A stretch of 64,000 bases of DNA from assembly GCA_023480735.1 (NCBI GenBank), contig JAMCXB010000011.1, positions 30,169 to 94,168 on the forward strand. Direction: 5' to 3'. Below, one piece after another: positions 1 through 64,000 of the stretch (position 1 is the first letter of the stretch; each line of letters starts with the position of its first letter). The stretch is from Bacteroidota bacterium. GTDB lineage: Bacteria; Bacteroidota; Ignavibacteria; Kryptoniales; JAKASW01. A program made the translations under genes and the position numbers. The notes under the pieces are model-generated. The model worked only from the letters and a program-made list of their open reading frames with translations. It was not told the DNA's origin and ran no database searches.

Positions 1-209
1 AGGCGATGGTCAAGGTGATCCGCTCGGAACCGGTGATGACGATTTGCGACCCGGCGAGCCTCGATATTTTCTGGCTGAAGGACGACAGTCTGGAAGACTC
101 AGCCAATCTTCCCGATTTGGATATCATTGCGCAGGACATTGCAGAGAATCTTGAGGCGGCGCTGGAGCAGTTCAGGAGTGTGAGGGAAGAGCTGGGGAAT
201 GGGAAGTGA
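1..209 (+). CDS. C-terminal fragment of a type I restriction-modification methyltransferase (HsdM-like), truncated by the window edge
   Basis: The frame is open from the window start to the stop at 207-209. The tail 'LDIFWLKDDSLEDSANLPDLDIIAQDIAENLEAALEQF' resembles the conserved HsdM C-terminal segment. Confidence 0.5.
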   Translation, partial: AMVKVIRSEPVMTICDPASLDIFWLKDDSLEDSANLPDLDIIAQDIAENLEAALEQFRSVREELGNGK

Positions 210-339
210 AGCATTTCGGATTGAAGCACTCGCAGATGCCGGGAAGTGGAACGACGATATGCCCACACCTGCTCGCTCCGTAACGGAATCCTGACCTTGC
301 GTCGGTAGCCAACAGTGGCTGGTCATTTCAATTTGTTCT

Positions 340-864
340 CTATCGTAAATACTTCTCTCTTATCACCCCCATATGGTGCACCTCGTGACCGGCGATGTGA
401 TACGCCAGAGCCCTGACCGTAAACCTGTTCCTGTTAGCGATCCCTCCTCTAAGGAATGCGTCATCTGGAAAGCCGTTCAGCATCGCAATCGTCGAATTGC
501 GGACAGCTTCATACTCGTCAAAGATATTCGAAATGTCCCTCTCGTTTGCGCCCGAGAATTTTGTATAGTCGTCCTGCTCAAAACCGGGGAGCTCTTTCTT
601 CTCATTTCTGGCAATACACAATGCACGATAGGCGTATATCCGCTCATCATCTACGATATGCACGAGTATTTCCTTAATTGTCCATTTCCCCTGAGCGTAT
701 CTGTAAAGCAGTTTGTCCGTCGGCAGAGAGAGGATCAGGCTTCTGACGGACTCGAAGTTCTCCAGCAGATGTTTCAGAAGAAGACCGTCATTCGGTAGAG
801 GGGTGATATACATGTCATCGTAGGGAGGGAATTCCCCGGCTATCGGTTTTTCGATTTGCCTCAT
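340..864 (-). CDS. DinB-family (DinB/YfiT-like) metal-dependent protein
   Basis: 174-aa ORF with the His pattern typical of the DinB four-helix family ('WTIKEILVHIVDDE', 'HIAGHEVHHMGVI'). Confidence 0.65.
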   Translation of the reverse strand: MRQIEKPIAGEFPPYDDMYITPLPNDGLLLKHLLENFESVRSLILSLPTDKLLYRYAQGKWTIKEILVHIVDDERIYAYRALCIARNEKKELPGFEQDDYTKFSGANERDISNIFDEYEAVRNSTIAMLNGFPDDAFLRGGIANRNRFTVRALAYHIAGHEVHHMGVIREKYLR

Positions 865-930
865 CGAAATAATTCTCCTTTCATTCCTAATTTAATCAAA
901 ACAACTTTCTCGTTTCTAACTCCAAATCGG

Positions 931-1080
931 AAACAGGAGACGGGAGGCGGGGGCAGGAAGCGATAAAGAGCGAGGATAAGAGAGGATGAGACAAGAAGCA
1001 AGAAGTCGGATGTCAGAGGCGGAAAGCGAGAGATCAGAAGCCAGAAGGAGGATGCAAGAGGCTGGATACAAGAAGAATGA
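931..1080 (+). repeat. Polypurine (A/G-rich) low-complexity tract
   Basis: About 150 nt of almost pure purine on the + strand (ggaaacaggagacgggaggcgggggcaggaagcgataaagagcgaggataagagagg...). The ORF 986-1309 it creates is low-complexity E/R/K/S. Confidence 0.5.
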
Positions 1081-1760
1081 AAACAGGATTCACGACAAAG
1101 GACCTAAGTACTACAAGACTACCATGAGTCTGTTGAAGCACAGAACACCGGACCGTGAACCAAGAACCTGCGAAGGGATATTTATCACCCAACGACACGA
1201 CTGCTCGTTGAGATCGACGATAAGTTGTTCGCATCGTGCAGCAATTGTCTCCAGCGCATCCTCGGCGTCCGGCGGATTCTTAGGATGGGAATCCCTTATG
1301 AGGCCTTAGAGTAACTCTCTCTCGTGACTTGTCCTCAAGATTCTTGAGCAGCCTCTGAAGTTGTCCAGCATCCATGACTCATGCTTCCGCTCCTGGAACT
1401 TCCTGATCGAGAATAAAAAGCCCGGGGAGCTTAGCTTCTGAGCCTAACCATGGTAGTAAGGTTGTTGATGCGCAGTTTGCTTTTCAACGGTTGAACTCGT
1501 AAAATCTTGACGGAAGACACAACAAACAGGTGCGTTGTCTTAAGAGATGCAGAGTGAACAACGATAGTCATAATTTAAACGAGTCTTTTCGCCTGATAAT
1601 CCCAGATGGCAGTTCATGTGCCTTGGGGTAGGCAGTAATAGAAGAGATCAAGAAGGTGCTTCCTGGCAATCCAGGCGTTATGCCGTTGAGAGATTGGCCG
1701 CGTAATAACGTATACATGAATGTCCTCACACCCATTTGTCGTTCTGAAAGGAGATGCCCT

Positions 1761-4133
1761 TTGACAAGAAGACTACACGCGTCTGTACTGAAATACGTCG
1801 TGGTTGCGATTATCGTCTGTGCCGGAATCGCTGACGCCCAGATGGTTAACCCATCAATAGACAACCCCAACGAGCCGTTTTCATACTTCAGTAAGCCGAC
1901 CGATGTAATTGGAGTGATGGACGGCAAGTGGGGGACGGAGGTGACGCCGAAAGGCTACCTGTATACGGGCTATGGCGAACTCATGTTTTTCACCGGAGAT
2001 CCGCCCGAACCTGTCAATCACAGAGTGAAGACGCTTCTCGACGGCTATTTGCCGGTAATATCGTACCGTTTTCAGAGAAGGGGTGTGGAGTATACAGTGA
2101 CTGCATTTGCGGCGACACTCGACGGCAACCCCGAAAGCCCGTTAATGAATTTTATCCGCGTAAAAATGAAGGATGTGGTAGAGCATCAGCGCGCCGCGTT
2201 TTTCGGAGTAGGAATCAGATATCAGGGGAATTCCAACATGGAAGGGGGAACGGCAGATCATTGTTTCATTCGCCCGATCAAAAGGGCTTATTTAGGAGGC
2301 CGTGAGCAAGCTGGTGTTGTATTTAATCCCGATTGGAAATATGGATTTGCGGGCGACACGTTCCTGCGTGAGGACAGCGTAATGTATGTCTTCCCGGATC
2401 ATCCATCGCCGAATCGGATGATGACTCTGGAAACCCTGTACAACTATCCGCAAAACCTCAAACCACGTAGGATGCTGGTGCTCCCGACAACCCCGGTCGG
2501 GATTGTTAACTATATGGTAATCTTGAAACCCGGACAGGAACGGATCCTTGACTTCAAGATGCCGTACACTCCTATACCGGCCGGGAGCCCGCTTGTAAAG
2601 GAGTTACGCGACGCGAGGTTCGACGACTATTTGAACAGGACTGTGACTTTCTGGCAGGATATTCTCTCGCAGGGAATCGACATTGGTGTGCCGGAGCCAA
2701 AGGTGGTCAATACATTTAAGACAAGCCTTGTCTATGATCTGATCGCCCGCAACAAGGAAGACGGCTACTACATTCAAAAGGTGAACGACTTCCAGTATCA
2801 TGCATTCTGGCTGCGCGACGCTTCTTTCATTACGCGGATGTACATACTCTCGGGGTACTTCAACATCGCACACCAGTGTCTCGATTTCTTCCCGCGCTGG
2901 CAGCAGCCCGACGGAAATTTCGTTTCGCAGGGCGGGCAGTTTGATGGATGGGGGCAGACGATGTGGATATATGGACAATACTACAGGTTCACGCACGACA
3001 ATGAATTTGCAGAGAAAGTTTATCCGTCGATATTGAAAGCCTTCGATTGGCTGGTTAAGGCTCGCGCATCGGACCCGCTTCATCTTATGCCGGAGACATC
3101 TCCCGGCGACAATGAAAACATCGAGGGACACATTACGGGACACAACTTCTGGGCGCTCGACGGGTTGAAAAATATGATTGCGGTTGCCGAAGGGCTCGGC
3201 GAGACGAATGATGCTGAAAAGTTTCAACGAGAGTACACCGATTTCTATGGGACCCTCATGAAGCGTCTGAAAGTCGTAACGGCGAAAACAGGTGGTTACA
3301 TTCCACCGGGGCTTGACGAAGCGAGGTATCCCGGACAGGATTGGGGAAACATGCTTACGCTGTATCCTGAAATGCTGTTCCCTCCGTTTAACCGGATGGT
3401 AACTGCGACTCTCGATTCGACCCGCGCCAAGTACAGGGAAGGGATCATGACGTATGGCAATGGCAAGTTCCTTCACGATTATCTCACAATACGGAATACC
3501 CAGGATGAACTGGTTCGCAACGAACAGGAGACGGCTTTGAAGGAATTCTACGCATTGCTCCTCCATACGAGCTCCACCAACGCCGGATTCGAGTTCGCGA
3601 TCCATCCGTGGGGGACGAGGGAATATGACGGCAATTTGGCGCCGCACGGATGGTATGCAGCCGAGATCCGTACACTCATAAGAAACATGATGGTACGCGA
3701 ACAGTCCGCAGGATCCCGACTGACGTCTGGACAGGGAGACCTCCATTTGCTTTCGTGTATCTCTCCTGATTGGGTGCGTGATGGCAAGGAAATATCCGTG
3801 CGCCGGGCCCCGACATATTTCGGCGAGGTGAATTTCGTCCTGGCTTTCAAGAAAGGCGGCGCGACTCTGACACTGAGCAACCATTTCACGACCGATCCGA
3901 AGCATTTGGTTCTCCACCTGCCGTGGTTCATGGAAGTGAAATCGGTAATGGCTGACGGGAAGGAGCTGAAGGTCAGCCATTCAGAGGTATATTTGCCTGT
4001 CGACTCCAGGAACGTTCAGATTGCCTGGGCATGGAAGTCCGGCAGACCAGCGCTGAGCTATGAAAATGCCGTCAAGAATTACGAAAGGAAATACAGGGAG
4101 AAGTACGAAGTGTTCCTGGAAACGGGGAAGTAG
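1761..4133 (+). CDS. Secreted (alpha/alpha)6-type glycosidase-like protein, family unresolved
   Basis: Long ORF 1656-4133. An in-frame TTG at 1761 follows GAAAGGAGA and gives a signal-peptide-like start (LKYVVVAIIVCAGIADAQ). 'YHAFWLRDASF' resembles the W-x-R-D region of GH15/GH63-like six-hairpin glycosidases. Confidence 0.5.
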   Translation: MTRRLHASVLKYVVVAIIVCAGIADAQMVNPSIDNPNEPFSYFSKPTDVIGVMDGKWGTEVTPKGYLYTGYGELMFFTGDPPEPVNHRVKTLLDGYLPVISYRFQRRGVEYTVTAFAATLDGNPESPLMNFIRVKMKDVVEHQRAAFFGVGIRYQGNSNMEGGTADHCFIRPIKRAYLGGREQAGVVFNPDWKYGFAGDTFLREDSVMYVFPDHPSPNRMMTLETLYNYPQNLKPRRMLVLPTTPVGIVNYMVILKPGQERILDFKMPYTPIPAGSPLVKELRDARFDDYLNRTVTFWQDILSQGIDIGVPEPKVVNTFKTSLVYDLIARNKEDGYYIQKVNDFQYHAFWLRDASFITRMYILSGYFNIAHQCLDFFPRWQQPDGNFVSQGGQFDGWGQTMWIYGQYYRFTHDNEFAEKVYPSILKAFDWLVKARASDPLHLMPETSPGDNENIEGHITGHNFWALDGLKNMIAVAEGLGETNDAEKFQREYTDFYGTLMKRLKVVTAKTGGYIPPGLDEARYPGQDWGNMLTLYPEMLFPPFNRMVTATLDSTRAKYREGIMTYGNGKFLHDYLTIRNTQDELVRNEQETALKEFYALLLHTSSTNAGFEFAIHPWGTREYDGNLAPHGWYAAEIRTLIRNMMVREQSAGSRLTSGQGDLHLLSCISPDWVRDGKEISVRRAPTYFGEVNFVLAFKKGGATLTLSNHFTTDPKHLVLHLPWFMEVKSVMADGKELKVSHSEVYLPVDSRNVQIAWAWKSGRPALSYENAVKNYERKYREKYEVFLETGK

Positions 4134-4411
4134 GCAGATTGAAGTCACGCTCCATGAACTTTCGCTCCTTGAGTCATTGCTCCGGCTGCAAAGTGTCATT
4201 TGCGCTTCCGAACGGCCTTGGATACATGTCAGCATAGAGAGAAGGGTTTCGGAATGTGATTTGAGCACGAGGTAGACGGAGGCGCTTTTTATAGGAGCTG
4301 CATCAGCCGCAGTCCCGCGCTTCATGCAATAAATGACCGGACATGTAACTTCACTAAAGGGAAATACGGATTAGTGCTATGATACGTTGAGTGCCCGGCG
4401 CTCTGCGAGGC

Positions 4412-5191
4412 TTACAAAATTTCAGCTGCGGAATCGGCGTCAAGGAACAGCGCAGCATTTTCATGCCGCCTCAGGATAGAGGCGGGACATCTCGTGCTTA
4501 TCTCGCCCTTTATGGTACGACGGACCGCTTCCGCCTTGGTTGCCGCCGGGACGACAGTGCACATGAAACGCGCCGAGAAGAGGCTGGGAATCGTCAAAGT
4601 TATGGCCTGTTTTGGCACTTCCGTTACCGAAGAAAAGCAGCCGTCGTTTACCTGCTGTTGTCTGGACCTGTTGTCGAGGTTGACAACCTTTACCCTTTGC
4701 GGGTCGTTGAAGTCGGCTGCGTCCGGATCGTTGAATGCGATATGACCGTTCTCGCCTATCCCGAGGCAGACTATGTCGATCGCGGCTTCCCCGAGGAGAG
4801 CAGAATATCTTTCGCACTCTTCACTTGGACTGTTGGGGTTGGGATTTATATAATGAACCCTCCCGAAATTCACCTTCGAGAAGATCTTTCGATTCAGGAA
4901 GGTTCCGAACGATTGTTCGGCGCCTTTCTTGAGGCCGACATATTCGTCCATATGGAAGGCCGTGACTCTCGACCAGTCTATCCCCTTGGCCGATGCAAGC
5001 TCCTCCAACAATTCGTTTTGAGATGGCGCGGCGGCGAATATCATCCTGACGTTTTCCTGGTCGGATAGAAGCTTCTTCAGGCGTTCGACGACTACCGATG
5101 CAGCTCGCGCACCCATCTCTTTGCGGTTTCTGTAAACCTCCACATTTAACTTGTCAATTCTAAGAGTCGATATAGCGTCGCTTGAACTCAA
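4412..5191 (-). CDS. nagB: Glucosamine-6-phosphate deaminase
   Basis: 259 aa with 'RMIFAAAPSQNELLEEL' and 'GIGENGHIAFNDP', both classic NagB/6-phosphogluconolactonase-fold motifs. Confidence 0.85.
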   Translation of the reverse strand: MSSSDAISTLRIDKLNVEVYRNRKEMGARAASVVVERLKKLLSDQENVRMIFAAAPSQNELLEELASAKGIDWSRVTAFHMDEYVGLKKGAEQSFGTFLNRKIFSKVNFGRVHYINPNPNSPSEECERYSALLGEAAIDIVCLGIGENGHIAFNDPDAADFNDPQRVKVVNLDNRSRQQQVNDGCFSSVTEVPKQAITLTIPSLFSARFMCTVVPAATKAEAVRRTIKGEISTRCPASILRRHENAALFLDADSAAEIL

Positions 5192-5238
5192 TTTTCTTCT
5201 CTCCAGTTTTTGGATTGATTTGTTATTCCCGCGGTTGT

Positions 5239-6591
5239 TCAGATGGAGCGTCCCTTGACGAATACTCTGTCGATTTTCACCCGTCGCTCGCCCCTGGTTT
5301 CCCCGATATCGGCAATCACTAAATCGGCACTTTTGCCTGTTTCGATACTTCCGGTACAGTCTCTCAGGTTATTCGCGCCGCTTGTTGCTTTCGGTTCGAA
5401 TATTCCGATAACTTTAGCCGGGTTCTTGCTGCACACGTCGGACGACTTCAACAATGCTTCTTCGAAACTTAGCGGCGCATGCAGCCTGTACCAGATTCCT
5501 TCAATAGGTTCGGTCAGCCAGTTCAGGATGTTTGAAAAAGCCGTATCCATCGTCAGCGTGCTTCCGAAGAGTGCATTCCCCCTGTCTGCAATCTGTAGAT
5601 ACTGACCGTTTGAGCTGACCCTTCCTTCAACGCCCAGTATGGAAAACGTCTGAAGCCCGTCAAGCAATGTGGGAAACATGCTGTCAGTAATCACAACGAC
5701 GTCGTCAAAACCTTTTCGCTTTATAGTGTCCATCACATAAGATTTGTCCACGTGGTAACCGTCGGCAATTATTTCAGTGCACACGTCGTCAGCCCGCAGC
5801 ACGCTCTCCACCGCTCCGCCGCCGTCAAATGGTTTTGTCGACGATCCGGTCGGCCCGTTGAGGAAATGGGTGGCAAGCCGCGTCCCGTTTGCCACCGCCT
5901 GAGAGTATTGAACTCCCGTAGCGCCCGAATGGCCCGCAGCACACACGATACCTTTTGAAGTCAGATATTTTATCAGGTCGAGTGCCGGCGTTCCCCATTC
6001 GGGAACGACGTTGACTATCCTGATGAGGCCGCCCGCTGCTCTTTGAAGTTCATCGAATAATTCCCTCGAAGGCTCATTGAAATAATCGGGGTTATGCGCA
6101 CCACGATACTCGACCTGTTTCATGAAGGTACCTTCGACATAGATCCCGGCAAGTATCTCGCTCCACGCCTGTCTGCGGGTATCATTTCTATATGTATTTA
6201 CATAACGAAAGACTCTAAGGAGGTCGGAAACCGGTGAAGCCAGGCTGGTCAGAACCGCACGCGTGACGCCCGTACCGGCATATTTCTTCAGCGCGTTGTC
6301 GAGGCCGTTCAGGTAGGTCTCTTCGCTTGATAAGAAATTACCGCTTTCAGCATCATAGACCCCCTTGGTCAGATCAAACCCTCCGATCCCGTTTGTGTGA
6401 ATGTCAATAAACCCGGGAAGCACATATTTTCCTTCGGCGTCAATTACGGCAGAGGATTCACCGGCAGGAATCCGACGACCTATGCGTGCAATTACTCCGT
6501 TACTCAATTCAATATCTGTCACCGTTAGCCCATCCGGAAGAAGGGCCGAACCATCCTTTATCACTATCTTCTCACACATCTCTATATCCAA
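5239..6591 (-). CDS. N-acetylglucosamine-6-phosphate deacetylase-like amidohydrolase
   Basis: 450 aa. 'PGFIDIHTNGIGGFD' is a metal-binding HxH-type amidohydrolase start as in NagA. It is adjacent to nagB and longer than a typical NagA. Confidence 0.6.
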   Translation of the reverse strand: MDIEMCEKIVIKDGSALLPDGLTVTDIELSNGVIARIGRRIPAGESSAVIDAEGKYVLPGFIDIHTNGIGGFDLTKGVYDAESGNFLSSEETYLNGLDNALKKYAGTGVTRAVLTSLASPVSDLLRVFRYVNTYRNDTRRQAWSEILAGIYVEGTFMKQVEYRGAHNPDYFNEPSRELFDELQRAAGGLIRIVNVVPEWGTPALDLIKYLTSKGIVCAAGHSGATGVQYSQAVANGTRLATHFLNGPTGSSTKPFDGGGAVESVLRADDVCTEIIADGYHVDKSYVMDTIKRKGFDDVVVITDSMFPTLLDGLQTFSILGVEGRVSSNGQYLQIADRGNALFGSTLTMDTAFSNILNWLTEPIEGIWYRLHAPLSFEEALLKSSDVCSKNPAKVIGIFEPKATSGANNLRDCTGSIETGKSADLVIADIGETRGERRVKIDRVFVKGRSI

Positions 6592-6597
6592 TTGAAA

Positions 6598-7890
6598 TTA
6601 TATTAGCTGCTTTTGCTTTAACAACTCCAAAATCAGAATCATATTTCTCAGAATATGATAGGGGTCTTTTACCGGGAGTGCAACCACTTTGTTTATCGGG
6701 TTTCCTCCTCTATCTCTGATCTGTACCCATTCTCCGGTCTTATTGTCATCGTCGGGAAAAGTGTTGAACGCATATTCGTGTGCCATGTTGTAAAGCGCAA
6801 TAAACTCCTCGTCCCTTGTAAGACTGTACGAAAGGAGTGTCGTATACAACATTTCGGAATGCGGCCACCAGAGCTTTGTGTCCCATGTATCCAATATCAG
6901 CGTCTCGTACAAATCCCCGGTTCTTTCGCCTTTAGGTTTTCCTCCATCAACATCCGCAAATCTCAGCAGACCTCCGAATTCATTGTCCCAACCCATTCTA
7001 ATCGCCGACTTTACTCCCCTCGCCGCCTTGTCGATGTAATCGACTCTGTTCTTCCTTCCGGCAAGATCCATTACAAACCACATATCTTCAATTGCGTGGC
7101 CGGGGTTAACATGCCTGCACAAAACGTTGTTGAGAATCACACCTTCAGGACCTATGGTCTCAATTACTCTACCTTCCTTATCATTATAAAACACCTCCAT
7201 TATTTCTTTCATGTAATAACAGCTATCCCTGTCGACTTCCTCACCCCTCTCGTCGCCCAGCTTCTCAAGCGTCAGCGCCAGTTCTTCGGTGACATTCAAC
7301 ATTATCATAGGGACAGAGTGAAACTTATATCCCTTCGGGATGGGATACGGCTCGCTCCGCAGGCTATTCTGCTTAACCCTTTTATCGATTTGCCTGTACG
7401 TCCGTAGGGCCAGCTCTGCATAATGTCTGTCTTCAAACACCTTTGCGTATGCCGAGAAGCCGAGTGCGATGAAACAGTCCGCATAGAAACTGGTGTCAAA
7501 TCCCTTCCCCGGGTTACTTTCTATCCAATTGCCCGTTTCATCCGTCAGGAAAACGCAATTGCCATTCTGCATGAAAACATGTTTCTCAAGAAAGCGGACC
7601 GTTCTCTCCAGATCCTCCTTGAGTTTATTCATATCAAGAGATAATACACGGCCTTCAGAGAGCTCATAAAGTTTACTCCAGACCCACACGAACCTTCCCT
7701 GGGACCAGGTATATTTGTTCCTGCTTACGAGTGTGGTCCCCGCATTGTTGAAGCAGTTGAATATCCCTCCGTTTTTCCTGTCTACGGCATTATTCCAGAA
7801 TCTGAAGAAGTTGTTTTGGATTTGATCTTTGTAAAACCGTACAAGTTCAGCGTTGTCTTTTCCTTTATCGTGCATGTTGCTTACCTCCAA
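6598..7890 (-). CDS. N-acylglucosamine 2-epimerase (AGE) family epimerase/isomerase
   Basis: 430 aa (alpha/alpha)6 protein. 'GGIFNCFNNAG', 'WSQGRFVWVW' and 'LWWPHSEMLYT' are typical of AGE-family proteins. It sits in an amino-sugar gene context. Confidence 0.7.
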   Translation of the reverse strand: MEVSNMHDKGKDNAELVRFYKDQIQNNFFRFWNNAVDRKNGGIFNCFNNAGTTLVSRNKYTWSQGRFVWVWSKLYELSEGRVLSLDMNKLKEDLERTVRFLEKHVFMQNGNCVFLTDETGNWIESNPGKGFDTSFYADCFIALGFSAYAKVFEDRHYAELALRTYRQIDKRVKQNSLRSEPYPIPKGYKFHSVPMIMLNVTEELALTLEKLGDERGEEVDRDSCYYMKEIMEVFYNDKEGRVIETIGPEGVILNNVLCRHVNPGHAIEDMWFVMDLAGRKNRVDYIDKAARGVKSAIRMGWDNEFGGLLRFADVDGGKPKGERTGDLYETLILDTWDTKLWWPHSEMLYTTLLSYSLTRDEEFIALYNMAHEYAFNTFPDDDNKTGEWVQIRDRGGNPINKVVALPVKDPYHILRNMILILELLKQKQLI

Positions 7891-7953
7891 ATAAAAACTC
7901 CACGCGCCGTGCTTCTTAGGTGACGCTTGTAAGCGGGACTCTCAGGCGCCTGA

Positions 7954-9450
7954 TCAATCAACTTTTTTACCGTTGACATTTGAGAGCGACAATCCACTAA
8001 GCAGGCGTTCAACCTCCTCCGGGACATTGCCGTTTCTGTTGATGAATCCCATCCCTAAGTACACAATTATGGATGTGAGTGTCGGCGAAGCTAGTATTAG
8101 CGCCTGGCTCCCCTCGTATCCGACCACTTTCATTATTATGAAGGTCAGAACACCCGCCACGATTGAAGCAATCGCGGCTTTAGAGCCGCTGTGTTTAAAC
8201 CTGGGCATCAATCCGAGAATCATCGGAATTGCAGTCGGGCCTACCAGCGCGCCAAACCATGTTATGATTAATCCTATGACTCCGCCGAAGTCCCGGTAAA
8301 AGGAAGTGATGATCAAGGTCATAAATACGAATGTGAACGTCGCCGTCCTTGCCAGTCGTAATTCTCTTTTAGGGTCCATTCTCTTGAACTTCCTCGACAT
8401 GAAGGGGATAATGTCCTTTGTTATAACGGCAGATATCGTATTCGCGTCGGAGGTGACCATAGACAGGGTGGCGGAAAATATGCCGGCCAGCACTAAGCCA
8501 ACAAGTCCTGCAGGGAGGAATTTCCTAACCATCAGCGCGTATGATTCGGTCGGATCGGCAAGGTGCGGCATGAACAACGGCGCAGCCCACATCGGAAAGA
8601 ACAAGATCAACGGCCAAACCAAGTATAATGTACCGGACAGAAGTCCGGATTTCCTGGCGCTTGCCGCGTTCGGAGAGGCTATGTACCTTGTGGCCAAGCT
8701 CCACGTTCCTCCATTGTAGCTGAACGCCGACATAAGCATGTATGCCAGGAAGAACGCAAATGTGTAAGGACCGCTGAATGCACTTCCATGACCCTTGGGC
8801 AGCCGATGCCACATTCCGATTATGCTCCCTGTGCCGCCCAGCTTAGTGATAACCGTTACGAACATCAGGATGCCCGCCACTATCTGGATTAAGAACTGTA
8901 CGAAATCCGTATAGAGATCTGCCCATAATCCTCCAATCGTCGTGTAGACCAACGCTATTGCAGCGGTCATTACTGCACCGGCCATTACAGGCAGGCCGGT
9001 AAAGACATTTAACAGTATTCCGATCGAAGCCCACTTTGCAGCGACATCGAACAGCTTCAGGAGCGTACCGCTGAAGGCGGTTATCAGTTGAGTCGCTACG
9101 CTGTACCTTAGCTGCAGATATTCCGTGGGTGATCCGATGTTCAATTTCTGTCTCAGCCTTGACCATCTTGGTGCTATCAGGTATGCTCCGCCGATTACGG
9201 CAACAGATATCGCTACTGCCCACCATACATATATAGTGAATCCGTACGTGTAGGCAACTCCGGCAAACGCGACAAATACAACTCCACTGTATCCGGATAC
9301 GTGATGAGATATTCCTGCCAGCCACCATGGTACTTTTCCGCCGGCCACGAAGAAGTCGTTCGAGTTCTTCACTTTCCTGGAAGAATAGAACCCTATCAGT
9401 ACCATTAGCCCGAAGAAAATGGCTATTACGACATAATCCGGGAATTTCAT
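7954..9450 (-). CDS. Sodium:solute symporter (SSS family) transporter
   Basis: 498 aa and highly hydrophobic with many TM segments. The N-terminal 'FFVAGGKVPWWLAGIS' is typical of SSS transporters. Confidence 0.8.
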   Translation of the reverse strand: MKFPDYVVIAIFFGLMVLIGFYSSRKVKNSNDFFVAGGKVPWWLAGISHHVSGYSGVVFVAFAGVAYTYGFTIYVWWAVAISVAVIGGAYLIAPRWSRLRQKLNIGSPTEYLQLRYSVATQLITAFSGTLLKLFDVAAKWASIGILLNVFTGLPVMAGAVMTAAIALVYTTIGGLWADLYTDFVQFLIQIVAGILMFVTVITKLGGTGSIIGMWHRLPKGHGSAFSGPYTFAFFLAYMLMSAFSYNGGTWSLATRYIASPNAASARKSGLLSGTLYLVWPLILFFPMWAAPLFMPHLADPTESYALMVRKFLPAGLVGLVLAGIFSATLSMVTSDANTISAVITKDIIPFMSRKFKRMDPKRELRLARTATFTFVFMTLIITSFYRDFGGVIGLIITWFGALVGPTAIPMILGLMPRFKHSGSKAAIASIVAGVLTFIIMKVVGYEGSQALILASPTLTSIIVYLGMGFINRNGNVPEEVERLLSGLSLSNVNGKKVD

Positions 9451-9607
9451 CTTCCTGCATCCATTCGTTCGTCACGAAACATGAACTTCAAACGGCCAGT
9501 CAATGATATGGAAATACTCGTCGGTGAAGTATCGGGCTGCCTCGTCCTTTGGGTGGTCACATGCAGGGCCGGGTACGAAACTCGCGGTTCAAACCCGATA
9601 TAAAAGG

Positions 9608-10306
9608 TCATCTGAATTCAACTTCTCCGAAGAATTCCGGCAGGTGAAAATTAGGGGTCGGGGAATTTATAGGCACCCAACTCATCCAGTGAGGATGTGA
9701 GTTGTTTTCTGCGCATTTGTAAAAGTTGGCTCTCCATTTCGTCCCGGGATCCGGTGACCGCATCGAGGAATAGCTTTTCAAGATTTCAAATGGTAACGCG
9801 ATTTCGAGGAACCAGATGACCGGCTCTTCGATCTCTCTCTCGATGATGCCGGGTAAAGAATGGCACACCATTATCTTATTTACATCTTCTTTTCTCGCGT
9901 GAACCACTTCGGTCTTCGGACCATTCCGATGACCCAATTTGATTGTTCCGCCACAATTTATTTCCAGGTTGAAGTAACCACGCGGAATGTTCTCGGTGGG
10001 TGAAAAGAAGAACTCAACGCACGCGTCCTTATGGACTTCTCCGTTTACGCTCGTTGTCAGGCATCGGACGAAACTGTCTTCCACGCGGTATATCAGATAA
10101 ACATATTTGTCGTTGTAGCAAAGCTTGACAGTGGTCTCCGGCTTAAACATCATGGGCCAGCTGTTGCTCCGGATGATTCTTAGAGGCTCCACTGCCGTCC
10201 ATTCTTCCTTCGACCAATTGCAGTCGATCGGCAATTCATGGTCAATCTTTCTGAGTTTGTAGACGAATGCGTTGTCATGGATCTCTGATGAAATAGACGG
10301 ACTCAA
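9608..10306 (-). CDS. Carbohydrate-binding family 9-like (DOMON-like) protein
   Basis: 232 aa with 'LCYNDKYVYLIYRVED', 'ACVEFFFSP' and 'KWRANFYKC', a pattern I associate with CBM9-like domains. It is in the sugar-utilisation context. Confidence 0.45.
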   Translation of the reverse strand: MSPSISSEIHDNAFVYKLRKIDHELPIDCNWSKEEWTAVEPLRIIRSNSWPMMFKPETTVKLCYNDKYVYLIYRVEDSFVRCLTTSVNGEVHKDACVEFFFSPTENIPRGYFNLEINCGGTIKLGHRNGPKTEVVHARKEDVNKIMVCHSLPGIIEREIEEPVIWFLEIALPFEILKSYSSMRSPDPGTKWRANFYKCAENNSHPHWMSWVPINSPTPNFHLPEFFGEVEFR

Positions 10307-10577
10307 ACTTGTGACACTCCTTTCTCATTGTGCAAGTCGGAAAACCGTATGCGGGTCCGTATTCCCAACTCACGTCGAGCGCGTTGGGGTTGAAGAACTT
10401 CAGTAATGTAAGATAATAGGATGATCTCCGCTCACCGGATGAGTGGCGTCTATCTCACCCTCGTGCTTCTTTGAACTATTTATATTAGGTGCTTGACAAA
10501 TGCCGTTCAAGAGGCTACCTTGTTGCAAACGCTGAAATAAGTAAAGCTTAACTATCGTCTATTTTTGAAGGATAAGT

Positions 10578-11807
10578 GTGACGAAGAGAATAACCGGCGT
10601 CCATCGGTCTCCATTACTTCGCCGATTCAATGCCTCCGCTATTTTTGCCAACATCTTTCATGATGGGCCGATCACCCAGAGAGAAATCTCAAGAGCAGTT
10701 GGTCTGAGTTTCGCCAGTGTAACGTCGGTGGTTTCAGCGTTGGAGAAAAAGGGGCTTATTCAGCGAAGTGTGGAGTCGTCCACTAACGGCGGACGTCCTG
10801 CAGCTCTTTATAAGTGTAATTCCACCTATCGGTACGTTATGGGGATCGAGGCCCGAAAAGACGAACTCTTTTTCGTCGTGTCCGATTTGGAAGGTCGCGT
10901 GTTAAGCCAAAGTACCACGCCGTTCGATAAGAAAATAGGAAGGGATGGCTTCCTTGATCTCCTGCTTCGGGGAGCAAACGATCAAATCAGTAATTTCAAG
11001 GGAAGAGAGACCAAGTTCCTTGGTATAGGAATCGGAGTTGCCGGACTGGTCAACCCGGAGGATGGGAGTGTTACTATCCTTTCTCATCTCTCCAATTGGG
11101 GAAACATTCCGCTTAAGCAGATTCTCGAAGAGAAATTAAGACTTAGAGTCGTTGTGCACAACCTTGCTGCCGCGGCTGCCCTTGGAGAATCGTGGTACGG
11201 CTTGGGCCGCGGCAAGAAGAATTTTCTGTTTCTTAGTGTGACGGACGGAGTCGGCGGGGGAATAGTCATAAACGGCCAGCTTTACACGGGGACCGCCGGC
11301 AGCGCTGGTGAGTTTGGACATATTACCGTAGACGATCATGGTCCGGTGTGCACATGCGGAAACGTCGGATGCCTTGAAACACTTATAAGCATACCGTCCA
11401 TTATCCAGAGTGCCAAGAATTTACTTGCCGACGGAGTCTCATCTGCCATCAGGGACATTGCGGGCGGCGATTTGGACACGATTACATTCTCTACTCTCGT
11501 CGAAGCCGCGAAACGAGAGGACAAGCTCGCGTATAAGCTGTTCACCGATGTGGCCCGATATCTCGGTGAAGGCATTGTTAGTTTGGTAAATCTACTCAAC
11601 CCTGAAATGATAGTTATCGGCGGAGATCTTGTCCAGGCGGGGAACCTCATACTCGATTCTGTGAATGATGTTTTGAAAAGACAGGCTCTCGAAGTTGCCC
11701 GGAAGTCGGTCGAGATTGTCTTTAGTGAACTCGGTGGCAGCGCATGTGCGCTTGGTTCAGTCGTTCCGCTCATTGAGGAGTTTGTGGCTTCGCCCATGCT
11801 CGATTAA
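10578..11807 (+). CDS. ROK-family transcriptional regulator (NagC/XylR-like)
   Basis: 409 aa with an N-terminal winged HTH ('ITQREISRAVGLSFASVTSVVSALEKKGLI'), a ROK sugar-kinase fold and the zinc motif 'CTCGNVGCLE'. It is divergent from the sugar genes. Confidence 0.8.
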   Translation: MTKRITGVHRSPLLRRFNASAIFANIFHDGPITQREISRAVGLSFASVTSVVSALEKKGLIQRSVESSTNGGRPAALYKCNSTYRYVMGIEARKDELFFVVSDLEGRVLSQSTTPFDKKIGRDGFLDLLLRGANDQISNFKGRETKFLGIGIGVAGLVNPEDGSVTILSHLSNWGNIPLKQILEEKLRLRVVVHNLAAAAALGESWYGLGRGKKNFLFLSVTDGVGGGIVINGQLYTGTAGSAGEFGHITVDDHGPVCTCGNVGCLETLISIPSIIQSAKNLLADGVSSAIRDIAGGDLDTITFSTLVEAAKREDKLAYKLFTDVARYLGEGIVSLVNLLNPEMIVIGGDLVQAGNLILDSVNDVLKRQALEVARKSVEIVFSELGGSACALGSVVPLIEEFVASPMLD

Positions 11808-11967
11808 AGGAGGACCAGTCAATGACATTGAGTCGACTTCGGAACTTGACCGCTTCTCTGTTCGTCGGTTTTGGTTCCCCCGCCTCTTCGTTTTGTCGGA
11901 TGACCGGTAATATTTCCGGAACAGAGTATACGGGCTGGAACTCGACTGGCAGACACATTTCTGGTGT

Positions 11968-12243
11968 TTGCCGGGGGTCTTGTCCGGATTGGTGCTTGAC
12001 GTTAACTACACGCACACGAAATCGATGGCCCAATATCCATACGTATATTCGGTGTCGACGGGTCGCGTCATCCAGTACATCGACACATCATTTACGGATC
12101 GGCTTGTCGATCAGCCTGACAATATATTCAACCTTTCTCTTGGTTTTGATTATAGAGGCTTTTCGGTCCCGGCCGCGATGGTCTATCAGTGGGAGTTCAT
12201 TGGAGATTACAGACAAGTGAAGCCACATTCACGATCAACCTGA
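11968..12243 (+). pseudogene. Probable C-terminal remnant of a TonB-dependent receptor / outer-membrane beta-barrel
   Basis: 'LSGLVLDVNYTHTKS...NIFNLSLGFDYRGFSV...' resembles the last beta-strands of TonB-dependent receptors. There is no matching N-terminal part upstream. Confidence 0.3.
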
Positions 12244-12331
12244 TTAACGAAACCCTTTCACGGAAAGAGAGATGCCATGAGAACATTCCTACTCACGATG
12301 TCGGTAAGTAAAAAGGACGGGCGTTGATAGA

Positions 12332-14869
12332 ATGAAGAAAGCCTGCTTGGTAGTGGCGTTACTGGCCACGGTTCTTGTGGGATTTGTTGCGGCGAAAGAT
12401 CTCCCCAATCCCGAAACCCAGGGCGTGTGGATCAGCGAAAACTATCTGACGGGTGGACCCACCGCAATTGAATCGATGATTGAAACTTTAAGCGCAGAAA
12501 ACGTCAACGTGATCTACGTTGAGGTCTACTCCCACGGCTCCACCATTTATCCAAGCACTGTAATGAGCAATGCGGGCGGCATTCTACAAAATCAGGCTTT
12601 CTCAGGGACTGATCCGCTTAAGACCGTCATTCAAATTGCCCACAGGTATGGAATAGAAGTCTTTGCCTGGTTTGCAAGTCCGTTTCTGTTGTCTCAAAGC
12701 GGCGATTCAACGCAGGTACCACCCATTCTGGTGAAACATCCAGACTGGGCAGCGGTGCAGCGTGACACGACGAAACACTTTTTCCCACCCCACGGAGCTT
12801 ATGGGTACTCATTTGAGGTCGATCCGTGTGTGCCAGCGGCGGCAGACTTCATAGTCAACCTCGAAACGGAGTGTGCCAGAAATTATCCTGACATTGACGG
12901 GATAGAAACCGATATAGAAAATGATACGACCGGCTGGTATGGAGATACTACGCGAGCCCTCTTCATGCAGGAGACAGGGAACCCGGACCCGTTGACACTG
13001 CCGGACACTAACTCAGCCTGGTTAGCATGGCGATCCCTTCAGGTAACAAACGTAGTGAAGAGGATCTACGAAGACGTGAAACAGGTAAATCCACAGTGCG
13101 TCCTGAGCGCCGCCGTTGATCCACCATACTATGGCGTGAAGTTGGAATCGTGGGGCGTGTGGGCCAAAGACAATTACGTCGACATTCTGGAACCTATGGT
13201 GTACCTGCCGACGGCTATCTTTGACTCGCAATGGGAATGGTGCTTAGGCAATGTTCCTCCAGGATTCCAGCTGTCTGCCGGCGTTGCGATCAATTCCGCC
13301 GGTTCAGTGGCTAATGCCATCTACGAAATGCAGGACGCCAGGCAAAGGGGCACTGCCGGAATTGTAGTGTGGTACTATGGATATTTGTTCTCTTATGCGG
13401 ATGCCCTGACGGATTTGAAGTCGCAGATTTTTACTCAAAAGACACTTCCAAGCTATGATGATCTTTTGATTGACAGCCAGAGCGAGGGACGGTTTCGTAC
13501 TACCGGTGCGTGGACCACTGAAAGCGGGGGATATGGTGGCGCTTTCCAATCGGCGTCCGCTGTCCAGGGCGACACGGCGATTTATTCGGTAAGGATTCTT
13601 CGAAGCGGTGATTACACTCTTTATGGTTATTGGGCCGGTGATTCGAGTTCCAATTGCCCAAACGCGATTGTCCAAACCAGCGCTGCCGGCTTCGTCAAAT
13701 CAGACACGATCAACGAGAAAGAGGATCCAAGTTCATGGTCGTATATCGACAAGTTCCAATTTGCCTCGGGGGACACGGTGACCATAAAGTTGGCTGGTGC
13801 AGCCGGCGGGAATTTGATTGCTGACGCCTTTCGGCTGCGGAGAGGTACTCCCTTTATTCTGAATGATTACGCGGTTCCCGACAGCCAATCAATCCTGTTA
13901 AAGTTCTCAGCTCCTCTACTCGCGCCGATGGCCTCGATAACTTCGATATCCGCCTCACCTGTGAGCGGCACTGTTACTTCGTTTGTCTACCCCCTTGACA
14001 ATACGATACTTCACGTCTCGGTACCGCCGATGCAACAAGGTGTTCCAGTTACCCTGAAAGTAACCGACCTGTTGGATGTCTCGCTTGATACGTTGAGCTT
14101 TTCGCAGGTGCTTGCGTACGATCCTGATAGCACTATGTTTGTCATCGACGATGGAACTCCCAATTCCTTCTGGAAACTGTCCGGCAACTGGCAGCCGGAT
14201 ACCGGGGGGTTGGCAGTTAACGGCAGCTATTGGGTGGCAAAGCAGGGGACACAGGTAGATCGGGTTCGATGGGGACCGCTCCAGGTAGAGAGTGATGGGT
14301 ATTATGACGTGTACGCACATATTCCCAAAACACAGGTGCCGCTATCGAGCAGATGCCTGTATGTCGTAACAGATGAGTTTGGGGCTGACTCGATTTACGC
14401 TTCGCAGGCATCCGGTATCGGTACATGGATGAAGCTCGGCAACTTACCATTCACTGCAGGAAGTCAGTTTGCTCCGACGTTATCCTCAATCGCGGGTTCA
14501 GACACGGGACAATATCTCGCGGCAGATGCGGTTATGCTGGTTAAATCTGTTGAGTTTACCACTGCGATAAAAAGTGCTCCACGGGCTGCAAGTAAGTTCA
14601 GGATTTATCAAAACTATCCCAATCCGTTTAATCCACAGACCATCATATCATTCGAACTTGGTGAGAGGGCTGATGTGAACGTAAGTGTTTACAACGTACT
14701 CGGTCAGCGAGTATCGGAATTGATTGACAACAAAACGTTGAATGCTGGAACATGGAATGTTCGATTTGGCGGCTCTTTGCTTCCAAGCGGCCTTTATTTT
14801 GGTTTGGTAACAATAAAAGGAAGCGCGTTCGAGAGTCGGAAAATTCTAAAGATGCTGCTTTTGAAATGA
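12332..14869 (+). CDS. Secreted glycoside-hydrolase-like (GHL10/DUF187-type) protein with a T9SS C-terminal sorting domain
   Basis: Signal peptide (MKKACLVVALLATVLVGFVAA). The N-terminal TIM-barrel-like region 'GVWISENYL...NVNVIYVEVYSHGSTIYPS' is GHL10-like. The C-terminus 'YQNYPNPFNPQTIISFEL...LYFGLV' is a Por/T9SS CTD. Confidence 0.6.
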   Translation: MKKACLVVALLATVLVGFVAAKDLPNPETQGVWISENYLTGGPTAIESMIETLSAENVNVIYVEVYSHGSTIYPSTVMSNAGGILQNQAFSGTDPLKTVIQIAHRYGIEVFAWFASPFLLSQSGDSTQVPPILVKHPDWAAVQRDTTKHFFPPHGAYGYSFEVDPCVPAAADFIVNLETECARNYPDIDGIETDIENDTTGWYGDTTRALFMQETGNPDPLTLPDTNSAWLAWRSLQVTNVVKRIYEDVKQVNPQCVLSAAVDPPYYGVKLESWGVWAKDNYVDILEPMVYLPTAIFDSQWEWCLGNVPPGFQLSAGVAINSAGSVANAIYEMQDARQRGTAGIVVWYYGYLFSYADALTDLKSQIFTQKTLPSYDDLLIDSQSEGRFRTTGAWTTESGGYGGAFQSASAVQGDTAIYSVRILRSGDYTLYGYWAGDSSSNCPNAIVQTSAAGFVKSDTINEKEDPSSWSYIDKFQFASGDTVTIKLAGAAGGNLIADAFRLRRGTPFILNDYAVPDSQSILLKFSAPLLAPMASITSISASPVSGTVTSFVYPLDNTILHVSVPPMQQGVPVTLKVTDLLDVSLDTLSFSQVLAYDPDSTMFVIDDGTPNSFWKLSGNWQPDTGGLAVNGSYWVAKQGTQVDRVRWGPLQVESDGYYDVYAHIPKTQVPLSSRCLYVVTDEFGADSIYASQASGIGTWMKLGNLPFTAGSQFAPTLSSIAGSDTGQYLAADAVMLVKSVEFTTAIKSAPRAASKFRIYQNYPNPFNPQTIISFELGERADVNVSVYNVLGQRVSELIDNKTLNAGTWNVRFGGSLLPSGLYFGLVTIKGSAFESRKILKMLLLK

Positions 14870-14930
14870 AAACACGGCTGCCGCTGTAGCCATTTGCAAC
14901 CTTGCCCGCACCAACAAAAATAGGAGAATA

Positions 14931-17078
14931 GTGATGAAAAGTTCTAATGTCTCTTTGAAGAGAGCTTCTTCTGCTCCCATCGCCACCTTTGTAGTAGTGC
15001 TTCTTTTCGGGATATTAGTGTATAATCCTGCATGGGCACAACAGATCCTGGCTGGACCGGACGGCTATTCCGCTTGTGCAATTGATGCAAACGGTAACCT
15101 TTATACATGGGGAATAGATCAATATTTCCATACTGTTGTCAGCACAACGAGCGGCAATGCACAGGATCTCACACCTGTACAGGTCGGATTTCCGAGCGGC
15201 GTAACCGCCTGGACCTCAGCGTCCGTCGGTTACCTTTTCACTTTAGCCATCGGTAACGACGGAAACATTTACGCGTGGGGTCTCAATACTTACGGCCAAT
15301 TGGGTGATAGCACGACGACAAATTCCGATGTACCTGTGTTGGTTAAGTTGCCAAACGGGGTGACAGCCAAGGCCGTTTCCGCTGGGACCTCGTTCGGTAT
15401 GGCTATTGGCAGTGATGGGAATGTCTACGCGTGGGGCCTGAACTCAAGCGGCGAATTAGGAGACAGCACGACCACAAATTCCACTGTGCCTGTGAAGGTT
15501 ACGTTGCCAGGCGGGGTGTTGGCCAAGTCGATCTTTGCCGCACCGGCTTTCGGTTTAGCCATAGGCAGCGACGGAAACCTATACGCCTGGGGAAGCAATT
15601 CTACCGGTCAACTGGGTGACAGCACGACGGTAACTTCCAACGTACCTGTGAGGGTAAGGCTGCCGATCGGGGTGACTGCGATTGCGATATCTGCCGGCTC
15701 ATCTTATAGTTTAGCTATTGGCAGCGATGGGAACGTCTATGCCTGGGGAGGCAATGGATTTGGTCAATTAGGCAACGGCACGAAAACAAATTCCAGCATC
15801 CCGGTGATGGTTAAAATGCCGAGCGGAGTAATCGGGAAGGCGATAGCAGGCGGAAGGCTCCATTCCTTAGCTATTGGCAGTGACGGAAAAGTTTATGCGT
15901 GGGGGAGCAACGTCTACGGCGAATTAGGCAGCGGCACTGTAAACGTACCCTCAACGGACAGTTTGCCTGTAGCGGTAGGCTTGCCGGGCGGGTTGACTGC
16001 GACCGGAGTGACTGCGATACGCTGGTCAACTTACGTTATCGGAAGTAACGATAGTGTTTATGCATGGGGGTACAATCAAGAGGGCGAACTCGGCGTAGGT
16101 GTTAAGACAGGCGGACCAAAGTACGGCATAGCGGCGCCCACCACGGTTCCGGATCTCATCCTGGCTTTACCGCAGGTGCCGACTCTCCTGTCACCTGTGA
16201 ATGGTGCTGCTAAACAACCAACTGCGATAGTCTTGAAGTGGAGTGAATCTCCTCATGCTATATCGTACCAGTGTCAACTGTCACTCGATCCGACGTTTGG
16301 GGCGAACTTTATTGTGGTCGACTCTTCCATGACAGACACCAGCGATACTGTGTCCGGCCTCGCGGCCGGTATGGTATATTACTGGCACGTTCGGTCGTTA
16401 AATGACGGAATCTTGAGTGCGTTCTCCCCTGTCGATTCCTTTACGACCATTACCACCGGCCCAGCAAAGCCGGTCCTCGCTTTGCCGTCTACGTCGGAAA
16501 CGGGAGTACCGCGTTTGACAATGTTTGAGTGGGATTCCTCTTCTTCTGCGACAAGATATTATCTCCAGATTGCGACGAGCGATCAGATCTACATTTCAGG
16601 AGATTCCGTCGGTGAATTCCTCTCCCAAAACGTCGTCTTCGACACTACTGTGACGGACACTTCTGTGCGGCTGCCCTCTCCGTTGGTAGCAACCACGAAG
16701 TACTATTGGCATGTAGCAGGCATAGATTCGGCTGGCATGGGAGGCTTCTCTGTTTCATCTGCCTTCACGACCGGAAGCGGACTCTTGGCCGTAAAGACGT
16801 TGGAAGGAACACCGAAGGAATTTGCGCTAATGCAAAATTATCCCAATCCCTTCAATCCCACGACGATCATCAGGTATAGCCTTCCGAAAGCTCAAATGGT
16901 AACGTTAAATGTTTACGATGTTCTGGGACAGGAAGTTGCCACGCTTGTCAATGCACGGCAGAATGCCGGATACTATGAGGTAAACTTCAACGCTGATCGT
17001 TTGGCAAGCGGGATTTACTTCTATGTCCTGAGGACCGACAAATTCACTTCAGCGCATAAGATGTTGCTCTTGAAATAA
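14931..17078 (+). CDS. Secreted RCC1-repeat beta-propeller protein with Fn3-like domains and a T9SS C-terminal domain
   Basis: About seven repeats of 'GNVYAWGxNxxGQLGDSTTTNSxVPV' (RCC1/ATS1 type). The C-terminus 'MQNYPNPFNPTTIIRYSL...GIYFYVL' is a T9SS CTD. Confidence 0.8.
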   Translation: MMKSSNVSLKRASSAPIATFVVVLLFGILVYNPAWAQQILAGPDGYSACAIDANGNLYTWGIDQYFHTVVSTTSGNAQDLTPVQVGFPSGVTAWTSASVGYLFTLAIGNDGNIYAWGLNTYGQLGDSTTTNSDVPVLVKLPNGVTAKAVSAGTSFGMAIGSDGNVYAWGLNSSGELGDSTTTNSTVPVKVTLPGGVLAKSIFAAPAFGLAIGSDGNLYAWGSNSTGQLGDSTTVTSNVPVRVRLPIGVTAIAISAGSSYSLAIGSDGNVYAWGGNGFGQLGNGTKTNSSIPVMVKMPSGVIGKAIAGGRLHSLAIGSDGKVYAWGSNVYGELGSGTVNVPSTDSLPVAVGLPGGLTATGVTAIRWSTYVIGSNDSVYAWGYNQEGELGVGVKTGGPKYGIAAPTTVPDLILALPQVPTLLSPVNGAAKQPTAIVLKWSESPHAISYQCQLSLDPTFGANFIVVDSSMTDTSDTVSGLAAGMVYYWHVRSLNDGILSAFSPVDSFTTITTGPAKPVLALPSTSETGVPRLTMFEWDSSSSATRYYLQIATSDQIYISGDSVGEFLSQNVVFDTTVTDTSVRLPSPLVATTKYYWHVAGIDSAGMGGFSVSSAFTTGSGLLAVKTLEGTPKEFALMQNYPNPFNPTTIIRYSLPKAQMVTLNVYDVLGQEVATLVNARQNAGYYEVNFNADRLASGIYFYVLRTDKFTSAHKMLLLK

Positions 17079-17104
17079 CGACATTTGTCGTATCTCCTTC
17101 ATCG

Positions 17105-17131
17105 GCGGGACTGTCCGCATGGCAGTCCCGC
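17105..17131 (+). terminator. Stem-loop downstream of the RCC1-repeat gene
   Basis: Perfect 9-bp stem GCGGGACTG / CAGTCCCGC with a 9-nt loop, 27 nt after the stop at 17078. There is no clear T tract. Confidence 0.35.
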
Positions 17132-17260
17132 ACGGTGCTTGTACGAAAACCTGTGAGCCGAATCCATTTTACCGACGGGTTCGCAGCTGGAGCACAGACT
17201 TTCTTGCCGCCACGTCGGTTCGATCAGGACCAGGTGGCGATAAAATCTAAGGATGAGCCA

Positions 17261-19144
17261 GTGAAAAAGTGTACACATTTTGTTTGGTTAATACTCTTTG
17301 TGTCAGCGAATGGTTTCTCAATGCAGCCGTCATCTTCCCGAATTTTACACTGCGACGTGTTGGTGGTAGGAGGCGGCACAGGCGGTACCGCTGCCGGAAT
17401 ACAGAGCGCACGATTGGGGGCGAAGACCATCATGGTGGATTCAACCCCCTGGTTGGGTGGAATGCTGACCGCCGCAGGAGTCAGCGCGACGGACGGCAAC
17501 AACAGGCTTCCGTCAGGAATCTGGCAGGAATTCAGAGAAGCAATATGGAAACGCTACCGCGGGCCGCGGGCAGTTTCTACCGGATGGGTGAGCAAGACTT
17601 GTTTCCAGCCCCGCGTCGCTGACAGCATCTTCAAATCCATGGCAGCGCAGGAGAAGAAGCTTAAGGTCATTTATAACTACTGGTTCCTCCACGTCCTGAA
17701 ATCCGGGGACAAGGTGACGGGAGCCATTTTCACCGACAACAAGAAATCGGTTCTGATCATTTATGCCAGAGTTATAATAGATGCAACGGAATTAGGCGAT
17801 GTGTTCAAAGATGCAGGAGCCGGTTATGACGTCGGTATGGAAGCAAGGTCATACACCGGAGAACCATGGGCGCTTGATTCGGGCAACGATATCATCCAGG
17901 ATATCACCTGGGTTGCGACCCTGAAAGACTACGGCCCGGGCACTGATAAGACTATACCCCGGCCAGCAACATATGATTCTTCGATGTTTTTCTGTTCCTG
18001 CAAAACCAAGTTGTGTCCAAATGCAGAATGGACTCCCCAGCAGATGCTCGATTACGGCCGATTGCCGGACCACGAGTACATGATCAACTGGCCGATCCAT
18101 GGCAACGATATGTACTTGAATGCCATTAATATGAATCATGAGCAACGTGATCAGGCATACAAGGCGGCAAAGGAGAAGACATTATGCTTCGTTTATTACA
18201 TACAACACGCGCTCGGCTACAAAAACCTGGGGCTGGCCGACGACGAATATCCTACCAATGACAAGCTCCCTTTTATTCCATATAATCGCGAGGGGCGGAG
18301 AGTAAAGGGAATAGTTCGGTTCACGATAAACGATATCCTGCATCCCTATTCGAAATCGAGAACACTGTATCGTACAGCCATTTCAGTTGGAGATTATCCT
18401 ATCGATCTGCATGTCACCGAGAACCCAAAGGCGCCGAAGAGAACATTTCCTCATATCCCGTCATTCGGGATACCGCTGGGTTGTCTGATCCCTGCAAGGG
18501 TAAATGGCCTGATAGTGGCTGATAAGGGTATTTCTGTCTCCAACATAGTCAACGGCGCCACGAGGGTTACGACATGCGTGATGCTGACCGGACAAGCCGC
18601 GGGCGTGTTGGCCTGGTATTGCTCGTACCATCATGTCGAACCAAGAGACGTAAACATACGAAAAATCCAGGAAGTCCTTTTGGACAAGAATACTTACCTG
18701 TTGCCTTTTATTGACGTGACACCCAGCGATCCGGATTTTAAGGCCATTCAAAGAATGGGAGTAACGGGCATTATACGGGGAGCGGGTGTCCCCTATAACG
18801 GAGCTAATCAAACCTGGTTCTATCCTGAGAGGCCTATTAGTCAGTATGAACTCGTTCAGGGTCTGAGGGATTACTATCCGACGCTAGATGATTACGATTT
18901 TGCGAGCGGGGAGACTTTAACTATGGATGCCCTCCTTAATATCTTCGCACTTACTGGCAACAAGATTCCATTATCAGAGGTAAGACAGGATTGGGGGAGG
19001 TTCGGATTTGGAAAACCGTTAAGCGGGGGGTTGCAATTAAACAGGAAAATGGTGGCTGTGCTGGTCGATTATTACTTGCACCCGTTTGACCGGCCTATCG
19101 ACTTTTCGGGAAAACTGAAATATGTGAATGACAAGCAGGGATGA
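17261..19144 (+). CDS. FAD-dependent oxidoreductase (secreted/periplasmic type)
   Basis: Dinucleotide-binding motif '[25 protein letters not shown]'. An in-frame GTG at 17261 follows AAGGATGAG and gives a signal-like start ([18 protein letters not shown]). The longer ORF from 17135 would overlap the upstream hairpin. Confidence 0.65.
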
Positions 19145-19220
19145 ACATCGTACCAAAGGGAATAATGAATCTAAGCACAAAAATGTGACAGATGAACGCA
19201 ACAGAAAAGGAGGGAATGGT

Positions 19221-20717
19221 ATGTCGAAGACTACAAGTGTCGATCTGAGTGGAGATGGATTACGCTCCCGGTTGCTGAATCGGATCATAGCATTGACCAT
19301 GACGGCGGCTGTTGGGTTTTGTATCCTTGGAGCAGGTATTGCAAATGCCCAGGTTGAGGGGATCCATAGAATCAAACATATCATAATCATCATGCAGGAG
19401 AACCGCTCACTCGACTCCTATTTTGGCACTTTTCCCGGCGCGGACGGGATCCCGATGAAGAACAGTGTCCCGACGGTCGGTGTGCGTGACCCAAAGACCG
19501 GCAAGATTGTAAGGCCGTACCACGACCCGGACGACCGTAACTTTGATGGACCACATATGGCTGTAGATGCGTTTTCCGACGTCGACGACGGAAGGATGGA
19601 CGGCTTTCTTGCACAGGCCGAGAAAGAGGACAAAAGATTTCAGGGGATGGCCGCTCTTAAGGATAGTTATAAGGAGCTCGGCTCTTCAAGTCTCAAGGGT
19701 TACAAGGAGATGATCTATACCGATAACGGAAGACCGGTCGCTAGACCGCCGTATCTAGATGTCATGGGATACCACGATCAGCGCGAGATACCCAACTACT
19801 GGGCCTATGCGAAGAACTTTGTTCTGCAGGACCATATGTTTGAACCGATATTGTCCTGGAGTTTTCCCACTCATCTTTGCATGGTCTCAGCATGGTCTGC
19901 AAACGCCGTCATCCCAGGCGACCCGATGTCCTGCGTGAGTGCACTCGAGGAAGTAAAAGACCGCACGGACGACGATCCCGTTCCATTCGCATGGACGGAC
20001 ATAACGTATCTCCTTCACAAGACGCACGTGAGCTGGGTATACTATCTTGATGAAGATTCCCTGCTGCGTAAACCTGAATACAACTGGATGGATATCCCCG
20101 ATAAGACAGTACCTACAATTTGGGACGTTCTTCCCGGCTTCACGACGGTTCATGAAGATAGCCAGGTAGCAAACGTCCAGGTGATTGCGAACTTCTTCAA
20201 GGCCGCCAAAGAAGGTAATCTGCCGGAAGTATCATGGGTGATTCCCAATTTTAAAGACTCCGAACATCCTCCCTCCCTTATCAGCGTCGGGCAAGCGTAT
20301 GTTACCAGGGTCATTAATGCCGTAATGAAGAGCCCCGACTGGAACAGCACTGCCATCTTCCTTTCGTGGGACGATTGGGGCGGATTCTATGACCACGTCG
20401 CGCCACCGCGGGTGGATGAACTCGGCTACGGAATCCGCGTTCCGGGGATCGTAATCAGTCCATATGCCAGGAAAGGCTACATCGACCATCAAATACTCAG
20501 CCATGATGCTTATCTGAAATTTATCGAGGATGATTTTCTCGGCGGACAGAGGATCGACCCGAAGACGGATGGTCGCCCCGACTCAAGACCCGACGTACGG
20601 GAGAACAACCCGCTGCTCGGAAATCTTGTTAACGACTTTGACTTTTCGCAGCCGCCGAGACCGCCGATGATCTTGCCGCCTTATCCCAAACAAAGCGAAT
20701 CAAATACGCAAAAGTAG
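19221..20717 (+). CDS. Phosphoesterase-family protein (phospholipase C / acid phosphatase family)
   Basis: '[22 protein letters not shown]' and '[17 protein letters not shown]' are hallmarks of the phosphoesterase (PLC/AcpA) family. The ATG at 19221 follows AAAGGAGGG. Confidence 0.75.
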
Positions 20718-21196
20718 GATGCTCAACTACGCGGTGCCGCAGACAATTAAGGTCATCTTTGGGAGCGAGACGATATGACTGCGTATAGAAACAGGGATAA
20801 ACCTCCACGGGCGAGTGTCGGCTAACCCCATCCGAGAAGATTGCCAGCCAATGATTGGCACTTCTTAAAGCGCACCCTCGTCAACGCGAATTTATACCCG
20901 GGTCTGAAAACGGATGGAATCAGATGCTGAAACCAGTTCGGTCCGCATGGCGCTCGGGCATGGCAACTTTTGTTATTCTTAGATACCGCCAGGCCTGACC
21001 GGATCAAAACGTACATGCCGATGAGTCCAGGGGTGTACATCTGGGGCAGTCTCTGCCGGGCGCTACCTGCCGTGGAGTGCTTCTTCGGACGATCGGTCCC
21101 GTTACCTTGGCATCTTGCTGATTATTTGCGGCTTTGCTCTGGGAGGTCCCTCAACTCGGCCGCTTACCTGCGAACAGGACTCCACCTCCAGACTGG

Positions 21197-21343
21197 TGTA
21201 AGGGGGAGGATTATTTAAACATTGCCGTTTTTGTTAAGTGTCGGAGTCACAGTGGGTTGAGTAGATTAGGGCGGACGAATTAAGTGAGCGAAATGAGAAA
21301 AAGTGGGAGCTTTTGAGAAATTACGGACGAATTATTTGAGCAT
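21197..21343 (+). repeat. Candidate prophage left end with three transposase-binding-like repeats
   Basis: It starts with TGTA. The motifs are GGATTATTTAAACAT (21208-21222), CGAATTAAGTGAGC (21276-21289) and CGAATTATTTGAGCAT (21328-21343). Their inverted counterparts lie at 57968-58007. Confidence 0.4.
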
Positions 21344-21465
21344 TACCCCGTAAAACGATCTAAATTTGGCGATTATGACCATTTGCCCCACAGAGAAAAT
21401 ATTGCGAAATTTAGACGGATTTAAGGTATTGATTTACCGATGACGAGTGACAAATTGACAAAAAA

Positions 21466-22443
21466 CTACTTTAAATGAGACTCAATCCAGTTATGGAGAT
21501 CGGGAGAGAGAGTGGAATATTTAGATATGAGCCAGTCGGCAGAATCCCGGTAATTATTAAAGCGGACTATCGGATCGCCGGTGTATAACTGTGGTGCGAG
21601 AGAACGAGTCTGCGTGTCGTAGACATGTAGATAGATTGCACTGCACCGGCAGTTGTAGTCGATCGGTGGTAATGGCCCCTCTCCCACGTTATAGACGTTT
21701 CCGTCGAGCGCCATATGGCTCGGTCGGGTGCGATAGTCGTGGATGGCCGAGTACTGCCACATCGGAAACCGATCCGGCATAGCGAGGACCTGGGAGAATT
21801 GACCCTGACTGTATGCACTCGCGAGGTTGGTACGGAAGACCGTCTGGAAATGTCCGGGATGGAGATCAGTGACGCCATAGGATTCGAAGAGACCATCGAC
21901 TTCTTTATTGAAGTCCGTCCAAGTCTCGTGGCTGTCAACCGCTTTAATAAGAGCGGCTTTGATCTCATCGAGTAATTGCTGCTGTTCGATACCCGAGATC
22001 ACGAGCGCTCTCCCACGAATTATCTTAAGTGCTTCCTCTGGAATAACACTGTAAGATAGTTTAACGGAGCTGTCGCATTCGATCCACTGCATCGCAGAGT
22101 AAGCGATGGCATTCTTGGCGATAATGGTACGTCCGGGCAGTTGACGAGCTTTATGGCTGAAGTGCGCGTCCTTCGCAATAATAAGACTTCTGCCGAGGGC
22201 ATCGCCAGTCTCGAGGCCATCCCGGAGAAGTTTCGATATACCACCGAGGAATTTCTCGTGCGGCGGATAGTTTGATAGTACCGCGAGTGCCGAATCGAAG
22301 GATCCCGCATCACGGACGTCACGCGAGACCGATCCCTTGAGACGCTTGTAAATGTCCGGAGCGGATTTAATCGAGTTATCGATGACGGTGTCGAGCTGAT
22401 TCTCGTATGCGTCATTATCTACCGGTGGCGGAGGAGTTTTTTT
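21466..22443 (-). CDS. MuF-like head morphogenesis protein (SPP1 gp7 / Mu F family); the N-terminal 117 codons lack a start codon
   Basis: The C-terminal region 'FRTNLASAYSQGQF...WQYSAIHDYRTRPSHMALDGNVY...PPIDYNCRCS' is the Phage_Mu_F motif. The first ATG/GTG/TTG is at 22092, but the same frame stays open and protein-like up to 22443, inside the end of the portal gene. Confidence 0.65.
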   Translation of the reverse strand, partial: KKTPPPPVDNDAYENQLDTVIDNSIKSAPDIYKRLKGSVSRDVRDAGSFDSALAVLSNYPPHEKFLGGISKLLRDGLETGDALGRSLIIAKDAHFSHKARQLPGRTIIAKNAIAYSAMQWIECDSSVKLSYSVIPEEALKIIRGRALVISGIEQQQLLDEIKAALIKAVDSHETWTDFNKEVDGLFESYGVTDLHPGHFQTVFRTNLASAYSQGQFSQVLAMPDRFPMWQYSAIHDYRTRPSHMALDGNVYNVGEGPLPPIDYNCRCSAIYLHVYDTQTRSLAPQLYTGDPIVRFNNYRDSADWLISKYSTLSPDLHNWIESHLK

Positions 22444-23843
22444 TTACCTTGCAGGCTCATGCCGGAATAATCGGACCCAAGCGTCGAGGGAGCGGACGGG
22501 GCAACAATCGGCGTCAGAACCTCATCGTCGGGACCGGGAAGCGGACGACCGTACTTATCGGCGACGTACTGTTTCGTGATAGGGAAGCCGATCGCTTGCA
22601 ACTCTCGATCAATCTTCACTTCCGTCAGGAGGTTAAGCGAACGCCCAACGTCGGTCTTCATGTAAGGATATACTTCCTGCGGGCCCCAGACGGCGTCGAC
22701 GTACACCCTTATAATGTCATCGTTAAATGTGGTATCAAGCGCCTTAGCGTCCGCTTCGACAATTTCGAGTTTGACCTCTTTTGCGGAATCTTCTGATCCG
22801 AGTTTGCCTGGAGTCGATTTCGACGAGCCGGTGTGACCCAATGCAACGACAGCGTACTGGTCGTCCACCCATTCCGCGACGTCGCCGTACACTTGATGCG
22901 TGGCGGCCTTCTGCATCCACTCAACAAATTCAATTTCAGAGTCCTTACTGATAACTGCTGCGGTATCCTGGCCCAACTTTCGGAGGGCTGAAACCAGCAG
23001 ATCCTTCTGGGTTGGATCGTTGGTATCATACTTCCCAATACGGATACCGAGGAGACGCTCGGCGAACATGACCCACCACTTCACGTCCCAGTTTTTGAAC
23101 AGCCACAGATATGCCAGAGTGCGAAGGAGCGACGTCCGGGCCGGATGTCCGGATCTTGCCTGGCAATAGCAGATCGCGAAGCGCTTCCTGATCCTCGGGT
23201 TGGATTCAAGCGAGATGCCATCGGTGGTGGCGTTCGCGAGTTCTTCATCCGAGACGATGCCGCGTAGCTGGTCGATCTGGCTGGGGTCGACGACGAACCT
23301 CAACTCTTCCGGATCACTCAGCGGGTCGCTGACTTTTCCGAAACGGAATTTCTTCTGGTGCTTCCATCGCACCCTGTCGAGCACGTATGTGGTGTCTCTC
23401 ACTTGCCAGAACAACTCGGAGACGGAGAAACCCTTCGGGACCGCGTCGAGGATGTCACCCTTCACCCTGTCGAGGTTCGGGATCGAGTCAATCAGTTTCT
23501 TCACATCGTCCGCGATCGCGAGTGACTTGTCGTCTTCGCCTCCGGCCACGATCTGGTAATTGCGACGAGTAACGGCGAGACGGCGATCTCCGAACACGCC
23601 TTGAAGCTTCCCGTCCTTCTCGAGCATCTCTTCGAAGAGTTCCGACTGGGCGTAGACATCGCCCGTGTCTGCCTGCTGCAAAAGAGACGCCAGGCGTTCG
23701 GGCGTCAGACCTTTGGATGGATAACTGGAGTACCGGTCGTTGATGCCGACGACCGCGACCTCGCGAGTCTCAGGGCGGTTAAGATCATCCTTCTTTGTGA
23801 TGCGAAGGGTGTCGGTGACTGATCGGAGAACATTCTTTACCAT
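22419..23843 (-). CDS. Portal protein (Mu gp29-like, DUF935)
   Basis: 'LTPERLASLLQQADTGDVYAQSELFEEMLEKDGKLQGVFGDRRLAV' matches the DUF935 portal signature. The ATG at 23843 follows TGAGGT, and the longer ORF to 23870 overlaps the upstream gene. Confidence 0.85.
   Translation of the reverse strand: MVKNVLRSVTDTLRITKKDDLNRPETREVAVVGINDRYSSYPSKGLTPERLASLLQQADTGDVYAQSELFEEMLEKDGKLQGVFGDRRLAVTRRNYQIVAGGEDDKSLAIADDVKKLIDSIPNLDRVKGDILDAVPKGFSVSELFWQVRDTTYVLDRVRWKHQKKFRFGKVSDPLSDPEELRFVVDPSQIDQLRGIVSDEELANATTDGISLESNPRIRKRFAICYCQARSGHPARTSLLRTLAYLWLFKNWDVKWWVMFAERLLGIRIGKYDTNDPTQKDLLVSALRKLGQDTAAVISKDSEIEFVEWMQKAATHQVYGDVAEWVDDQYAVVALGHTGSSKSTPGKLGSEDSAKEVKLEIVEADAKALDTTFNDDIIRVYVDAVWGPQEVYPYMKTDVGRSLNLLTEVKIDRELQAIGFPITKQYVADKYGRPLPGPDDEVLTPIVAPSAPSTLGSDYSGMSLQGKKKLLRHR
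22437..22445 (-). other. A9 homopolymer (T9 on + strand): candidate -1 frameshift or transcriptional-slippage site joining the portal and MuF frames
   Basis: The portal frame reads GGT AAA AAA AAA CTC ... TAG. The -1 frame reads (TAA) AAA AAA ACT CCT CCG CCA CCG = KKTPPPP and runs into MuF. Confidence 0.35.
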
Positions 23844-23850
23844 GATAACC

Positions 23851-24519
23851 TCAGAAATTGTAAGTGACAAAAAGTTTTATGCCGGGATGGAGGGTGCTGA
23901 GCGCATAGGGCAAAGCGCAGAGCGCGCCGACGGTGAATTCCTTAATGCGATAGCCAGCCCCGATACCGACGCCGTCGAGATCGGCGGCGAGGGTCGGTAG
24001 CTGGAAACGGCCGTCGAGCTGGAGGAATGAGACGGCGAGACAGGGGGACGGGAAGACACGGAGACTTGGGGACAGGGAGACCGCGAGACCAATCTGCCGG
24101 TAAACGCCGAATTGGAGCAGAGGCGGTAGATACTGCCATCTTTCGACTTTAAGAGAACGTGTGCCACCATGGGCGTAAATATGGTTGTCGCGGGAGAGGA
24201 TGATGACGGTGGTGTCGCCCTGGGGCTGACTGGGAGACTGGGGGACGGGGAGACGGGGAGAACCGATGATGCGGATCGCCTCTTTAATATCGGACTCTCT
24301 GAGGTCGGACGGGAGTTTCACTGGAGATTTTTGTCTCTCGAAAGGCGTGGAAGGCGGACGGTATTTTTTTTGCACAACCGGGGCGAACGTCGAATCTTTC
24401 GGCGTGAACAGTTCACTCACTCGCGAGTCGGTCGGCTGCGAGCATGAGCGCGGGAGCATGATGACAACGATGACGGCACAGATGGCGATAACGGCGATGC
24501 GGGTGAGGATGGATTTCAT
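23851..24519 (-). CDS. Membrane-anchored protein with a beta-rich C-terminus ending in Phe (outer-membrane-like); function unknown
   Basis: It has an N-terminal hydrophobic anchor (ILTRIAVIAICAVIVVIML), an alternating-polarity C-terminal region and a terminal '...KLFVTYNF'. It contains two in-frame G-rich repeat blocks. Confidence 0.3.
   Translation of the reverse strand: MKSILTRIAVIAICAVIVVIMLPRSCSQPTDSRVSELFTPKDSTFAPVVQKKYRPPSTPFERQKSPVKLPSDLRESDIKEAIRIIGSPRLPVPQSPSQPQGDTTVIILSRDNHIYAHGGTRSLKVERWQYLPPLLQFGVYRQIGLAVSLSPSLRVFPSPCLAVSFLQLDGRFQLPTLAADLDGVGIGAGYRIKEFTVGALCALPYALSTLHPGIKLFVTYNF
24029..24090 (+). repeat. G-rich GAGAC-type repeat block A
   Basis: gagacggcgagacagggggacgggaagacacggagacttggggacagggagaccgcgagacc, with reiterated GAGAC/GGGGAC units. 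Confidence 0.5.
24220..24264 (+). repeat. G-rich repeat block B (G-quadruplex motif; contains the 15-mer GAGACGGGGAGAACC)
   Basis: ctGGGGctgactGGGagactGGGGGacGGGGagacGGGGagaacc has five G3+ runs with loops of 2-6 nt. The 15-mer at 24250-24264 is identical to 28641-28655. Confidence 0.55.
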
Positions 24520-24680
24520 CTCGTGTATCTCTTCTTAATTCGCTTTTCGATTCGACGCTCCTCTTTGTTGTTGCGGAGCCACAAAAACACGCGGCCTTTT
24601 CTAGAAATTCTAACATCATAGAAGAAACCAAGGAATGCGACTCCAAGGGCTTTTAAAAAGCGTTTAAACCGTCGATTCAT
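24516..24680 (-). CDS. Small (54 aa) membrane protein, unknown function
   Basis: MNRRFKRFLKALGVAFLGFFYDVRISRKGRVFLWLRNNKEERRIEKRIKKRYTR. Its stop overlaps the next start as ATGA (translational coupling). It is below the ORF-track size cutoff. Confidence 0.35.
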   Translation of the reverse strand: MNRRFKRFLKALGVAFLGFFYDVRISRKGRVFLWLRNNKEERRIEKRIKKRYTR

Positions 24681-24768
24681 GCTTCATTACTTTCGTGATT
24701 TTGACCATATACGTTTTTCCTGCTGTTATACGCAATGCGCTCCATTATCTGTAAGCGGCGCACGGCGA

Positions 24769-24957
24769 TCATTTCTCGTGGTCTACCATTTCAATTACGT
24801 TTATATCTACACCGAAACTTTGCGCGTCGCCCAAGCTCTCGACAATCAAGACGGGTTCGCCTGTGTGAACAAATTCCTCGATATTTTCAGCATCATCTTC
24901 GATGCTGTCAATCTCGTAACCGTAAAATTTCCCACTCATCGCTGTAATGCGTATCAT
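24769..24957 (-). CDS. Small acidic hypothetical protein (62 aa)
   Basis: The ORF is on the operon strand and is strongly acidic (many D/E; 'EIDSIEDDAENIEEFVHTGEPVLIVE'). I recognise no motif. Confidence 0.3.
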   Translation of the reverse strand: MIRITAMSGKFYGYEIDSIEDDAENIEEFVHTGEPVLIVESLGDAQSFGVDINVIEMVDHEK

Positions 24958-25104
24958 ATTTATCCCTTCTTAGTTAAGCCGTGCGCCGCATGAGCGCACA
25001 GCGTATAACAAGGATGAAAAAGACGCTCATCCTTGAGTATGTTTCGAGTTCGCTTCATGGCTGAAACAGCCACGACTTTTTCATCTTGCCCGTTAGGCGA
25101 AATG

Positions 25105-25365
25105 TCAACCATTTGTACTCGTGCCTTTCGGCTCGCTCTCAAATTCAACGATGAAGCGCACAAACCGCCCATTGAAATGTTCCAGTATGTGTTCGATTTG
25201 CACCATAACATTTGAGGCGCCGTTGTTTCGTCGAGCAATCCCAACCAGATTCGATTGGATGTATTCTTTGCAGTTATGTTGACAGTCTAACGGAGGAATC
25301 GGTTTGATGCGCTTCATTTCGAGTGTTCCCTCGAATATTGTGGCTCTTTGTAGTTTCTTCCTCAT
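25105..25365 (-). CDS. Hypothetical protein (possibly continues by a frame change into ORF 24960-25244)
   Basis: The ORF is on the operon strand and overlaps a second same-strand ORF in another frame. Which frame is real cannot be decided by eye. Confidence 0.2.
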   Translation of the reverse strand: MRKKLQRATIFEGTLEMKRIKPIPPLDCQHNCKEYIQSNLVGIARRNNGASNVMVQIEHILEHFNGRFVRFIVEFESEPKGTSTNG

Positions 25366-25423
25366 CTTCAGCTTTCCGTGCCGAAAGGCACTTATAATTT
25401 TGTTTTGTCACATCGCCTAACAA

Positions 25424-25487
25424 ACAGAAAAAAGACGGAAGCCTTCATTGAGGCAACGACTTTTTTCTGTCCCACGTTAGATGCCAT
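25424..25487 (-). repeat. Hairpin direct repeat, copy 1 (just downstream of the PAPS-reductase-like gene)
   Basis: On the minus strand it reads ATGGCATCTAACGTGGGACAGAAAAAAGTCG...CGTCTTTTTTCTGT, with stem ACAGAAAAAAG/CTTTTTTCTGT. It resembles the 5' end of the gene at 26305-26372 and opens a 31-codon ORF that mimics that gene's N-terminus. Confidence 0.5.
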
Positions 25488-25493
25488 ATCGAC

Positions 25494-26378
25494 TCATGTC
25501 ATACAGTATCCAGACTCACAGTTGTCAAGCTCGAACGGTAACTCCGTTTGAGTGACGCTGAATACCTCGTCCAGAGGCTTACCAAACCTTGTGAGCCAAA
25601 CCGAATCTTTTCCTAAGCGGCGGCGTCGCTCATTGATGAACCTTTCGAGTTCCACTGCTTTCTGGAACAATTCTGGCTCTTCCCTTTGCAGGCGCTGCCA
25701 TTCGCTGGGACGATGGAAGGGGCAGAACCAGCATGCAGACTTCGGTGGTTCCGGAAGTCCGGCGTCTCTTATAATTCGAGCGCAGTCGCTTCGGCTCAAT
25801 CTCAATTTGAGGAGCGGATACTCCGTCCTTTCCCATGCGATAACGGTTCGGTTGTTGGCACGGTGCGCCTCATCCGTGCTTATACCGATCCCGACAATCC
25901 CGGGATTCTCTTTCGTCGCACCCATCTCCTTTAGTTCCTTGGCGATTACCTTGATCTTGAAGTCCGTCGTACACGTCCGATTACCGGGCGCACCGTTCTG
26001 CATCCTGATGGGAATTGAGATTGAGCTTTTCGTCCTTCGGAGTCGGCCGATAAGCGTCTCAGGTGTTCCATCCTTCATCCGTCGCCGGACTTCCCATAGA
26101 TGCAGCCCTTCCGATTCTGCGAATGGCAGCGCCACATGGCGAAAATACTCCAAAGTGCCCGGATATTCCGAATCGTCCCCGACGTTCGCAAATAGGAAGT
26201 GCTTATATGGAAGTTTCCCTTGAGCGGAGAGCACGAGGATTGCCACTGACTGGACGCCGCCGCCAAAGGACATCACCTGCACCGGCGATACGGCATCTAA
26301 CAGGCAAGAAAAAGACGAGGCTTCATCCGCCAAAAGGCGGACGACTTTTTCTTGCTTCACGTTATGCGCCATCACCAC
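25494..26378 (-). CDS. PAPS reductase / PP-loop ATP-pyrophosphatase family protein (phage type)
   Basis: It has the PP-loop-like 'VMSFGGGVQSVAILVL', 'NRTCTTDFKIKVI', a C-terminal 'CWFCPFH' Cys pair, and 'PEWQRLQREEPELFQKAVELE'. It lies between the terminase and portal genes. Confidence 0.7.
   Translation of the reverse strand: MVMAHNVKQEKVVRLLADEASSFSCLLDAVSPVQVMSFGGGVQSVAILVLSAQGKLPYKHFLFANVGDDSEYPGTLEYFRHVALPFAESEGLHLWEVRRRMKDGTPETLIGRLRRTKSSISIPIRMQNGAPGNRTCTTDFKIKVIAKELKEMGATKENPGIVGIGISTDEAHRANNRTVIAWERTEYPLLKLRLSRSDCARIIRDAGLPEPPKSACWFCPFHRPSEWQRLQREEPELFQKAVELERFINERRRRLGKDSVWLTRFGKPLDEVFSVTQTELPFELDNCESGYCMT
26305..26372 (-). repeat. Hairpin direct repeat, copy 2 (covers the start codon and first ~22 codons of the PAPS-reductase-like gene)
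   Basis: On the minus strand it reads ATGGCGCATAACGTGAAGCAAGAAAAAGTCG...CGTCTTTTTCTTG, with 12 of 13 stem pairs. It is homologous at the nucleotide level to 25424-25487. Confidence 0.5.
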
Positions 26379-28069
26379 GTTCCTCCTCCGAACTTCGATT
26401 GCTGGCTTGAGACGCTCTCGTATTCAAACCGTCCGGCGCCGCCCTGGAATTTTTCCGCGAGATCGACGGCACCCTCGAGGGCGTCGCTGCCATCATCGCC
26501 GATGCCGCCAGCACTCAATGATCCGGGGCTCGGCTCAGCCTTGAGTTGACGGATGACGATGTCCTGATCAGGATCATCGGGATCGAACGTAATCAGTCCC
26601 ATTTTAATGTATGGAGCAAGCCGAGCAATACGGGCGTGCTTGTTGCCGACCTGGTTCACCGGCCAGAAAGGAAGCGGCCTGTGATTCTTTGCCATGTAAC
26701 GGAGGTACTCGCGCTTAATGAAATCCTTATAGGAATTGTCGGCGACGCCGAGGGGATTCGATTTGAAACGGCTGACATGATCATAGGAAGTGTCAAGCAT
26801 CCAGTCGACGTCCGACTGCTGGACGTCCGCCTTCAGAAGTGGGATGTGAAGCCTTTTATTCTTGCCGTCATCGATAAGGCCTATTCCGACCGTGATCACA
26901 GCCTTCGCGTCGCCCGGTTCAGTTGAAGACGGATCAACAAAGGAGACTTTTACGTATTTTGACAGGTCGAGATCTCTGAGGCGGTGGTACTTGAACCATT
27001 CGTCTTTGAAGACCTGGTCTTTTCTCGACCGCGGGCGCATCATGCGTTCGGTGTCGAAGGTGTCGGGATCGTCTTTCTGCTCCTGCAGGAGCTCCAGAGT
27101 CGGGAAACGATATTCCCATGCGGACATTAAATTATCCGGAAAGCCATGGTCACGGCAGGCTTTCGCGATTCGTTTGCCCTCACCCAACCCTCTCCTCGAC
27201 GAGTCGAGTCGTCGACCGGAGGGAGAGGGCACGTTTGGTATGAGCGCACGGAAGATAACCTTGTTGAAATGCCCGGTATTCTTGCCGGTCATGAGTTCGT
27301 CTGTGATGGTTCCCTTCATGGTCCAGTTGCAGAGGTATATCGCGGACCATCGTGGGAAGTTGACTGCCTTGAGGTCGTCACCCTTAATAATATCGACGTA
27401 CTTCTGTACCAGCATCGGGCTATCGGGCGCGTTATTGGCGCTGACGTCGTCGAAGATTATATGATCGGGACGATGGCCGGAGTTTTCCTCTCCCGTCAAG
27501 ACCTGGTCGCGACCATAACCTTTGACCTTCCGGCCGGTCTTAGTAATGAAAGCCCCGAACTCCCACTCGACGCTACCCTGCAACTCTCCGAAATCGGAGA
27601 TGAGACGCCGGTTGTTTTCAAACTCAATCTTAAGCGGGACGACTTTGGATTCCGCCTTGTCTTCGGTGCGGGCGACGAACGGGATGAACCAGCGATCCTC
27701 AAAGACGATCTTGTAAATCGGATCAATCTTGCCAAGGAGGGTGCTCTTTGCTGACTCGCGGAAGCCCGCGACGATCGAGAATTTTTTCATGAGGTCGGCG
27801 ATCTCGAAAAGCTCACGATGGAAGGGAGCGAAGCCGGCGTCGATCCAGTCGTACTTGCCGTCGGGGTCCTTCCAGCATGTCCGATATTGTTCTTTGACCG
27901 TGATGTAGTGTGGGAAGTATGTCGCGGCGAAGAAGAACTTATCTACCTTCGCGCGCTTCTTCCGGGCTTCGCGCTTGGCGGTGGAATCGTTGGGAAACGG
28001 AGTCGACTGCTGCTGGATGCGGCTGAGTAGGTCGCCGAACTGGCGATCAAAGTCGCGCTGGGTTAGCAT
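26372..28069 (-). CDS. Terminase large subunit (Mu gp28-like)
   Basis: 565 aa, downstream of the DUF1804 gene and upstream of the portal. It has ATPase-like 'IVAGFRESAKSTL' and nuclease-half features, and it contains in-frame hairpin repeat R1. Confidence 0.75.
   Translation of the reverse strand: MLTQRDFDRQFGDLLSRIQQQSTPFPNDSTAKREARKKRAKVDKFFFAATYFPHYITVKEQYRTCWKDPDGKYDWIDAGFAPFHRELFEIADLMKKFSIVAGFRESAKSTLLGKIDPIYKIVFEDRWFIPFVARTEDKAESKVVPLKIEFENNRRLISDFGELQGSVEWEFGAFITKTGRKVKGYGRDQVLTGEENSGHRPDHIIFDDVSANNAPDSPMLVQKYVDIIKGDDLKAVNFPRWSAIYLCNWTMKGTITDELMTGKNTGHFNKVIFRALIPNVPSPSGRRLDSSRRGLGEGKRIAKACRDHGFPDNLMSAWEYRFPTLELLQEQKDDPDTFDTERMMRPRSRKDQVFKDEWFKYHRLRDLDLSKYVKVSFVDPSSTEPGDAKAVITVGIGLIDDGKNKRLHIPLLKADVQQSDVDWMLDTSYDHVSRFKSNPLGVADNSYKDFIKREYLRYMAKNHRPLPFWPVNQVGNKHARIARLAPYIKMGLITFDPDDPDQDIVIRQLKAEPSPGSLSAGGIGDDGSDALEGAVDLAEKFQGGAGRFEYESVSSQQSKFGGGTW
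27177..27229 (+). repeat. Prophage hairpin repeat R1 (composite, in frame inside TerL)
   Basis: ccctcacccaaccctctcc-tcgacgagtcgagtcgtcgaccgga-gggagaggg. The loop carries a second palindrome (tcgacga/tcgtcga). In TerL it is translated as 'PSPSGRRLDSSRRGLGEG'. Confidence 0.7.
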
Positions 28070-28073
28070 GCGA

Positions 28074-28106
28074 CCCTCACCCTGGCCCTCTCCCTTTGGG
28101 AGAGGG
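28074..28106 (+). repeat. Prophage hairpin repeat R2 (between the terS stop and terL start)
   Basis: ccctcaccctggccctctccc-ttt-gggagaggg. Confidence 0.75.
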
Positions 28107-28128
28107 AACGATTATCATGGCACACGGG

Positions 28129-28599
28129 TCATTTCCTCCTGTACTTTTTGCTCATGAGAGAGCCGAACTCAGATAAGAAGGGTTGGAGACGTTCAAGTTC
28201 TTCATGGTCGCGCTCGGCCATGAACTCAGTGAATTCGGTCATCGCCAGGATGATGTTGCCGTAGTTGTCGATCTCTTTCTGCAGAGACTTCGCAGAGAGG
28301 ATGAGCTGGCGCAGTGCATAGACTTCGGAGGGGTTGATTTTGTTCGTCGTCTGAATCTCCGTGACCATGCTGGCGAGTCGCGATGTTGCAGCCCGGAGCA
28401 TTTGTTTAACTGCGGAGAAGGACGTCGTCAATATCTCCTCGCGCTCCTTATCCCAATCGTTTCCAGCGGCACCGTCTTCGGATTTCCAGCGGCGGACGGT
28501 GGATTCGGGAACGTCGATGAGCTTGGCAATTTCTATGATGTCCTTATTTTCTTCGCAATAGAGGCGCTTGGCGTCGATGCGCTCCAGTTTATGTGCCAT
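28129..28599 (-). CDS. Mu gp27-like protein (DUF1804), putative small terminase subunit
   Basis: The N-terminal HTH-like 'AKRLYCEENKDIIEIAKLIDVPESTVRRWKSEDG...WDKERE' is typical of DUF1804. It lies directly upstream of terL. Confidence 0.6.
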   Translation of the reverse strand: MAHKLERIDAKRLYCEENKDIIEIAKLIDVPESTVRRWKSEDGAAGNDWDKEREEILTTSFSAVKQMLRAATSRLASMVTEIQTTNKINPSEVYALRQLILSAKSLQKEIDNYGNIILAMTEFTEFMAERDHEELERLQPFLSEFGSLMSKKYRRK

Positions 28600-28879
28600 T
28601 TTTCTTCTCCTTTAGGTTGTGCACGACCGAGGATGAATCGGAGACGGGGAGAACCGGGGAATCGGGGACTGGGTTGTCGGTTATATTAAATAATGTGTCG
28701 AGTTGGCAAGCGGATAGGCTGCCGACGGTAACGCCCCAGTAGAATTTACATCCGTCATAGTTGATCTCTATGTGCATTCGCTGTTTTTGCTGTGCCACTT
28801 TATCGAGGACTTCTTTCAGTGACGCTAGATGGTTCATTTGATTCTCCAGCATGTGACGACGAAGCCGGTGACGCGACAT
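28589..28879 (-). CDS. Hypothetical early/middle protein
   Basis: The ORF is on the operon strand. Its C-terminal part is encoded by G-rich block C ('DNPVPDSPVLPVSDSS'). Confidence 0.3.
   Translation of the reverse strand: MSRHRLRRHMLENQMNHLASLKEVLDKVAQQKQRMHIEINYDGCKFYWGVTVGSLSACQLDTLFNITDNPVPDSPVLPVSDSSSVVHNLKEKKNGT
28639..28673 (+). repeat. G-rich repeat block C (canonical G-quadruplex motif; 15-mer GAGACGGGGAGAACC)
   Basis: cggagacGGGGagaaccGGGGaatcGGGGactGGG has four G-runs with loops of 6, 4 and 3 nt. Confidence 0.55.
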
Positions 28880-29253
28880 TGGCGTTTGCCTGCGGCGGTG
28901 ATTCTACCGAGTTCACGGAGTCTCATGTTTCTGGCTGAGACGACATTCACCGGCAGCCCCGTTGCTTTCTCGATCTCCTTGTTAGTCGCGTTGCCATTAA
29001 GCTTGATGCATTCGTAGACTTTTTCCATCTGGGTATTAGCAATCCATGGGTCAAGATCGATAATTGTCTTTGCCAGGTTGCGGGTGTCGGTCGCGACCGG
29101 GATCGATTTCGGCATCGTCTCGGTGCCGATCGGCGCCGGGGATGCAGCTGCTCTCTGATCAAAAAGTGGCAGATCAACTCCGACGCCCTTTTCCTGGATG
29201 CGGGCGAAACGGGCAGCGTTGCGACGCCAGGCTGCGGAGTCGTGATGCTTCAT
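28834..29253 (-). CDS. Winged-helix DNA-binding-like protein
   Basis: From the ATG at 29253: 'MKHHDSAAWRRNAARF...ECIKLNGNATNKEIEKATGLPVNVVSARNMRLRELGRI', which is wHTH-like. The longer ORF from 29442 only reads through repeat R3. Confidence 0.4.
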   Translation of the reverse strand: MKHHDSAAWRRNAARFARIQEKGVGVDLPLFDQRAAASPAPIGTETMPKSIPVATDTRNLAKTIIDLDPWIANTQMEKVYECIKLNGNATNKEIEKATGLPVNVVSARNMRLRELGRITAAGKRQCRVTGFVVTCWRIK

Positions 29254-29255
29254 CG

Positions 29256-29288
29256 CCCTCACCCTTGCCCTCTCCCAGACGGAGAGGG
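29256..29288 (+). repeat. Prophage hairpin repeat R3
   Basis: ccctcacccttgccctctccc-agac-ggagaggg. It supplies the C-terminal '...PSPSGRGQG*' of ORF 29259-29498. Confidence 0.75.
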
Positions 29289-29498
29289 AATGCACTCCCC
29301 CGGCTTGAGTATTTCGCGTATCTTCTCGGCGGCGCGTTTCATCCAGTCCGGAGCATGGTCCATGCAGTAGTAGTCGTTCGCCGGGATAGGAGTGCGGACG
29401 TACGCAATGCCCTTGTCGATGACGCTGCCGCAGACCAGGCAAGTAGGTCGGAAGTACGTGATCGCGGAGATGTCGAACTCGAACGGGATGCCGATCAT
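29259..29498 (-). CDS. Hypothetical small protein (Cys-containing)
   Basis: 79-aa ORF on the operon strand with 'CLVCGSVID...YYCMDH'. Its tail is encoded by R3. Confidence 0.3.
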   Translation of the reverse strand: MIGIPFEFDISAITYFRPTCLVCGSVIDKGIAYVRTPIPANDYYCMDHAPDWMKRAAEKIREILKPGECIPSPSGRGQG

Positions 29499-30130
29499 GA
29501 CCTCACCCCTTTGTCGACCTCACCCTGACCCTCTCCTTGAGAAGGAGAGGGGTTATATAAAGAGGCGTCCGCGTCTGGGCATGCGAGTCGTGCTGTCGCG
29601 CCTTCGTCAGGGGGCTGTTGGGAAGGAGGACGCGGATCGCCTCTGGAACTCATGAATGTCTTGTAAAGCTCATGGATGTTAGGCGCGCCGCCGACGACCT
29701 TGTCTGTGCCGGACGGAGAAATCCAGCCGTGGACGCTCTGGCACTTCAGGTAGGTTATGAAGAGCGCGGCCTCCTGTTTATCCGTAAATGCCTTCTGGTC
29801 GCCCAGCTCCGCTGACGGATTGGAGGTCGCTTTCCGGACGTTAGCAACGTGGGTCTTCTTCTCCTCGGCAATTTTCTCAATCACGACGAGGAACCACCTT
29901 AGTGCCTTCTTCCCGCCACTTGTCGCCCATTTCCAGAGGATCCGTTCCACGTCGGTTGCGAGCAGCCTTTGGCTCTCGACCATCTTCGCTACTTCGTTCA
30001 GTGCCTGCTCCTCGACATAATTGATGCCCATGCCGGTGATCCACGTCGCATGCTGGCGAAGAGTGCCCTCCCGGCCGGCAACCTTGAGGACGAGTCTGTC
30101 GAGTGCTGCGAGTGGGGCAGATGGAGTCAT
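29495..30130 (-). CDS. Hypothetical early protein
   Basis: The ATG at 30130 (MTPSAPLAALDRL...) lies just downstream of repeat R5. The longer ORF to 30220 only reads through R5. Confidence 0.35.
   Translation of the reverse strand: MTPSAPLAALDRLVLKVAGREGTLRQHATWITGMGINYVEEQALNEVAKMVESQRLLATDVERILWKWATSGGKKALRWFLVVIEKIAEEKKTHVANVRKATSNPSAELGDQKAFTDKQEAALFITYLKCQSVHGWISPSGTDKVVGGAPNIHELYKTFMSSRGDPRPPSQQPPDEGATARLACPDADASLYNPSPSQGEGQGEVDKGVRS
29501..29552 (+). repeat. Prophage hairpin repeat R4 (double head)
   Basis: cctcacccctttgtcgacctcaccctgaccctctcc-ttgagaa-ggagagggg. It encodes '...PSPSQGEGQGEVDKG...' at the end of ORF 29495-30130. Confidence 0.75.
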
Positions 30131-30134
30131 AACG

Positions 30135-30185
30135 CCCTCACTCTGACTCTCTCCTCTACGAGGCCGTAGGCCCAGGGGGAGAGAG
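30135..30185 (+). repeat. Prophage hairpin repeat R5 (composite loop)
   Basis: ccctcactctgactctctcc-tctacgaggccgtaggccca-ggggagagag. The loop carries a small extra hairpin (ctacg/cgtag). Confidence 0.65.
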
Positions 30186-30200
30186 AAATAAAAGGAGTGG

Positions 30201-30395
30201 TCATTTGTCGAGCACCTCAATGGTTATTTTCACAGGGCGGGAATCAAGATCCGTTTTATGGCGGGTTATCGATAATGTCGGACGCAGCAGGTTAATGTTA
30301 TCGTAAGCAGGGACCTTCTTGAAGCGGAACACCTCAGATGACTTAACGCCCGGCGGGACGAATGCACGGATGATCTTTTTGTCAGTCCTAATCAT
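30201..30395 (-). CDS. Hypothetical small protein
   Basis: 64-aa ORF, tightly packed after gam on the operon strand. Confidence 0.3.
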   Translation of the reverse strand: MIRTDKKIIRAFVPPGVKSSEVFRFKKVPAYDNINLLRPTLSITRHKTDLDSRPVKITIEVLDK

Positions 30396-30909
30396 TCTGG
30401 ATGGTCTCCCAGTTTGGCTCGATGAAGAAGGTCTCGGCTTGGTCGATCTTAAGTCCGATCGATGCGAGGTTCTCGTCAGTCAACTCTTTCGCTGTGTAGT
30501 CGGCGAGGACTAGTTCTTTATCGATTTCCTCTTTTTGCCGGACGTACCTGCCCTTAAAAATTCGCTTAATCAGTTCCAGGGTAGTATTAATGTTATATTT
30601 CCGATTAAGCTGAGAAACTTTCGGCGGGTTTGTGCGAAAGCCAACCTCACCGTGGACGAAACTTCTTGTGCGGACTTTATCGAAGTCCGGTTTATGCACG
30701 AGACAATACTGCTCGATCTCCTTTTCAATCAACTCGGACTGACTGCAGGCATCCGCGGTTTTGTCGTTAAAGTCGGCGCGAATAGACTGGATGAGTTTAT
30801 TCATGTCCGCTTCGGCTTTTGCAATAAACACTTTGTGGCGTCCGAGCTCGAGCAACTGAGAATCGAGATCGTCGTAGTTGAAGACGTGTTTGGCTGTCAA
30901 TCTTGTCAT
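30388..30909 (-). CDS. gam: Host-nuclease inhibitor Gam (Mu Gam family)
   Basis: 173 aa. 'LGRHKVFIAKAEADMNKLIQSIRADF...EIEQYCLVHKPDF...RSFVHGEVGFRTNPPKV' matches the Mu Gam architecture. Confidence 0.7.
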   Translation of the reverse strand: MTRLTAKHVFNYDDLDSQLLELGRHKVFIAKAEADMNKLIQSIRADFNDKTADACSQSELIEKEIEQYCLVHKPDFDKVRTRSFVHGEVGFRTNPPKVSQLNRKYNINTTLELIKRIFKGRYVRQKEEIDKELVLADYTAKELTDENLASIGLKIDQAETFFIEPNWETIQND

Positions 30910-30910
30910 G

Positions 30911-31144
30911 TTACCTGTCCCTTAGATTTATGATTTGCGTTATATGCTCCACGTTCTCGATCGAGATCGAGATGCGGAGGTTAAAGATTTCGGCGCAGTT
31001 GCTACAGATGCCGGTGCCCTCACCCCGTCCCTCTCCGAAAGGGAGAGGGTGATACACGACGATCCAGTGGCACGCCTCACCCTTATCGCTGATGCAGGCA
31101 TCGTAATCGGTGCAGCCACAATAGAGGCATTTGGTGTCGTTCAT
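30911..31144 (-). CDS. Small Cys-rich (zinc-binding-like) phage protein interrupted in frame by repeat R6
   Basis: 'CLYCGCTDYDAC...GEACHW[IVVYHPLPFGEGRGEGTG]ICSNC'. The bracketed part is encoded by R6. Confidence 0.45.
   Translation of the reverse strand: MNDTKCLYCGCTDYDACISDKGEACHWIVVYHPLPFGEGRGEGTGICSNCAEIFNLRISISIENVEHITQIINLRDR
31017..31049 (+). repeat. Prophage hairpin repeat R6 (in frame inside the Cys-rich ORF)
   Basis: ccctcaccccgtccctctcc-gaaa-gggagaggg. Confidence 0.75.
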
Positions 31145-31392
31145 AGCTTCACGCCCTCACCTAAATCCTCTCCCAAGGGGGAGAGGACATGATGGAGAGG
31201 GGACGCGTGGAAGATGGTTCCGTCCAAGTGGAAATGGTCCGCGAATTCGAGGATGATCTCTATGGCGCGCTCCAGGTCAACCGCGACGGTCACACCTCCG
31301 GATTTCACGCGCATAAACTTACCCTCCGGGATCAGCTCGAGCTGAGCCGGGCAATTATTGCTGTCACACGCGCACTTGATTACCCTATCCAT
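31141..31392 (-). CDS. Hypothetical small protein
   Basis: 83-aa ORF on the operon strand. Its tail '...SPLGEDLGEGVKL*' is encoded by R7. Confidence 0.3.
   Translation of the reverse strand: MDRVIKCACDSNNCPAQLELIPEGKFMRVKSGGVTVAVDLERAIEIILEFADHFHLDGTIFHASPLHHVLSPLGEDLGEGVKL
31154..31203 (+). repeat. Prophage hairpin repeat R7 (long subfamily, shared with R15)
   Basis: ccctcacctaaatcctctccc-aag-ggggagagg-acatgatggagagggga. It is nearly identical in layout to 44376-44427. Confidence 0.75.
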
Positions 31393-31687
31393 GACGGAGC
31401 CTCCTTCCAGCTAGAATGCCAGCGGCGGTCCCGAGGAGGATAGCGGTAGAGATGAGTACGGGTATAATGTGCCGGACTTTCGGAGTTACGAATCCACGCA
31501 TCGCCTGGATGAGCTCGGCGCGGTAATCACCACGCGCCCAGACCTCGGCATCATGGCACTCCCGACAGAGCCAACTCGACCAGGCGCTAGACTTGGTGAG
31601 TCGGTGACGGCAACCAACGCAGATCGTGTCGGGATCAGAGAGAGCGTTAAAGATTGTCATTGTAGTATCCCCTGCATAAGGCACCAT
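31385..31687 (-). CDS. Hypothetical zinc-ribbon-like protein with a C-terminal TM segment
   Basis: It has 'CVGCRH...CRECH' and 'IIPVLISTAILLGTAAGILA'. The likely start is the internal MTIFNAL (31660). Confidence 0.3.
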   Translation of the reverse strand: MVPYAGDTTMTIFNALSDPDTICVGCRHRLTKSSAWSSWLCRECHDAEVWARGDYRAELIQAMRGFVTPKVRHIIPVLISTAILLGTAAGILAGRRLRHG

Positions 31688-31750
31688 ATCCCCACGGCAA
31701 GGAGGACGGAGGAGGCGAATAAGAACAAAACGGTGTCGACGTCGGGATAA

Positions 31751-32272
31751 TTACGCTGTGGCATATTCCGGCTCCGATCTGGTGCGTACCATGACCTCCG
31801 AAAGGCGATCGTGGTTCTGGTTTTCCTCGTAGACGACAAGGTCGTCGGACGTTTCGGCAGTCTTACTCCAATCGAAGCGCGAGAGCCAATCGACGAAATC
31901 CGAAGTGTGATGTGGAAGAAGTCGCTTACATCCTTCGATGAGTCGCAACTTGCCTGCGGGCGTAAGTGATCTTGTGAAGCCGTTGTCCTCGTATTTGAGT
32001 TCAAATAAGAGCGAGGCGAGGCGCGAAATCTTGTCGGGTTGGTTCGGATAAAGATCGTCGGCAAGATTCAAGGCGCGAAGTTCAGTCTGCTGGTTGACCG
32101 CGAGCTGCCGCCATCGGTTGACGGAATCGTGTTGGACCCGGAACTTTGATTCGAGGTCGCGATAGAAATATTCGGCGACTTCGGCGTCGTAGTCCTTGCC
32201 GGCGCGGAGCATTCCGACGATGACAATACCGATGACCATACCGACGGTCAACGCGACAATTACTGTGAGCAT
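31751..32272 (-). CDS. Membrane-anchored hypothetical protein
   Basis: The ATG at 32272 follows GGAGG, and the N-terminus is a TM segment (MLTVIVALTVGMVIGIVIVGML). The longer ORF to 32458 overlaps the GemA-like gene. Confidence 0.4.
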   Translation of the reverse strand: MLTVIVALTVGMVIGIVIVGMLRAGKDYDAEVAEYFYRDLESKFRVQHDSVNRWRQLAVNQQTELRALNLADDLYPNQPDKISRLASLLFELKYEDNGFTRSLTPAGKLRLIEGCKRLLPHHTSDFVDWLSRFDWSKTAETSDDLVVYEENQNHDRLSEVMVRTRSEPEYATA

Positions 32273-32273
32273 T

Positions 32274-32819
32274 TTAACCTCCTGACTTTTGAGTGTTTGG
32301 ATCGGAGGAGCGAACCCCTCCTTTGTCCTCCCCTTGGTAAGGGGAGGAAATGTTTTTGCGGAATTTCTTTGTATGCTTGAGATAGTCCTCTCGGTCTTCG
32401 TCGCTGAGTTTGAGTTTGCCTGACTTGATGTCGCCGTCGATGATGGCGACGAGGGCACGGATGATCAGTGACTGTTCGCGCGGCGTGCATTTGTCCGTGC
32501 GGGGCTTGCTGGTCATGCGGTAGCAGAGATGTGCGGTTTGCTTCCAGGACCAGTGAAGATAATCCATGAGGCGCGCGATCTGGCGGTTTTGCGCAGAGGG
32601 CATAGCGCGCGGCGCAGAGTGCGACGAAGATCGCTCGGCGGCACGACGGAGAGAGATAAGGATAAGGTTAGCGGTTTCGTCGTCGCAATGTGTGAGGTGT
32701 CCTTCCGATCGTGGCTCGGTGTTAAGGACGATCTGACGGAATACGTCATCGTCGATGACGAGGCGATGTTGGAGGGCTTTGATTTTCTGGTTGAACTTGC
32801 GGCGGTCAACGGGATTCAC
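32274..32819 (-). CDS. GemA / Mu gp16-like regulatory protein (DUF1018-like)
   Basis: 'KIKALQHRLVIDDDVFRQIVL...LTHCDDETANLILISL' and its position downstream of MuB fit gp16/GemA. The tail is encoded by R8. Confidence 0.45.
   Translation of the reverse strand: MNPVDRRKFNQKIKALQHRLVIDDDVFRQIVLNTEPRSEGHLTHCDDETANLILISLRRAAERSSSHSAPRAMPSAQNRQIARLMDYLHWSWKQTAHLCYRMTSKPRTDKCTPREQSLIIRALVAIIDGDIKSGKLKLSDEDREDYLKHTKKFRKNISSPYQGEDKGGVRSSDPNTQKSGG
32315..32348 (+). repeat. Prophage hairpin repeat R8 (divergent)
   Basis: cccctcctttgtcctcccc-ttggtaa-ggggagga. Confidence 0.6.
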
Positions 32820-33193
32820 GGGTGTAACTCGGTAGAGACAGGGAGACTCGGGGACTCAGAGACGGGGAGAGCATCAAAGAGTTCAGGAGGAGTCTTTAGT
32901 CTGATCGTCTCATCCAGCTCGCTGAGTTCATTTGCCAGGGCGCGGCGCTCTTTCTGCCATTCATCCCAGTGGAGTTCCTGGCGTTTCTGTAATTTGAGCA
33001 TCTCATTGTACTTATGTCCGAGGTCGCCAAGCTTTTGGGCATTGGACGGCGTCATCGGCTTATTCATGATCGTGTTGATCATGGTCCGGATGGTGAGTAT
33101 CTCGGTCTTTGGACTTGTGCTCAGGCTTTTATCGAGCGAGTTAAATCGTTTCGAGAGGATGACGCGGAATAATCGAAGGGTTGAGAGTCTCAT
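32816..33193 (-). CDS. Hypothetical coiled-coil protein
   Basis: 125-aa ORF on the operon strand. Its tail is encoded by G-rich block D. Confidence 0.3.
   Translation of the reverse strand: MRLSTLRLFRVILSKRFNSLDKSLSTSPKTEILTIRTMINTIMNKPMTPSNAQKLGDLGHKYNEMLKLQKRQELHWDEWQKERRALANELSELDETIRLKTPPELFDALPVSESPSLPVSTELHP
32831..32872 (+). repeat. G-rich repeat block D
   Basis: ggtagagacagggagactcggggactcagagacggggagagc. The core GAGACGGGGAGAGC matches 13 of 15 positions of the 15-mer in blocks B and C. Confidence 0.5.
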
Positions 33194-33507
33194 TTGCTTA
33201 CTCCTTTCTTGTTTAACTCACGTAGGGCGGACTTTCCCAAATCCGTGAGTGACCAGATTGATTCCGATCGCATTTTGATTTTTGCCACGAAGCCGTTCTG
33301 ACGCAACGACATGAGAAGATGACCGACCCTGAATATTGTCATATCGCATCCGCCCTTGCGGAGATGCGACCAAATTTCGCGCGTCGAGGCTTCATGGCAC
33401 GGCGGCGGAGTGAGCGTCGCGATGGCGGTGAGGACCTCCGGATAATGGTCGGAGGTCGACGAGAATTGACTCAGTCGATTAGCCACGAATACGCCTCCTT
33501 CAGGCAA
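33190..33507 (-). CDS. Winged-helix-like small protein
   Basis: 'STREIWSHLRKGGCDMTIFRVGHLLMSLRQNGFVAKI' is a MarR/wHTH-like pattern. Confidence 0.35.
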   Translation of the reverse strand: MPEGGVFVANRLSQFSSTSDHYPEVLTAIATLTPPPCHEASTREIWSHLRKGGCDMTIFRVGHLLMSLRQNGFVAKIKMRSESIWSLTDLGKSALRELNKKGVSK

Positions 33508-34418
33508 TCGCTGTCAATCTCTCCGAGGTCTTTCATCTGCATAATGTCGTACGCTCGTTTGAAGAGGTTGACGAACGACCGAATGCCGTCATGTTTCACC
33601 GACCAGTCCCACGCCTGTTTGATCTCCGCCTTGTCAAGGTCGTGAGGGAAACGGTCGGCGATCTGCTTTGCCTCACCGATGTCGATGTCACCGATTCGGC
33701 GCTTGATCGGGATTCGACTACGGAGATAACCGAGGTCGTCATTTTGCAGAAGCCTAAGCAGCCGATCGCTGGCGATGAGGACGATGGCACAGCGCTCCTG
33801 GTTGTCACCATGGATGTCACGGAGAAGTTTCAGGCTCTTCGGCTTGAGTTCGTCGGCTTCGTCGACGATGAGAAGCATCGGGTTGCGCTGCAGGTGACGG
33901 ATGATTGCAGCGAGGCGGTTGGCGGCGGGTCCGCTAATCTGGTCATTGATGTCGAGAGACTCGGCGATCTTGTTGAGCAGCTCCATGGGAGACGAAGCGC
34001 CTGATAACTCAATGAACCTGGCGTAGTCGGGGTGCTGCGCAACATACAGGAGAGCGGCTTCCGACTTTCCGCGTCCGAACCGTCCGACCACCATGCCGAT
34101 CTCTTTCCGCTTCCAGGTGAGTTCGATGACGGCTTCGATCTCGTCGACCGTCCTGGTACGGACAATCGTGTGACGTGCCACCCAGTAACGGTAGAAGCGG
34201 GCGATAGCGTCGAGGACCGTCGCGTCGTCAGCCTGGTATTTCCCACTGAGGACCTGAGAGACAGTGGACGTCTTGAAGCCAGTTGCCTTTTCGATGTCCT
34301 TTAGTTTGAGTTCCCCCGAGGAGACAAGCTCGGCGACTTTTTTCCGGATAGCCTGGGGATCATCGCCGGTGACGCGGAGATTTTCGACCAGATTAAGTTT
34401 GACTGCTGCTTGTGGCAT
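33471..34418 (-). CDS. MuB-like AAA+ ATPase (transposition target-DNA activator)
   Basis: The ATG at 34418 follows GAGGAGG. It has an N-terminal HTH ('IEKATGFKTSTVSQVLSG'), Walker A 'GRFGRGKSEA' and Walker B 'LLIVDEAD', and lies directly downstream of the transposase. Confidence 0.75.
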   Translation of the reverse strand: MPQAAVKLNLVENLRVTGDDPQAIRKKVAELVSSGELKLKDIEKATGFKTSTVSQVLSGKYQADDATVLDAIARFYRYWVARHTIVRTRTVDEIEAVIELTWKRKEIGMVVGRFGRGKSEAALLYVAQHPDYARFIELSGASSPMELLNKIAESLDINDQISGPAANRLAAIIRHLQRNPMLLIVDEADELKPKSLKLLRDIHGDNQERCAIVLIASDRLLRLLQNDDLGYLRSRIPIKRRIGDIDIGEAKQIADRFPHDLDKAEIKQAWDWSVKHDGIRSFVNLFKRAYDIMQMKDLGEIDSDCLKEAYSWLID

Positions 34419-34449
34419 GATTACGCCTCCTCTATAATGTGTGCCATGA

Positions 34450-34830
34450 TTACATTTCCCTGTCGAAGTGGCCGTCTTCGGGGTCATCACCCTCACCCTG
34501 TCCCTCTCCCTCCGGGAGAGGGGACGCCAGTTGACGGCCCTCAGGTATGTACGGGAGCGGTGAACGGTCATATTTCTCGCGGGCCATGTTGTACTTGCGG
34601 CACCATGCTTCAGTGGTTGGGGAGATGGAGAAGATCGCCTTCGGTCCGTAGAGGACCGAGTGAGAAAAGCCGGTCTCGCCTTTCGTGATGTCGATCTGGA
34701 GCATGACCTCCGTGCCGATTTTGCGGGTTGTCAAACGGCCAGCGCAAGTGGTGTGCCCCATGATCTCGAGAAAAGCCCAGGCGTCGATGTTCTCTTCCTG
34801 AATCGGGATTGTTGTGGCTTCGAAGTCCAT
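34450..34830 (-). CDS. Hypothetical protein between MuA and MuB
   Basis: 126-aa ORF. Its tail '...SPLPEGEGQGEGDDPEDGHFDREM*' is encoded by R9. Confidence 0.35.
   Translation of the reverse strand: MDFEATTIPIQEENIDAWAFLEIMGHTTCAGRLTTRKIGTEVMLQIDITKGETGFSHSVLYGPKAIFSISPTTEAWCRKYNMAREKYDRSPLPYIPEGRQLASPLPEGEGQGEGDDPEDGHFDREM
34486..34523 (+). repeat. Prophage hairpin repeat R9
   Basis: atcaccctcaccctgtccctctccc-tcc-gggagagggg. Confidence 0.75.
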
Positions 34831-34834
34831 TTTG

Positions 34835-36727
34835 CTACCTAATTTTGTTGACGGCTGCGATGGTAAGCTTTGTCGACTTCGCGAATGCCTTCGCAGTCTC
34901 TTCCAGCTCGACCATCTCTTTGTGTTTTTTGACTTGCTTGCTTTGTTCGATCGCTTCCTTCTCGATGCCGGTCATGACGACGACCTGGGGTGTTGACTTA
35001 GAGAGGAGTGCTTCCGGTACAGCTACGGCGGTTGAGAGCTTGCCTTCGAGCAGCAAGTACTTCGCGTCGGTGCGGGTAATGCCCTTGCGGACTTCCTGTA
35101 GTTCTTCTTTTAGGTCGCGCTCGTGGCGGCGGCGGTCTTTGAGTATTTTTACCCACCCACGGGCGTCCTTGCCGAACATGTCTTTGTTGGCGGCGGTCGC
35201 GATAAACTTTCCGTCGACGTAAATCGATACGACGCCGAGGTCCCGTAGGTCATAATAGATCTCCGCGCGCTTTCCGTTGTACTTAAACAATTCGTCGGAA
35301 TAGTATTCGCTTCCGAGGAGCGTGACCTGGCTGCGCTTGATCGGCCGCTTCTCGACGCGGTTCATTAAGAAGTCAAGGATGCGAACGTCGATCGTCCGGT
35401 TCTGGTGTTGGTTGGTGAGATAATATATGAGAGGCGATTGATCCTTGAGGGATCTGTGGATTTTGTTGTTGTAAACATTTACGGCAAGGGCAACGAGTTT
35501 GTCGAACGTCTCGACCTGCAGTATCTGTCCTGCCTTGATCTCTTCGCCGAGAGAATCCGGTTTGTTCAGGCGCATGTTGTTGCCCTTGTAGCCGGGCAGA
35601 TACTTGACCATACGCTGGATCGTACCGTACCATCTTTCCTGTTCGGCTTTACTCATACCGTGGTACGGCAGAGTGTAGTGGAGCCTGGTAATCCGGCTGA
35701 CGGAGAGGCGAGCCTGGTCGTTGAAGTCCACCTTCCCAAAGACCCTTTGAGTGTACTTTGAACGGTAGTCCTTGCCGTTATCGATCGTGACGTTTTCGGG
35801 GAGGCAATTGACATGGACGGGTTCGTAGTGGCCCTCACCGACCTCACCCCGACCCTCTCCTTCTAAAGGAGAGGAAGGCATCACAAACGCTTTGAGCTGG
35901 CCGCCCAGTACCGCGTTACGGAACGCCATAGCTATCGTGTCGGAGTTCGGCTGCCATGACAGGTAATAACCGACGATGAGGCGGGTCCGCATGTCGATGA
36001 ACGACGTAATCCACCGTCGGTCGAACTTTCCCTGCTCGTTCATGATGATGAAATCCAACTCGGTATGATCGCCGAACCACAGCTCGTTCACTGCGTACTG
36101 TTCCGGGTCACGGGTGACGAATGGCATCTGCTTGGCATCGAAGTCGTTCTTCCTAGAACGTCCGTAGCGGATGGAGATCTCCGATTCCCTCACTCGCCGG
36201 AGGTAGCGAACGACTGAGGAAAGTGCGGGTAGATCTCCAATCGCTGCGGGTGTACCATCATCGGTGACGACCTGGCCTGCGCGGGTCCTCGTTACGAGCG
36301 CCTTGTAGACGGCCTCCGCGTCGACGTTCTCGTGACTGTACAATGATTTCGCAAGGTCATCCAGCCCGATGCATTCGCCGGTCGTCGGCACGACAACAGA
36401 GAGATGCTTCGCCGAGCGGAGAGTCATCTTGTCGGAACGCTCGCTGCGTGCCACGACGTTTTCAATCGCGGCTCGAAGTTGCGGATGGTTGAGTACGGAT
36501 TCAAAGGACGAGCGGGGTTCGAGTCCGAAGATCTTCCGCAGTTTCGCTTTGTACCGGCGCTGCGTGCCAGCGGGAAGGCCGTGACTGGCGGCGATCGACT
36601 TCTCGAGCTCGCTCACGTTATCAGCGGTTGAGATTGAGAGCGTCATCGCGTCGATCTTGCGGATGACATCCGGGGTGAGCTTGTCGGCGGGGACGAGTTC
36701 GAGGTCTATGGATGATGGTACAGTCAC
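34835..36727 (-). CDS. MuA-type DDE transposase (rve core plus Mu transposase C-terminal region), carrying in-frame repeat R10
   Basis: 'WFGDHTELDFII' (D1), 'VTIDNGKDYRS' (D2) and 'PYHGMSKAEQERWYG' (E). The start is GTG at 36727. 'PSSPLEGEGRGEVGEG' between D1 and D2 is encoded by R10. Confidence 0.85.
   Translation of the reverse strand: MTVPSSIDLELVPADKLTPDVIRKIDAMTLSISTADNVSELEKSIAASHGLPAGTQRRYKAKLRKIFGLEPRSSFESVLNHPQLRAAIENVVARSERSDKMTLRSAKHLSVVVPTTGECIGLDDLAKSLYSHENVDAEAVYKALVTRTRAGQVVTDDGTPAAIGDLPALSSVVRYLRRVRESEISIRYGRSRKNDFDAKQMPFVTRDPEQYAVNELWFGDHTELDFIIMNEQGKFDRRWITSFIDMRTRLIVGYYLSWQPNSDTIAMAFRNAVLGGQLKAFVMPSSPLEGEGRGEVGEGHYEPVHVNCLPENVTIDNGKDYRSKYTQRVFGKVDFNDQARLSVSRITRLHYTLPYHGMSKAEQERWYGTIQRMVKYLPGYKGNNMRLNKPDSLGEEIKAGQILQVETFDKLVALAVNVYNNKIHRSLKDQSPLIYYLTNQHQNRTIDVRILDFLMNRVEKRPIKRSQVTLLGSEYYSDELFKYNGKRAEIYYDLRDLGVVSIYVDGKFIATAANKDMFGKDARGWVKILKDRRRHERDLKEELQEVRKGITRTDAKYLLLEGKLSTAVAVPEALLSKSTPQVVVMTGIEKEAIEQSKQVKKHKEMVELEETAKAFAKSTKLTIAAVNKIR
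35832..35874 (+). repeat. Prophage hairpin repeat R10 (double head, in frame inside the MuA catalytic core)
   Basis: ccctcaccgacctcaccccgaccctctcc-ttctaaa-ggagagg. Confidence 0.75.
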
Positions 36728-37131
36728 GATTGTTTCCCCTTTGGAGATGAGGAGGCAGGAGGCAGGAGACAGGAGGAAGAGGGATGTTTCCTCGTGGGGT
36801 ATGGTTCGCCGCAGTTCCTGCAGACTGGCGGTTTGCGGTTGGGTCGCGTGAGCCAGCCATGCTCCACGAAGAACTCCCAGATTCGACGGCGCGTCTTCTT
36901 GCCGATCTTGTCATAACGACCATCGAGGAACATATAAATGGCGACTCTCGTGAGGCCAAGCTCATCGGCGACAGCGGTGACGCAAAACTTGTCGTTATGC
37001 ATCTTTCTCAGGAGGGCCGTCCTTCTCTGCCCCCCACTGATGCCGGAATTTCCGGCAGGGCTGGAAGGTGCCTTAGAATCGATTTTATGAGGGGCGGACG
37101 AATTTACTGCGGTTGAACGGGAGATCGTCAT
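36724..37131 (-). CDS. Ner-like HTH DNA-binding protein
   Basis: It has 'VTAVADELGLTRVAIYMFLDG' and lies immediately upstream of the transposase, as in Mu. Its C-terminal tail is encoded by G-rich block E. Confidence 0.45.
   Translation of the reverse strand: MTISRSTAVNSSAPHKIDSKAPSSPAGNSGISGGQRRTALLRKMHNDKFCVTAVADELGLTRVAIYMFLDGRYDKIGKKTRRRIWEFFVEHGWLTRPNRKPPVCRNCGEPYPTRKHPSSSCLLPPASSSPKGKQS
36743..36783 (+). repeat. Purine-rich repeat block E
   Basis: ggagatgaggaggcaggaggcaggagacaggaggaagaggg, just upstream (in the minus sense) of the MuA start. Confidence 0.45.
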
Positions 37132-37334
37132 TTCTCTACCTCTTTCGGGATGGAGACTTCAACGGTGAGTTTGAGATCGACCAGGTAATTACCGGCGTCA
37201 TCGCGTTTGACTTGTTCGGGTGTTCCACCGAAGGAAATAAGCTGGACGTCTCCAGTAAGGAGTTTATTATGAATCTTCTCCATTGCTTCGAGAGAGAGTG
37301 CAATAGCAGTCCTCTTTGTCGCGCTCTCATTCAT
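37128..37334 (-). CDS. Hypothetical small protein
   Basis: 68-aa ORF on the operon strand whose stop and start overlap the neighbouring genes. Confidence 0.3.
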   Translation of the reverse strand: MNESATKRTAIALSLEAMEKIHNKLLTGDVQLISFGGTPEQVKRDDAGNYLVDLKLTVEVSIPKEVEK

Positions 37335-37714
37335 TTGCCGGCCTCCGGTTTGATGGTGCGGAGAGGTTCAGAGAATAAATCGAGTTGTGAAGCCCTGGAC
37401 TGCGACTGTAGTAGCTCTTCTTCGAGCCACGCGAGGAGACGGTAATCGTTCGTGCGTTTCATGATCGTCATCGCATCGGTGAAGCCGAGCTTCGCGGTGT
37501 TGCTCTCGCTGCGACGCTCGCACATTTTGCGGAGACTAGACGACGATTTGTATCCGAGGGAAGCCGAGAGGTCGGTGAACGCATCGTAGGTGAGGTCGTT
37601 TCTCTTGAGACGTTCCCTAAGTTCGTATTGGGTGATCGTTGCGTAGAGGATTAATCCGAGTTCCATCAGTGTTCCACATTTACGGATTGAGTTTGGAATT
37701 GACGACTGGAACAC
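37331..37714 (-). CDS. Hypothetical early protein (possible HTH)
   Basis: ORF on the operon strand. The likely start is the internal MELGLILYATITQYEL (37666). Confidence 0.3.
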   Translation of the reverse strand: MFQSSIPNSIRKCGTLMELGLILYATITQYELRERLKRNDLTYDAFTDLSASLGYKSSSSLRKMCERRSESNTAKLGFTDAMTIMKRTNDYRLLAWLEEELLQSQSRASQLDLFSEPLRTIKPEAGK

Positions 37715-37753
37715 GCGGGTAATATATTAAAGCGCAAAATGTGTACCATGATG

Positions 37754-38008
37754 TTAAGCTCTGCCCTTCAGTTCGGCGTCGGCGATAAGCCGATCGAGTC
37801 GTTGGATTATTTTTTCAAGGGAGGATCGGGAGATGTGGGCAACCTCGGAGAGGACGATCTGCCGGATCTCTTTGAGTTTGCTGACATTGGACCGTTCTCC
37901 ATGCAGGAGGTATCGGACGTAATGTGGAGTGACGCCTAGTCGGCTGGCCAGTTCGGCGTAATCGAGCTCGACGCGAAGCACGTTGTTTTTCAGTTTCGTT
38001 TTGCCCAT
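37754..38008 (-). CDS. Cro/Ner-like HTH regulator, first gene of the leftward operon
   Basis: It has 'DYAELASRLGVTPHYVRYLLHGER'. The ATG at 38008 follows AAAAGGAAA, and the gene is divergent from the repressor-like gene. Confidence 0.5.
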   Translation of the reverse strand: MGKTKLKNNVLRVELDYAELASRLGVTPHYVRYLLHGERSNVSKLKEIRQIVLSEVAHISRSSLEKIIQRLDRLIADAELKGRA

Positions 38009-38070
38009 TTTCCTTTTGTTATCCTGACGTAACAAAACTAATAAAATCTTCTGTGTGTGTCAAGGGAAAA
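38009..38070. promoter_or_regulatory. Divergent early control region with a palindromic operator candidate
   Basis: 62-bp AT-rich spacer between the divergent HTH genes. It holds the inverted repeat TTGTTA-N8-TAACAA at 38016-38035. Confidence 0.35.
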
Positions 38071-38832
38071 ATGAGAAAATTTTCTGTGGATGAAAAAAAG
38101 AGAATTGGAGGCGAATTAAAGGCTTTTGCATTGAAGAAGTTCGGCTCCCTGACGGGTTTGGCGAAAGCGCTTGGGAAGAAATCGATTCAGGAGATGCAGC
38201 CGTATTACGAGGGGAGGTCATTGCCGGGCTTTGAGTTGCTGAGGGAGCTATCGGTCTTAGGAATGGATGTCGCGGAATTAATTTCACCCACGGAAGCGAA
38301 ATCGCCAGCGGTCGCCGAGAAGAGTGACACTAACGGCGGGGAGTTCCAAGTTGCGTTCAGGTCGGACGAAGAACGGCGGGCCGTCGAGACCGCCGTGAGC
38401 GCGTTGGTGCAACTGGCGTATTCTTACTTTGAATTCGCGGACGAGAAATTGCGCGCGGATGTACGGAGGCTTTTCACGGAGGCAGAGCTAATTCGCTATC
38501 GTCGTCGGGCGGAGAGAAAGGAAGAGGTATTGACAAAGAAAACCAGCGAGAGTATCTTGGTCGAGCAGGGCATGCGAAGACCTAAAGAAAAAATTGACAT
38601 CGAAAGAATCATCGCCGATGCAATCAAGGAGGCGGGCCCTCTCCCACGCAAGCGCTTCAAGCCAGATTGGGACGCGAGGAAGAGCGTGGAGACGGCCGTC
38701 GATAACTGGATACGCAGGCACGATTATAGTGTCTCGCAGCGGGATAGGCAGAGGCTGATCGATGCGCTCGTCTTGATGAGCGAGCGGGAATATTCCCGCA
38801 TACTGGATCCCGAAAAACCCGGTAAGAAGTGA
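38071..38832 (+). CDS. Repressor-like XRE-family HTH protein (Mu c analogue)
   Basis: The N-terminus 'IGGELKAFALKKFGSLTGLAKALGKKSIQEMQPYYEGRSLP' is HTH_XRE-like. It is divergent from the ner/A/B operon. The ATG at 38071 follows AAGGGAAAA. Confidence 0.55.
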   Translation: MRKFSVDEKKRIGGELKAFALKKFGSLTGLAKALGKKSIQEMQPYYEGRSLPGFELLRELSVLGMDVAELISPTEAKSPAVAEKSDTNGGEFQVAFRSDEERRAVETAVSALVQLAYSYFEFADEKLRADVRRLFTEAELIRYRRRAERKEEVLTKKTSESILVEQGMRRPKEKIDIERIIADAIKEAGPLPRKRFKPDWDARKSVETAVDNWIRRHDYSVSQRDRQRLIDALVLMSEREYSRILDPEKPGKK

Positions 38833-38836
38833 ACCA

Positions 38837-39034
38837 TTGCAGAAGAGCGGGAACTTGGACATCAGGTTTCAGGAGCGGGACATCGAGGGCTGGCTGGAGG
38901 AAGAGGGCGTGAGGCAAGATGAGAGGGATAGTGCAGGCGCTCTACGGGCGGCGAAGGAGCTGGTTAGGATGATGGCCCAGCTGCAGGTGATAATTGGGGC
39001 GCTTATCGAAACTGCAAACGGGGCGGGAGGCTAA
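38837..39034 (+). CDS. Hypothetical small protein
   Basis: 65-aa ORF directly after the repressor-like gene. No motif recognised. Confidence 0.2.
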   Translation: MQKSGNLDIRFQERDIEGWLEEEGVRQDERDSAGALRAAKELVRMMAQLQVIIGALIETANGAGG

Positions 39035-39035
39035 G

Positions 39036-39518
39036 ATGGACAATCGATTTCCACCATTGTTCGACACGAGCAGGTTCCGAACCGACGTAAAAGGCAAAAG
39101 ACCAGTCTCGAAGGCCTTGATCGCTGCCGTTATCGTGGCTTTGGCGTGCTTTATATACGTAGTTAACGGGCTGATCTCTAACGGGACGCTAAACTGGTAC
39201 GTGAACGATAGGGCATCACTGAACTCCGGAGGCGGCGCAGTAAGGGAAGGCGACATGGTGACGATAAGCGTGCCCAGCCAGAAATTTACGTTTATGGCAA
39301 CGACACTGGATAAAGAGGAAGAGCTTGTCGGACACATTGTGGCCAAAGAAGCAACCGAGGTAACGGGGATGATTTTGAGGGGCGACGCTTTTACTGTCCC
39401 GAGCGGGACAGCCGCGAGGGTGTTGGAGCAGAGAGGCGACTACTACCATGTGGAGATCGTCGGCGGCGACCAGGGTGGCATGGATGGGTATATACCGAAG
39501 GGATTCGTAAAGAAGTAA
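39036..39518 (+). CDS. Membrane-anchored protein with an SH3b-like C-terminal domain
   Basis: The ATG at 39036 follows GGGAGG. It has the TM segment 'ALIAAVIVALACFIYVV' and the SH3-like C-terminus 'RGDYYHVEIVGGDQGGMDGYIPKGFV'. Confidence 0.4.
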   Translation: MDNRFPPLFDTSRFRTDVKGKRPVSKALIAAVIVALACFIYVVNGLISNGTLNWYVNDRASLNSGGGAVREGDMVTISVPSQKFTFMATTLDKEEELVGHIVAKEATEVTGMILRGDAFTVPSGTAARVLEQRGDYYHVEIVGGDQGGMDGYIPKGFVKK

Positions 39519-39546
39519 GAAATCAGGAGGCTGAGGTGAAATAGTC

Positions 39547-39627
39547 ATGGTTTCTGCTCTCGTAAGCGGAGCGCTATCTGGCTGCGCTGGAACCCTCGTC
39601 TTTGAGGATTCCGGCGGAATTTATTAA
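39547..39627 (+). CDS. 26-codon lipoprotein-like mini-ORF
   Basis: MVSALVSGALSGCAGTLVFEDSGGIY has a lipobox-like 'LSGC'. AGGAGG and GAGGTG lie upstream. It is below the ORF-track cutoff. Confidence 0.2.
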   Translation: MVSALVSGALSGCAGTLVFEDSGGIY

Positions 39628-39645
39628 TTAAATAGTATTTTTTTC

Positions 39646-39674
39646 TTGACATTTAATTTTCTTTTCCTTATGTT
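39646..39674 (+). promoter_or_regulatory. Candidate promoter of the rightward (lysis/head/tail) operon
   Basis: TTGACA (39646-39651), 17 nt, then TATGTT (39669-39674). The TATGTTTT stretch also resembles the Bacteroidota-type TAnnTTTG -7 element. Confidence 0.4.
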
Positions 39675-39860
39675 TTCACGTCTACGACTCGGACGAGTCG
39701 CAGACTCGTTGAGACAAGTTTGATATGTAGCCGCGAAGCCCTGGAGGATTAGCGGAAGATCGGTTAGCGATTTAAGGAGCGCCGACACTTTGGTTCGTGA
39801 GTAGATTCCCGATAAGATCGGGAACGACAAACTCACAACCATGGTGTCGGCGCTTTTTTA
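39675..39860 (+). ncRNA. Structured ~185-nt leader / short transcript ending at an intrinsic terminator
   Basis: There is no credible ORF. It contains the hairpin CGACTCG-ga-CGAGTCG (39685-39700) and a long nested hairpin at 39778-39854. Confidence 0.35.
39778..39860 (+). terminator. Intrinsic terminator: long nested hairpin followed by a T tract
   Basis: Outer stem AGCGCCGACAC/GTGTCGGCGCT, middle stem TCGTGAGT/ACTCACA, inner stem TTCCCGAT-aag-ATCGGGAA, then TTTTTT at 39854-39859. It ends 28 nt before the endolysin start. Confidence 0.55.
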
Positions 39861-39887
39861 TTTATTAATGTCAGGAACGAACTAGGT

Positions 39888-40595
39888 ATGCAAAGCGATC
39901 AGACATATCCCCGCTGGAACAACTGGCTCTTCTGGGCCTGCGTGCTCATTGCCGCCGGATTCTCATTTGTAATCGGGCTAAGTGAAGGATATGACAGCGC
40001 AAAACGCTTGGAGCCGAACGCATTTGCCGACAGGCAGAGCAGGACAGAGAAAGTTCTCGACGACATTATAGCTTCGTGGATCCCCGGCCGGGTGGTCAGC
40101 AATGAGGCCGGGGTGACAGCCGAGCCATTCACCACCCGGTTCGGATTCTTCCCGGACACCGTGGTACACCTCGCCATCATGGTACAGGATTCGTTCAGAG
40201 TTCCGGCACCGGTGACGCTTGCTCAGTGGGCATTGGAGTCGGGTTTTGGCAAAAACAGTTTAGGTGATCATAACTACTTCGGACACACATTTGCGGCCGT
40301 GAAAGAGTTCATGGCGCATCCGGCGTATGTAGTGGCGTACGACCGGAGACGCGGGGACAATGGGACTTGGAGAAGAGTCGCAGTGAGATTTGCGAAGTAT
40401 CGATCTATCGAAGAATGTTTCGTGGTACACGGCGAATACTTGTCCTCGTCGGTCTACTATCGCAAAGCGCGAACGGCAAAGAGCATAGGGCAATATGTCA
40501 GGAAGTTATCGAAGTATTACGCGGAGGATCCCGGATATGCCGTGAAACTCATGGCGATTATCGAGCGGTACAATCTTGAGGAGAAATGTAAATGA
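39888..40595 (+). CDS. Endolysin: N-acetylglucosaminidase (mannosyl-glycoprotein endo-beta-N-acetylglucosaminidase family) with an N-terminal signal-anchor
   Basis: It has the TM segment 'WLFWACVLIAAGFSFVIGL' and 'LAQWALESGFGKNSLGDHNYFGHTF', which is typical of the glucosaminidase domain. Confidence 0.7.
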   Translation: MQSDQTYPRWNNWLFWACVLIAAGFSFVIGLSEGYDSAKRLEPNAFADRQSRTEKVLDDIIASWIPGRVVSNEAGVTAEPFTTRFGFFPDTVVHLAIMVQDSFRVPAPVTLAQWALESGFGKNSLGDHNYFGHTFAAVKEFMAHPAYVVAYDRRRGDNGTWRRVAVRFAKYRSIEECFVVHGEYLSSSVYYRKARTAKSIGQYVRKLSKYYAEDPGYAVKLMAIIERYNLEEKCK

Positions 40596-40861
40596 GTGTG
40601 GATCAGCGCACGATCAATTTAGGGCGGAAGGTTGAGTTAGAGGATAGAATTAAAGCCCTCTCACTTCGGATTCATTCAGAAGTGCAAACATTGAAAGATC
40701 TCTTCGAGCCGCGCACAATGGACTTGTCATACATCAAGGACGTCGACCCGGACCGCGTGAGGGTTTATTCGGTTGACATTGCGAAAAACGTGAAGAAGTA
40801 CAAACTACTCCTCGAGGAAATAAAGGCGCTGAAACGCGAGCTAGGAATAGAGGAGGAATAA
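40592..40861 (+). CDS. Hypothetical coiled-coil protein in the lysis cassette
   Basis: 89-aa ORF that overlaps the endolysin stop. Confidence 0.3.
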   Translation: MSVDQRTINLGRKVELEDRIKALSLRIHSEVQTLKDLFEPRTMDLSYIKDVDPDRVRVYSVDIAKNVKKYKLLLEEIKALKRELGIEEE

Positions 40862-40862
40862 G

Positions 40863-41123
40863 GTGTCGGTCAAGGGTTATGTCGTTACGAATGCGAGTTT
40901 AGTTGCTGCGATATTCGCGACGTCCTTGGACCCGCAGCTCAAGGCGCTGGCGTTTGCGGTGATTGCGGTTGTTTCGCTCATCGCAAACCTGTTATGGATC
41001 GGCGAAAAATTCAGAGAAGCAATAATCAGGAGATTGATGCGTGACGTGGAGGACGAGATTATTAGACTCGATTATCTGAGACATCCGACTGCGAAGGTTG
41101 ATGTGCCCAAGGATAAGAAGTGA
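40863..41123 (+). CDS. Holin-like two-TM small membrane protein
   Basis: 86 aa with two hydrophobic segments ('ASLVAAIFATSL', 'ALAFAVIAVVSLIANLLWI') and a charged C-terminus, next to the endolysin. Confidence 0.35.
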   Translation: MSVKGYVVTNASLVAAIFATSLDPQLKALAFAVIAVVSLIANLLWIGEKFREAIIRRLMRDVEDEIIRLDYLRHPTAKVDVPKDKK

Positions 41124-41202
41124 ATTATTCTAACCCCATAACGAAGTGGCTCCGGCGTGGTACGATGGCTAGCGAACTCCGTACCACGCCGTCCCGAGTA
41201 AT

Positions 41203-41242
41203 CCCTCACCTGAATCCTCTCCCCGATAGAATTGGGGCGAGG
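41203..41242 (+). repeat. Prophage hairpin repeat R11 (intergenic, upstream of gpI)
   Basis: ccctcacctgaatcctctcccc-gatagaatt-ggggcgagg (one stem mismatch). Confidence 0.65.
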
Positions 41243-41253
41243 CCACGAAAGAG

Positions 41254-42711
41254 TTGCGGAGGTTTGTAGTGGCTTTGAAAGTAAATCAAAAGGCGGTCGA
41301 ACATCTGAGATCTCTGGTCAGCCAGGGAAAAGTCGATCGGAATTCTAACTGGAGTTTTTCAGCCGAGGATGGCAATGCCCTCCTTGGCGCGGCCGGCAGC
41401 GACTGGTCAAACTATTCCCAAAATCACTTAGCGGTAGATACCAGTGCTGCCGAGAATACTAAGGCGCGTTTCCATTATCCGGCGGGCAAGGACGGAAAGG
41501 TCTATCGTAGCGGAGTTATCGCGGCGAAGCAGAGAGCGGCGGCGCAGGGCGAGAAAGATATAGAGAACGCCGCGGACGATCTACTGCAGTTGATAGATCG
41601 CAAAGCGCAGAGCGCAAAGGGTGAAGTGAAAGCGAAGAGAGTGGTCTTCTGCCAGGTAGATTTAGGAGTAATAGCGGGAGACGAATTGCCGACCCGGATT
41701 AACCTCCTTCCGCTCGGCGAATGGAAGGGTTACCCTTCGGTTGATCAGAGTGGTAAACCCGTACTACTTTCTTTCAAAGTCACCCCGGATCGCGTAAAGC
41801 AAGCCATCGCTTACCTAAAGAGACTCAGGTCACGAAATTCAAACCTCGATCTCGTGATCGACAATGACCACTTAACTCACGCGGACACCTATGCGCCTGC
41901 CTTCGGTTGGATCAAAGATCTAATTGACGCGGGCGAGAAAGGACTGGACGCGGTGGTCGAGTGGACGGCGCTGGGTGCGGAAGCGTTGAAGAATAAACTC
42001 TACAGGTATATCTCGCCCGTGCTGGCGTTCGACCTGCCGGACAGCGCGACGGGAGAGATAATTCCCTTTGCCGTGACCGATGCGGGACTGACTAATCAAC
42101 CGTTTATAGAGTCTTTGCCTGCGGTAATGGCAAAGAAGATAATTGAAACAACAAACAACGCCCCGATGGGGCAAGGAGAAATCAAGATGGACAAAATCTT
42201 AGCACTGCTTCAGACGTGGCTTAAGCTCCCCGATGCGGCGACGCCGGACGAGGTGGCTACCGGTCTCGAGGCAAAACTAAAAGAAGAGAACGCCGAACCA
42301 GACGAGGTGCAGGCAAAGAAATTGCTTACCGTTATCGGCTTTGATGAGGGCACTACCGTTGAACAGGCCAAGGCCACCGTCATCATGGCAAAGCAGCACC
42401 AGAGCCAAACATTGAACGTCGCCCAGGAGCTGGCCGCGATGAAGGCCGCACAGCTCGAGCGGGACGTCAATGAATTAGTTGACGGTGCGATCCGCGAGGG
42501 GAAGGTGTTCCCTGTGAACCGCGAAGACTTCGTGGTGATGGCGAAAAAAGACTTCGCGGGGATCAAGACGTTCCTGTCCAAGGCGCCCGTCGTAGGTCCA
42601 TTGAATCCGATGCCGGCCGGCCGGGAGAGCGGCGGAGTAAAGGCTCCGAGCGACACCGACAAGGAGGTCGCGGCGGCGCTCGGCATAGATGCGGCGAAGA
42701 TGGTGGAATAA
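41254..42711 (+). CDS. Mu gpI-like head protease / scaffold protein
   Basis: 'INLLPLGEWKGYP', 'DLVIDNDHLTHADTYAPAFGWIKDL' and 'YISPVLAF' fit the Mu-like prophage I protein family. The Ala/Glu-rich C-terminal half is scaffold-like. Confidence 0.7.
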   Translation: MRRFVVALKVNQKAVEHLRSLVSQGKVDRNSNWSFSAEDGNALLGAAGSDWSNYSQNHLAVDTSAAENTKARFHYPAGKDGKVYRSGVIAAKQRAAAQGEKDIENAADDLLQLIDRKAQSAKGEVKAKRVVFCQVDLGVIAGDELPTRINLLPLGEWKGYPSVDQSGKPVLLSFKVTPDRVKQAIAYLKRLRSRNSNLDLVIDNDHLTHADTYAPAFGWIKDLIDAGEKGLDAVVEWTALGAEALKNKLYRYISPVLAFDLPDSATGEIIPFAVTDAGLTNQPFIESLPAVMAKKIIETTNNAPMGQGEIKMDKILALLQTWLKLPDAATPDEVATGLEAKLKEENAEPDEVQAKKLLTVIGFDEGTTVEQAKATVIMAKQHQSQTLNVAQELAAMKAAQLERDVNELVDGAIREGKVFPVNREDFVVMAKKDFAGIKTFLSKAPVVGPLNPMPAGRESGGVKAPSDTDKEVAAALGIDAAKMVE

Positions 42712-42712
42712 A

Positions 42713-42744
42713 CTCACCTGAATCCTCTCCTCGAAGAGGAGAGG
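42713..42744 (+). repeat. Prophage hairpin repeat R12 (starts 2 nt after the gpI stop)
   Basis: ctcacctgaatcctctcctc-gaa-gaggagagg. Confidence 0.75.
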
Positions 42745-42791
42745 CCACGTAGAGATGAGATGTTTGGAATATTAAAAGGAGGATGAAGTAA

Positions 42792-43208
42792 ATGGCAGCA
42801 GCAACACAAGGACGCGACACGACAGCCCGAAACCTATTCGGTCTCTTGCCGATGGCCGTCGCGGCGGCGAAACACATTTTTGCAGGCACACAAGTCGTAA
42901 AGAACGCGGCCGGATATGCAGAGCCGGCAACTACAGCGCTGGCTAAGGTCGCGCTCGGACGCGCGAAGCATGAGGTTGATAACACGCTCGGCGCAGACGG
43001 CGACCTGTCGATCACCGTGGAAGAAGGCGAGTTCAAGTTTGACAATTCCGCGGCGGCCGACGCGATCACGATTGCCGACATCGGCAGCCCCTGCTACGCG
43101 GTTGACGACCAGACCGTCGCAAAAACCGACGGCGTAGGTACGCGCTCGAAAGCGGGAATCGTGACCGGCGTCGATAGCGACGGCGTCTGGGTGAAGATGG
43201 GTCTCTAA
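42792..43208 (+). CDS. Putative head decoration / DUF2190-like protein
   Basis: 138 aa, located between the protease-scaffold and major capsid genes. 'IFAGTQVVKNAAGYAEPA' and 'KAGIVTGVDSDGVWVKMG' fit the beta-rich DUF2190 pattern. Confidence 0.3.
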   Translation: MAAATQGRDTTARNLFGLLPMAVAAAKHIFAGTQVVKNAAGYAEPATTALAKVALGRAKHEVDNTLGADGDLSITVEEGEFKFDNSAAADAITIADIGSPCYAVDDQTVAKTDGVGTRSKAGIVTGVDSDGVWVKMGL

Positions 43209-43212
43209 CATT

Positions 43213-43246
43213 CCCTCACCCCGATCCTCTCCCTTAAGGGAGAGGG
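43213..43246 (+). repeat. Prophage hairpin repeat R13 (4 nt after the stop of 42792-43208)
   Basis: ccctcaccccgatcctctccc-ttaa-gggagaggg. Confidence 0.75.
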
Positions 43247-43278
43247 AGTGTGGCGGAGGAACTATTCAACTTTAAAAA

Positions 43279-44289
43279 GTGAGGATGAAAGTGATTAAGA
43301 AAAGCTTAAAAGTAGTTATCGGGCTGGCGCTACTCGTCGGCACGATAGCGATTGTTAATTCGTGGACTGCCGCCTCTGGTATCAGTATGGCGCTGTTGAT
43401 CGGGCCGTCGACATCCGACTCGCTCTATCGCGGGTTCAAGGTAATTTTTAATGATGCGTTCAATAAAGCGCAGCCGAGTTATAATCGGATTGCGATGACG
43501 ATCCCGTCGAACACTAAGCAGGAAACCTATGCGTGGCTCGGCGCATTTCCGCGAATGAAAGAATGGATCGGGCCACGGAACGTCAAGAACTTAGCCGCGT
43601 CCGATTGGACAATTAAGAACAAGAAGTTCGAGGTCACGATCGAGATACCATCCGAGGACATCGAAGACGACACCTATAACCTGTTCAACCCCATGATCGG
43701 CGGAATGGGTATGAGTGCCAGGATGCATCCGGATGAGCTTGTGTTCTCGCTGCTCAATGCCGGCTTTACGCAGAAATGCTACGACGGCAAGAATTTCTTC
43801 GATACCACTCACGCGTTCGGCTCGAACAAGAGCACAAAAATATTAAACGCGACCTACTACGGGGCGGCACTTGCAGCGATTGGGCGCATTAAAGATTCGA
43901 CAGGCAATCCACTTTTTAACGGATCCGAAAAGCTTACACTCGTGACCGGGCCTGAACTGGAAGAAACCGCAAAGCAAATGTTGAATGCCGACTTTATTTC
44001 CGTTGGCGGCGGGTCGACGCAGAATAACGTCTGGAAGGGCACCGCGGATTACCTGAAGAGTCCGCAGGTCACCAGCCCGACAGCGTGGTTCATTATCGTG
44101 GACTTTATGGGATTGCGTCCGCTGATCTTTCAAGAACGGAAGGCACCGAGATTTATTACGAAGAATAACCCGCAGGATTCCGACTACGTATTTATGAACG
44201 ATAAATACGTTTACGGCGTAGATTCGCGGGACAACGCCGGCTACGGGCTGCCGCAATTGGCCTACGGTTCCGACGGAACGGTGGCGTGA
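43279..44289 (+). CDS. Major capsid protein (Mu gpT family)
   Basis: 'ETYAWLGAFPRMKEWIGPRNVKNLAASDWTIKNKKFEVTIEIPSEDIEDDTYNLF' matches the Mu-like gpT signature. The start is uncertain (43279, 43285 or 43387). Confidence 0.8.
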   Translation: MRMKVIKKSLKVVIGLALLVGTIAIVNSWTAASGISMALLIGPSTSDSLYRGFKVIFNDAFNKAQPSYNRIAMTIPSNTKQETYAWLGAFPRMKEWIGPRNVKNLAASDWTIKNKKFEVTIEIPSEDIEDDTYNLFNPMIGGMGMSARMHPDELVFSLLNAGFTQKCYDGKNFFDTTHAFGSNKSTKILNATYYGAALAAIGRIKDSTGNPLFNGSEKLTLVTGPELEETAKQMLNADFISVGGGSTQNNVWKGTADYLKSPQVTSPTAWFIIVDFMGLRPLIFQERKAPRFITKNNPQDSDYVFMNDKYVYGVDSRDNAGYGLPQLAYGSDGTVA

Positions 44290-44295
44290 TTAACT

Positions 44296-44326
44296 CGCAC
44301 TTAGTCCCTCTCCTTTTAGGGAGGGC
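44296..44326 (+). repeat. Prophage hairpin repeat R14 (degenerate, after the capsid stop)
   Basis: cgcacttagtccctctcc-tttta-gggaggg. Confidence 0.5.
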
Positions 44327-44352
44327 GAATTTGTTCTACCTGACAGCGGCGA

Positions 44353-44427
44353 CCTCAGCCCTGACCCCTCTTCAACCTCACCTAAATCCTCTCCTAAGCG
44401 GAGAGGACATGATGGCGGGAGAGGGGA
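44353..44427 (+). repeat. Prophage hairpin repeat R15 (extra partial head plus the long subfamily copy)
   Basis: cctcagccctgacccctcttcaa + cctcacctaaatcctctcc-taagc-ggagagg-acatgatggcgggagagggga. Confidence 0.7.
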
Positions 44428-44445
44428 ACGGGGCGGAGGTGGATT

Positions 44446-44898
44446 ATGTATAGTACCTACGCAGACATCGCCGTTAAGCGGATTTCGTTGGCTGACTTAC
44501 AGCAACTGCTCTGCGACGACCCGGCGAATCCATTCACCGATGTGCAGCTTCAAGCGGCTGTCGAAGCACTGATACCCGACGCTGATTCGATGATCGACAG
44601 TTACGCGACAAGATGGTACGTCGTCCCGATGGACCCGATTCCGGCGATAGTAAAAAAGTCCAGCGCAGACATGGTGTGTCACTCGATCTACCAGCGGCGC
44701 CCGTTTCTTTTCGAAGGCGCTGCAAAGACCTGGGCGGATGCCTACACCGCGGCAATGTCGTGGCTGAAGGACATTGCGGCGGGTAAGGCTATAATCGAGG
44801 GCGCGTCGCGGAAACTCCCGGCGACCACTCCGAATTCAGGAGGTGTCGTTATATCGACCGATCCGACGTTCACTAAAGACAGTTTGAAAGGGCTTTGA
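44446..44898 (+). CDS. Mu gp36-like head-tail connector protein (DUF1320)
   Basis: 'YADIAVKRISLADLQQLLCDD...AVEALIPDADSMIDSYATRWYVVPM' follows the DUF1320 pattern. Confidence 0.55.
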   Translation: MYSTYADIAVKRISLADLQQLLCDDPANPFTDVQLQAAVEALIPDADSMIDSYATRWYVVPMDPIPAIVKKSSADMVCHSIYQRRPFLFEGAAKTWADAYTAAMSWLKDIAAGKAIIEGASRKLPATTPNSGGVVISTDPTFTKDSLKGL

Positions 44899-44937
44899 GA
44901 ATGGCGCAAAACGCAAAGGGCATAGCGCGGGGGACCG

Positions 44938-45468
44938 ATGCCGGCTGATCCATTAATGGAGGTGAACGGCAGACTGGCGGCGATACTGCAAAATGCGGTG
45001 AATCTACGGCCGCTGTATGAGGAGATCGGGATGTTCTTAGTTGGCGTCGTTCGACAGAACTTCATCGCCCAGGGACGACCGGAGAGATGGGCGGCGTCAG
45101 TGCGCGCGAAGGTAACTGGCGGCCAGACGCTTAGGGACACTGGAGCTTTAATGAACTCTATTGTTTCTGAATCAACAGACAAAGGCGTCAATGTCGGGCC
45201 GAGCGGTCCGGCGGGAAAGTATGCAGCCGTGATGGGTGAAGGCGCAACGATTACGGCGAAGAACGCGCCCTACCTCACATTCCGCATGCCTATAGGGATG
45301 CGCAGAACGAACAAGACTGGTAAAGATCTGAAGAAACCGGCGGCAAGTTACGGCTGGTTTCGTGTCAAAAGTGTTACGATCCCCGCAAGGCCGTACCTCT
45401 ATATTCCACCGGCCGAGGAAGATAAGGTGGCACAGATTGCCGCAGACTTTTTGCGAGGCGAAAAGTGA
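44938..45468 (+). CDS. Phage virion morphogenesis protein (Mu G-like)
   Basis: 'LRPLYEEIGMFLVGVVRQNFIAQGRPERW...GQTLRDTGALMNSI...VGPSGPAGKYAAVM' follows the Mu G / tail-completion family pattern. Confidence 0.55.
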   Translation: MPADPLMEVNGRLAAILQNAVNLRPLYEEIGMFLVGVVRQNFIAQGRPERWAASVRAKVTGGQTLRDTGALMNSIVSESTDKGVNVGPSGPAGKYAAVMGEGATITAKNAPYLTFRMPIGMRRTNKTGKDLKKPAASYGWFRVKSVTIPARPYLYIPPAEEDKVAQIAADFLRGEK

Positions 45469-45896
45469 TCAACCTCTCGCTGCCCGAAGACGCGATCATA
45501 GGCGCAATTAAAACCGCGGCGCCGTACGCGCGAACCGTGGATACACACGCAGGTCAAATTGATGCATCCGTGTTCGCCGGTGCGGATGGGTTAATTACCC
45601 TCGCTCCGTTCGCGCTTATTGAGTTTAGCAGAATTGAACCTGTCGTGGTTGACAATGAGGGCGCGGTCATCAGGGCTAACCTGGAGTTTAACGTGTTCGT
45701 CGGGGACAGGAGCCTGCGCTCGGCGAAAGAGGCGAGTCGTGGAGCTTACGGTCTTATCAACGATATAGACGCCGCGCTTAACGGTAAAATGCTCGGCGGA
45801 TACAATGTTGGGCTTACGGGCTTAACGATAATTTTGCATCAACGTGGTATTGTTATCTATCAGGCGACATACAGTCTTTTTTCAGTTTTAATTTAA
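45465..45896 (+). CDS. Mu gp37-like protein (DUF1834-like)
   Basis: Called from its position after the G-like gene and from 'ANLEFNVFVGDRSLRSAKEASRGAYGLINDIDAALNG'. Confidence 0.4.
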   Translation: MINLSLPEDAIIGAIKTAAPYARTVDTHAGQIDASVFAGADGLITLAPFALIEFSRIEPVVVDNEGAVIRANLEFNVFVGDRSLRSAKEASRGAYGLINDIDAALNGKMLGGYNVGLTGLTIILHQRGIVIYQATYSLFSVLI

Positions 45897-45908
45897 CAGG
45901 AGAATAAT

Positions 45909-46385
45909 ATGGGACTCGACAAAACAAAAGTATACGCGGACATCTATGAGGTATTTATCGCGGCACGCGTATCACCAGACACGCAGGTGGCGCAGCCTAC
46001 GCAAGCGACTCTCGACGCGTACGGTGACGCGACGTGGAAACATGTCGGGATGATGGCGGAGAAAAGCCCCTCAGGCGGCTCGACGCCGAACACGAATGTC
46101 CTGCATGATGGTACAGCGAAACAACTGAATCAGGTGTGGAAGCTTCAGCTTGACGCCGTCCAGACCGACGCAGCTAACATCACCTTACTCGAATCATTTC
46201 TGGATACCTACAATGATGCGATTTTCCGAGTCCGCGGCAGCAGCCGGGCGTATCGGTTCGACCGATGTTCCGTGACGACTTCGTACAAACACGGCGATTC
46301 CAAGACCGCAAACGCGGTCACTGTGACGTTCGAGAAGATCTCGAAGAATATCTCCGACGGACGGACAGAAATAACACTCGTTTAA
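45909..46385 (+). CDS. Putative major tail (tube) protein
   Basis: 158 aa with a strong RBS (AGGAGA). It sits after the head-tail joining genes and before the chaperone and tape measure genes. It is a paralogue of the N-terminus of the DGR target. Confidence 0.45.
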   Translation: MGLDKTKVYADIYEVFIAARVSPDTQVAQPTQATLDAYGDATWKHVGMMAEKSPSGGSTPNTNVLHDGTAKQLNQVWKLQLDAVQTDAANITLLESFLDTYNDAIFRVRGSSRAYRFDRCSVTTSYKHGDSKTANAVTVTFEKISKNISDGRTEITLV

Positions 46386-46395
46386 GGAGGTTAAC

Positions 46396-46683
46396 ATGAC
46401 TGACACAGAGTATACGCTTCTCGGTAAGTTGACGGAAGCGGAGGCAGAGGCGTCGCAATTAGAAGGCAAACTCCGCAGCGACGCGGAGGAACTTAAAACG
46501 GCCATTGAATCCACCCAAGCGGCATTCTTCACGGATAATCCGAGTGGGATCGGAAACATGGCGGCAACCTTGGTATCAAATATCGCCGTCCTGCAAACAG
46601 CGAGGACGTCCGCGGCGACGTTGCGGGCGCAACTTTATCCGCCACCGGCCGACCCCACGGCGGCAACGACTGGAGTAGTGTGA
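46396..46683 (+). CDS. Hypothetical coiled-coil tail-module protein
   Basis: 95-aa ORF following AAGGAGG. Confidence 0.3.
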   Translation: MTDTEYTLLGKLTEAEAEASQLEGKLRSDAEELKTAIESTQAAFFTDNPSGIGNMAATLVSNIAVLQTARTSAATLRAQLYPPPADPTAATTGVV

Positions 46684-46684
46684 C

Positions 46685-48124
46685 ATGATTTCGCGACAAA
46701 AGGTTTTTTCGGGACGTATAAAAAAGGTAATTATCCACGACCCGAGTTCACCAGGCACGCAGATCGAACTTGGCGCACTTGCGGACACACAGACGATCAC
46801 GGCTGAGAGCGACGGAGTTTTGTTTCACGATGGCACCGCAAAGCAAGTGCAGGCGCGGGTGAACGCGCAACTCAAGCTACTGCAGACCTCAGCCGGTGAT
46901 GTTACAAACTACGAGACCCTACAAGGTAAAGGGTGCGACATACTTATCGCCGGGGAAGAGAAAAATCTTGCGTTTTATGACGTGGACTTCACCTTAAAGC
47001 ACGACGCAGGTAATTCGAAGGATGCCAGCGCGGTAACGTTATCGTTCAGCGTTGCCACAAGGAAGGTTTCTGACGCCGCAGGAATTGTCTCGACTCTCAT
47101 CGCCGACAAGGACGGCAATTTAAACGAGATGGTATTCATCCCTCAATTCAACTGGGATCCAACGAACGGGTTCGCCTCAACGATAATTCATCCCGCATTT
47201 GTGGTCGATGGCAAGAGAATCGCGGGCTTCTACGTCGGAAAATATCAAGCGTGCTTGGTCGATGCTCTTGGGGTCATCCAAAACCCGGTCACGGCGCGGA
47301 ACACCGATGCACTCATTACGGCTTCGGGGCTTCGCGCGTTCTCGCGAAGACTGGTCGAACCGCAGGTCAATATCGACTTCGATAGAGCGCGCCTAGCTTG
47401 CTCGCAAATGAATGGTGGAAACGTAAGCGGCTATCATTTAGTAACAAACGCCGAATGGGCGGCCGTGGCGTTGTGGTTCAAACAAAATATTACAACCCCA
47501 CCGCGCGGGAATAACAATAATAATTTCGGTGATTCGGATGATGGTACGGTTATCGGGACTGCGGCGCTAAACTCCGACGCCGGGAAGCGCTGGCTGACCG
47601 GCAGTGGTGGAAACGCGACGGCACACAACAGGCGAAGCTCTGGGATATTCGACCTGAACGGCAACGTCTGGGAATGGTGCGACGGGATAAAATTGGTGGA
47701 CGGTAAGATTCTCGTGGCGGGCAACAAAAATCTCGCGCCGACTGACGGCGGCAACGGCTTCGGAATAACCGAGGCCAACTATTACGATACGGGATGGTGG
47801 TACAACTGGGACGGCGTGTCCGCGGCACCTACACTGAGTAATGTTGGTGCTGGCACAGCTGGTGTAAAGGATTGTGCATTCGGCGACATGGCGGGCGGCG
47901 GAAGTGACCTGATTAAGAAGTTGACGCTCGGTCCACTCGCGGGAGGAGCGGCTGCTTACACGAACGACCATTTTTGGGTGAATAATTCTGGCGAGCGGAT
48001 TCCGATCCGCGGTGGCGCCTGGGGCGTTGGGTCCAGCGCCGGTTTGTTCGCGCTGTACCTGAGGGATCCGCGCTCCGGCGTGGACTACAGCATCGGTTTC
48101 CGTCCCGCTTTTATACGGACATAA
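46685..48124 (+). CDS. DGR target protein: tube-protein-like N-terminal domain plus C-terminal FGE-sulfatase / C-type-lectin-fold domain carrying the VR
   Basis: 'GYHLVTNAEWAAVALW', 'GNVWEWCDG' and the C-terminal '...RGGAWGVGSSAGLFALYLRDPRSGVDYSIGFRPA' have CLec/FGE-type architecture. The last ~37 codons are the VR. Confidence 0.85.
   Translation: MISRQKVFSGRIKKVIIHDPSSPGTQIELGALADTQTITAESDGVLFHDGTAKQVQARVNAQLKLLQTSAGDVTNYETLQGKGCDILIAGEEKNLAFYDVDFTLKHDAGNSKDASAVTLSFSVATRKVSDAAGIVSTLIADKDGNLNEMVFIPQFNWDPTNGFASTIIHPAFVVDGKRIAGFYVGKYQACLVDALGVIQNPVTARNTDALITASGLRAFSRRLVEPQVNIDFDRARLACSQMNGGNVSGYHLVTNAEWAAVALWFKQNITTPPRGNNNNNFGDSDDGTVIGTAALNSDAGKRWLTGSGGNATAHNRRSSGIFDLNGNVWEWCDGIKLVDGKILVAGNKNLAPTDGGNGFGITEANYYDTGWWYNWDGVSAAPTLSNVGAGTAGVKDCAFGDMAGGGSDLIKKLTLGPLAGGAAAYTNDHFWVNNSGERIPIRGGAWGVGSSAGLFALYLRDPRSGVDYSIGFRPAFIRT
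47999..48109 (+). repeat. DGR variable repeat (VR)
   Basis: It aligns without gaps to 48367-48477 over 111 nt. I count 15 mismatches, 14 of them opposite TR adenines. Confidence 0.9.
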
Positions 48125-48132
48125 AACACTCG

Positions 48133-48351
48133 ATGCTCACCTTACTGCAACTCATAGTCCGTGCGAACAAGAGTCGATCTAAGTCGCAGTTTTTCGACGC
48201 GATCGACGTTGAATTAGATACACTACGGATTCTTGTCCGCCTTTCAATGCAACTAAAATTCTTGTCATTCAAAAAATACGAAGTCTGGTCGCAATATCTT
48301 GTCGAAATCGGCAAGATGCACGGCGGCTGGATTAAAAGTGTAAAGGGATAG
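48133..48351 (+). CDS. avd: Avd-like accessory variability determinant, unusually short (72 aa)
   Basis: It occupies the position between VR and TR. The helical, basic protein ends 'YLVEIGKMHGGWIKSVKG' and resembles the C-terminal half of four-helix-bundle Avd proteins. Confidence 0.5.
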   Translation: MLTLLQLIVRANKSRSKSQFFDAIDVELDTLRILVRLSMQLKFLSFKKYEVWSQYLVEIGKMHGGWIKSVKG

Positions 48352-48366
48352 AGTCGTATGTGGCAG

Positions 48367-48477
48367 ATTCCGATCCGCGGTGGCAACTGGGACAATGGGT
48401 CCAACGCCGGTTTGTTCGCGCTGAACCTGAATAATCCGCGCTCCAACGTGAACAACAACATCGGTTTCCGTCCCGCT
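48367..48477 (+). repeat. DGR template repeat (TR)
   Basis: It is rich in AAC/AAT (aac tgg gac aat ggg tcc aac ... aac ctg aat aat ... aac gtg aac aac aac) and is the invariant counterpart of the VR. ORF 48358-48630 over it is not considered coding. Confidence 0.9.
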
Positions 48478-48622
48478 CTCGATTTTGCCAGATGCCGTCA
48501 ACTCATCGGGTTGGCGGCCAGTGCATTTACAAAAGGGATTCTATTCCTCTCCGAAAGGAGAAATAGTCCGACTTGGGCTGGCCTCTTACGGGTCCCGAAA
48601 GGGATTGGTCGGAGGCGATACT
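48478..48622 (+). ncRNA. DGR spacer RNA region between TR and RT (part of the TR-containing template/primer RNA)
   Basis: 145-nt segment between the TR and the RT start codon, with hairpins such as CTATTCCTCTCC-gaaa-GGAGAAATAG. This position corresponds to the Sp region of characterised DGR RNAs. Confidence 0.4.
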
Positions 48623-49600
48623 GTGTTTAAACAGATTTATAGCTTCGAAAATCTTTATGACGCATACAAGAAGGCTTCACGAAACAAACGTTATGAATTA
48701 GAAGCCTTAAGGTTTAGGCAGAACTTAGAGGAGAACTTAATCGTAATTCAGAATGAACTTATTTGGAAAAAGTGGACGCCGAGGGCGTTCACATCCTTCT
48801 TCGTCTGCGACCCCAAGAAGCGTCTTGTAATGGCTCCAGCTTTCCGGGACCGAGTGGCGCATCACGCGCTTTGTAATATAATCGAGCCTCTGTTCGAGAG
48901 GCGTTTTATATTCGACAGTTATGCTTGTCGTGTAGGTAAGGGAACGCATGCGGCTGTTCGCCGCGCCTCGCAAATGGCAATCCGCGATGGGTATGTTCTG
49001 AAGGCCGACATATCAAAATATTTTCCATCCGTGAGTAACGAGGTTTTAATGGGTGTGATCAGGCAGACAGTCAATAATTCGGACACGCTCTGGCTTATCG
49101 AGCGCATCTTGGCGATAACAGAAGGACTTCCTATTGGTGCACTTACGTCGCAATTATTCGCAAATGTGTATTTAGATCAACTCGATCACTATTTAAAGGA
49201 TGAATTAGGAGTGAAACGTTACGTAAGGTATATGGACGACTTTGTAATCTTTCACGAAGACAAAAATTATCTACGCGAATTGCTCGAGATCATCCGTGAC
49301 TTCTTGTTGACTAAGTTGAAATTATCGTTTAACCACAAGACCCAGATATTACCCTCCCGGCACGGGCTGGATTTTTGCGGTTACAGATTATTTGAAACAC
49401 ATATAAAGATGAGGAAGAGAAATGTGAGGCGGGCAAAAAATAGATTTAAGCAACTCAGTGCAGACTACGCCAACGGTGCAATTTCCTTGGCGCAAGTTAG
49501 GTCGTGCGCGATGTCTTTTCTCGGCTATGCCGGCCACACGAACGAAAAGCGGAGCGTAGAAAGCACACTTAATCGCTTGAACCTTGCAACCGGAGAATAA
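48623..49600 (+). CDS. DGR reverse transcriptase
   Basis: GTG at 48623 follows GGAGG. It has 'FRDRVAHHAL', 'LKADISKYFPSV', 'LPIGALTSQLFANVYL' (DGR-type SQ motif) and 'YVRYMDDFVIF' (YxDD box). Confidence 0.9.
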   Translation: MFKQIYSFENLYDAYKKASRNKRYELEALRFRQNLEENLIVIQNELIWKKWTPRAFTSFFVCDPKKRLVMAPAFRDRVAHHALCNIIEPLFERRFIFDSYACRVGKGTHAAVRRASQMAIRDGYVLKADISKYFPSVSNEVLMGVIRQTVNNSDTLWLIERILAITEGLPIGALTSQLFANVYLDQLDHYLKDELGVKRYVRYMDDFVIFHEDKNYLRELLEIIRDFLLTKLKLSFNHKTQILPSRHGLDFCGYRLFETHIKMRKRNVRRAKNRFKQLSADYANGAISLAQVRSCAMSFLGYAGHTNEKRSVESTLNRLNLATGE

Positions 49601-49601
49601 T

Positions 49602-50126
49602 GTGGAAGAAGACCAAAAAAAATACGCGATCGGACGTAGAAAGTATACCCTTGGAAAACTAACGTGGGCACAGTACAAGGCTATCCGCAAGATCGGAAAG
49701 TTGATACAATTACCGCTTGAAGCAACCGTCTCCGATAGTGAGCACGTGATTGCGGTGGCGCTCAATGTCATGGACGTGATCGTTCAAAAGGACGTCGTCG
49801 CGGAGCTGCTCGCTGCCATTTTGTCGCGGCAAGGAAGTGATTGGAAGCCACTGCCGAAGTGGTTAGCGAGACGGCGGTTTGCAAAAATCAAAGAGGATAC
49901 CCTCGCGGAGATTCTGAAGGATTTTTTTACGCAAAGTCCATCCGCGACGCTTACGTTGATGGCCTCTTCAAAGAACTTAGCGCCGCTGATGCAAAGTATG
50001 ATGACGACCTTGAGTCAGAGTTCAATCGCATCGGGCGTCCAAGACCCGATGAATTCTACCGCCCCGACATCGACGCAGACGAGCTCCTCGAAATCAGAAT
50101 CGCAGACGGCAAGCCAAGCGAAATAA
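49602..50126 (+). CDS. Tail assembly chaperone (lambda gpG analogue)
   Basis: It lies immediately upstream of the tape measure gene. GTG at 49602 follows GGAG. It contains the T7 slippery run leading into the overlapping -1 ORF. Confidence 0.5.
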   Translation: MEEDQKKYAIGRRKYTLGKLTWAQYKAIRKIGKLIQLPLEATVSDSEHVIAVALNVMDVIVQKDVVAELLAAILSRQGSDWKPLPKWLARRRFAKIKEDTLAEILKDFFTQSPSATLTLMASSKNLAPLMQSMMTTLSQSSIASGVQDPMNSTAPTSTQTSSSKSESQTASQAK

Positions 50127-50248
50127 GTAGACTACAAACTATGTACGTTCTTGACGTTTTTAAACTCGCATACATCCAGAGAGTCGATGCGTTGAACGCA
50201 AAAATAAATCTCGTCAACGACCTAAAGAACATTCCCGACCCGCAATGA
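49841..50248 (+). CDS. -1 frame extension of the tail assembly chaperone (gpT-like part of the GT fusion)
   Basis: The overlapping ORF is in the -1 frame relative to 49602-50126 and ends 4 nt into the tape measure gene. It has the canonical G/GT arrangement. Confidence 0.45.
   Translation: MEATAEVVSETAVCKNQRGYPRGDSEGFFYAKSIRDAYVDGLFKELSAADAKYDDDLESEFNRIGRPRPDEFYRPDIDADELLEIRIADGKPSEISRLQTMYVLDVFKLAYIQRVDALNAKINLVNDLKNIPDPQ
49922..49928 (+). other. Slippery heptamer T TTT TTT for the -1 frameshift (G to GT product)
   Basis: The zero frame reads gaT TTT TTT acg (..KDFFTQ..). The -1 frame reads ttt ttt tac gca aag (..FFYAKSIRDAY..) and stays open to 50248. Confidence 0.5.
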
Positions 50249-52746
50249 GTGACAAAGACTATAAATTAATTTTCTCGATCGACTTGGCGCCTTACGTCGA
50301 TGGACTGAAGGCAATGTTAAACATGACCCGCGAGGCATCGCAGCAACTCTCGGGTCTCCTCAGTCTGAAAATAACCACTCCGAACTTCTCGGGCATCGAT
50401 GCCGAGCTGCAGCGCGTCACGCAAACGACCGACGCATACATCGCTAGCCAGCAGGGTGCTGCGGCGGCAAGTCAAAAGACAGCCGAGAGCGAGGCGCAGG
50501 TCGAGAAGTCCTCGGTCGCGATGGCGGGTGGGATGAAGACAGCACAAGTATCGACGACGGGCTTCCGCGAAGCGAGCGAGGCGCTGTTCTTCAGACTAAG
50601 TGCATTAAGCATCGGTATGCAGGCGCTAAAGGGGACGTTTGGGGAATGGATACAAAAATCTAACGAGGCAACAGCGGCGGAGAGTGCCTACGCACAGGCA
50701 CTGAAGAACCGGGGAATATATACCGAGGAGGCGGTCAAAGACGCAAAAGAGTTTGCCGACCAACTGCAGAATTTAACCGGAGCCGACAACGACGTCGTAC
50801 TCAAGACCATGGCACAGTTGGCGGCGATGGGATTGCAGGGCGAGAAACTTAAAGAGGCCACGAAGTTGACGGCGGACCTTTCGATTTTAATGGGCCGCGA
50901 CATGGCGGGCGCAGCGCGTGTCATGGCGGATGCGTTCAACGGCAACACCGGTATGCTGGGGCGCTACATAAAGGGATTAGACGAGGCCGATATAAAGCAG
51001 CGCGGTGCGGTGTCCATCATTGAGCAGGTAAGGAGAGCGGTCGGTGGGCAGGGCGAAGCATTCGGGAGGGACACAGCGGGGCAACTCGAGATATATAAGC
51101 GTCAGGTTGATGACACGCAGAAGGTTTTAGGCAGGCTCCTCACCGAAGGGATCGTCCCGATCACGAACGCCGCGAAGCCATTTCTCCAGGCATTTCAGGA
51201 TGCCCCGGAACCGATTCGAGACACCGCCGCGGCGGTCGGGTTGCTCGGTATCGGCATCGGAGTTTTGAAGATCGGCATGGGTGTAGATATTCCCGCAGCC
51301 GCAGCCAGGGCTGCCGCGGCTCTCTATACAACGCTCATCCCCGCGGTGGAAGCGGCAGGGACGGCAGTTGTTGTTGCGACGGGCGGTTTATCTCTCATCG
51401 CGGGGGAACTTGTTTATTTAGCTAAAATTATTTATGACACATTTGAATTGAGATCGAAGGCAGCTAAGGCGGAGCTTGCCTCGGACGCTAAGTCTATCGC
51501 AGACACCTACGCTGCGGAGATCGACCGGATCTCGAAGTTACCACCGGCGAAAGCAAAGGTCGAATGGGTTTGGGAGATGCAAGATCTCGACAAGCAGATC
51601 GCTGCGGTACAAGAGCGCATACACACTTTAAATGCGAAGGGCGTGACGAGCGGGAAGGATATAGATGAGCTCAAGACGAAACTAAAAGCGTTAATCGACG
51701 CATACGAAAACCTCAAGAAGCTGCCTGCCACAATCGCCGAGAACGAGAAGAAGGCGGCGAAGGCGCAATTAGAAAATCTTGACAACCTAATCACAACGGA
51801 CACCGCGTACCGGCAGAAGCTCGATGAGATCAACGCCGCACTAAAAATCACGACGCTCTCGGAGCGTGAGCGGAACGAACTCCTGAAGCAGCGTGCGGAC
51901 ATCGAGGCGAAATTAGCGGGTCCGGAGAAGTACAAGCCATTCCAGGGCAAAGCTGAAGTAGCGCCTTTAACAATCACGACGCCGGATCTGTCGGCAAAAC
52001 TCGAAGAGGCTGGAATGTCCATTGCGGACGAGGAGGCAAAAATCGCGTCCATCGAGGACGCCTACCGGAATGCGAAAACGGACAAAGAGCGTGCGGCGGC
52101 ATACGAACAACTGCAGATCGAAAAGCAAAAGCTTGATGCGATCGAATCGATGCAGAGGCAGCACGACCAGGATTACGACAACTGGAGGCGGATAAAAGAG
52201 GAGGCGTGGAATGCAGCGGAACGGGCGGGAGCGGGCGCGACGGCGGGTTATTTTGTGAGAGCTTTTGATGAGGCGTGGACGAAAGCATTCGGGCAGGCAC
52301 ATTCGCTGCTGCAAAGATTTTTGCATGATGTTCTGTCCGCACTGGTACAAATCGCTGCGCAGGAAGCCGCTATGGCGGTGTTTGGATTTATTGCTAATCT
52401 AGCGACCGGAGGTGCGTACAGCGCAGGAGCGAACTTACTGTCGACGGTCTCACATCTCGGTTTACCTGCCCACGCTGAGGGCGGAATAACGACGAAACCC
52501 CACGTTGCGTTCGTTGGTGAAGTGCCGGAAGTGATAATGCCGCTGTCGAAACTGCCAGTATACATGCCTATGTTTGCCAACAGGGATGATTCCGCGATAA
52601 TCGGACGGCTAGACAGACTCGAGAGGGCGATACTTGGACTGCCTGCGCCGGTTGTGGAGCTGCATAATCACGCCGAGTTTAATGAGGTCGCGTTCCGGAC
52701 CAAAATAGTGGAATACAAACGAGGGGAGCAACGGCGTGTCGGCTAA
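50245..52746 (+). CDS. Tail tape measure protein
   Basis: 833 aa, Ala-rich and helical. 'LQNLTGADNDVVLKTMAQLAAMGLQGEKLKEATKLTADLSILMGRDMAGAARVMADAFNG' is a TMP core motif. It also has TM-like Gly/Ala segments. Confidence 0.85.
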   Translation: MSDKDYKLIFSIDLAPYVDGLKAMLNMTREASQQLSGLLSLKITTPNFSGIDAELQRVTQTTDAYIASQQGAAAASQKTAESEAQVEKSSVAMAGGMKTAQVSTTGFREASEALFFRLSALSIGMQALKGTFGEWIQKSNEATAAESAYAQALKNRGIYTEEAVKDAKEFADQLQNLTGADNDVVLKTMAQLAAMGLQGEKLKEATKLTADLSILMGRDMAGAARVMADAFNGNTGMLGRYIKGLDEADIKQRGAVSIIEQVRRAVGGQGEAFGRDTAGQLEIYKRQVDDTQKVLGRLLTEGIVPITNAAKPFLQAFQDAPEPIRDTAAAVGLLGIGIGVLKIGMGVDIPAAAARAAAALYTTLIPAVEAAGTAVVVATGGLSLIAGELVYLAKIIYDTFELRSKAAKAELASDAKSIADTYAAEIDRISKLPPAKAKVEWVWEMQDLDKQIAAVQERIHTLNAKGVTSGKDIDELKTKLKALIDAYENLKKLPATIAENEKKAAKAQLENLDNLITTDTAYRQKLDEINAALKITTLSERERNELLKQRADIEAKLAGPEKYKPFQGKAEVAPLTITTPDLSAKLEEAGMSIADEEAKIASIEDAYRNAKTDKERAAAYEQLQIEKQKLDAIESMQRQHDQDYDNWRRIKEEAWNAAERAGAGATAGYFVRAFDEAWTKAFGQAHSLLQRFLHDVLSALVQIAAQEAAMAVFGFIANLATGGAYSAGANLLSTVSHLGLPAHAEGGITTKPHVAFVGEVPEVIMPLSKLPVYMPMFANRDDSAIIGRLDRLERAILGLPAPVVELHNHAEFNEVAFRTKIVEYKRGEQRRVG

Positions 52747-53932
52747 GAGACAGATTGTCGCCTACAGTGTTGACAGCAATGCGCCCGAGCAAATAGATTT
52801 TACGTCCGAGCTCGCCGAGGTGGGTTGGGCGGAGTTGCAGGTCGAACGTGACCAATACGAGTTCTCTGGCGGCGACGCCAAATTTACCGTTAAGGATGAT
52901 CATGGGCTTTACGGCTTGTTGAAGGATCGGCGGCAACTGAAGGTAGATGTTATCTTCGACGATAATCTAATTTACAGAGGGGTGGCGTACGCGGACCAGA
53001 CCACGTGGGACCCGGCTGCTCAAAAGTATATGTTCAATTCATACCAACTGACGAAGCCGTTCCGAGACGCGGCAAAGAAGCAGCTCGTCAACGTCGGCGC
53101 GCTCAATTTACAAAGCGTCCTCGTTAATTCTGGACTTGTCTCGTCGGTTCTTGGCAACCTGAAGGACGCCCCACTTATCATCAAGCAGGATTTTACAAAG
53201 CAAGATGGCACGACGTTGAAGAATGGCAGCTTGACGGACTTTGCGAAAGAGTATAACTATTCGGTTTATGATTTTCTTCTCGACGCAATGAAATACAATT
53301 CGGGTGCGTACTGGATCGATAACGAAGGCGTCCTTCACGTTGGGCGTCGGTATGTCGTCAACACGTACACGTCGGGATTGGACGATCGCATCGTTGAATA
53401 TAAAGAAACGTTGAGAGAGAGTAGCTTCGATTGGATTACAGTCTCGGTGAATGACGGCGGATCTTTCTACTCCGCGATCGCGCTCGGACGGCAGGGTGAG
53501 CTTTGGTATCGTATATACACAATTATCGCCACGTCTGGCGTGCGGCTGCGAGATTTTGGTGAGACACGATATGGCGCGGGGTGGATGCGGCAATTTGTCT
53601 GGAAGGACAGTAAGAGCCGTAACATCATGGCATCACTTCAGGGCAATATATTGAACGTCGACGCGCCGAGCGTATATCCGCAAGGCGGAGTACTCTTCTT
53701 CCCGATGCGTAGCACGAAGGAAGCGGTCGATAACCTGTCGCCGATTCTGGCAACCGCGACACAGAAGCGGGTGAAGCTCAGTGAGATCATCCAACTGAAT
53801 CCGCTTGACGGCATCGTACTCCGCGGCACGAATAACGTCATAACCGGAGTACTTTACAACCTCGCCGAGGAGTCGACGACGGTGACGCTCGAGGATTTCA
53901 ACACGACGCAATACCCGAACCCGTTTGGATGA
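52736..53932 (+). CDS. Putative distal tail protein
   Basis: It is the first ORF after the tape measure and overlaps its stop. Confidence 0.35.
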   Translation: MSAKRQIVAYSVDSNAPEQIDFTSELAEVGWAELQVERDQYEFSGGDAKFTVKDDHGLYGLLKDRRQLKVDVIFDDNLIYRGVAYADQTTWDPAAQKYMFNSYQLTKPFRDAAKKQLVNVGALNLQSVLVNSGLVSSVLGNLKDAPLIIKQDFTKQDGTTLKNGSLTDFAKEYNYSVYDFLLDAMKYNSGAYWIDNEGVLHVGRRYVVNTYTSGLDDRIVEYKETLRESSFDWITVSVNDGGSFYSAIALGRQGELWYRIYTIIATSGVRLRDFGETRYGAGWMRQFVWKDSKSRNIMASLQGNILNVDAPSVYPQGGVLFFPMRSTKEAVDNLSPILATATQKRVKLSEIIQLNPLDGIVLRGTNNVITGVLYNLAEESTTVTLEDFNTTQYPNPFG

Positions 53933-54882
53933 TCATGGGCCAGCCGAAAGTTACATATAACCTGATGGGACAGGGTTTCACGTTAAGCTTCGAGTCCTTA
54001 CATTATTCGAGTCTCAAACAGGGTTGGAAGCCGGATATTGTCGAGTTCACGAATCCGTTTAATGGCAAAAAAACACGCAATCGGCGCGGGTGGTACTATC
54101 ATGCAGAGATTTTTTACGAGGCGATAAAGGACACGGACTTCTTGTTACTTAGAGATTTATTCAACAAAAACACAACAAATACTGTCTTCTACCCGGACGA
54201 CATTGAGGTTAGAAAGTTTCCGTGCGACGTACAAGTGGTCGGGTTGGACTTTGAGGACTTGTATCCCGATCACGAAAAAGGCGTAAGGATCACTTTCGAT
54301 TCACTAGATCGTTATGATTCCGCGCTTGACTATCCGACCAATTATTGGGGATGCAGAACTTTACGTTTCCAGGACGATGTCACGTGGAGCGGGCATAAGG
54401 ACGCACTGAACCTGGCGGACTCAAACGATCTCGCGTCCTTTAACACCCTTAACACAAACTTCGGAAACCATCTTGCGGCGGCGAATCCGCATGGAGCGAC
54501 CTACTACACAAAAGCGGAAGTCGATTCGTTGATAGTTAGCAAGATTAAGTATGCCCCGATTGTCCTCGCGGCGAATCTGACCGGGGCGGGAGATTTCTTT
54601 AATAGTCAGGGCGGATTTATAACCTACACGATCACCGGTTGCGACAAGCCGATTCCGCGAGATGGGTCATTGGTCGCGCTCACAAGTCGTGTCGGCACGG
54701 TCTTGCAATCAGACGCCCTGAATATAAGTGTTAAAGCGGGAGACCGACTTGCGGCGTTCAGCATCTACGACACCGCGCTCAGAATATACATCCTCGTGAA
54801 TAAAGTCCAGGCATACAAACAAACCGTTGCGGGCGCGACAGTACCCAACCTAGCTGTGCTTATGATCGATCTAAAACTGTGA
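53929..54882 (+). CDS. Tail tip/baseplate-associated protein
   Basis: Called by position. It shares the motif 'H..TYYTKAEVD' with the next ORF. Confidence 0.3.
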   Translation: MIMGQPKVTYNLMGQGFTLSFESLHYSSLKQGWKPDIVEFTNPFNGKKTRNRRGWYYHAEIFYEAIKDTDFLLLRDLFNKNTTNTVFYPDDIEVRKFPCDVQVVGLDFEDLYPDHEKGVRITFDSLDRYDSALDYPTNYWGCRTLRFQDDVTWSGHKDALNLADSNDLASFNTLNTNFGNHLAAANPHGATYYTKAEVDSLIVSKIKYAPIVLAANLTGAGDFFNSQGGFITYTITGCDKPIPRDGSLVALTSRVGTVLQSDALNISVKAGDRLAAFSIYDTALRIYILVNKVQAYKQTVAGATVPNLAVLMIDLKL

Positions 54883-54883
54883 G

Positions 54884-55438
54884 GTGTTTATGGCAATAAT
54901 TATTCAAACCGTTAGCCCCGAAGACCTAATTGATCAGGGACGCACGAAATTCAACTCGAACGACACCGCTGTGGCGAACGCGGTAACCGCCACGCAAACC
55001 CAATTGGACACGCATAACCATAACTCTATTTACTATACAAAACCTGAGGTGGATGCCAAAGTCAATCCGTCCGACCAAGGACAAAAGAAATCTTATATTG
55101 AGTTTGGTGTCAACGCTTCAAACCAGACTCTCGTAGCTGGAGTCGTTGTTGACACCATCCCGCTCGGACGTGCGGGCAGCGTGACGGGATTAAGGGCGGC
55201 GCATAGTAGTGGCAGTAAATACAATGTTGATTACGGTTACGGCATAAAGACATTTCTCGCGGGCGATTACCTAACATTATCGTTTAACAATACGATACCC
55301 GGGGACGAAGTGACTCCGTTGCAGTGGGGTTTTATACTCTCACTTGTACGCGGAGGTGTTACGCAGTCGCAGGTCATTGTCGTGACCAAAGAGAGCGCGG
55401 GGCCGTTTGCGGTCTCCGTTGAGTTAGAGTTCTCATGA
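54884..55438 (+). CDS. Tail fibre-associated protein
   Basis: Called by position. It has the motif 'HNHNSIYYTKPEVD'. Confidence 0.3.
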   Translation: MFMAIIIQTVSPEDLIDQGRTKFNSNDTAVANAVTATQTQLDTHNHNSIYYTKPEVDAKVNPSDQGQKKSYIEFGVNASNQTLVAGVVVDTIPLGRAGSVTGLRAAHSSGSKYNVDYGYGIKTFLAGDYLTLSFNNTIPGDEVTPLQWGFILSLVRGGVTQSQVIVVTKESAGPFAVSVELEFS

Positions 55439-57261
55439 TAGGTACGGAGCGCGAAGCAGATAAGTCGTATATCGTATTCCAAGGGAAGCGAATTCTATCC
55501 GTGGATGATAACGGCGCTATTGCACTCGACCCGTCGGTGCGGCTACCGCAACTACGACTGAAATCCACAATGATTGAGCCGACTTTTCTCAGCGACACGG
55601 TTATTGAAGGCAACCTTTGGATGGAGGGATCGGGAATCGCGCGCATCAAGAGGGTCGTGGCTAGCGAGACAACAACGCAGTTAATCGTCGAGACTGGGCA
55701 TGGACTAAAGGGGAACGATCTTATCCGCGCACGCGCGTTCTATTACGACGCCGCTGCTAATCGTCTCACGCGGTACGATGTTACAGCTACAGTACAGAGT
55801 GTTGCAGCCAGTGGCGATTTAACGGTTACAAATGTCTCCTCAATTACCGATCTAGTTAAATATCAGAAAGGTATGGAGTTCGTGCGAATCGGGAACACCA
55901 CTGATGTGACCCGCCAATCCGCGATACAGATGCGCACGGATACAACCTCGCCAAGGCTTACGGTGTACGGCGGGGTAAACTCTGTTGCAGCGCTCGATGA
56001 TATTAGTAAGATGCGGGTCGTGTTCGGCGGCCTCGATGGTCTAACCGATCCCGACTTCGGCGCGCTGGCCGGGTTTGGTATGTATGCTCAAGACAACATC
56101 TACCTTAAGGGCGCACTAATCACCAAGGCGGGGTCGATAGTTGACGGCGGGTATCTTATTGATTCAACCGTCGTATCAAAAAAAATCACCGCCGCCTCGC
56201 GCGGGATGACGACGGATATATTTTTTTCTTCGGTAAATGACGCCACCGTTCAATGGACTGCCGGGCATATTAAGCTTGCAGGAACCACAGGGGCAGGCTA
56301 TCCGATTTCAGCAGGACAAGTGGGTGGGTTGACAACCACAACAACCTACCTTTATTGTAATTTCGCGGGCGGCATTATGGCAACGACTGATCAGTCTGTC
56401 GCCACGTCGGAAGAGTCTGTGGTGCTCTGTCTCGTTAGATCGGCAATGACTGCCGGGGCTGGTGTTGTGATAATTCCAACGGCTGGCATCGCGGATATTG
56501 CAAGCACGAGCTGGATCCATGCCACATACGCATCGTTCGACTACGTAAACACAAGTTTTATTTATGTCGGCGGAGCGGCTGGCGACGTGAACAGTGGCGT
56601 GACGACCATTAATGGAGGAAAGATAACAACAGGCACGATTGCGTTGAGCCAGTTAAACTTTACACCGGTGCAAACGAGTGATGTGGTCGCAAAGATAAAC
56701 GCAAGCGCGGAAGGCTTAACGATAGACGCCGCAAGGTTAAATCTCACAGGCGTCCTTGCGGTGGGTGGCGCGGCTGGTGACGTGAACAGTGGCGTGACGA
56801 CGATTAACGGTGGAAAGATAACGGCGGGAACAATTACGTCTCTCGGCGCGGTTACGGCAGGAACGTTCAACCTTGGAAGTGGGAAGTTTAGTGTCGATGT
56901 AAATGGTTACTTGATGGCGACGGGGGTAAACATATCAGGGACAATTACCGATAGCACGCTGACTACCGGCAGCGGTTATCCCTATGAGGTTAACGTTGGG
57001 CATGGGACAATTACCTTCACCGAAATCGCCACTGGGGTCACGGGAACCGTTGCCTTCGGAAGTAACCTCGACCTATCGACAAGTAATGTGAACTACAAGG
57101 TGACAGTAGGCGGTAACGAAATTTGGCATGCTGGTAATGATCCGCTGGGTAAGGGTGGCACGATTAGTTTCACGGACGCCAATGCGGACAACTGGGCGAT
57201 TACATTCTCTAAGGGGCGTTGTACGAGCGCAAAGAAAAACGGTACAGAGCAGTTAACATGA
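55435..57261 (+). CDS. Tail fibre / receptor-binding-like protein with an internal 65-aa repeat
   Basis: 608 aa, Gly/Thr-rich, the last large ORF of the tail module. It contains the duplicated 'VGGAAGDVNSGVTTINGGKIT(T/A)GTI'. Confidence 0.45.
   Translation: MIGTEREADKSYIVFQGKRILSVDDNGAIALDPSVRLPQLRLKSTMIEPTFLSDTVIEGNLWMEGSGIARIKRVVASETTTQLIVETGHGLKGNDLIRARAFYYDAAANRLTRYDVTATVQSVAASGDLTVTNVSSITDLVKYQKGMEFVRIGNTTDVTRQSAIQMRTDTTSPRLTVYGGVNSVAALDDISKMRVVFGGLDGLTDPDFGALAGFGMYAQDNIYLKGALITKAGSIVDGGYLIDSTVVSKKITAASRGMTTDIFFSSVNDATVQWTAGHIKLAGTTGAGYPISAGQVGGLTTTTTYLYCNFAGGIMATTDQSVATSEESVVLCLVRSAMTAGAGVVIIPTAGIADIASTSWIHATYASFDYVNTSFIYVGGAAGDVNSGVTTINGGKITTGTIALSQLNFTPVQTSDVVAKINASAEGLTIDAARLNLTGVLAVGGAAGDVNSGVTTINGGKITAGTITSLGAVTAGTFNLGSGKFSVDVNGYLMATGVNISGTITDSTLTTGSGYPYEVNVGHGTITFTEIATGVTGTVAFGSNLDLSTSNVNYKVTVGGNEIWHAGNDPLGKGGTISFTDANADNWAITFSKGRCTSAKKNGTEQLT
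56566..56640 (+). repeat. Tail-fibre internal direct repeat, copy 1
   Basis: gtcggcggagcggctggcgacgtgaacagtggcgtgacgaccattaatggaggaaagataacaacaggcacgatt. Confidence 0.7.
56761..56835 (+). repeat. Tail-fibre internal direct repeat, copy 2
   Basis: gtgggtggcgcggctggtgacgtgaacagtggcgtgacgacgattaacggtggaaagataacggcgggaacaatt, offset by 195 nt (65 codons) from copy 1. Confidence 0.7.
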
Positions 57262-57271
57262 GGACGGAAAG

Positions 57272-57643
57272 ATGAGCTTAAAGTTTGATAAATTTCGTTG
57301 GGCTTCACATAACTGGACACATGCAGACACAGCGCCGGGTGAGATGCTCCACGCTGTCTTTTTTGGGCTCTGGGCGTATTTTGGATTTCTCTCCATTGGA
57401 GGCGTCGGACTGATTCTGGCGATCGGCGGGGCGCTGCTGTGGGAAATAAAAGACGCCTTTTTGCCCTGGGAAGAGAACGGCTGGTGGGGAGGAGACGGGT
57501 TTTCTTTAGTTGACGTTGCGGCTGATCTTGCCGGGATTATGTTTTTTCTCGTCGTCCCCGCATGGATAATTTTTGTCCTGCCAATCGCGACGGTGGCTGT
57601 TGCGTACATATATTTACTGAGTAAAAGAGGAGCGCGCTTATGA
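57272..57643 (+). CDS. Integral membrane protein (3-4 TM), unknown function, at the right-end accessory position
   Basis: It has the hydrophobic segments 'LHAVFFGLWAYFGFLSIGGVGLILAIGGALLW' and 'LAGIMFFLVVPAWIIFVLPIATVAVAYIYLL'. Confidence 0.35.
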   Translation: MSLKFDKFRWASHNWTHADTAPGEMLHAVFFGLWAYFGFLSIGGVGLILAIGGALLWEIKDAFLPWEENGWWGGDGFSLVDVAADLAGIMFFLVVPAWIIFVLPIATVAVAYIYLLSKRGARL

Positions 57644-57900
57644 ACTGGAAGAAGTCGATGCCGCGACAGGTCAAGATGTCAGAGATTGACAGAATCACTT
57701 GCGAAAATCTCATCCTTAAACGGCAGCAACTCGAGCAGCAAATAACGCCGATACAGAGAGCTGTTTCTGCCCTGGTTGGTCGCTATGCGAGGGGACTACC
57801 CGTGCTTGAAGTGAATTTAGACACGGGCCTCATCCGACTGGGCCAGCCGGACAAAAAGGAAAGTAACAGCACTGCTGAAACGCCGAAAAACCTAGAATAG
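57640..57900 (+). CDS. Hypothetical small protein, last prophage ORF
   Basis: 86-aa ORF that overlaps the stop of the previous gene. Confidence 0.3.
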   Translation: MNWKKSMPRQVKMSEIDRITCENLILKRQQLEQQITPIQRAVSALVGRYARGLPVLEVNLDTGLIRLGQPDKKESNSTAETPKNLE

Positions 57901-57930
57901 TATACTTCAAGACGCGTGACAAAATGGCAA

Positions 57931-57953
57931 AAGGCGCTGGGGCATAACGCCTT
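57931..57953 (+). terminator. Weak stem-loop after the last late gene
   Basis: AAGGCG-ctggggcataa-CGCCTT followed by cttgttg. The stem is short and there is no clean T tract. Confidence 0.25.
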
Positions 57954-57967
57954 CTTGTTGCGATTCG

Positions 57968-58015
57968 ATGTTCAAATAATTAGTGCTTTTTGCTCATTTA
58001 ATTAGCGCGCGTACA
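57968..58015 (-). repeat. Candidate prophage right end with two transposase-binding-like repeats
   Basis: The reverse complement reads TGTACGCGCGCTAATTAAATGAGCAAAAAGCACTAATTATTTGAACAT. The motifs CTAATTAAATGAGC and CTAATTATTTGAACAT mirror the left-end motifs. Confidence 0.4.
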
Positions 58016-58076
58016 CTGGCCAATTCCTTCAGGATATGGCAATTTTCGGCCAAAAGCGATGGCGTTTTCTGGGAAC

Positions 58077-58105
58077 TTGACAATCGACTTCCCGTGTTAT
58101 ATATT
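58077..58105 (+). promoter_or_regulatory. Candidate promoter of the TetR/efflux operon
   Basis: TTGACA (58077-58082), 17 nt, then TATATT (58100-58105), 45 nt upstream of the tetR-like ATG. Confidence 0.35.
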
Positions 58106-58150
58106 TCGACGCAATTACTGAAACAGTCGAATGGTCACAAGGTCGAAAAA

Positions 58151-58762
58151 ATGACAGAACAACTTTCAACGGAAAAACAGGCGGTTATATTGAATGCCGC
58201 CAGGAAGCGGTTTGCCTATTACGGGTTCTCAAAAGTCACGATGGACGAAATAGCCGCCGATATTGGTATGGGCAAGGCTTCGCTTTATTACTATTTCCCG
58301 ACGAAGGAAAGCCTTTTTCAGGAAGTCATCAAGCAGGAGTCCGACCAGTTTCTCGACGATATACAGTCGATGATAGACGAGAAAATCTCTCCCTGCGATA
58401 TGCTCCGGAAGTATGCCGCGAAGCGGATTGAGCATTTTAGGAATCTTGCCAATTTGAGAGCGCTCCAGTTTCAACAGACCGCGGAATTGAGATTACCTTT
58501 TCTTGAACTCTTCAAGGACTTCCAGAAGCAAGAGGTAAGCCTCCTTCAGCAGATACTCTTGATTGGGAAGAATGCCGGCGAGTTTTCGATTTCGGATCCG
58601 CAGCAGTCCGCGGAAATCATGATCCAGATGCTTTACGGACCCCGTGCATGGTTCCTGCATAAACGCGGTAACAGCCTGGATGAAGAGACGTACGCGATAC
58701 TCGAACAATCGTCGAAGGAAATTGTCGAAATAATTTTGAACGGAATCAGAAAAAGAAAATAA
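58151..58762 (+). CDS. TetR/AcrR-family transcriptional regulator
   Basis: From the ATG at 58151: 'ILNAARKRFAYYGFSKVTMDEIAADIGMGKASLYYYFPTKESLF', a canonical TetR_N HTH. Confidence 0.8.
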   Translation: MTEQLSTEKQAVILNAARKRFAYYGFSKVTMDEIAADIGMGKASLYYYFPTKESLFQEVIKQESDQFLDDIQSMIDEKISPCDMLRKYAAKRIEHFRNLANLRALQFQQTAELRLPFLELFKDFQKQEVSLLQQILLIGKNAGEFSISDPQQSAEIMIQMLYGPRAWFLHKRGNSLDEETYAILEQSSKEIVEIILNGIRKRK

Positions 58763-58777
58763 AGAGGAAATAAATTA

Positions 58778-59788
58778 ATGGAGACCAAGGATAAAATTAA
58801 CAAAGACCTCGGGCAGGCAGCCATTAAGACCGCAAGGTCCGCCGAGAACGGGGAATCGGATGAGGACATAGAGGACGTCCCCCTCTTCCGAAAGAAGCGG
58901 GTTATCGTTCCGATACTTGTGGTTCTGATAGGGATTGCGGTTGCCGGTTATTACTGGTATGTGAACATGCAGGATTTCGTGGCAACCGACGACGCTTATG
59001 TGGACGCGAACAGCGTTTCTATCAGCACGAAGATGCTGGGCAGGATAATTTATCTCGGCACGGACGAGGGAGACACGGTTAAAGCCGGCCAAGTTCTTGT
59101 CAGGCTCGACGACAGAGACCTTCGCGCCGAAGAAGCTTCTGCACAAGCCGGACTTCAGCTCGCGGAGCAGAGTGTGCCGCTCGCACAGGTCCAGGTTAAC
59201 CGTGCAGAGGATGATTTCAACCGAGCAGAAATGCAATACAAAGGAGGCATCACCACGAAGGAGCAATACCAGCATGCACAGCAGGCCCTGCAGGCCGCCC
59301 GCGCTGAATTGACAATTGCTCAATCGAGAATCCCCACGGCTCGCGCTCAAGTCGGCGTTATCAAAGCGCAACTCCTGAACACGGTCGTGACATCTCCGAT
59401 TGACGGAGTCGTCGCGAAGAGATGGGTGTTGACCGGCGACGTCGTACAGCCGGGTCAGCCGGTATTCACGATCTACGATATGAAAAATGTTTGGGTAACC
59501 GCGAACTTAGAAGAAACCAAGTTAGGCTACGTTCATTTAGGCGATCCTGTGGATATCAACGTAGACACGTACCCGGGTGTCAAATTCTTTGGAAGGGTGT
59601 TCGAGATGGGGGGGTACACTGCGTCCGAGTTCTCGCTCATCCCGCCGGACAACGCATCGGGCAATTTCACCAAGGTCACGCAGCGTGTGCCAATCAAGAT
59701 TTCAATAGACGATCCTAAGATGCCCGGCGGATTGAAACCAGTCCTGCGTCCTGGCATGTCCGTGGAAGTCTCGGTCAGGGTGAAGTAG
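58778..59788 (+). CDS. HlyD-family membrane fusion protein (EmrA-like)
   Basis: It has an N-terminal TM, 'ATDDAYVDANSVSISTKMLGRI', a coiled-coil hairpin and 'VTSPIDGVVAKRWVLTGDVVQPGQPVF'. Confidence 0.8.
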   Translation: METKDKINKDLGQAAIKTARSAENGESDEDIEDVPLFRKKRVIVPILVVLIGIAVAGYYWYVNMQDFVATDDAYVDANSVSISTKMLGRIIYLGTDEGDTVKAGQVLVRLDDRDLRAEEASAQAGLQLAEQSVPLAQVQVNRAEDDFNRAEMQYKGGITTKEQYQHAQQALQAARAELTIAQSRIPTARAQVGVIKAQLLNTVVTSPIDGVVAKRWVLTGDVVQPGQPVFTIYDMKNVWVTANLEETKLGYVHLGDPVDINVDTYPGVKFFGRVFEMGGYTASEFSLIPPDNASGNFTKVTQRVPIKISIDDPKMPGGLKPVLRPGMSVEVSVRVK

Positions 59789-59798
59789 GGATAGGATA

Positions 59799-61421
59799 AT
59801 GTCGCTAGCGTCCACGGGATCCTTCGGACTCGACACGGGCCGCGGCCATGCCTCGGTTCTTCATCAGAGCCATCGCATGTATAAATGGCTGGTGCTGGGG
59901 AACGTAATGATAGGGACATTCATGGCGGTGCTCGACTCGACAATAGTCAACGTCGGACTCCCGAAGATCATGGCGACGTTCGGAGTGACGATCGATAAGA
60001 TCGAATGGGTCATGACCGCGTACTTACTTGTGCTGGCGGTGATGCTTCCGACCTCCGGCTGGGTGGCGGATCACTTTGGATACAAACGCACGTATGGTTT
60101 CGCGCTGTTTGTTTTCACTCTCGGGTCGTTTCTCTGCGGGATGGCGTGGAACGAAAACACGCTGATTGCATTCCGAATCATTCAGGGTGCCGGTGCAGGC
60201 TTCCTGATGCCCGTCGGCATGGCGATAGTCACGCGCGAATTTCCCCCTGAAAGGCGTGGAATCGCGCTAGGATTCTGGTCAATCGCCGCCGCTGCGTCGG
60301 TGTCCTTCGGACCGCTCATCGGTGGCTATCTGATCGACAACTTCTCCTGGCACACGATATTTTATGTCAATGTGCCCGTGGGAATAATCGGTATTTTCGC
60401 AACAATGGTTATCCAGCGTGAGTACAAGACCGAGCATACACGTGGTTTCGATTTCATAGGCTTCGCTTCGGTAACCGTCTTCCTGACATTTCTTCTGCTT
60501 GCACTGACGGATGGCAACTCATCATGGAACACCGGAGGTTGGACATCGACGTTTATTCTGACTTGCTTCGCCTTGTCTTTCGCAGCTCTTGTAATCTTCC
60601 TGGTCGCCGAATTTAACGCGAAGCATCCGCTGATTGAGCTGCGGCTGCTCAAAGACTTCAACTTCGGAATTACAAATATTGTCCTGTTTATCTTTGGACT
60701 CGGCATGTTTGGGAGCACGTTCCTCATGCCTCTCTATCTTCAGAACTCCTTGAACTACACGCCGTTCCAAGCGGGACTCGTGTTCCTCCCAACGGGGATT
60801 TTGCAGGGAGCCATGGCGCCCGTCGCCGGTTTTATGTCAGACAGGGTTGATGCGAGGATCCCGGCTGCCGCGGGAATAGTCGTCCTCGGAATAAGCATGT
60901 ATCTCAACTATTTCCTCTCCCTTTTCTCGATGCACTCTCAGATAATGCTTCCCCTGTACCTGAGAGGGTTTGCCATGGGATTGATGTTTACCCCGCTGAG
61001 CACGCTTGCGCTTGCGAATATTCCCAGGCACAGGATGGCACAGGCGTCGGGGCTGTTCAACGTTATCAGGCAGGTAGGCGGAAGCTTCGGTGTGGCGCTA
61101 TTCGGCACGCTGCTGACACGCAGGGTTATGTTTCACACCGCATCTTACGGCATTGCGGTCAATGAGCACTCTGCCGCATTCCAGAAGATACTGCATGGAC
61201 TTGAACACTTCTCGCAGCATGCGGTTGGCGGCTCAACCGCACAATCTTCGCTCCGTGGCAGGGGCTTGATCATTGCCCACGTGATGAAACAGGCGTTCGT
61301 TTCCGCAGTTAACGATGATTTTCTTGTCGCCGGCGCGATTACGATAATATGTCTTGTGCCGATATTCTTCCTGCGCAGGAAAAGATCCCCCGCCGGAGTC
61401 AGAGCCGCGACGATGGAATGA
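59799..61421 (+). CDS. MFS DHA2-family (EmrB/QacA-type, 14-TMS) efflux transporter, paralogue 1
   Basis: It has 'MIGTFMAVLDSTIVNVGLPKIMATF', 'LPTSGWVADHFGYKRTY' and 'RIIQGAGAGFLMPVGMAIV'. Confidence 0.85.
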   Translation: MSLASTGSFGLDTGRGHASVLHQSHRMYKWLVLGNVMIGTFMAVLDSTIVNVGLPKIMATFGVTIDKIEWVMTAYLLVLAVMLPTSGWVADHFGYKRTYGFALFVFTLGSFLCGMAWNENTLIAFRIIQGAGAGFLMPVGMAIVTREFPPERRGIALGFWSIAAAASVSFGPLIGGYLIDNFSWHTIFYVNVPVGIIGIFATMVIQREYKTEHTRGFDFIGFASVTVFLTFLLLALTDGNSSWNTGGWTSTFILTCFALSFAALVIFLVAEFNAKHPLIELRLLKDFNFGITNIVLFIFGLGMFGSTFLMPLYLQNSLNYTPFQAGLVFLPTGILQGAMAPVAGFMSDRVDARIPAAAGIVVLGISMYLNYFLSLFSMHSQIMLPLYLRGFAMGLMFTPLSTLALANIPRHRMAQASGLFNVIRQVGGSFGVALFGTLLTRRVMFHTASYGIAVNEHSAAFQKILHGLEHFSQHAVGGSTAQSSLRGRGLIIAHVMKQAFVSAVNDDFLVAGAITIICLVPIFFLRRKRSPAGVRAATME

Positions 61422-61495
61422 AACACGCTCCGGTGGAAGATCCAGAGTTATTAAACAATCTTTTGTGAGACATTTTTCACATAGAAAGACACCTA

Positions 61496-63127
61496 ATGAA
61501 GAGTAATGGAATTTCTCAAAATAGATCGAACGGCTCCGGGCTATCCGGCAGCATGGGCGTCCCGCATCACGAGCATCCCTCATACAAGTGGTGGGTCCTC
61601 GCGAACGTCATGATGGGAACGTTTATGGTGGTTCTCGATTCGACAATAGTGGATGTGTCGCTCGCGAAGGTTATGGCGACATTCGGCGTCGGAATCGACA
61701 CGGTAAAATGGATTGCGACTGGTTACCTCCTGGCTTTCGCGATCTTTCTTCCGACGTCCGGCTGGATTGCCGATCATTTCGGTTTCAGGAAGACTTACAG
61801 CCTCGGACTGGCGCTCTTCACGGCAGGTTCGCTGCTCTGCTCGATTTCATGGAACATGACCGCATTGATCATATTCCGGGTCATCCAGGGTGCAGGCGGC
61901 GGCCTGTTGATGCCCGTCGGTATGGCTATAGTGGTCCGTGAGTTCCCTCCCGATAAACGGGGGATGGCTCTCGGTTTCTGGGCAATTGCTGCCGCGGCGT
62001 CCATATCTCTCGGCCCGACCTTGGGCGGGTATCTCATCGACAACTTCGCGTGGCATTCGATATTTGACATAAATGTGCCGGTTGGTATCCTCGGTGTCTT
62101 CGCAACCATGGTGATACAGCGTGAATACAAGATTCAATCCGGTCGGTCTTTCGATATTGTGGGTTTTCTCTCTGTGGTATTGTTTCTTGCACCTCTGCTC
62201 ATCGCTCTTTCGGACGGCAACGCATCGTGGAACACGGGAGGCTGGACTTCGCCCTTTATCTTAAGCTGTTTCGCACTCTCCCTGATCGGGCTGGTCGTAT
62301 TCCTTTCCGTTGAATTCAATGTCCGCGATCCTCTGATAGAATTGAGGCTGCTGAAGAATCTCAACTTCGGCATGTCAAATCTTGTCCTGTTTATATTTGG
62401 GATGGGAATGTTTGGAAGTACGTTTCTCCTTCCGCTTTACCTGCAGAACGGTCTGGGCTACACCGCTTTTCAGGCCGGCTCGCTGTTCCTGCCTCTTGGA
62501 TTGATAATGGCGGTGATGGGTCCGATATCGGGTGTGCTTTCAGATAAGGTAAACCCCAAGATCATTGCTACGTTAGGTATCGCATTCCTGGCGCTGAGCC
62601 TCTTTGTTAATCATTACCTTTCTCTCTTTTCAATGACATCGGATATTATGGTTTCGCTTTACCTCCGCGGCTTCGGGATGGCATTTATATTTACGCCGCT
62701 CAACACTCTTTCGCTCTCCGACATCCCCCGGGAGCGTATGGCGCAAGCATCCGGGCTCTTTAATGTTATCAGGCAGATAGGCGGAAGCTTTGGCGTGGCA
62801 ATAATGGGAACCCTCCTGACTGACCGGACCATCTTTCATACTACAGTGTACGGCCAGGCAGTCAGCAAGGCGTCGCCGGTTACACAAAGTGTTTTGCTTG
62901 GACTTCAAGGCTTTGCCCAGCAAGCGCTGGGAAGCACCGTTTCGCTTGCTTCCACGCGTGCAGACGCGCTCCTGGCATATAACATAAGCCAACAGGCTTT
63001 CGTCTCGGCTGTGGATGATGACTTTCTTGTCGCAGCCATGATAACGGTCCTGTGTGTCGTTCCCATCCTCTTCCTGCGGTACAAGAAGCCGGTAGGCGAG
63101 CGGGTCAAAGTCGTGGCGATGGATTAA
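61496..63127 (+). CDS. MFS DHA2-family efflux transporter, paralogue 2
   Basis: It is collinear with paralogue 1 along its whole length ('MMGTFMVVLDSTIVDVSLAKVMATF...'). Confidence 0.85.
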   Translation: MKSNGISQNRSNGSGLSGSMGVPHHEHPSYKWWVLANVMMGTFMVVLDSTIVDVSLAKVMATFGVGIDTVKWIATGYLLAFAIFLPTSGWIADHFGFRKTYSLGLALFTAGSLLCSISWNMTALIIFRVIQGAGGGLLMPVGMAIVVREFPPDKRGMALGFWAIAAAASISLGPTLGGYLIDNFAWHSIFDINVPVGILGVFATMVIQREYKIQSGRSFDIVGFLSVVLFLAPLLIALSDGNASWNTGGWTSPFILSCFALSLIGLVVFLSVEFNVRDPLIELRLLKNLNFGMSNLVLFIFGMGMFGSTFLLPLYLQNGLGYTAFQAGSLFLPLGLIMAVMGPISGVLSDKVNPKIIATLGIAFLALSLFVNHYLSLFSMTSDIMVSLYLRGFGMAFIFTPLNTLSLSDIPRERMAQASGLFNVIRQIGGSFGVAIMGTLLTDRTIFHTTVYGQAVSKASPVTQSVLLGLQGFAQQALGSTVSLASTRADALLAYNISQQAFVSAVDDDFLVAAMITVLCVVPILFLRYKKPVGERVKVVAMD

Positions 63128-63216
63128 CTAGCACTCGGCGTTCAGCAGTCAGCGTTTGGCTGATAGCTGATCGCTGTAGGCCGACAGCTCTATTGGAGTA
63201 TTTGAAGCACTGAAGA

Positions 63217-64000
63217 ATGAATAACAATAATCACAGTTCAAATCATAATTCAAATGGGAACGGAAAGTCCCTGTCTTCTGCAATAGGAATTCCTCATCAT
63301 CAGCATCCGTCATATAAATGGTGGGTGCTGGTTAATGTCATGTTCGGGACATTCATGGTCGTTCTCGATTCGAGCATAGTCGATGTTTCGATGCCTACCA
63401 TAATGGCAACTTTCGGTGTCAGCGTGGATACCGCGAAATGGGTGGCGACGGCATATTTGCTGGCTCTCGCGGTAATGCTGCCGACCTCGGGGTGGATCGC
63501 CGACAGGTTCGGCTACAAAAAGACTTACGCCACCGCACTTACTCTTTTTACCGCAGGGTCTTTACTATGTTCACTGTCGTGGAGCATTACGGCACTCATA
63601 GCGTTTCGCGTGCTCCAGGGTATCGGCGGAGGACTCCTGATGCCCGTAGGCATGGCCATTGTTATGAGGGAATTCCCTCCGGAAAAGCGCGGCACTGCCA
63701 TCGGGTTCTGGTCGGTCGCATCCGCCGCATCGGTCTCTCTCGGTCCGACGCTGGGCGGTTATCTCATCGATAATTTTGCCTGGCATTCGATATACGACAT
63801 AAACGTACCGATCGGAATCGTGGCCATCTTCGCCACGCTGGTTATACAGCGCGAATACCAGTCGCAGAAGACACGTTCCTTTGACTTAGCGGGCTTCATC
63901 TCGATGGCACTGTTTCTCACTACTCTTCTTCTTGCATTATCAGATGGAGACGCGAACTGGAACACAGGCGGCTGGACATCGCCGTTCATTTTATCGTGCT
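63217..64000 (+). CDS. MFS DHA2-family efflux transporter, paralogue 3 (3' truncated by the window edge)
   Basis: My own translation from the ATG at 63217: MNNNNHSSNHNSNGNGKSLSSAIGIPHHQHPSYKWWVLVNVMFGTFMVVLDSSIVDVSMPTIMATF... The frame is open to the window end. It is not in the ORF track because no stop falls inside the window. Confidence 0.8.
   Translation, partial: MNNNNHSSNHNSNGNGKSLSSAIGIPHHQHPSYKWWVLVNVMFGTFMVVLDSSIVDVSMPTIMATFGVSVDTAKWVATAYLLALAVMLPTSGWIADRFGYKKTYATALTLFTAGSLLCSLSWSITALIAFRVLQGIGGGLLMPVGMAIVMREFPPEKRGTAIGFWSVASAASVSLGPTLGGYLIDNFAWHSIYDINVPIGIVAIFATLVIQREYQSQKTRSFDLAGFISMALFLTTLLLALSDGDANWNTGGWTSPFILSC

Follow-up and report, generated by a model that had tools for sequence, protein, structure and literature searches.

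A conserved A9 run at the portal-MuF junction as a candidate site of programmed recoding in Mu-type phage head modules

In the window, i.e. the whole 64-kb stretch of DNA that was analysed, the portal gene of a Mu-like prophage is directly followed by a MuF reading frame, which overlaps the portal 3′ end and lacks any usual start codon in its first third. This raises the question of how MuF is expressed. The original prediction, made from the letters of the window, had proposed that portal and MuF become fused at a run of nine adenines (A9) at the end of the portal gene, either by programmed −1 frameshifting or by slippage during transcription. At the sequence level, this proposal is supported by the conserved run and the conserved start-less MuF frame described below. 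We consider the A9 run to be a conserved programmed recoding site leading from the portal into MuF, acting mainly through slippage of RNA polymerase, with a probability of roughly 60%.

Portal gene, A9 run and start-less MuF frame

All features of the locus are collected in Table 1. The portal gene was assigned by matches to Portal_Mu (Pfam, 1.2e-73, residues 68-432, 248.8 bits with a cut-off of 23.9) and to the portal family PHROG 113 (1.8e-85), and related solved structures are available (8rka, 9khx). Its 3′ end reads ...CAA GGT AAA AAA AAA CTC CTC CGC CAC CGG TAG, with the TAG stop codon (22421-22419) five codons past the run, and the C-terminus of the unshifted product is ...SLQGKKKLLRHR. 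The −1 frame is limited upstream by a TAA (22446-22444) that is formed with the first two adenines of the run. The two domains do not share one reading frame in the DNA of the window: the portal stops at 22419 and MuF lies in the −1 frame. Position of the run, frame relation and stop distance were found in the sequence just as the original prediction had given them. Decoding of ten adenines leads from the portal into MuF, decoding of nine to the stop after five codons, and decoding of eight to a stop after 2-9 codons at all loci analysed except one (22 codons).

Table 1. Coordinates of the features at the portal-MuF junction (positions of the window)
Feature	Position	Strand	Basis or remark
Portal gene, Mu gp29 type, 474 aa	22419..23843	(-)	Portal_Mu PF06074 and PHROG 113 matches
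A9 run, AAA AAA AAA in the portal frame, proposed slippage/frameshift site	22437..22445	(-)	T9 on the + strand
Dual-coding overlap, portal tail LLRHR and stop in frame 0, linker (T)PPPPVD in frame −1	22419..22436	(-)	
Whole MuF frame, 325 codons, stop to stop	21466..22443	(-)	End coordinate includes the stop codon
Start-less N-terminal third of MuF, 117 codons without ATG, GTG or TTG	22093..22443	(-)	
First in-frame ATG (codon 118); this or some later start used by gene callers	22090..22092	(-)	
Phage_Mu_F domain PF04233, residues 160-270 of the open frame	21634..21966	(-)	Pfam
Predicted recoded product, portal residues 1-469 + TPPPP + MuF, ~792 aa	21466..23843	(-)	Inferred

The run by itself is not significant, since dinucleotide shuffles of the 64-kb window contain 0.98 A9 runs on average, so that about one is expected, and one was observed. 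What makes it significant is that relatives keep it and that the start-less stretch bears a coding signal. The MuF frame matches Phage_Mu_F (Pfam, 1.4e-15, 58.4 bits with a cut-off of 29.6) and PHROG 220, 'minor head protein and DNA pilot' (4.4e-28). MuF lacks sequence relatives among solved structures, and modelling of the frame with AlphaFold on 19 aligned rows gave a pLDDT of only 60. In the phage collection, which was searched for cultured relatives, the best identity to MuF is ~33%, over ~55% of its length. The layout was confirmed as it had been described, with the first ATG at 22092, no ATG, GTG or TTG in the 117 codons before it and a single CTG, which is codon 102.

Full-length MuF homologues align with the start-less stretch through their N-termini, and homologues of 300-336 aa span 94-98% of the MuF frame. 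In comparison with the nearest relative (L001), dN/dS of the stretch is 0.176/2.63 in the MuF frame and >1 in the other two frames, and the differences fall mostly on third codon positions (22/15/66 at first, second and third positions). Judged from these alignments and substitution patterns, the 117 codons are real coding sequence under purifying selection, and the ATG at 22092 is not the true start of MuF, although the called MuF product of the window (P0003) has only 178 aa. A 131-aa ORF at 22020-22415, which lies in the portal frame and opens with an ATG closely behind the portal stop, was rejected as coding because dN/dS is >1 there. The missing start codon could also mean that MuF is a decaying pseudogene whose open frame is residual. 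This is hardly credible, however, in view of the strong purifying selection in the start-less part, the intact frame over 325 codons and the retention of the start-less layout in relatives down to 38% identity.

Relatives with and without the run

The same layout was found at 21 distinct loci from IMG/VR contigs, JGI/ENA metagenomes and MAGs labelled Bacteroidota or Ignavibacteriales, with MuF identities of 38-78%; in each of them the run has at least nine adenines, MuF follows in the −1 frame and start codons are absent nearby. Conservation among related prophages, which had been suggested as a check, is thus borne out for both the run and the frame relation. In 21 of 21 loci, no stop interrupts the −1 frame once the run has been passed. 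Protein homology begins right after the portal stop. The portal stop lies exactly five codons past the run in 18 of the 21; in the other three the distance is four (L003), two (L008) and six codons (L053), the last because its A10 run reaches one base further. The portal tail KKKLLxxR, followed by the stop, is conserved across the A-run loci. Two loci have A10, in each case by substitution of a neighbouring base and not by insertion, so that the frame relation is kept. In the alignment of the 21 loci, the run is the sole invariant nucleotide block and the flanks are scrambled; between the two closest loci, dS amounts to 2.6. The three lysine codons of the run are always AAA, a codon that makes up 52% of the lysine codons in these genes and 9% in L018. 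Runs of 9-11 adenines were found in other lineages, too. In two of these (L029 and L161) the run ends in A_AAA_AAG immediately before the stop, and in L161 a CdiA_C domain lies downstream of the same device.

Relatives lacking the run have ordinary ATGA, GTGA or TTGA stop-start overlaps at the same spot, where the run is interrupted, e.g. GGA AAA ATA AAA CTT CTA...CGATGA in L063. An ordinary MuF start without a homopolymer, which would have spoken against recoding, was therefore seen only in more distant relatives in which the run is broken. Such breakage where MuF has its own ATG or GTG is expected if the run persists only in phages whose MuF depends on it for expression. Run state and own-start state interchanged at least four times on the MuF tree. 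KKK and LL are partly kept as protein in relatives without the run (GKIKLL), with the first lysine conserved, so that part of the run conservation may reflect the portal tail and not a nucleotide signal.

A third state was found in more distant relatives (L011, L068 and L074), which carry Portal_Mu and Phage_Mu_F in single ORFs of 739-817 aa and have no A-run. These natural ORFs indicate that a portal-MuF fusion is a viable protein, and also that a low MuF stoichiometry is not obligatory. Direct portal-MuF fusions are also known in Microbacterium phages (PMC7302621).

The relatives also bear on the explanation that no recoding occurs, and that MuF starts at a non-canonical codon or by re-initiation after the portal TAG with the A-run serving as an A-rich leader. 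Relatives with their own start do couple MuF to the portal stop via ATGA or GTGA exactly here, ATC, ATT and ATA codons are present in the start-less stretch of the window, and A-rich leaders favour initiation in Bacteroidota. Yet no near-cognate codon is conserved across the A-run loci, since GTA, ATA or TTA, depending on the locus, now stands at the position of the ancestral ATG, and the first ATG, GTG or TTG lies at variable depth, 16 to 128 codons into the frame. Homology from the portal stop together with a −1 frame open from the run itself in all 21 loci is likewise difficult to reconcile with an independent start. An A-rich leader would not need exactly nine unbroken adenines, and this particular idea was rejected because no start codon follows the run. 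We therefore regard an independent start of MuF as improbable.

Homopolymers are error-prone in sequencing and in replication, and a trivial cause had to be considered: the run could be a mis-assembled A10, or a contingency switch in the DNA with A9 separating and A10 fusing the genes. Run lengths in sequencing runs were judged on assembled Logan contigs, which are blind to minority lengths. Independent contigs from X1, X3 and a minor strain of X2 cross the run gap-free with exactly nine adenines, and those of the abundant strain of X2 break on either side of it. The contigs spanning the run therefore give A9 and not A10 or another length, as far as assembled contigs can tell. Moreover, the split phase is present in 21 independent assemblies from many projects, portal and MuF are fused at the DNA level in none of the 21 A-run loci, and the two A10 loci keep their frame by substitution, not insertion. 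The run length of a contingency locus should vary between strains, whereas no difference in phase was seen among the 21 loci. The homopolymer assembly error that the original prediction had itself raised as its trivial alternative is thus not supported, and an artefact or a switch is very improbable.

Polymerase slippage or ribosomal frameshifting as possible routes to MuF

The same products could arise mainly by −1 ribosomal frameshifting on A_AAA_AAA (A3-A9) of an unedited A9 mRNA. Any A9 run contains this heptamer in phase, as is the case at 21 of 21 loci, so that the sequence is compatible with ribosomal frameshifting as well. In bacteria, shifting is known on A_AAA_AAA and on A_AAA_AAG (PMC3711429), which would fit the runs of L029 and L161. 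Also, the heptamer in combination with the first lysine of KKK, which is conserved at the protein level, would likewise yield nine adenines. One relative (L072) has an A7 heptamer, 7 nt and then an 8-bp hairpin, which is the classical layout of a ribosomal site; this case is ambiguous, since an ATG follows the hairpin, and it was set aside.

Elements that would stimulate the ribosome were searched for around the run. RNAalifold found 0 consensus pairs from −15 to +87 in the 21 loci, and folds of 50 nt upstream plus 70 nt downstream in 22 loci gave z-scores of which most lay in the range from −2 to +1, and no position was shared by the loci. An upstream Shine-Dalgarno-like element or another conserved stimulator near the run was not found. 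Bacteroidota-type bacteria make little use of Shine-Dalgarno pairing, and as the hosts are of this type, a stimulator of that kind is unlikely. Shifting on A_AAA_AAA without a stimulator is usually inefficient, and if only a few percent of the ribosomes shifted, most portal dodecamers would contain no MuF. All runs without adjoining structure are at least nine long. From this length on, RNA polymerase slips efficiently: on runs of nine A or T, slippage is highly efficient, and it is used in Thermus dnaX (PMC5009743).

The dnaX gene of the host itself has an A9 run at the tau/gamma boundary (G000 C18:8196-8204). This run is kept in 18 of 18 genomes of the host genus with fixed length, the codon phase differing in one. 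The host genome contains seven runs of nine and none longer; the expectation from composition is ~12 plus ~4, mildly more. An A7 tract in dnaX of a second genus lies near the C-terminal end and not at the tau/gamma boundary, and was dropped as a parallel. Based on the lack of conserved RNA structure and by analogy, if an indirect one, with the A9 run in host dnaX, we favour transcriptional slippage over a ribosomal frameshift. Frameshifting by the ribosome as the main route appears rather unlikely, with more in its favour than the other explanations considered above.

In the proposed mechanism, standard decoding would yield the 474-aa portal ending in KKKLLRHR. Host RNA polymerase would, in the main, add one A on the T9 template, turning A9 of the gene into A10 of the mRNA, and a ribosomal −1 slip on the in-phase A_AAA_AAA, which gives the same protein, may contribute. 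In this fraction of events, reading would shift to the −1 frame at the run and continue through a short proline-rich linker into MuF. With the initiation codon of MuF lost, recoding would be its sole expression route. The predicted junction ...SLQGKKK-TPPPP-VDND... would be identical under transcriptional slippage and under a ribosomal −1 shift. The architecture of the predicted product (Portal_Mu 68-432, MuF ~627-737) is like that of the natural single-ORF fusions.

Two peptides would be expected from the predicted protein. The junction-spanning peptide would be ...QGKKKTPPPPVD, and TPPPPVDNDAYENQLDTVIDNSIK is a predicted tryptic peptide from the part of MuF upstream of residue 118. Sampled sequence words were absent from three metatranscriptome runs of a related study.

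The portal C-terminus is located inside the capsid, so that fused subunits would bring MuF into the prohead, and the slippage efficiency would set the number of MuF-bearing subunits among the 12 portal subunits. In SPP1, the MuF protein gp7 is portal-bound, in agreement with what the original prediction had said of this homologue, and present in 1-2 or 'a few' copies per capsid (PMC6316719, PMC5576092). A minor fused fraction would fit such low numbers. The comparison of loci establishes that the run is conserved, that the start-less stretch is coding, that a start is missing and that natural in-frame fusions exist, whereas the slippage itself, its level, its efficiency and the fate of the fusion in the virion are inferred.

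Significance and comparison with known systems

Gene callers drop the first third of MuF (178-198 aa called instead of ~323 aa) and miss the fusion entirely. Due to the start-less MuF and the missed fusion, annotation of portal and MuF would be systematically wrong in many Bacteroidota phages and prophages. In a broader view, which we hold to be slightly better supported than its opposite, portal-MuF recoding would be a kind of programmed slippage that is widespread in Mu-type head modules and has escaped annotation. Runs of 9-11 adenines would set the dose of MuF, sometimes of a toxin, among the 12 portal subunits, lineages would switch between coupled, slippage-joined and fused states by single-base changes, and the polymerase property used would be the same as in host dnaX. 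If true, a few MuF copies would be placed at the portal vertex by a covalent tether to a slippage-set fraction of portal subunits. Some MuF proteins bear toxin domains, and the A-run of L161 with its CdiA_C domain would then set the toxin dose per virion. The coupled, recoded and fused states occur side by side, one substitution apart, and offer a natural series for the gain and loss of a recoding site. Conserved recoding sites known from phages are few (tail chaperone G/GT, T7 gene 10), and a site in the head module would join them. By analogy, the conserved A9 in dnaX of this uncultured Bacteroidota genus points to slippage there. Recoding at portal or MuF was not found in the literature searched, including the Atkins 2016 recoding review, the GeneTack survey and the Jamet 2017 MuF survey.

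The closest known counterpart of the site is dnaX of Thermus thermophilus, where tau and gamma result from transcriptional slippage on A9 (Larsen et al. 2000, as cited in PMC5009743 and PMC3711429). As described there, both cases share nine adenines, no stimulatory structure, two proteins with a common N-terminus in a set ratio and alternative frames that close quickly, and host dnaX has A9 here, too. In Thermus, the long protein is the in-frame one and slippage truncates it; at the locus studied here the short protein is the standard product and slippage would join two genes, these being phage head genes instead of a replicase gene and their slippage being predicted from sequence.

In Shigella flexneri mxiE and spa13 and in orfAB of IS elements, slippage fuses overlapping ORFs (Penno et al. 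2005, 2006; Baranov et al. 2005; as cited in PMC3711429). A downstream frame without a start, a run of ~9 A or T and a nucleotide added to the mRNA are common features, on the account given in that source. Those products are regulators, secretion components and transposases, whereas virion proteins are concerned here. We know of no report of transcriptional slippage in phage head genes.

The lambda-type tail chaperones G/GT reportedly depend on −1 ribosomal frameshifting (Levin et al. 1993; Xu, Hendrix and Duda 2004). Like the portal-MuF junction, they have a conserved site in a morphogenesis module, a major short product, a minor fusion product and a second part without a start, and the G/GT ratio is thought to matter for assembly. 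Differences are the varied heptamers of the G_GGA_AAG type, the use of the ribosome and the tail module, compared with a long homopolymer in the head module for which transcription is the more likely level.

The single-ORF fusions of Microbacterium clusters EA3, EA5, EA8 and EB (PMC7302621) and of L011, L068 and L074 have Portal_Mu followed by Phage_Mu_F with similar spacing and length. In these, MuF is on every portal subunit without recoding, whereas two frames are involved here. In SPP1, finally, gp7 enters the procapsid by non-covalent binding to the portal gp6 (Stiege et al. 2003, as cited in PMC6316719 and PMC5576092). Gene order and portal-MuF partnership are alike and SPP1, too, has one to few MuF copies per capsid; unlike MuF in the window, gp7 is described in these sources as a separate polypeptide with its own start, and Pfam places the portal of SPP1 in another family.

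Portal gene, A-run and MuF reading frame

As judged from its Pfam domains, the window holds a Mu-like prophage, the leftward arm of which is closed by the genes of the portal protein and of MuF, a head protein with a Phage_Mu_F domain. MuF, beyond whose stop lies the stretch 21193-21466, is the last gene of this arm, which also carries the transposase genes, while protease I and capsid gpT are located on the other arm. IMG/VR contigs of related phages (ends of L015-L022) end 300-400 nt past MuF. A 222-aa ORF upstream of the portal gene contains C-rich repeats of the type CTCCCCGTCTCCCCGTCCCCC at 24029-24264 (minus strand). The host genome is a 2.8-Mb, 90%-complete MAG; two related loci occur in genomes of its GTDB class, the records being labelled Bacteroidota and Chitinophagales, and the sequencing runs containing the window sequence are mine-tailings and mine-drainage metagenomes.

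Coordinates of the features at the portal-MuF junction, in the prophage and in the host genome
Feature	Position	Strand	Basis
Portal gene, 474 aa	ATG at 23843 to TAG at 22419	minus	Pfam Portal_Mu 1.2e-73; PHROG 113
A9 run	22445-22437	minus	read directly in sequence
MuF open frame, 325 codons	22443 to stop at 21466	minus	translation of -1 frame
Phage_Mu_F domain	residues 160-270 of MuF open frame	minus	Pfam
Short called MuF products	window 21466-22092; L001:1129-1725; L002:4001-4588		gene-caller output
Mu transposase C-terminal domain	34835-36727	minus	Pfam
MuB-like AAA protein	33471-34571	minus	Pfam
Mu protease I	41254-42711	plus	Pfam
Mu capsid gpT	43279-44289	plus	Pfam
Host dnaX	G000 (host genome) contig C18:7069-8781, outside window; run at 8196-8204		NCBIfam dnaX_nterm, 453 bits

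The Mu-type portal gene ends with the codons CAA GGT AAA AAA AAA CTC CTC CGC CAC CGG TAG. Its -1 frame, which encodes MuF, is closed by a TAA that combines the last base of GGT with the run's first two A's, and the earliest ATG, GTG or TTG of the MuF frame is the ATG at 22092 (codon 118), preceded by 117 codons with one CTG and a few ATT, ATC or ATA. Everything the original prediction had stated on run, frames and start codons was found to be correct when the sequence was re-read. A single A9 per 64 kb is no more than expected by chance in the window, and therefore the argument must rest on other evidence.

A database search with the whole MuF open frame yielded homologues of 300-336 aa covering 94-98% of it, whose N-termini align with the start-less part, e.g. 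MTFDESKYEDQLDTLIKNS versus VDNDAYENQLDTVIDNS. For a selection test, the first 115 MuF codons were compared in all three frames with L001, the closest relative. The MuF frame had a dN of 0.176 and a dS of 2.63, while dN/dS exceeded 1 in the other two frames, and the nucleotide differences at codon positions 1, 2 and 3 amounted to 22, 15 and 66. These frame-specific ratios and the codon-position pattern indicate that purifying selection acts on the N-terminal third of MuF and that this part is translated, though without a usual start. In L001 (770-1717), no further stop interrupts the portal frame for 315 codons past the portal stop, a distance that spans the whole MuF gene; this open frame is probably non-coding, because the corresponding window frame has dN/dS >1. 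For the window and for relatives with the run (P0003, P0004, P0014), gene callers report MuF with a length of only 178-198 aa. The proteins that bear the source annotation 'SPP1 gp7 family' are truncated, a systematic mis-annotation.

Conservation of the run among relatives

Relatives were gathered blind to the run: species-representative genomes, IMG/VR and metagenome contigs were searched with patterns derived from the conserved core of the MuF protein. The layout is common to 21 distinct loci with MuF identities of 38-78% to the window. Their portal frame reads AAA AAA AAA followed by CTY, TTG, ATT or GTA, the portal tail being KKKLLxxR before the stop, which lies 5 codons past the run in 18 of the loci and 2-6 codons past it in L003, L008 and L053. 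The -1 frame, in which MuF is read, becomes open at the run or shortly before it, and the earliest ordinary start of MuF follows 16-128 codons further in. Accordingly, the run and the frame relation for which the original prediction had suggested a comparison of relatives are both kept, without a nearby ordinary start. In the alignment of the 21 loci the run is the sole invariant block; two loci have ten A's, the neighbouring base being an A, with the frame relation preserved. AAA makes up 52% of the Lys codons in these genes and 9% in L018, but all 21 loci use AAA for all three Lys residues of the run.

An assembly error in the homopolymer, initially considered as a trivial alternative, or a phase switch at the DNA level could explain the split of the two genes, but both are very unlikely, because none of the 21 loci is fused in the DNA and because the A-run is covered without gaps, and at a length of exactly nine, by assembled contigs of two public sequencing runs and by those of a minor strain from a third. 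For the abundant strain in one sequencing run (X2), Logan contigs stop 12 nt before the A-run and resume 33 nt after it (window 22425-22478), and both broken ends run on into inverted window sequence, which is probably assembly-graph trouble at the homopolymer.

Own-start, fused and distant loci

Other relatives (L063, L065, L066, L067, L059-L061, L009, L021, L023, L024) have no run, and their MuF ATG, GTG or TTG overlaps the portal stop as ATGA, GTGA, TTGA or TAATG, i.e. ordinary translational coupling, at the position that reads CGG TAG AT in the window. Their portal tails are homologous, e.g. GKIKLLTRR before the stop, and in L063 the codons are GGA AAA ATA AAA CTT CTA, so that one T-to-A change would make the run. 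Of the 21 loci with the run, the MuF tree places 20 in one clade of 25 rows (SH-aLRT 93), in which five own-start loci are nested, and L008 in the other; given its well-supported branches, the state must have changed at least four times.

In the more distant relatives L011, L068 and L074, Portal_Mu and, after it, Phage_Mu_F are encoded by a single ORF (739-817 aa) that lacks a long A-run. The predicted recoded window product (portal 1-469, TPPPP and MuF; 792 aa) would have the same domain order and spacing as these natural fusions. Portal-MuF fusions were also described in Microbacterium phages (PMC7302621).

A distant Portal_Mu/MuF pair, L029:2477-2487 (IMGVR_UViG_3300037628_000897), has an A11 run (...GAT GAT AAA AAA AAA AAG TAA) and MuF in the -1 frame with the earliest start codon 41 codons in; here the same device occurs in a separate lineage. 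In L161:1598-1607 (IMGVR_UViG_3300002509_000003), Portal_Mu ends with ...GAA AAA AAA AAG TAG (A10), and MuF, start-less for 39 codons in the -1 frame, has a CdiA_C toxin domain at its C-terminus, so that the amount of toxin per virion would also be set by the run. The reverse configuration is present in L154:1495-1503 (IMGVR_UViG_3300028388_002946), an 808-aa single ORF with an in-frame A9 between Portal_Mu and Phage_Mu_F, where the remaining two frames run into stops after 4 and 20 codons and slippage would yield a portal-only protein. L029, L154 and L161 agree with a repeated acquisition of A-runs at the portal-MuF junction.

Polymerase or ribosome, and known systems

We consider recoding as such at the window junction to have a probability of about 0.9. 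Whether the mRNA gains one A or the ribosome slips by -1 on A_AAA_AAA, the result would be the same ...GKKK-TPPPPVDND.... If recoding occurs, slippage of RNA polymerase is probably the main route, since no conserved RNA structure or other element was found beside the run, and since every structure-less run at the junction has at least nine A's, in the clade as well as in three other lineages (L029, L161 and L154). In addition, at an efficiency of a few percent most portal dodecamers would contain no MuF, and for most particles to have one, 10% or more is required. Nine A's is the length of efficient slippage by bacterial RNA polymerase (PMC5009743). Ribosomal -1 frameshifting as a contributor or the main route is a serious, though less probable, reading: any A9 run contains the in-phase heptamer, and the KKK-LL conservation is partly at the protein level. 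The sole locus with just seven A's, L072:1434-1475, has the classical layout for it, with A_AAA_AAA at the portal end, an 8-bp hairpin 7 nt downstream (GGGCTTAG...CTAAGCCC) and MuF in the -1 frame; since an in-frame ATG directly follows the hairpin, re-initiation could equally well couple the two genes there.

It is the host polymerase that transcribes the late genes of Mu-like phages. Polymerase slippage is further favoured because host dnaX shows the same signal, the mechanism being known from Thermus dnaX. The host genome has seven A9/T9 runs and none longer. The one in dnaX (GAA TTA AAA AAA AAC TTG) is at residue 376, the tau/gamma boundary, and both alternative frames end within 3-12 codons past it. 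All 18 genomes of the genus (L102-L119) have exactly nine A's at this site, and since the codon phase differs in L117, it is the length of the run, not its phase, that is kept. A stable hairpin downstream of the dnaX run was not found. The dnaX run of this uncultured Bacteroidota genus resembles a transcriptional slippage site of the Thermus type.

No mention of recoding of portal or MuF genes was found in full-text literature searches, in the GeneTack survey or in the MuF survey of Jamet et al., and the word 'portal' is absent from the accessible text of the Atkins 2016 recoding review. The kind of mechanism is already known; as far as found, the portal-MuF gene pair and its spread are undescribed. 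Because the portal C-terminus faces the capsid interior, a C-terminal fusion would put MuF where the SPP1 complex puts gp7, and the slippage rate would set the MuF copy number. In SPP1, gp7, a member of the MuF family, is bound by the portal, which brings one to a few copies of it into the procapsid (PMC6316719; PMC5576092). That complex is non-covalent, whereas for the window a covalent portal-MuF fusion is predicted.

Follow-up and report, generated by a model that had tools for sequence, protein, structure and literature searches.

What are the short, uniformly oriented hairpin repeats that crowd part of a Mu-like prophage, do they belong to a described element, and how did all of them come to face the same way? 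The window that raises these questions, i.e., the whole stretch of DNA analyzed here, is 64 kb long.

A co-oriented repeat family in a Mu-like prophage

The repeats, 33-60 bp in length, share the design CCCTCACC(C/T)-N3-5-CCTCTCC-loop-GGAGAGG: each copy is a GC-rich hairpin (7-9 bp) accompanied by a head, i.e., a third block in which the sequence of one arm recurs. The family comprises 14 clear copies plus a degenerate one, all within 27177-44438. The exact hairpin CCTCTCC-N3-12-GGAGAGG was detected 10 times in the window, always on the plus strand, and in none of 100 shuffles; the exact head, CCCTCACC, was detected nine times against 1.6 expected, again only on the plus strand. A looser scan (no more than one mismatch per block, both strands, whole 64 kb) identified the 14 clear copies (27177, 28074, 29256, 29501, 30135, 31017, 31154, 32315, 34486, 35832, 41203, 42713, 43213, and 44353) and no credible further copy anywhere else. 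Five other scan matches (4755, 27583, 28604, 33518, and 60914) have no head and were rejected. An earlier note on this DNA had described a family of about 15 copies; the pattern counts against shuffles and the recovery of its listed positions show that the family is real.

The repeats lie in a prophage with genes for MuA, MuB, Gam, TerL, Mu portal, Mu F, gpI, and gpT:

21230..57985, no strand assigned: Mu-like prophage, boundaries approximate (Pfam and PHROG matches)
21.4-38.0 kb, minus strand: left arm with MuA, MuB, Gam, TerS-like, TerL, portal, and Mu F
26372..28069, minus strand: terminase large subunit (TerL; PHROG 38), containing copy 1
34835..36727, minus strand: MuA-type transposase (Pfam Mu-transpos_C, PHROG 310), containing copy 10
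38.05-57.9 kb, plus strand: right arm with lysis, gpI, gpT, and tail genes

Genes of the host, a relative of Candidatus Kryptoniota, stand on either side (a phosphoesterase at 20717 and TetR at 57983), and GACGAATTA-type repeats near 21.28-21.34 kb have an inverted match at 57972-57981, at the prophage ends. Related prophages likewise end directly past Mu F. As the earlier note had proposed, the family is confined to the prophage within the window: no copies occur in the ~27 kb of flanking host DNA, nor in the remaining ~19 kb of the ~36.6-kb prophage. In the occupied region the density is ~0.9 copies per kb (15 in 17.3 kb), and under uniform placement the probability of such clustering is (17.3/36.6)^15, i.e., ~1e-5.

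All 15 copies have the C-rich head 5' on the plus strand (two-sided binomial p ~6e-5). The genes switch strand at ~38.04 kb, and the orientation of the repeats continues unchanged across the divergent operons, which bears out the earlier view that it tracks the DNA strand and not transcription. Two viral contigs show the same co-orientation, with either polarity relative to genes: the G-version is in sense for nine of 10 copies in one (L184), and the C-version is in sense for all eight copies in the other (L167). In E. coli K-12, the G-version is on the leading strand in 13 cases and on the lagging strand in 10 (our count from Holder Table 1; PMC4666352), and thus there is no support there for replication-directed polarity.

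The BoxC/PIT/TMECO family and its association with DUF559

The earlier note could assign the repeat to no described element. This changes when the minus strand is read: the copies then run CCCTCTCC(C)-loop-(G)GGAGAGGG-N3-5-GGGTGAGGG and, judged by sequence, are solo members of the BoxC/PIT/TMECO family. BoxC and PIT elements were reportedly also treated by Bachellier et al. and by Hoyne et al. in 2000. The family motif, CCCTCNCCC-N3-6-GGGNGAGGG-N3-GGGNGAGGG, occurs across many phyla without known function or mobility (Holder 2015, PMC4666352; Kaplan 2016, PMC5100583); it has been named both the BoxC/PIT/TMECO intrastrand-triplex motif (PMC4666352) and HPGQ, a G-quadruplex-hairpin motif (PMC5100583). 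Two of our 15 copies match the Holder TMECO pattern exactly and two more match it with one mismatch; the rest are variants with a 7-bp stem. A scan with the exact pattern detected at least 120 loci in bacterial genomes and at least 120 in viral contigs, across many phyla. Among the matches listed, the same head-linker-arm strings are common to many phyla, and the T-type string CCTCACCTAAATCCTCTCC is found in a Mucilaginibacter genome. The individual copies are as follows:

27177..27230, plus strand: copy 1, with a nested palindrome in its loop; read in frame as VPSPSGRRLDSSRRGLGEG within TerL; ssDNA fold -16.5 kcal/mol, z -3.3
28074..28106, plus strand: copy 2, a canonical G4 motif that fits the strict TMECO pattern; in minus-strand reading, the hairpin, GGGTGAGGG, and TCGC precede the ATG of TerL
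29256..29288, plus strand: copy 3, its head 2 nt upstream of the ATG at 29253; contains the end of the upstream ORF 29498-29259
29501..29551, plus strand: copy 4, with two heads; codes for the C-terminal tail (...PSPSQGEGQGEVDKGVRS, missing from the L243 ortholog) of ORF 30130-29495; ORF 29498 begins at GGGGTGAGG-TC-ATG
30135..30186, plus strand: copy 5, with compensatory variant arms TCTCTCC/GGAGAGA and a nested palindrome in its loop; head 4 nt upstream of the ATG at 30130
31017..31049, plus strand: copy 6, one mismatch to the TMECO pattern; in frame in the small Cys-rich ORF 31144-30911 as HPLPFGEGRGEG
31154..31201, plus strand: copy 7, with a T-type linker (TAAAT) and an extra G-rich tail; its extended hairpin takes in the head (RNA fold -30.4 kcal/mol, z -3.2)
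32315..32347, plus strand: copy 8, CCCCTCC-N5-CCTCCCC-loop-GGGGAGG, with compensatory arm changes; codes for the C-terminal tail of ORF 32819-32274; variant also in relatives L243 (8512) and L245 (4363)
34486..34522, plus strand: copy 9, a strict TMECO match within the 3' end of ORF 34830-34450, upstream of MuB (start 34418)
35832..35874, plus strand: copy 10, double-headed; read in frame as MPSSPLEGEGRGEVGEG within the MuA transposase
41203..41243, plus strand: copy 11, with a T-type linker (TGAAT), a longer loop, and one arm mismatch; intergenic, upstream of gpI
42713..42744, plus strand: copy 12, T-type; head begins 2 nt past the gpI stop codon
43213..43246, plus strand: copy 13, upstream of gpT; head begins 4 nt past the stop of a 138-aa virion protein and pairs with downstream GGAGG (RNA fold -32 kcal/mol, z -3.2)
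44296..44325, plus strand: copy 14, degenerate (CCCTCTCC-TTTTA-GGGAGGG, eroded head), directly past the gpT stop; recognized by direct reading, as pattern scans did not find it
44353..44438, plus strand: copy 15, a compound palindrome of three C-rich heads and matching G-rich blocks; outer stem includes GGAGG upstream of the gene starting at 44446 (RNA fold -57.1 kcal/mol, z -5.6)

The T-type subfamily is positionally clustered (three of four copies at 41-44 kb). Direct reading of the sequence agreed with the earlier note on the duplicated heads (29501, 35832, and 44353), on the nested palindromes (27177 and 30135), and on a common tail, ACATGATGG..GAGAGGGGA, at 31154 and 44376.

The family is also found next to a small nuclease-like gene, DUF559. 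In 80 metagenomic loci selected by the DUF559 protein alone, 55 have a BoxC hairpin no more than 300 nt from the gene, and the density of BoxC is 2.98 per kb near the gene vs 0.13 per kb farther off (23-fold). The layout of these loci is ordered (hairpin-Ghead, gene, Chead-hairpin), and in many of them the G-head stands 3-8 nt before the start codon. BoxC copies also lie at and downstream of the 3' end of E. coli ycjD, a DUF559 gene. The adjacency suggests that DUF559 may be the mobilizer of BoxC. The 64-kb window has no DUF559 gene, and a search of 50,697 records of cultured phage genomes yielded one. The earlier note had pointed to RAYT or IS200/IS605 transposases; the copies are without the GTAG head of REPs, and none of the window ORFs scanned codes for such an enzyme. 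With no mobilizing enzyme encoded in the window, one would have to act in trans.

Expansion, in-frame copies, and probable use at gene junctions

The repeats have expanded relative to kin. In the closest relative, L243 (72-80% amino acid identity), the syntenic region from MuA to portal has two copies vs ~10 here; L245, a relative likewise at ~80% identity, has two copies, and L327-L329 (58% identity) have none. Among 19 other Mu-like loci (260 kb), such hairpins were detected in one contig only. L243 and L245, which are independent and come from other samples, share the same variants with the same polarity relative to TerL; thus, the copies move along with the phage lineage. These comparisons showed no transposition event, target-site duplication, or nucleotide-level empty site, the relatives being too diverged at 72-80% amino acid identity.

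Several copies are in-frame insertions within genes, including TerL and MuA, where they are translated as PSP...GEG.GEG peptides. Copy 1 adds 12 aa to TerL (96 homologs found) compared with all 14 aligned homologs, and copy 10, in a variable loop of MuA, adds 9 aa vs L243 and 15 aa vs L327. In both proteins, 21-27 nt of a variable loop were replaced by the element, and neither is a clean insertion. In at least five small early ORFs, the element supplies the C-terminal tail in place of that of the ortholog. Some repeat copies sit in essential genes.

Other copies lie at gene junctions. In the minus-strand operon, the ATGs at 28069, 29253, 29498, 30130, and 31144 are preceded by GGGTGAGGG at a distance of 2-5 nt (9 nt at 31154), and for some copies the G-rich head probably serves as the Shine-Dalgarno sequence. 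In L243, GGTGAGG is found at the TerL start with the hairpin absent. Across the family, a start codon with an ORF follows the head in 16% of BoxC copies vs 21% of random positions in genomes, and in 13% vs 18% in viral contigs; since such start codons are no commoner than at random, the Shine-Dalgarno role would be local and not a family property. In the plus-strand operon, hairpins stand directly past stop codons. The copy at 41203 is not one of these: it lies 80 nt past the stop of gene 40863-41123. The copies have no T-run and thus are not intrinsic terminators.

Origin of the repeats and comparison with known systems

The junction copies could be regulatory RNA modules selected by the phage, which would protect or process polycistronic mRNA and set translation of the next gene: a hairpin with a Shine-Dalgarno head in the early operon and a stop-proximal hairpin with an anti-Shine-Dalgarno-like C-rich head in the late one, spread by recombination and kept by selection. 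On the one hand, most copies lie exactly at junctions, with the G-head 2-5 nt (9 at 31154) before starts or the C-head 2-4 nt past stop codons. The predicted hairpins are stable, the C-heads of 43213 and 44353 are paired, in the outer stems, with GGAGG lying downstream (-32 and -57 kcal/mol), the stems of 30135 and 32315 are preserved by compensatory changes in the arms, and DUF559 genes are bracketed in the same geometry. On the other hand, there is no junction that the copies in TerL, MuA, and the small ORF at 31017 could regulate, and polarity relative to transcription is opposite in the two operons, so a single RNA mechanism cannot cover both. The same operons run with zero to two copies in close relatives, and PIT elements showed no promoter or terminator activity in E. 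coli (PMC4666352). We regard this explanation as rather unlikely.

That the repeats form functional DNA structures (a purine-motif triplex, a G-quadruplex, or a cruciform) or bind proteins in Mu-type replication, transposition, genome condensation, or packaging, a role that would need one polarity and a central position, appears improbable to us. The uniform DNA polarity, the cluster in the central 17 kb of the prophage, and ssDNA hairpins predicted for both strands would fit it, as would the triplex and G4-or-hairpin structures that members of the family adopt in vitro (PMC4666352, PMC5100583). However, only three of the 15 copies have four GGG runs, only four fit the 9-nt triplex blocks, and the T-type has GG runs only; thus, the feature conserved here is not the potential to form G4 or triplex. 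Moreover, the spacing is irregular (57 nt to 5.3 kb), the copies are missing from relatives whose genomes have the same plan, and no triplex was seen in E. coli by in vivo DMS footprinting (PMC4666352). That BoxC-type motifs are chromosomal repeats in many phyla would suit a generic host repeat, present in both orientations across the chromosome, from which the resident prophage passively acquired copies. This we consider very improbable: 15 copies in 17 kb of prophage stand against none in ~27 kb of flanking host DNA, and L243 and L245, from other samples, share variants and polarity relative to TerL. The density is also telling: taking the genome of Enterobacter asburiae as an estimated ~4.8 Mb, the ~0.9 copies per kb found here amount to ~30 times the density of that genome. 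With 143 copies, it is the richest reported (PMC4666352).

The explanation that we favor, at somewhat better than even confidence, is that these 15 BoxC/PIT/TMECO solos are a selfish, non-autonomous palindromic element that entered the phage lineage and multiplied there recently. We infer that the element is mobile and that its insertion is strand-asymmetric. New copies would be inserted with a polarity fixed to the DNA strand and not to transcription, which would call for a step that tells apart the two strands of the whole 36-kb genome; candidates are one-way replication (by the host fork, or Mu-type from one end) and single-stranded intermediates. The genome has hardly any spacer DNA, and copies would survive at permissive sites only, i.e., gene junctions, small ORFs at their 3' ends, and those surface loops of TerL and MuA that are variable; some junction copies would later have been put to use as Shine-Dalgarno heads in the minus-strand operon. 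The best candidate for an enzyme acting in trans would be the DUF559 nuclease (Vsr-like, PD-(D/E)XK).

Dense, asymmetric, co-oriented short repeats are also known from other phage genomes, for example the stoperators of cluster A mycobacteriophages, which are phage-specific repressor-binding sites oriented with transcription and are not hairpins; the repeats here, in contrast, belong to a bacteria-wide family and keep their DNA polarity across divergent operons. The earlier comparison with REP and Rickettsia palindromic elements is apt, given the copies in frame in TerL and MuA. Rickettsia palindromic elements likewise lie in frame in coding genes, even essential ones, adding a loop peptide, but they are 100-150 bp long, restricted to Rickettsia, and unrelated in sequence, whereas our 33-60-bp copies belong to a family of many phyla. 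REP/BIME/REPIN elements are also short palindromes with an asymmetric 5' tag, occurring as solos and inverted doublets, with a small gene bracketed by its own repeat (DUF559 for BoxC), and ssDNA-based, strand-polar insertion of their kind would explain the uniform orientation. However, our copies carry no GTAG or CGTC tag, no Y1 transposase was found among the scanned window ORFs, and the gene bracketed by BoxC has a PD-(D/E)XK (Vsr-like) fold, whereas RAYT (IS200/IS605-like Y1) is HUH. REPs are rarely inside ORFs, where several of our copies lie.

With BoxC/PIT/TMECO the repeats share the three-block design, the sequence (CCCTCNCCC, loop, GGGNGAGGG, N3, GGGNGAGGG), and a multi-copy state with copy number varying between close relatives. 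They differ in being carried by a phage: Holder et al. had described no link between the family and phages, plasmids, or transposons (PMC4666352). Their host belongs to the FCB group and not to the Proteobacteria. Many of the copies are 7-bp-stem variants without GGG runs, unlike those described; all are solo and co-oriented, whereas E. coli BoxC is found 13 times on the plus and 10 times on the minus strand with five inverted doublets; and several lie within ORFs, whereas E. coli BoxC is "always intergenic". What is new here is the density, the uniform orientation, the in-frame copies (in TerL, MuA, and the 3' ends of small early ORFs), and the recent expansion.

The prophage and its hairpin repeats

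The part of the window from ~21.3 to 57.9 kb is a Mu-like prophage; neither its ends nor a target duplication could be placed to the base, and these boundaries are approximate.

Features of the prophage (window coordinates)
34835-36727, minus strand, left arm: MuA transposase
33471-34418, minus strand, left arm: MuB
30388-30909, minus strand, left arm: Gam
28129-28599, minus strand, left arm: DUF1804/TerS-like protein
26372-28069, minus strand, left arm: TerL
22419-23870, minus strand, left arm: Mu-type portal
21466-22092, minus strand, left arm: Mu F
from 38.05 kb, plus strand, right arm: lysis genes, gpI protease/scaffold, gpT major head protein, tail genes

This plan is unusual for a Mu-like phage: the TerS-like, TerL, portal, and Mu F genes (21466-28069, minus strand) stand at the far end of the leftward MuA/MuB operon, and the rightward arm holds the protease, capsid, and tail genes. 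The relatives have the same genome plan, common to L243 (the closest relative) and to L327 and L328 (58%-identity relatives), and in them, too, Mu F is followed closely by the end of the phage. Between TerL and portal (25494-26378, minus strand) lies a gene for a PAPS-reductase-like protein (PHROG 424), and the tail region (46685-48124, plus strand) encodes a 479-aa protein with an FGE-sulfatase-like domain. Megablast found no match to the phage region among 50,697 phage records and none to the host flank among E. coli genomes. The host flanks encode sugar-metabolism enzymes, T9SS-sorted proteins, and MFS transporters, and no transposase, RAYT, or DUF559 gene was found in them. The host belongs near Candidatus Kryptoniota, within the FCB group, judging from a flank protein that has 87% identity to one of Candidatus Kryptobacter.

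Because MAFFT misaligned the variable loops, the repeats were counted with fuzzy patterns on both strands, with no more than one mismatch in each block and with pairing of the arms as a further check. This census recovered every one of the 15 copies (named here by start position) in the earlier note and nothing credible elsewhere in the window. Direct reading of the sequence bore out the doubled heads described at 29501, 35832, and 44353, and the nested palindromes in the loops of 27177 and 30135 and the common tail ACATGATGG..GAGAGGGGA at 31154 and 44376 were likewise as reported. For the exact hairpin CCTCTCC-N3-12-GGAGAGG the window gives 10 matches and 100 shuffles give none, and the exact head CCCTCACC, the C-rich block 5' of the hairpin, occurs nine times against 1.6 expected; all these matches are on the plus strand within 27.1-44.5 kb. 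The copies are 33-60 bp long and all solo, with no inverted doublets. All 15 lie within 17.3 kb of the ~36.6-kb prophage (p ~1e-5 under uniform placement) and point the same way (two-sided p ~6e-5) across two divergent operons; their orientation thus follows the DNA strand and not transcription, as the earlier note had held. Compensatory arm variants are present in 30135 and 32315, and the subtypes cluster, three of the four T-type copies being at 41-44 kb. A CRISPR array was rejected, since genes lie among the copies and their spacing is irregular (57 nt to 5.3 kb).

Other hairpins and assembly breaks were seen in the same region. An unrelated GC-rich hairpin, GGCGTGGTACG...CGTACCACGCC, lies upstream of copy 41203 (window 41147-41196). 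Another, GGGGCGCGGTGCCCGCGCCC, unrelated to the BoxC copy beside it, is conserved upstream of TerL in L243, L244, and L245 and is absent from the window; the GC-rich hairpins adjoining BoxC copies are at 9330-9352 in L243 and 2530-2552 in L245. In the short-read assembly of SRR10244963, from the same sample, contigs break within or beside the repeat-rich region: Logan contigs L002 and L001 end at window 34775 and ~22370, and one contig starts ~250 nt from the copy at 34486-34522. Such repeats may fragment short-read assemblies of these phages.

The earlier note could not assign the repeats to a described element; we are highly confident that they belong to one, the BoxC/PIT/TMECO family. The motif 5'-CCCTCNCCC N3-6 GGGNGAGGG N3 GGGNGAGGG-3' was named TMECO, with BoxC and PIT element as earlier names (Holder et al. 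2015, PMC4666352), and the same sequences have been described as a G-quadruplex-hairpin switch (Kaplan et al. 2016, PMC5100583). The minus-strand reading of the window copies is CCCTCTCC(C)-loop-(G)GGAGAGGG-N3-5-GGGTGAGGG. With one mismatch allowed, four copies match the family pattern (28074 and 34490 exactly, 31017 and 43213 with one mismatch), and the remaining 11 have the same three blocks as shorter-stem variants, with 7-8 nt cores or 3-5 nt linkers. The predicted folds and compensatory variants agree with the BoxC architecture, in which the C-rich arm complements the first G-rich arm and the third block repeats the G-rich arm. A scan of one genome per species with the exact pattern found at least 120 loci of nearly identical sequence, with Proteobacteria, Planctomycetota, Chloroflexota, Cyanobacteria, Bacteroidota, Verrucomicrobiota, Acidobacteriota, and other phyla among the matches listed, and at least 120 loci in IMG/VR viral contigs match as well. 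Variants of the window copies recur in this cross-phylum set, and the T-type variant CCTCACCT-NAAT-CCTCTCC is found in other phyla too.

Rfam covariance models placed no family on any copy. The only Rfam match in 21-60 kb is to RT-14 RNA in the tail-gene region (48478-48613, plus strand); at 33 bits against a gathering score of 48 (E 0.62) it is below threshold and probably due to chance. Intrinsic terminators were rejected, as no T-run follows the hairpins on either strand. For the family, an intrastrand purine-motif triplex or a G4-hairpin switch has been described in vitro. The canonical 4xGGG motif is kept by only three window copies; what is conserved in this phage, judging from the sequences, is the hairpin with its head, and G4 or triplex potential is unlikely to be the conserved feature.

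Gene junctions, coding insertions, and relatives

In mRNA of the minus-strand operon, the order hairpin, N3-5, GGGTGAGGG, N2-5, ATG is found at TerL (28069) and at the genes starting at 29253, 29498, and 30130; at the gene at 31144 the head-to-ATG spacing is 9 nt. The G-rich head is placed as a putative Shine-Dalgarno sequence, an arrangement seen only in the window phage, in some other phages, and around DUF559 genes; as a general property of the BoxC family this role was tested and rejected. At the TerL start, L243 has GGTGAGG before the ATG without a hairpin, whereas L245 (another close relative) and the window have hairpin and head. One reading is that the head was there first, as a Shine-Dalgarno sequence; the other is that a hairpin once present has since been lost. 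Within the plus-strand operon, gpI and a 138-aa virion protein have the C-rich head beginning 2-4 nt beyond their stop codons, the degenerate copy at 44296 lies within a few nucleotides of the gpT stop, and the next gene's own GGAGG follows 30-50 nt further on.

RNA and ssDNA folding, proposed in the earlier note, predicted stable hairpins. For the compound copy at 44353-44438 the predicted fold has -57 kcal/mol (z -5.6), and its outer stem includes the GGAGG of the next gene. The nested palindrome at 44345-44450 consists of three C-rich blocks, a hairpin, and three G-rich blocks. Since the GGAGG buried in this modeled fold precedes the Mu gp36-like gene starting at 44446, the palindrome may act as a translational switch.

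Some copies are translated. In TerL, VPSPSGRRLDSSRRGLGEG stands where 14 of 14 aligned homologs have ~8 variable residues (net +12 aa), and in MuA, MPSSPLEGEGRGEVGEG lies in a variable loop (+9 aa versus L243, +15 aa versus L327). The small ORF 31144-30911 contains the element-encoded HPLPFGEGRGEG, and five further small ORFs (34830-34450, 32819-32274, 31392-31141, 30130-29495, and 29498-29259) have element-encoded C-terminal tails that differ from the tails of the L243 orthologs, where an ortholog exists.

Comparison with relatives points to recent expansion. L243 (72-80% amino acid identity) has two copies in the 15 kb from MuA to portal, against ~10 in the window, and L245 has two, one of which occupies the junction upstream of TerL as in the window; the copies of both relatives also have the window's polarity relative to TerL. 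No copies were found in the 58%-identity relatives L327-L329, and in 260 kb from 19 other Mu-like loci such hairpins occurred in only one contig, so BoxC as a general feature of Mu-like phages was rejected. Among the cultured phages checked, DUF559 or BoxC was almost never carried.

Polarity was compared among viral contigs with at least three solo copies, several of which are uniform or nearly so. In L184 (IMGVR_UViG_3300008255_004712), 9 of 10 copies, swarming in 11 kb, have the G-version on the coding strand; in L167 (IMGVR_UViG_3300001580_000140), all eight, within 4 kb, have the C-version there; and in L204 and L208 all three copies of each contig are co-oriented. L167 is not Mu-like and has an apparent HK97-type portal (judged by eye from a clustered ORF). 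Repeat polarity relative to genes is thus opposite in L184 and L167, where some copies seem to be within long ORFs. All these contigs and the window fit a rule relative to the DNA strand, and no single rule relative to transcription accounts for them. In E. coli K-12, 13 TMECO are on the leading and 10 on the lagging strand, with no replichore bias (our count from Table 1 of PMC4666352), a count that speaks against a simple model of replication direction, at any rate where old chromosomal copies are concerned.

Association with DUF559 genes

ORFs of at least 100 aa were clustered from 240 motif-bearing genome and viral loci, among the matches listed. ABC ATPases, the largest family, were dismissed as a family-size effect. 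The only small family common to genome and viral loci among these 240 was DUF559 (PF04480, E 1e-32 to 1e-38), which has a Vsr-like PD-(D/E)XK fold and a single solved relative, 3HRL. In every case (loci L017, L054, L176, L196, and L197) BoxC copies immediately flank the gene. As an independent test, 80 metagenome loci were selected by a DUF559 peptide pattern alone: in 55 of them a BoxC-type hairpin lies no more than 300 nt from the gene, and BoxC density is 2.98 per kb near DUF559 versus 0.13 per kb further out (23-fold). The copies are also ordered. Upstream of the gene, hairpin-then-G-head predominates by 36 to 12, and downstream, C-head-then-hairpin prevails by 40 to 11; the arrangement found most often is [hairpin-Ghead] DUF559 [Chead-hairpin]. 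In many cases only 3-8 nt separate the G-head from the start codon that follows it, and the reading frame frequently extends into the C-head. In E. coli K-12, four of five inverted doublets have their heads facing as in the DUF559 layout, with only 16-27 nt between them; they look like a gene-less version of it.

E. coli K-12 itself has a DUF559 gene, ycjD (examined in NC_000913.3, 1349800-1352800), whose 3' end contains a degenerate hairpin and is partially duplicated, with TMECO #9 following ~170 nt downstream. At the fabI-ycjD-sapF locus, K-12 synteny breaks ~40 nt from TMECO #9, downstream of ycjD, in ~38% of 5,426 complete E. coli genomes, consistent with Holder et al. (PMC4666352), who described TM loci as unstable. 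No published link of DUF559 or ycjD with these repeats was found in the literature searched, and no DUF559 gene was found in the window. Judging from this association, BoxC copies may be the ends of a DUF559 element or its targets, with DUF559 as a candidate mobilizer.

Origin of the repeats and comparison with known elements

On balance, we lean slightly toward a chain of events read from sequence comparison, in which solo BoxC-family elements would have entered the window phage lineage and multiplied there. Insertion would be polar relative to the DNA strand, only insertions at permissive sites would survive, some heads would be co-opted as Shine-Dalgarno sequences, and the mobilizing enzyme would act in trans. 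That the repeats are instead RNA modules selected by the phage seems rather unlikely, given the copies inside ORFs, the opposite polarity relative to transcription in the two operons, and the relatives without the copies. Sites of DNA structure or protein binding for replication or packaging would be an improbable explanation, as G4 and triplex potential is lost in most copies. A passive host REP is very improbable: the host flanks in the window are empty of copies, and the copies travel with the phage lineage.

A broader possibility, which we put forward only tentatively, is that BoxC/TMECO are the ends or homing target of a widespread selfish element whose sole gene encodes the Vsr-like nuclease DUF559. 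On this view a complete unit would read hairpin-Ghead, DUF559, Chead-hairpin, the E. coli doublets would be a gene-less, MITE-like form, and the solos single ends. If so, the co-oriented swarms in the prophage and viral contigs would show solo-end polarity set by DNA strand asymmetry, and phages would be both victims and vehicles of cross-phylum spread. BoxC/PIT/TMECO are among the most conserved short bacterial repeats and have been without a known function, origin, or mobilizing enzyme for 30 years. In this prophage the family acts like an active invader, recently expanded compared with its kin, strictly polar on the DNA, and tolerated in terminase and transposase. The strong, ordered association with DUF559, including ycjD of E. 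coli K-12, opens the question to ordinary laboratory-strain experiments. For phage biology, this is a case of a host-type repeat that has remodeled protein ends, gene junctions, and putative Shine-Dalgarno sequences of a tightly packed genome.

REP/REPIN elements have a GT(A/G)G or CGTC tag 5' of the palindrome, whereas the window copies have CCCTCACC(C/T), and the cognate RAYT (a Y1 HUH transposase) flanked by repeats was not found among the window ORFs scanned. The DUF559-BoxC association resembles the RAYT-REPIN relationship, although the enzyme fold differs. In-frame insertion into ORFs is common to Rickettsia palindromic elements and the window copies; the former, however, are 100-150 bp consensus families (RPE-1 to -8) of Rickettsia, whereas the latter are short, of BoxC sequence, and in a Kryptoniota-related host. 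E. coli TMECO were reported to be always intergenic, strand-unbiased (13+/10-), often in inverted doublets, and without function, with no link to phages, plasmids, transposons, transposases, or integrases; K-12 carries 23 in its 4.6 Mb, and the highest number given for any genome is 143 (PMC4666352). What is described here is new behavior of a known family, absent from the literature searched: the repeats are carried by a phage, densely packed and co-oriented, are in part coding, and have expanded recently in a host of the FCB group. Copies are translated inside ORFs in the window and always intergenic in E. coli K-12, intergenic position being a described property and not part of the sequence definition; all 15 are on one strand with no doublets here, against no strand bias and frequent inverted doublets there; and 15 copies stand in 17.3 kb, as against the 23 of the whole K-12 genome.

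Follow-up and report, generated by a model that had tools for sequence, protein, structure and literature searches.

A triplex-motif repeat read in frame in the transposase gene of a Mu-like prophage is probably a tolerated insertion

The transposase gene of a Mu-like prophage, located in the window analysed here (a 64,000-nucleotide stretch of a Bacteroidota contig), carries a repeat of the intrastrand triplex class, inserted in frame between the codons of two catalytic residues. We consider it likely, with a probability of roughly 80 %, that this repeat is passively tolerated and is not a functional part of the enzyme. The original prediction, made from the sequence alone, had proposed a tolerated loop insertion of a hairpin repeat, and this is supported by an indel in the alignment of homologues together with a predicted position at the tip of a β-hairpin. 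New beyond that prediction are the assignment of the repeat to the known BoxC/PIT family, its recurrence in the same loop of other lineages and a further in-frame copy in the gene for the large terminase (TerL).

The transposase gene (34835–36727, minus strand) is intact, with an uninterrupted ORF of 630 aa, and its product was assigned to the MuA/TnsB family of DDE transposases. A Mu-transpos_C β-barrel domain was detected at residues 453–511 (Pfam PF09299, E value 2.1e-8), a profile search returned TnsB (E value 4e-29) and a Foldseek comparison with the PDB returned TnsB (7svw, E value 1.6e-19) and MuA (4fcy, 5e-16; 1bco, 2e-10), with which the protein has in common the DDE RNase-H-like core and the β-barrel at an identity of only 14–19 %. 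The catalytic triad lies on an RNase-H-like fold, as in MuA/TnsB-type enzymes, and consists of D220 (codon 36068–36070, aligned with the CDHT motif of TnsB), D316 (35780–35782, aligned with TDGGKDF of TnsB) and E364 (35636–35638, aligned with TnsB E321), all encoded on the minus strand. These three residues are invariant in 77/77 homologues, and the triad and 22 invariant columns are intact in the window protein. As in Mu and Tn7/CAST, a gene for a MuB/TnsC-like AAA+ ATPase is adjacent (ORF 33471–34571, minus strand; AAA_22 match, E value 9.5e-17), and a MuB-like neighbour was present in all relatives examined. The ORF had been predicted to stay open despite the repeat; an identical 630-aa protein is encoded on an independent 13.3-kb contig, and the insert-bearing allele was found in contigs of four sequencing runs from two studies, which span or enter the repeat with zero differences. 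Short-read contigs tend to break at the repeat region. No joint skipping the insert was seen in the assembled contigs of the sequencing runs, a sample in which minority insert-less alleles are possible. We infer that the transposase is probably still active.

The repeat was found where it had been predicted, at 35832–35874 on the minus strand and in frame. On that strand, the 45 bases of 35832–35876 read CCTCTCCTT-TAG-AAGGAGAGG-GTC-GGGGTGAGG-TC-GGTGAGGG, and the in-frame element as a whole (35832–35881) comprises codons M283–G299, a net gain of 15 residues relative to the family mode. Its translation (residues 283–299, MPSSPLEGEGRGEVGEG) lies between D220 and D316. The peptide originally given for it, PSSPLEGEGRGEVGEG, corresponds to residues 284–299, and the motifs that had been taken to hold the two flanking catalytic Asp residues, WFGDHTELD and VTIDNGKDY, do contain D220 and D316, respectively. 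Reading along the minus strand, the unit starts with a pyrimidine hairpin arm, CCTCTCCTT (CCTCTCC(TT), 35866–35874), followed by a TAG loop (35863–35865), the purine arm, AAGGAGAGG ((AA)GGAGAGG, 35854–35862), a spacer, the third block, GGGTGAGG (35842–35849), and a second, duplicated tail, GGTGAGGG (35832–35839), for which native Gly-Glu-Gly codons are an alternative reading. The arms form a perfect 9-bp stem in fold computations both as DNA and as RNA, with a DNA centroid fold of −8.5 kcal/mol for the hairpin, and the third block is an exact mirror of the purine arm (GGAGAGGG-TCG-GGGTGAGG). Shuffled sequences gave an expectation of 0.00 for the 33-nt copy and likewise for its 19-nt core, the latter having nine overlapping matches at eight sites, on a single strand throughout. 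The reading phase steps around the stop codons that the repeat holds in other phases: the frame runs ..G-GGT-GAG-G.. through the third block and not GGG-TGA, and TTA-GAA through the loop and not TAG.

Three other roles for the structure were considered, and two of them were rejected. The sequence 3′ of the hairpin is G-rich with no T run, and published tests found no terminator activity, which argues against an intrinsic terminator. As for a G-quadruplex, the canonical copies conform to G3N3G3N3G3N3G3, but just three G3 runs are present in the transposase copy and published CD/NMR data favour a triplex; it was noted as a side possibility and not as the main structure. Nor does the repeat provide an internal start for a truncated transposase, as no in-frame ATG, GTG or TTG follows it; the sole nearby GTG opens a 61-codon out-of-frame ORF.

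Judged by its sequence, the transposase repeat belongs to the BoxC/PIT/TM_ECO ‘intrastrand triplex motif’ family. Such repeats have been known since the 1990s, with their function, origin and spread unexplained, and earlier studies are reportedly those of Bachellier and colleagues in the 1990s and Hoyne and colleagues in 2000. The design common to the family is CCCTCTCCC, a loop of 3–7 nt, GGGAGAGGG, a spacer of 3–4 nt and GGGTGAGGG. The transposase copy has the homopyrimidine and complementary homopurine arms of the CCCTCTCCC/GGGAGAGGG type around a short loop, followed 3–4 nt beyond the purine arm by a third block, rich in G and T, that is the mirror image of this arm (G facing G, and A or T facing A). 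A further trait by which the family is defined is a stable class II triplex formed by the single strand in vitro (CD, NMR). This mirror rule between tail and arm holds in 235 of the 259 informative units across loci, including rare variants such as GGGGAGG/GGAGGGG, and the window copies share with the family the combination of variable loops, conserved arms and a third block mirroring the purine arm. The transposase copy fits the E. coli TM_ECO type B consensus, GGGAGAGGG-TCG-GGGTGAGGG (Table 1, PMC4666352), an example of an E. coli unit being CCCTCTCCC-TTCCA-GGGAGAGGG-TCG-GGGTGAGGG (PMC4666352). Potential intrastrand triplex (PIT) repeats occur in E. coli and more than 260 other bacteria; the E. 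coli units are reported to be always intergenic (all 23 copies in strain K-12), to lack strand bias and to be missing from phages, transposons and plasmids (Holder et al. 2015, PMC4666352). The window contradicts the ‘strictly intergenic’ and ‘not phage-associated’ picture drawn from E. coli: one copy is translated within a catalytic core and another inside the terminase, and about 15 copies lie in one 37-kb prophage in one orientation. Intergenic location is, in this respect, a descriptive and not a structural feature of the E. coli copies. The arms in the window are often 7 nt long, as opposed to 9 in E. coli BoxC.

The prediction that the extra residues form a lineage-specific indel was borne out by comparison with relatives. 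We obtained 99 transposase homologues, mostly from Kryptoniota, Ignavibacteriales and Bacteroidota MAGs, and the alignment comprised 77 homologues. The segment from the end of helix α1 to the second catalytic Asp has a modal length of 46 residues in the 77 homologues and is 61 residues long in the window protein, and the nearest relatives (P0002, 80 % identity; P0004, 73 %) lack the insert, having just F-N-G-E/T-x-Y at the site; the ~15 residues therefore represent a lineage-specific indel. Most distant homologues align as two pieces, with a break across residues 275–308. No near-identical phage by which the insertion might be dated was found above 80 % identity in metagenome, viral and genome collections.

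Two distant relatives, P0025 and P0077, have a repeat of this kind at the same position, and nucleotide repeats occupy this transposase site in loci L002 and L003. An equivalent peptide without a nucleotide repeat, or disruption of the gene in related copies, had been named as evidence that would speak against the insertion. No equivalent peptide is present in homologues that lack the nucleotide repeat; in P0025 and P0077, the peptide comes with the repeat, and no disrupted copy was found among the relatives. The sister of each carrier lacks the repeat (P0001 versus P0003, P0025 versus P0030 and P0077 versus P0078) on well-supported branches, and the tree requires three separate gains of the repeat in one transposase turn, each in a different phage lineage.

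The proposed surface-loop location is also consistent with the predicted structure, in which the insert falls in a low-confidence turn at the tip of a β-hairpin. AlphaFold places it between helix α1 and strand β4, flanked by strands E279–282 and E300–303, with pLDDT below 50 at residues 293–296. The model of the insert-less P0002 protein has a confident, tight hairpin here, with strands E278–280 and E285–287 joined by the 4-residue turn NGET. MuA and TnsB likewise lack the extra 15-residue repeat-encoded bulge between α1 and β4.

Taken together, these data suggest that a BoxC/PIT-class repeat, complete with pyrimidine arm, loop, purine arm, spacer and mirrored G/T-rich third block, entered the transposase gene with a net length change of 15 codons, a multiple of three, and is read in the only phase free of its own stop codons. 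The product is a Pro/Ser/Gly/Glu-rich, probably disordered 17-residue bulge at the β-hairpin tip of the RNase-H-like core, at the most length-variable point of that core, with the D220-D316-E364 triad left untouched. The copy is best read as tolerated because the frame is kept, stops are avoided, the bulge lies at a variable hairpin tip and the triad is intact. Repeats have accumulated in the phage mostly at gene junctions, and we infer that some mechanism copies the repeat. Selection presumably filtered the insertion sites, in line with the intact triad and invariant columns, the stop-free in-frame copy in TerL and the allele shared by contigs of four runs. The prophage could be inactive, in which case the tolerance of the insert would be only putative.

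The family is concentrated in the prophage, whose 37 kb hold 12–15 copies with the G-rich strand always the minus strand. Within the 2.81-Mb genome, the prophage accounts for 9/11 strict matches and 12 of approximately 17 family-like matches, those in the prophage being all on one strand; the other 2.77 Mb hold about five family-like copies, and by the strict pattern copies are a few hundred times denser in the prophage than elsewhere in the genome. Given these five copies outside the prophage and only 0–9 family-like copies in each of the same-genus genomes, we rejected the idea that a host-genome repeat had drifted into the prophage. The genome contains no second copy of the phage that might have served as a source. 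A BLAST search of 50,697 GenBank phage records with a 39-nt query, a search of low sensitivity, returned almost no full units; in phiKZ-like phages only 22-nt hairpins were matched.

Most of the prophage copies, all given here by their minus-strand positions, are situated at gene junctions. The second read-through copy is a composite repeat with another palindrome nested in its loop (27179–27227); it is in frame and stop-free inside the large terminase gene and adds 11 residues relative to a 79 %-identical TerL. An intergenic copy (28076–28104) has its third block ending 6 nt before the TerL start codon at 28069. Further copies are located at a gene junction 4 nt before the ATG at 29253 (29258–29286), 2 nt before the ATG at 29498 (29501–29549), 4 nt before the ATG at 30130 (30135–30185, a degenerate composite), in the early arm at 31019–31048 and 10 nt before the ATG at 31144 (31155–31185, also in the early arm). 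The copy at 29501–29549 has a duplicated tail, paralleling that of the transposase repeat. A variant copy with a mirrored tail (CCTCCCC/GGGGAGG/GGAGGGG, 32315–32346) falls nominally inside ORF 31751–32458, but homologues of this ORF start at residue 63; the gene ending at 31751 therefore truly begins at ~32272, which puts the copy upstream of it, and the in-frame reading was withdrawn. The copy at 34492–34520 forms the C-terminal tail of a 126-aa ORF, immediately upstream of a position at which the MuB-like ATPase gene may start. The remaining copies are a partial or degenerate one upstream of the gpI-like protease/scaffold gene (41204–41241), one directly after that gene (42712–42744) and one on either side of the major capsid (gpT-like) gene (43215–43249, before; 44376–44405, after), all four being intergenic.

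The recurrence of the repeat in a single turn raises the question of whether its insertion is targeted, and three hits on one loop together with a junction re-occupied in two phages could reflect a site preference. Under such an explanation, the repeat or its copying machinery would prefer GGNGAG-like purine runs, such as Gly-Glu codons and Shine-Dalgarno (SD) sites, and the repeat would be mobile but non-autonomous, with a DUF559 (YcjD-type) nuclease possibly serving it in trans. We regard this as unlikely, if the best of the alternatives. In its favour, most relatives have GGC-GAG or GGA-GAA (Gly-Glu) at the empty transposase site, the third block of L002 may be formed by its native Gly-Glu codons, SD-like positions adjoin many of the copies, and the junction holding 29501–29549 is also occupied in the relative L006 by a repeat with unrelated loop and spacer. 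The sister of L003, on the other hand, reads GAC-GAT-GGG at the insertion site, which does not match GGNGAG, and neither a target-site duplication nor a shared flank was found among the 15 copies or the three pairs of filled and empty sites. Different hairpin-forming mini-insertions also occupy the same transposase point in other lineages, as simple tolerance predicts. As for the nuclease, triplex-type motifs lie within 50–550 bp of all three DUF559 genes in this genome, canonical copies flank both sides of all three DUF559 genes found in viral contigs that had been selected for the repeat alone, and E. coli ycjD has a TM_ECO unit ~180 bp away. The association is correlative, the prophage contig carries no such gene and the three genes of the host adjoin other repeat variants.

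A more specific form of this explanation, which we hold to be similarly doubtful, is that triplex-motif repeats are non-autonomous mobile units, possibly aided by DUF559, that would invade phages strand-specifically via single-stranded replication intermediates, land repeatedly at purine-rich sites (Shine-Dalgarno sequences and the Gly-Glu turn of the transposase) and be kept as ribosome-binding modules or as harmless loops of essential enzymes.

Less probable again is that the repeat acts as a functional cis-element at the DNA or RNA level, with the peptide as a by-product; it could keep transposase dosage low by slowing transcription or translation, mark a point of recombination or module exchange, or serve as a strand-specific signal for replication or packaging. 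The orientation of the 12–15 copies is uniform although the early and late arms are transcribed oppositely (two-sided binomial p ~5e-4 for 12/12), and stems and third block are conserved among the prophage copies, with loops and spacers varying freely, both of which speak for this reading. Six early-arm copies end 2–10 nt before real start codons, and their third block appears to act as an SD-like element (GAGG) in a host that uses SD-like motifs; the transposase copy, in contrast, has no in-frame start codon downstream. One junction copy sits where similarity to a related phage drops. The transposase copy is itself structurally perfect, and its 9-bp stem and intact third block could mean that it is maintained for a purpose and is not merely recent; against this, the RNA fold of the surrounding region is no more stable than that of shuffles (z = −0.9) and the nearest relatives function without a repeat at this site. 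In published work on the E. coli elements, neither promoter nor terminator activity was found, RNA polymerase was unaffected and a stable triplex was not detected in vivo. Most relatives of the phage carry only 0–3 copies per 22 kb, indicating that the phage family does not depend on the repeats. An ancestral native loop that merely resembles the repeat, or an assembly artefact, is very improbable and already contradicted: Gly and Glu residues are native to the position in the family and contigs do break in the region, but the stretch forms a full repeat unit at the nucleotide level with its perfect stem and mirrored tail, is missing from the sister and nearest relatives, and recurs without differences in contigs of four runs and, as an identical protein, on the 13.3-kb contig.

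The preferred reading, a passively tolerated insertion, has a close parallel in the Rickettsia palindromic elements (RPE), reportedly described by Ogata and colleagues in 2000 as ‘selfish DNA in protein-coding genes’. RPE are palindromic repeats found in frame in intact and often essential genes, with the resulting peptide tolerated in surface or loop regions, and the transposase repeat behaves likewise: it keeps the frame of an intact gene, orthologues lack it and it falls in a loop. The two are set apart by description: RPE are 100–150 bp long, encode 30–50 residues, are restricted to Rickettsia and are apparently unrelated in sequence, whereas the window unit measures 30–50 bp, extends across many bacterial phyla and includes a mirror repeat as its third block. 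REP/REPIN-RAYT systems likewise consist of short dispersed hairpin repeats, which a single-copy gene may serve in trans. REPs are frequently found immediately 3′ of genes. They are extragenic and have a conserved 5′ GTAG-type head; the window units lack this head and have the third mirror block, and the Y1_Tnp (RAYT-type) genes of the genome lie on contigs other than the prophage contig, with no link to the repeats seen, so membership was rejected. The gene that co-locates with triplex motifs here is DUF559 and not a RAYT. Membership among MITEs was dismissed for want of terminal repeats and duplications.

If the repeat is only tolerated junk, it is a tidy case of selfish DNA in coding sequence and of modest importance. 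Read-through copies are present in both key DNA enzymes of the phage, the transposase and the terminase. The transposase turn would mark a spot where the catalytic core of MuA/TnsB enzymes naturally permits insertions, which could be exploited to tag or engineer CAST and Mu transposases, and the prophage provides a compact system for studying how the repeats spread, their strand bias and whether they contribute to ribosome binding. Should the mobile-unit reading be true, a 30-year-old orphan repeat would gain a mobility mechanism, a phage vector and a first functional role.

Finally, the prophage resembles phage Mu in part of its gene content, sharing a Mu-like head gene set (gpI, gpT, Gp36 and Gp37), and a Gam homologue is a neighbour in relatives of the window phage, as in Mu. 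Unlike in Mu and Tn7, its transposase gene occupies the middle of the genome, where the early and late arms diverge, and the N-terminal DNA-binding region of the encoded protein is unrelated to MuA domain I by Pfam.

The ORF at 34835-36727 on the minus strand encodes a MuA/TnsB-type DDE transposase. Pfam detected a Mu transposase C-terminal domain in it, a profile search with its family matched ShCAST TnsB (E 4e-29) and its AlphaFold model matched TnsB (7svw, E 1.6e-19) as well as the Mu transpososome and core (4fcy and 1bco). D220, D316 and E364 are invariant in an alignment of 77 homologues and correspond in alignment to the TnsB catalytic residues. The transposase gene is followed by an AAA_22 (MuB/TnsC-like) gene, and the opposite prophage arm encodes the Mu-type head genes gpI, gpT, Gp36 and Gp37. 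Close homologues of the transposase occur in MAGs of Kryptoniota, Ignavibacteriales, Bacteroidota and KSB1. The layout of the prophage (22000-58800) is unusual for a Mu-like phage: the transposase gene is in mid-genome, the early minus-strand arm extends through the terminase and portal genes, and the divergent plus-strand arm is made up of protease, capsid and tail genes. In IMG/VR relatives, the transposase likewise lies about 10-20 kb from the contig ends.

The original prediction placed a hairpin repeat in frame within this gene at 35832-35874, and the repeat was found there. Positions 35881-35831 of the minus strand read ATG CCT TCC TCT CCT TTA GAA GGA GAG GGT CGG GGT GAG GTC GGT GAG GGC, corresponding to codons M283-G299 of the 630-codon ORF, and the repeat-encoded peptide, MPSSPLEGEGRGEVGEG, is identical to that first read from the DNA. 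Folding gave a 9-bp stem as DNA or RNA (CCTCTCCTT / TAG / AAGGAGAGG), 3′ of which lie GTC-GGGGTGAGG and then a second tail, TC-GGTGAGGG. In shuffled sequence, the expected count was 0.00 for the 33-nt unit as well as for its 19-nt core; in the window, the core returned nine overlapping matches, representing eight sites, on a single strand throughout. All sense-oriented translated copies are read in the phase GGT-GAG-G, the phase GGG-TGA giving a stop. Given the alignment to TnsB, D220 (WFGDHTELD) and D316 (VTIDNGKDY) flank the insert as the first and second catalytic Asp, as had been proposed.

A full-text search with the arm and tail sequences led to Holder et al. 2015 (PMC4666352), so that the repeat family itself is already known: the 23 TM_ECO units of E. 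coli are the same elements as the BoxC repeats described in the 1990s and those named PIT by Hoyne et al. 2000 (PMC4666352). TM_ECO units have the same letters as the window repeat (e.g. CCCTCTCCC-TTCCA-GGGAGAGGG-TCG-GGGTGAGGG). They mark variable intergenic spots, form a purine-motif intrastrand triplex as single strands in vitro, block DNA polymerase in vitro and have neither promoter nor terminator activity; no stable triplex was detected in vivo (PMC4666352). Across all fetched loci, and counting only units with a purine arm that differs from its mirror image, the tail was a mirror of the purine arm in 235 cases vs a direct copy in 23, and the rule holds in rare variants too (GGGGAGG/GGAGGGG, GAGGGGA/AGGGGTG and GGGGGAGA/AGAGGGGG). 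Judged by sequence, the transposase copy appears to have every structural feature of the BoxC/PIT/TM_ECO family, departing from the E. coli units only in the descriptive one, 'intergenic'.

Comparison with relatives indicates an insertion. In the 77-sequence alignment, the segment from the end of helix α1 to DNGKDY spans 61 residues in the window and 46 in most homologues. The site reads TTC AAC GGC GAG ACC TAC (F-N-G-E-T-Y) in locus L006 (80 % identity to the window) and encodes F-N-G-T-E-Y in locus L209 (73 % identity); in the window, F-V is followed by 17 repeat codons before the peptide resumes at H-Y. The AlphaFold model of the transposase (mean pLDDT 79) has, in order, helix 262-274 (α1), strand 279-282, the insert, strand 300-303 and strand 312-316, whose last residue is D316, with a short helix at 287-290 and pLDDT <50 at residues 293-296 within the insert. 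In the insert-less homologue P0002, helix 261-273 and strand 278-280 lead through a four-residue turn of good model confidence (NGET) to strand 285-287 and strand 296-300, ending in D300. Set against this tight turn, the repeat-encoded peptide is predicted to be a bulge at the tip of a β-hairpin, and from the general topology of RNase-H-like cores we infer that β4 begins at a distance from the sheet's catalytic end. The original reading of a tolerated in-frame loop insertion stands, on the extra residues relative to the nearest relatives and the modelled hairpin tip, in an enzyme that is required by a transposable phage and is presumably active.

The same place has been altered repeatedly. Transposase P0025 (locus L002, 51 % identity) carries CCTCTCC-TTCTTCA-GGAGAGG-GCAG-GGGTGAGG at exactly this position, encoding SPSPSSGEGRGEV, and P0077 (locus L003, 38 % identity) carries the variant CCTCCCC-TTTCCAA-GGGGAGG-ACCGA-GGAGGGG. 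Each carrier has a sister without the repeat, and well-supported branches of the maximum-likelihood tree force at least three changes. Other lineages have unrelated hairpin-forming mini-insertions in this turn, namely GGGACACGT-TGCG-ACGTGCCC in L007 (1500-1570, +6 aa) and CCCCGC-GAGCA-GCGGGG (+7 aa) in a group of four sequences (P0015, P0020, P0024 and L134); short palindromic insertions thus seem to arise repeatedly here. Distant superfamily members align in two blocks with a break across residues 275-308. The insertion site is the indel hotspot of the transposase core. Contigs from three mine-tailings runs and, in a different study, one mine-drainage run carry the insert-bearing allele with zero differences, and no assembled contig of these runs skips the insert, rare variants being invisible in assemblies. 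Further contigs in the same samples match the repeat alone, placing the family elsewhere in the community.

The empty site is GGN-GAR (Gly-Glu) in most relatives, resembling the third block of the repeat, and the native Gly-Glu codons may serve as the tail in L002; the L003 site departs from this pattern. The repeat may have a preference for certain insertion sites; neither target duplication nor a shared flank was found among the copies. The junction between the 211/228-aa and 79/95-aa genes holds a repeat in both the window (29501-29549) and L006 (9042-9062). The two phages share about 98 % identity over the 44 nt upstream, and similarity falls downstream; loop (TTCTCAA vs CAAATTG), spacer and the 5′ flank directly next to the repeat all differ. 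This pattern fits same-site re-insertion, conversion between copies and recombination at the repeat alike, suggesting turnover of the repeat or recombination at it.

The strict pattern occurs 11 times in the 2.81-Mb genome, with 9/11 copies in the prophage. A generic triplex finder returned 12 prophage copies, all 12 with the minus strand as the G-rich strand, and about five family-like copies elsewhere in the genome; three further prophage copies, degenerate or composite, were recognized by eye in the same orientation. Early genes are transcribed from the minus strand (~22-37.7 kb) and late genes from the plus strand (38-58 kb), yet all copies lie on one strand; hence, repeat orientation follows the DNA strand rather than transcription. 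The plus strand has a positive GC skew over the whole prophage (18000-62000), while AT skew flips with transcription; the G-rich strand of the repeats is opposite to the strand of overall G excess. Compared with same-genus genomes (0-9 copies each), related phages (0-3 copies per 22 kb) and 50,697 GenBank phage records (almost no full units), the prophage count reflects a local expansion of the repeat in this phage. A scan of IMG/VR for the repeat returned at least 120 contigs.

In the late arm, copies lie between genes in the gpI, decoration-like and gpT region. In the early arm, 6/10 copies stop 2-10 nt short of a real ORF's start codon, at 28069 (TerL), 29253, 29498, 30130, 31144 and a possible MuB start at 34487, and at these six starts the third block (GGGTGAGG) provides GAGG at Shine-Dalgarno distance. 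Because the third block sits at the Shine-Dalgarno position before 34487, the MuB-like gene could start at either 34487 or about 34418. Host genes show SD-like enrichment upstream (27 % vs 9.5 % background).

Other copies lie within genes. The large terminase contains an in-frame composite copy (27179-27227; +11 residues vs a 79 %-identical TerL) whose loop encloses a second palindrome, TCGACGA..TCGTCGA, and another copy forms the C-terminal tail of a 126-aa ORF. A copy seemingly internal to ORF 31751-32458 was rejected, as it is located upstream of the true start. An insertion of arbitrary length and phase leaves a gene open with a chance of at most ~2 in 9; against this, finding two or three clean copies inside genes is weak evidence (p about 0.01-0.05) of selection on those genes at the time of insertion. 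In-frame copies were also found in the N-terminal regions of same-family transposases (P0007, P0030, P0077 and P0081) and in confirmed phage proteins of viral contigs, such as the C-terminal region of a portal protein. Among the few canonical copies outside the prophage, one on contig C40 (29656-29688; L295:2157-2189) lies in frame in a 397-aa host ORF (peptide ..SPVLGEGLGEGG..), with a second just past its stop. At L050:1238-2659, a 474-codon open frame joins methyltransferase and nucleotide-diphospho-sugar transferase domains through a linker holding two antisense-read repeats, and may be two genes fused via read-through of the repeats. Palindromic repeats read through in genes are known, as with the Rickettsia RPEs. 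Four points are new relative to the literature searched: members of the BoxC/PIT/TM_ECO family occur within coding sequence; they are concentrated in a phage, with strict strand polarity; they recur in a single turn of the MuA/TnsB core; and they are frequently placed as a putative ribosome-binding region of early genes.

A candidate partner of the repeat is DUF559 (YcjD-like nuclease), a link not found in the literature searched. The source genome has three DUF559 genes (C22:3897-4808, C54:40308-40909 and C70:54165-55332, on contigs outside the window), and 3/3 have a variant triplex-type motif within 50-550 bp (with arms such as CCCCCC/GGGGGG, TCCCCTC/GAGGGGA and TCTCCCCC/GGGGGAGA, and a mirrored tail in every case). 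With 38 triplex-finder matches in 2.8 Mb, three such close pairings by chance are very unlikely. The prophage has no DUF559 gene and none of the three lies on its contig, so any help from DUF559 would have to come in trans. Among viral contigs chosen for the canonical repeat alone, 3/3 DUF559 genes (L079:1201-1830, L060:379-1196 and L078:176-700; Pfam E 1e-32 to 1e-36) have canonical CCCTCTCCC...GGGTGAGGG units on both sides, in many cases as inverted pairs. In E. coli K-12, a TM_ECO unit (L296:1706-1726) lies about 180 bp from the end of ycjD.
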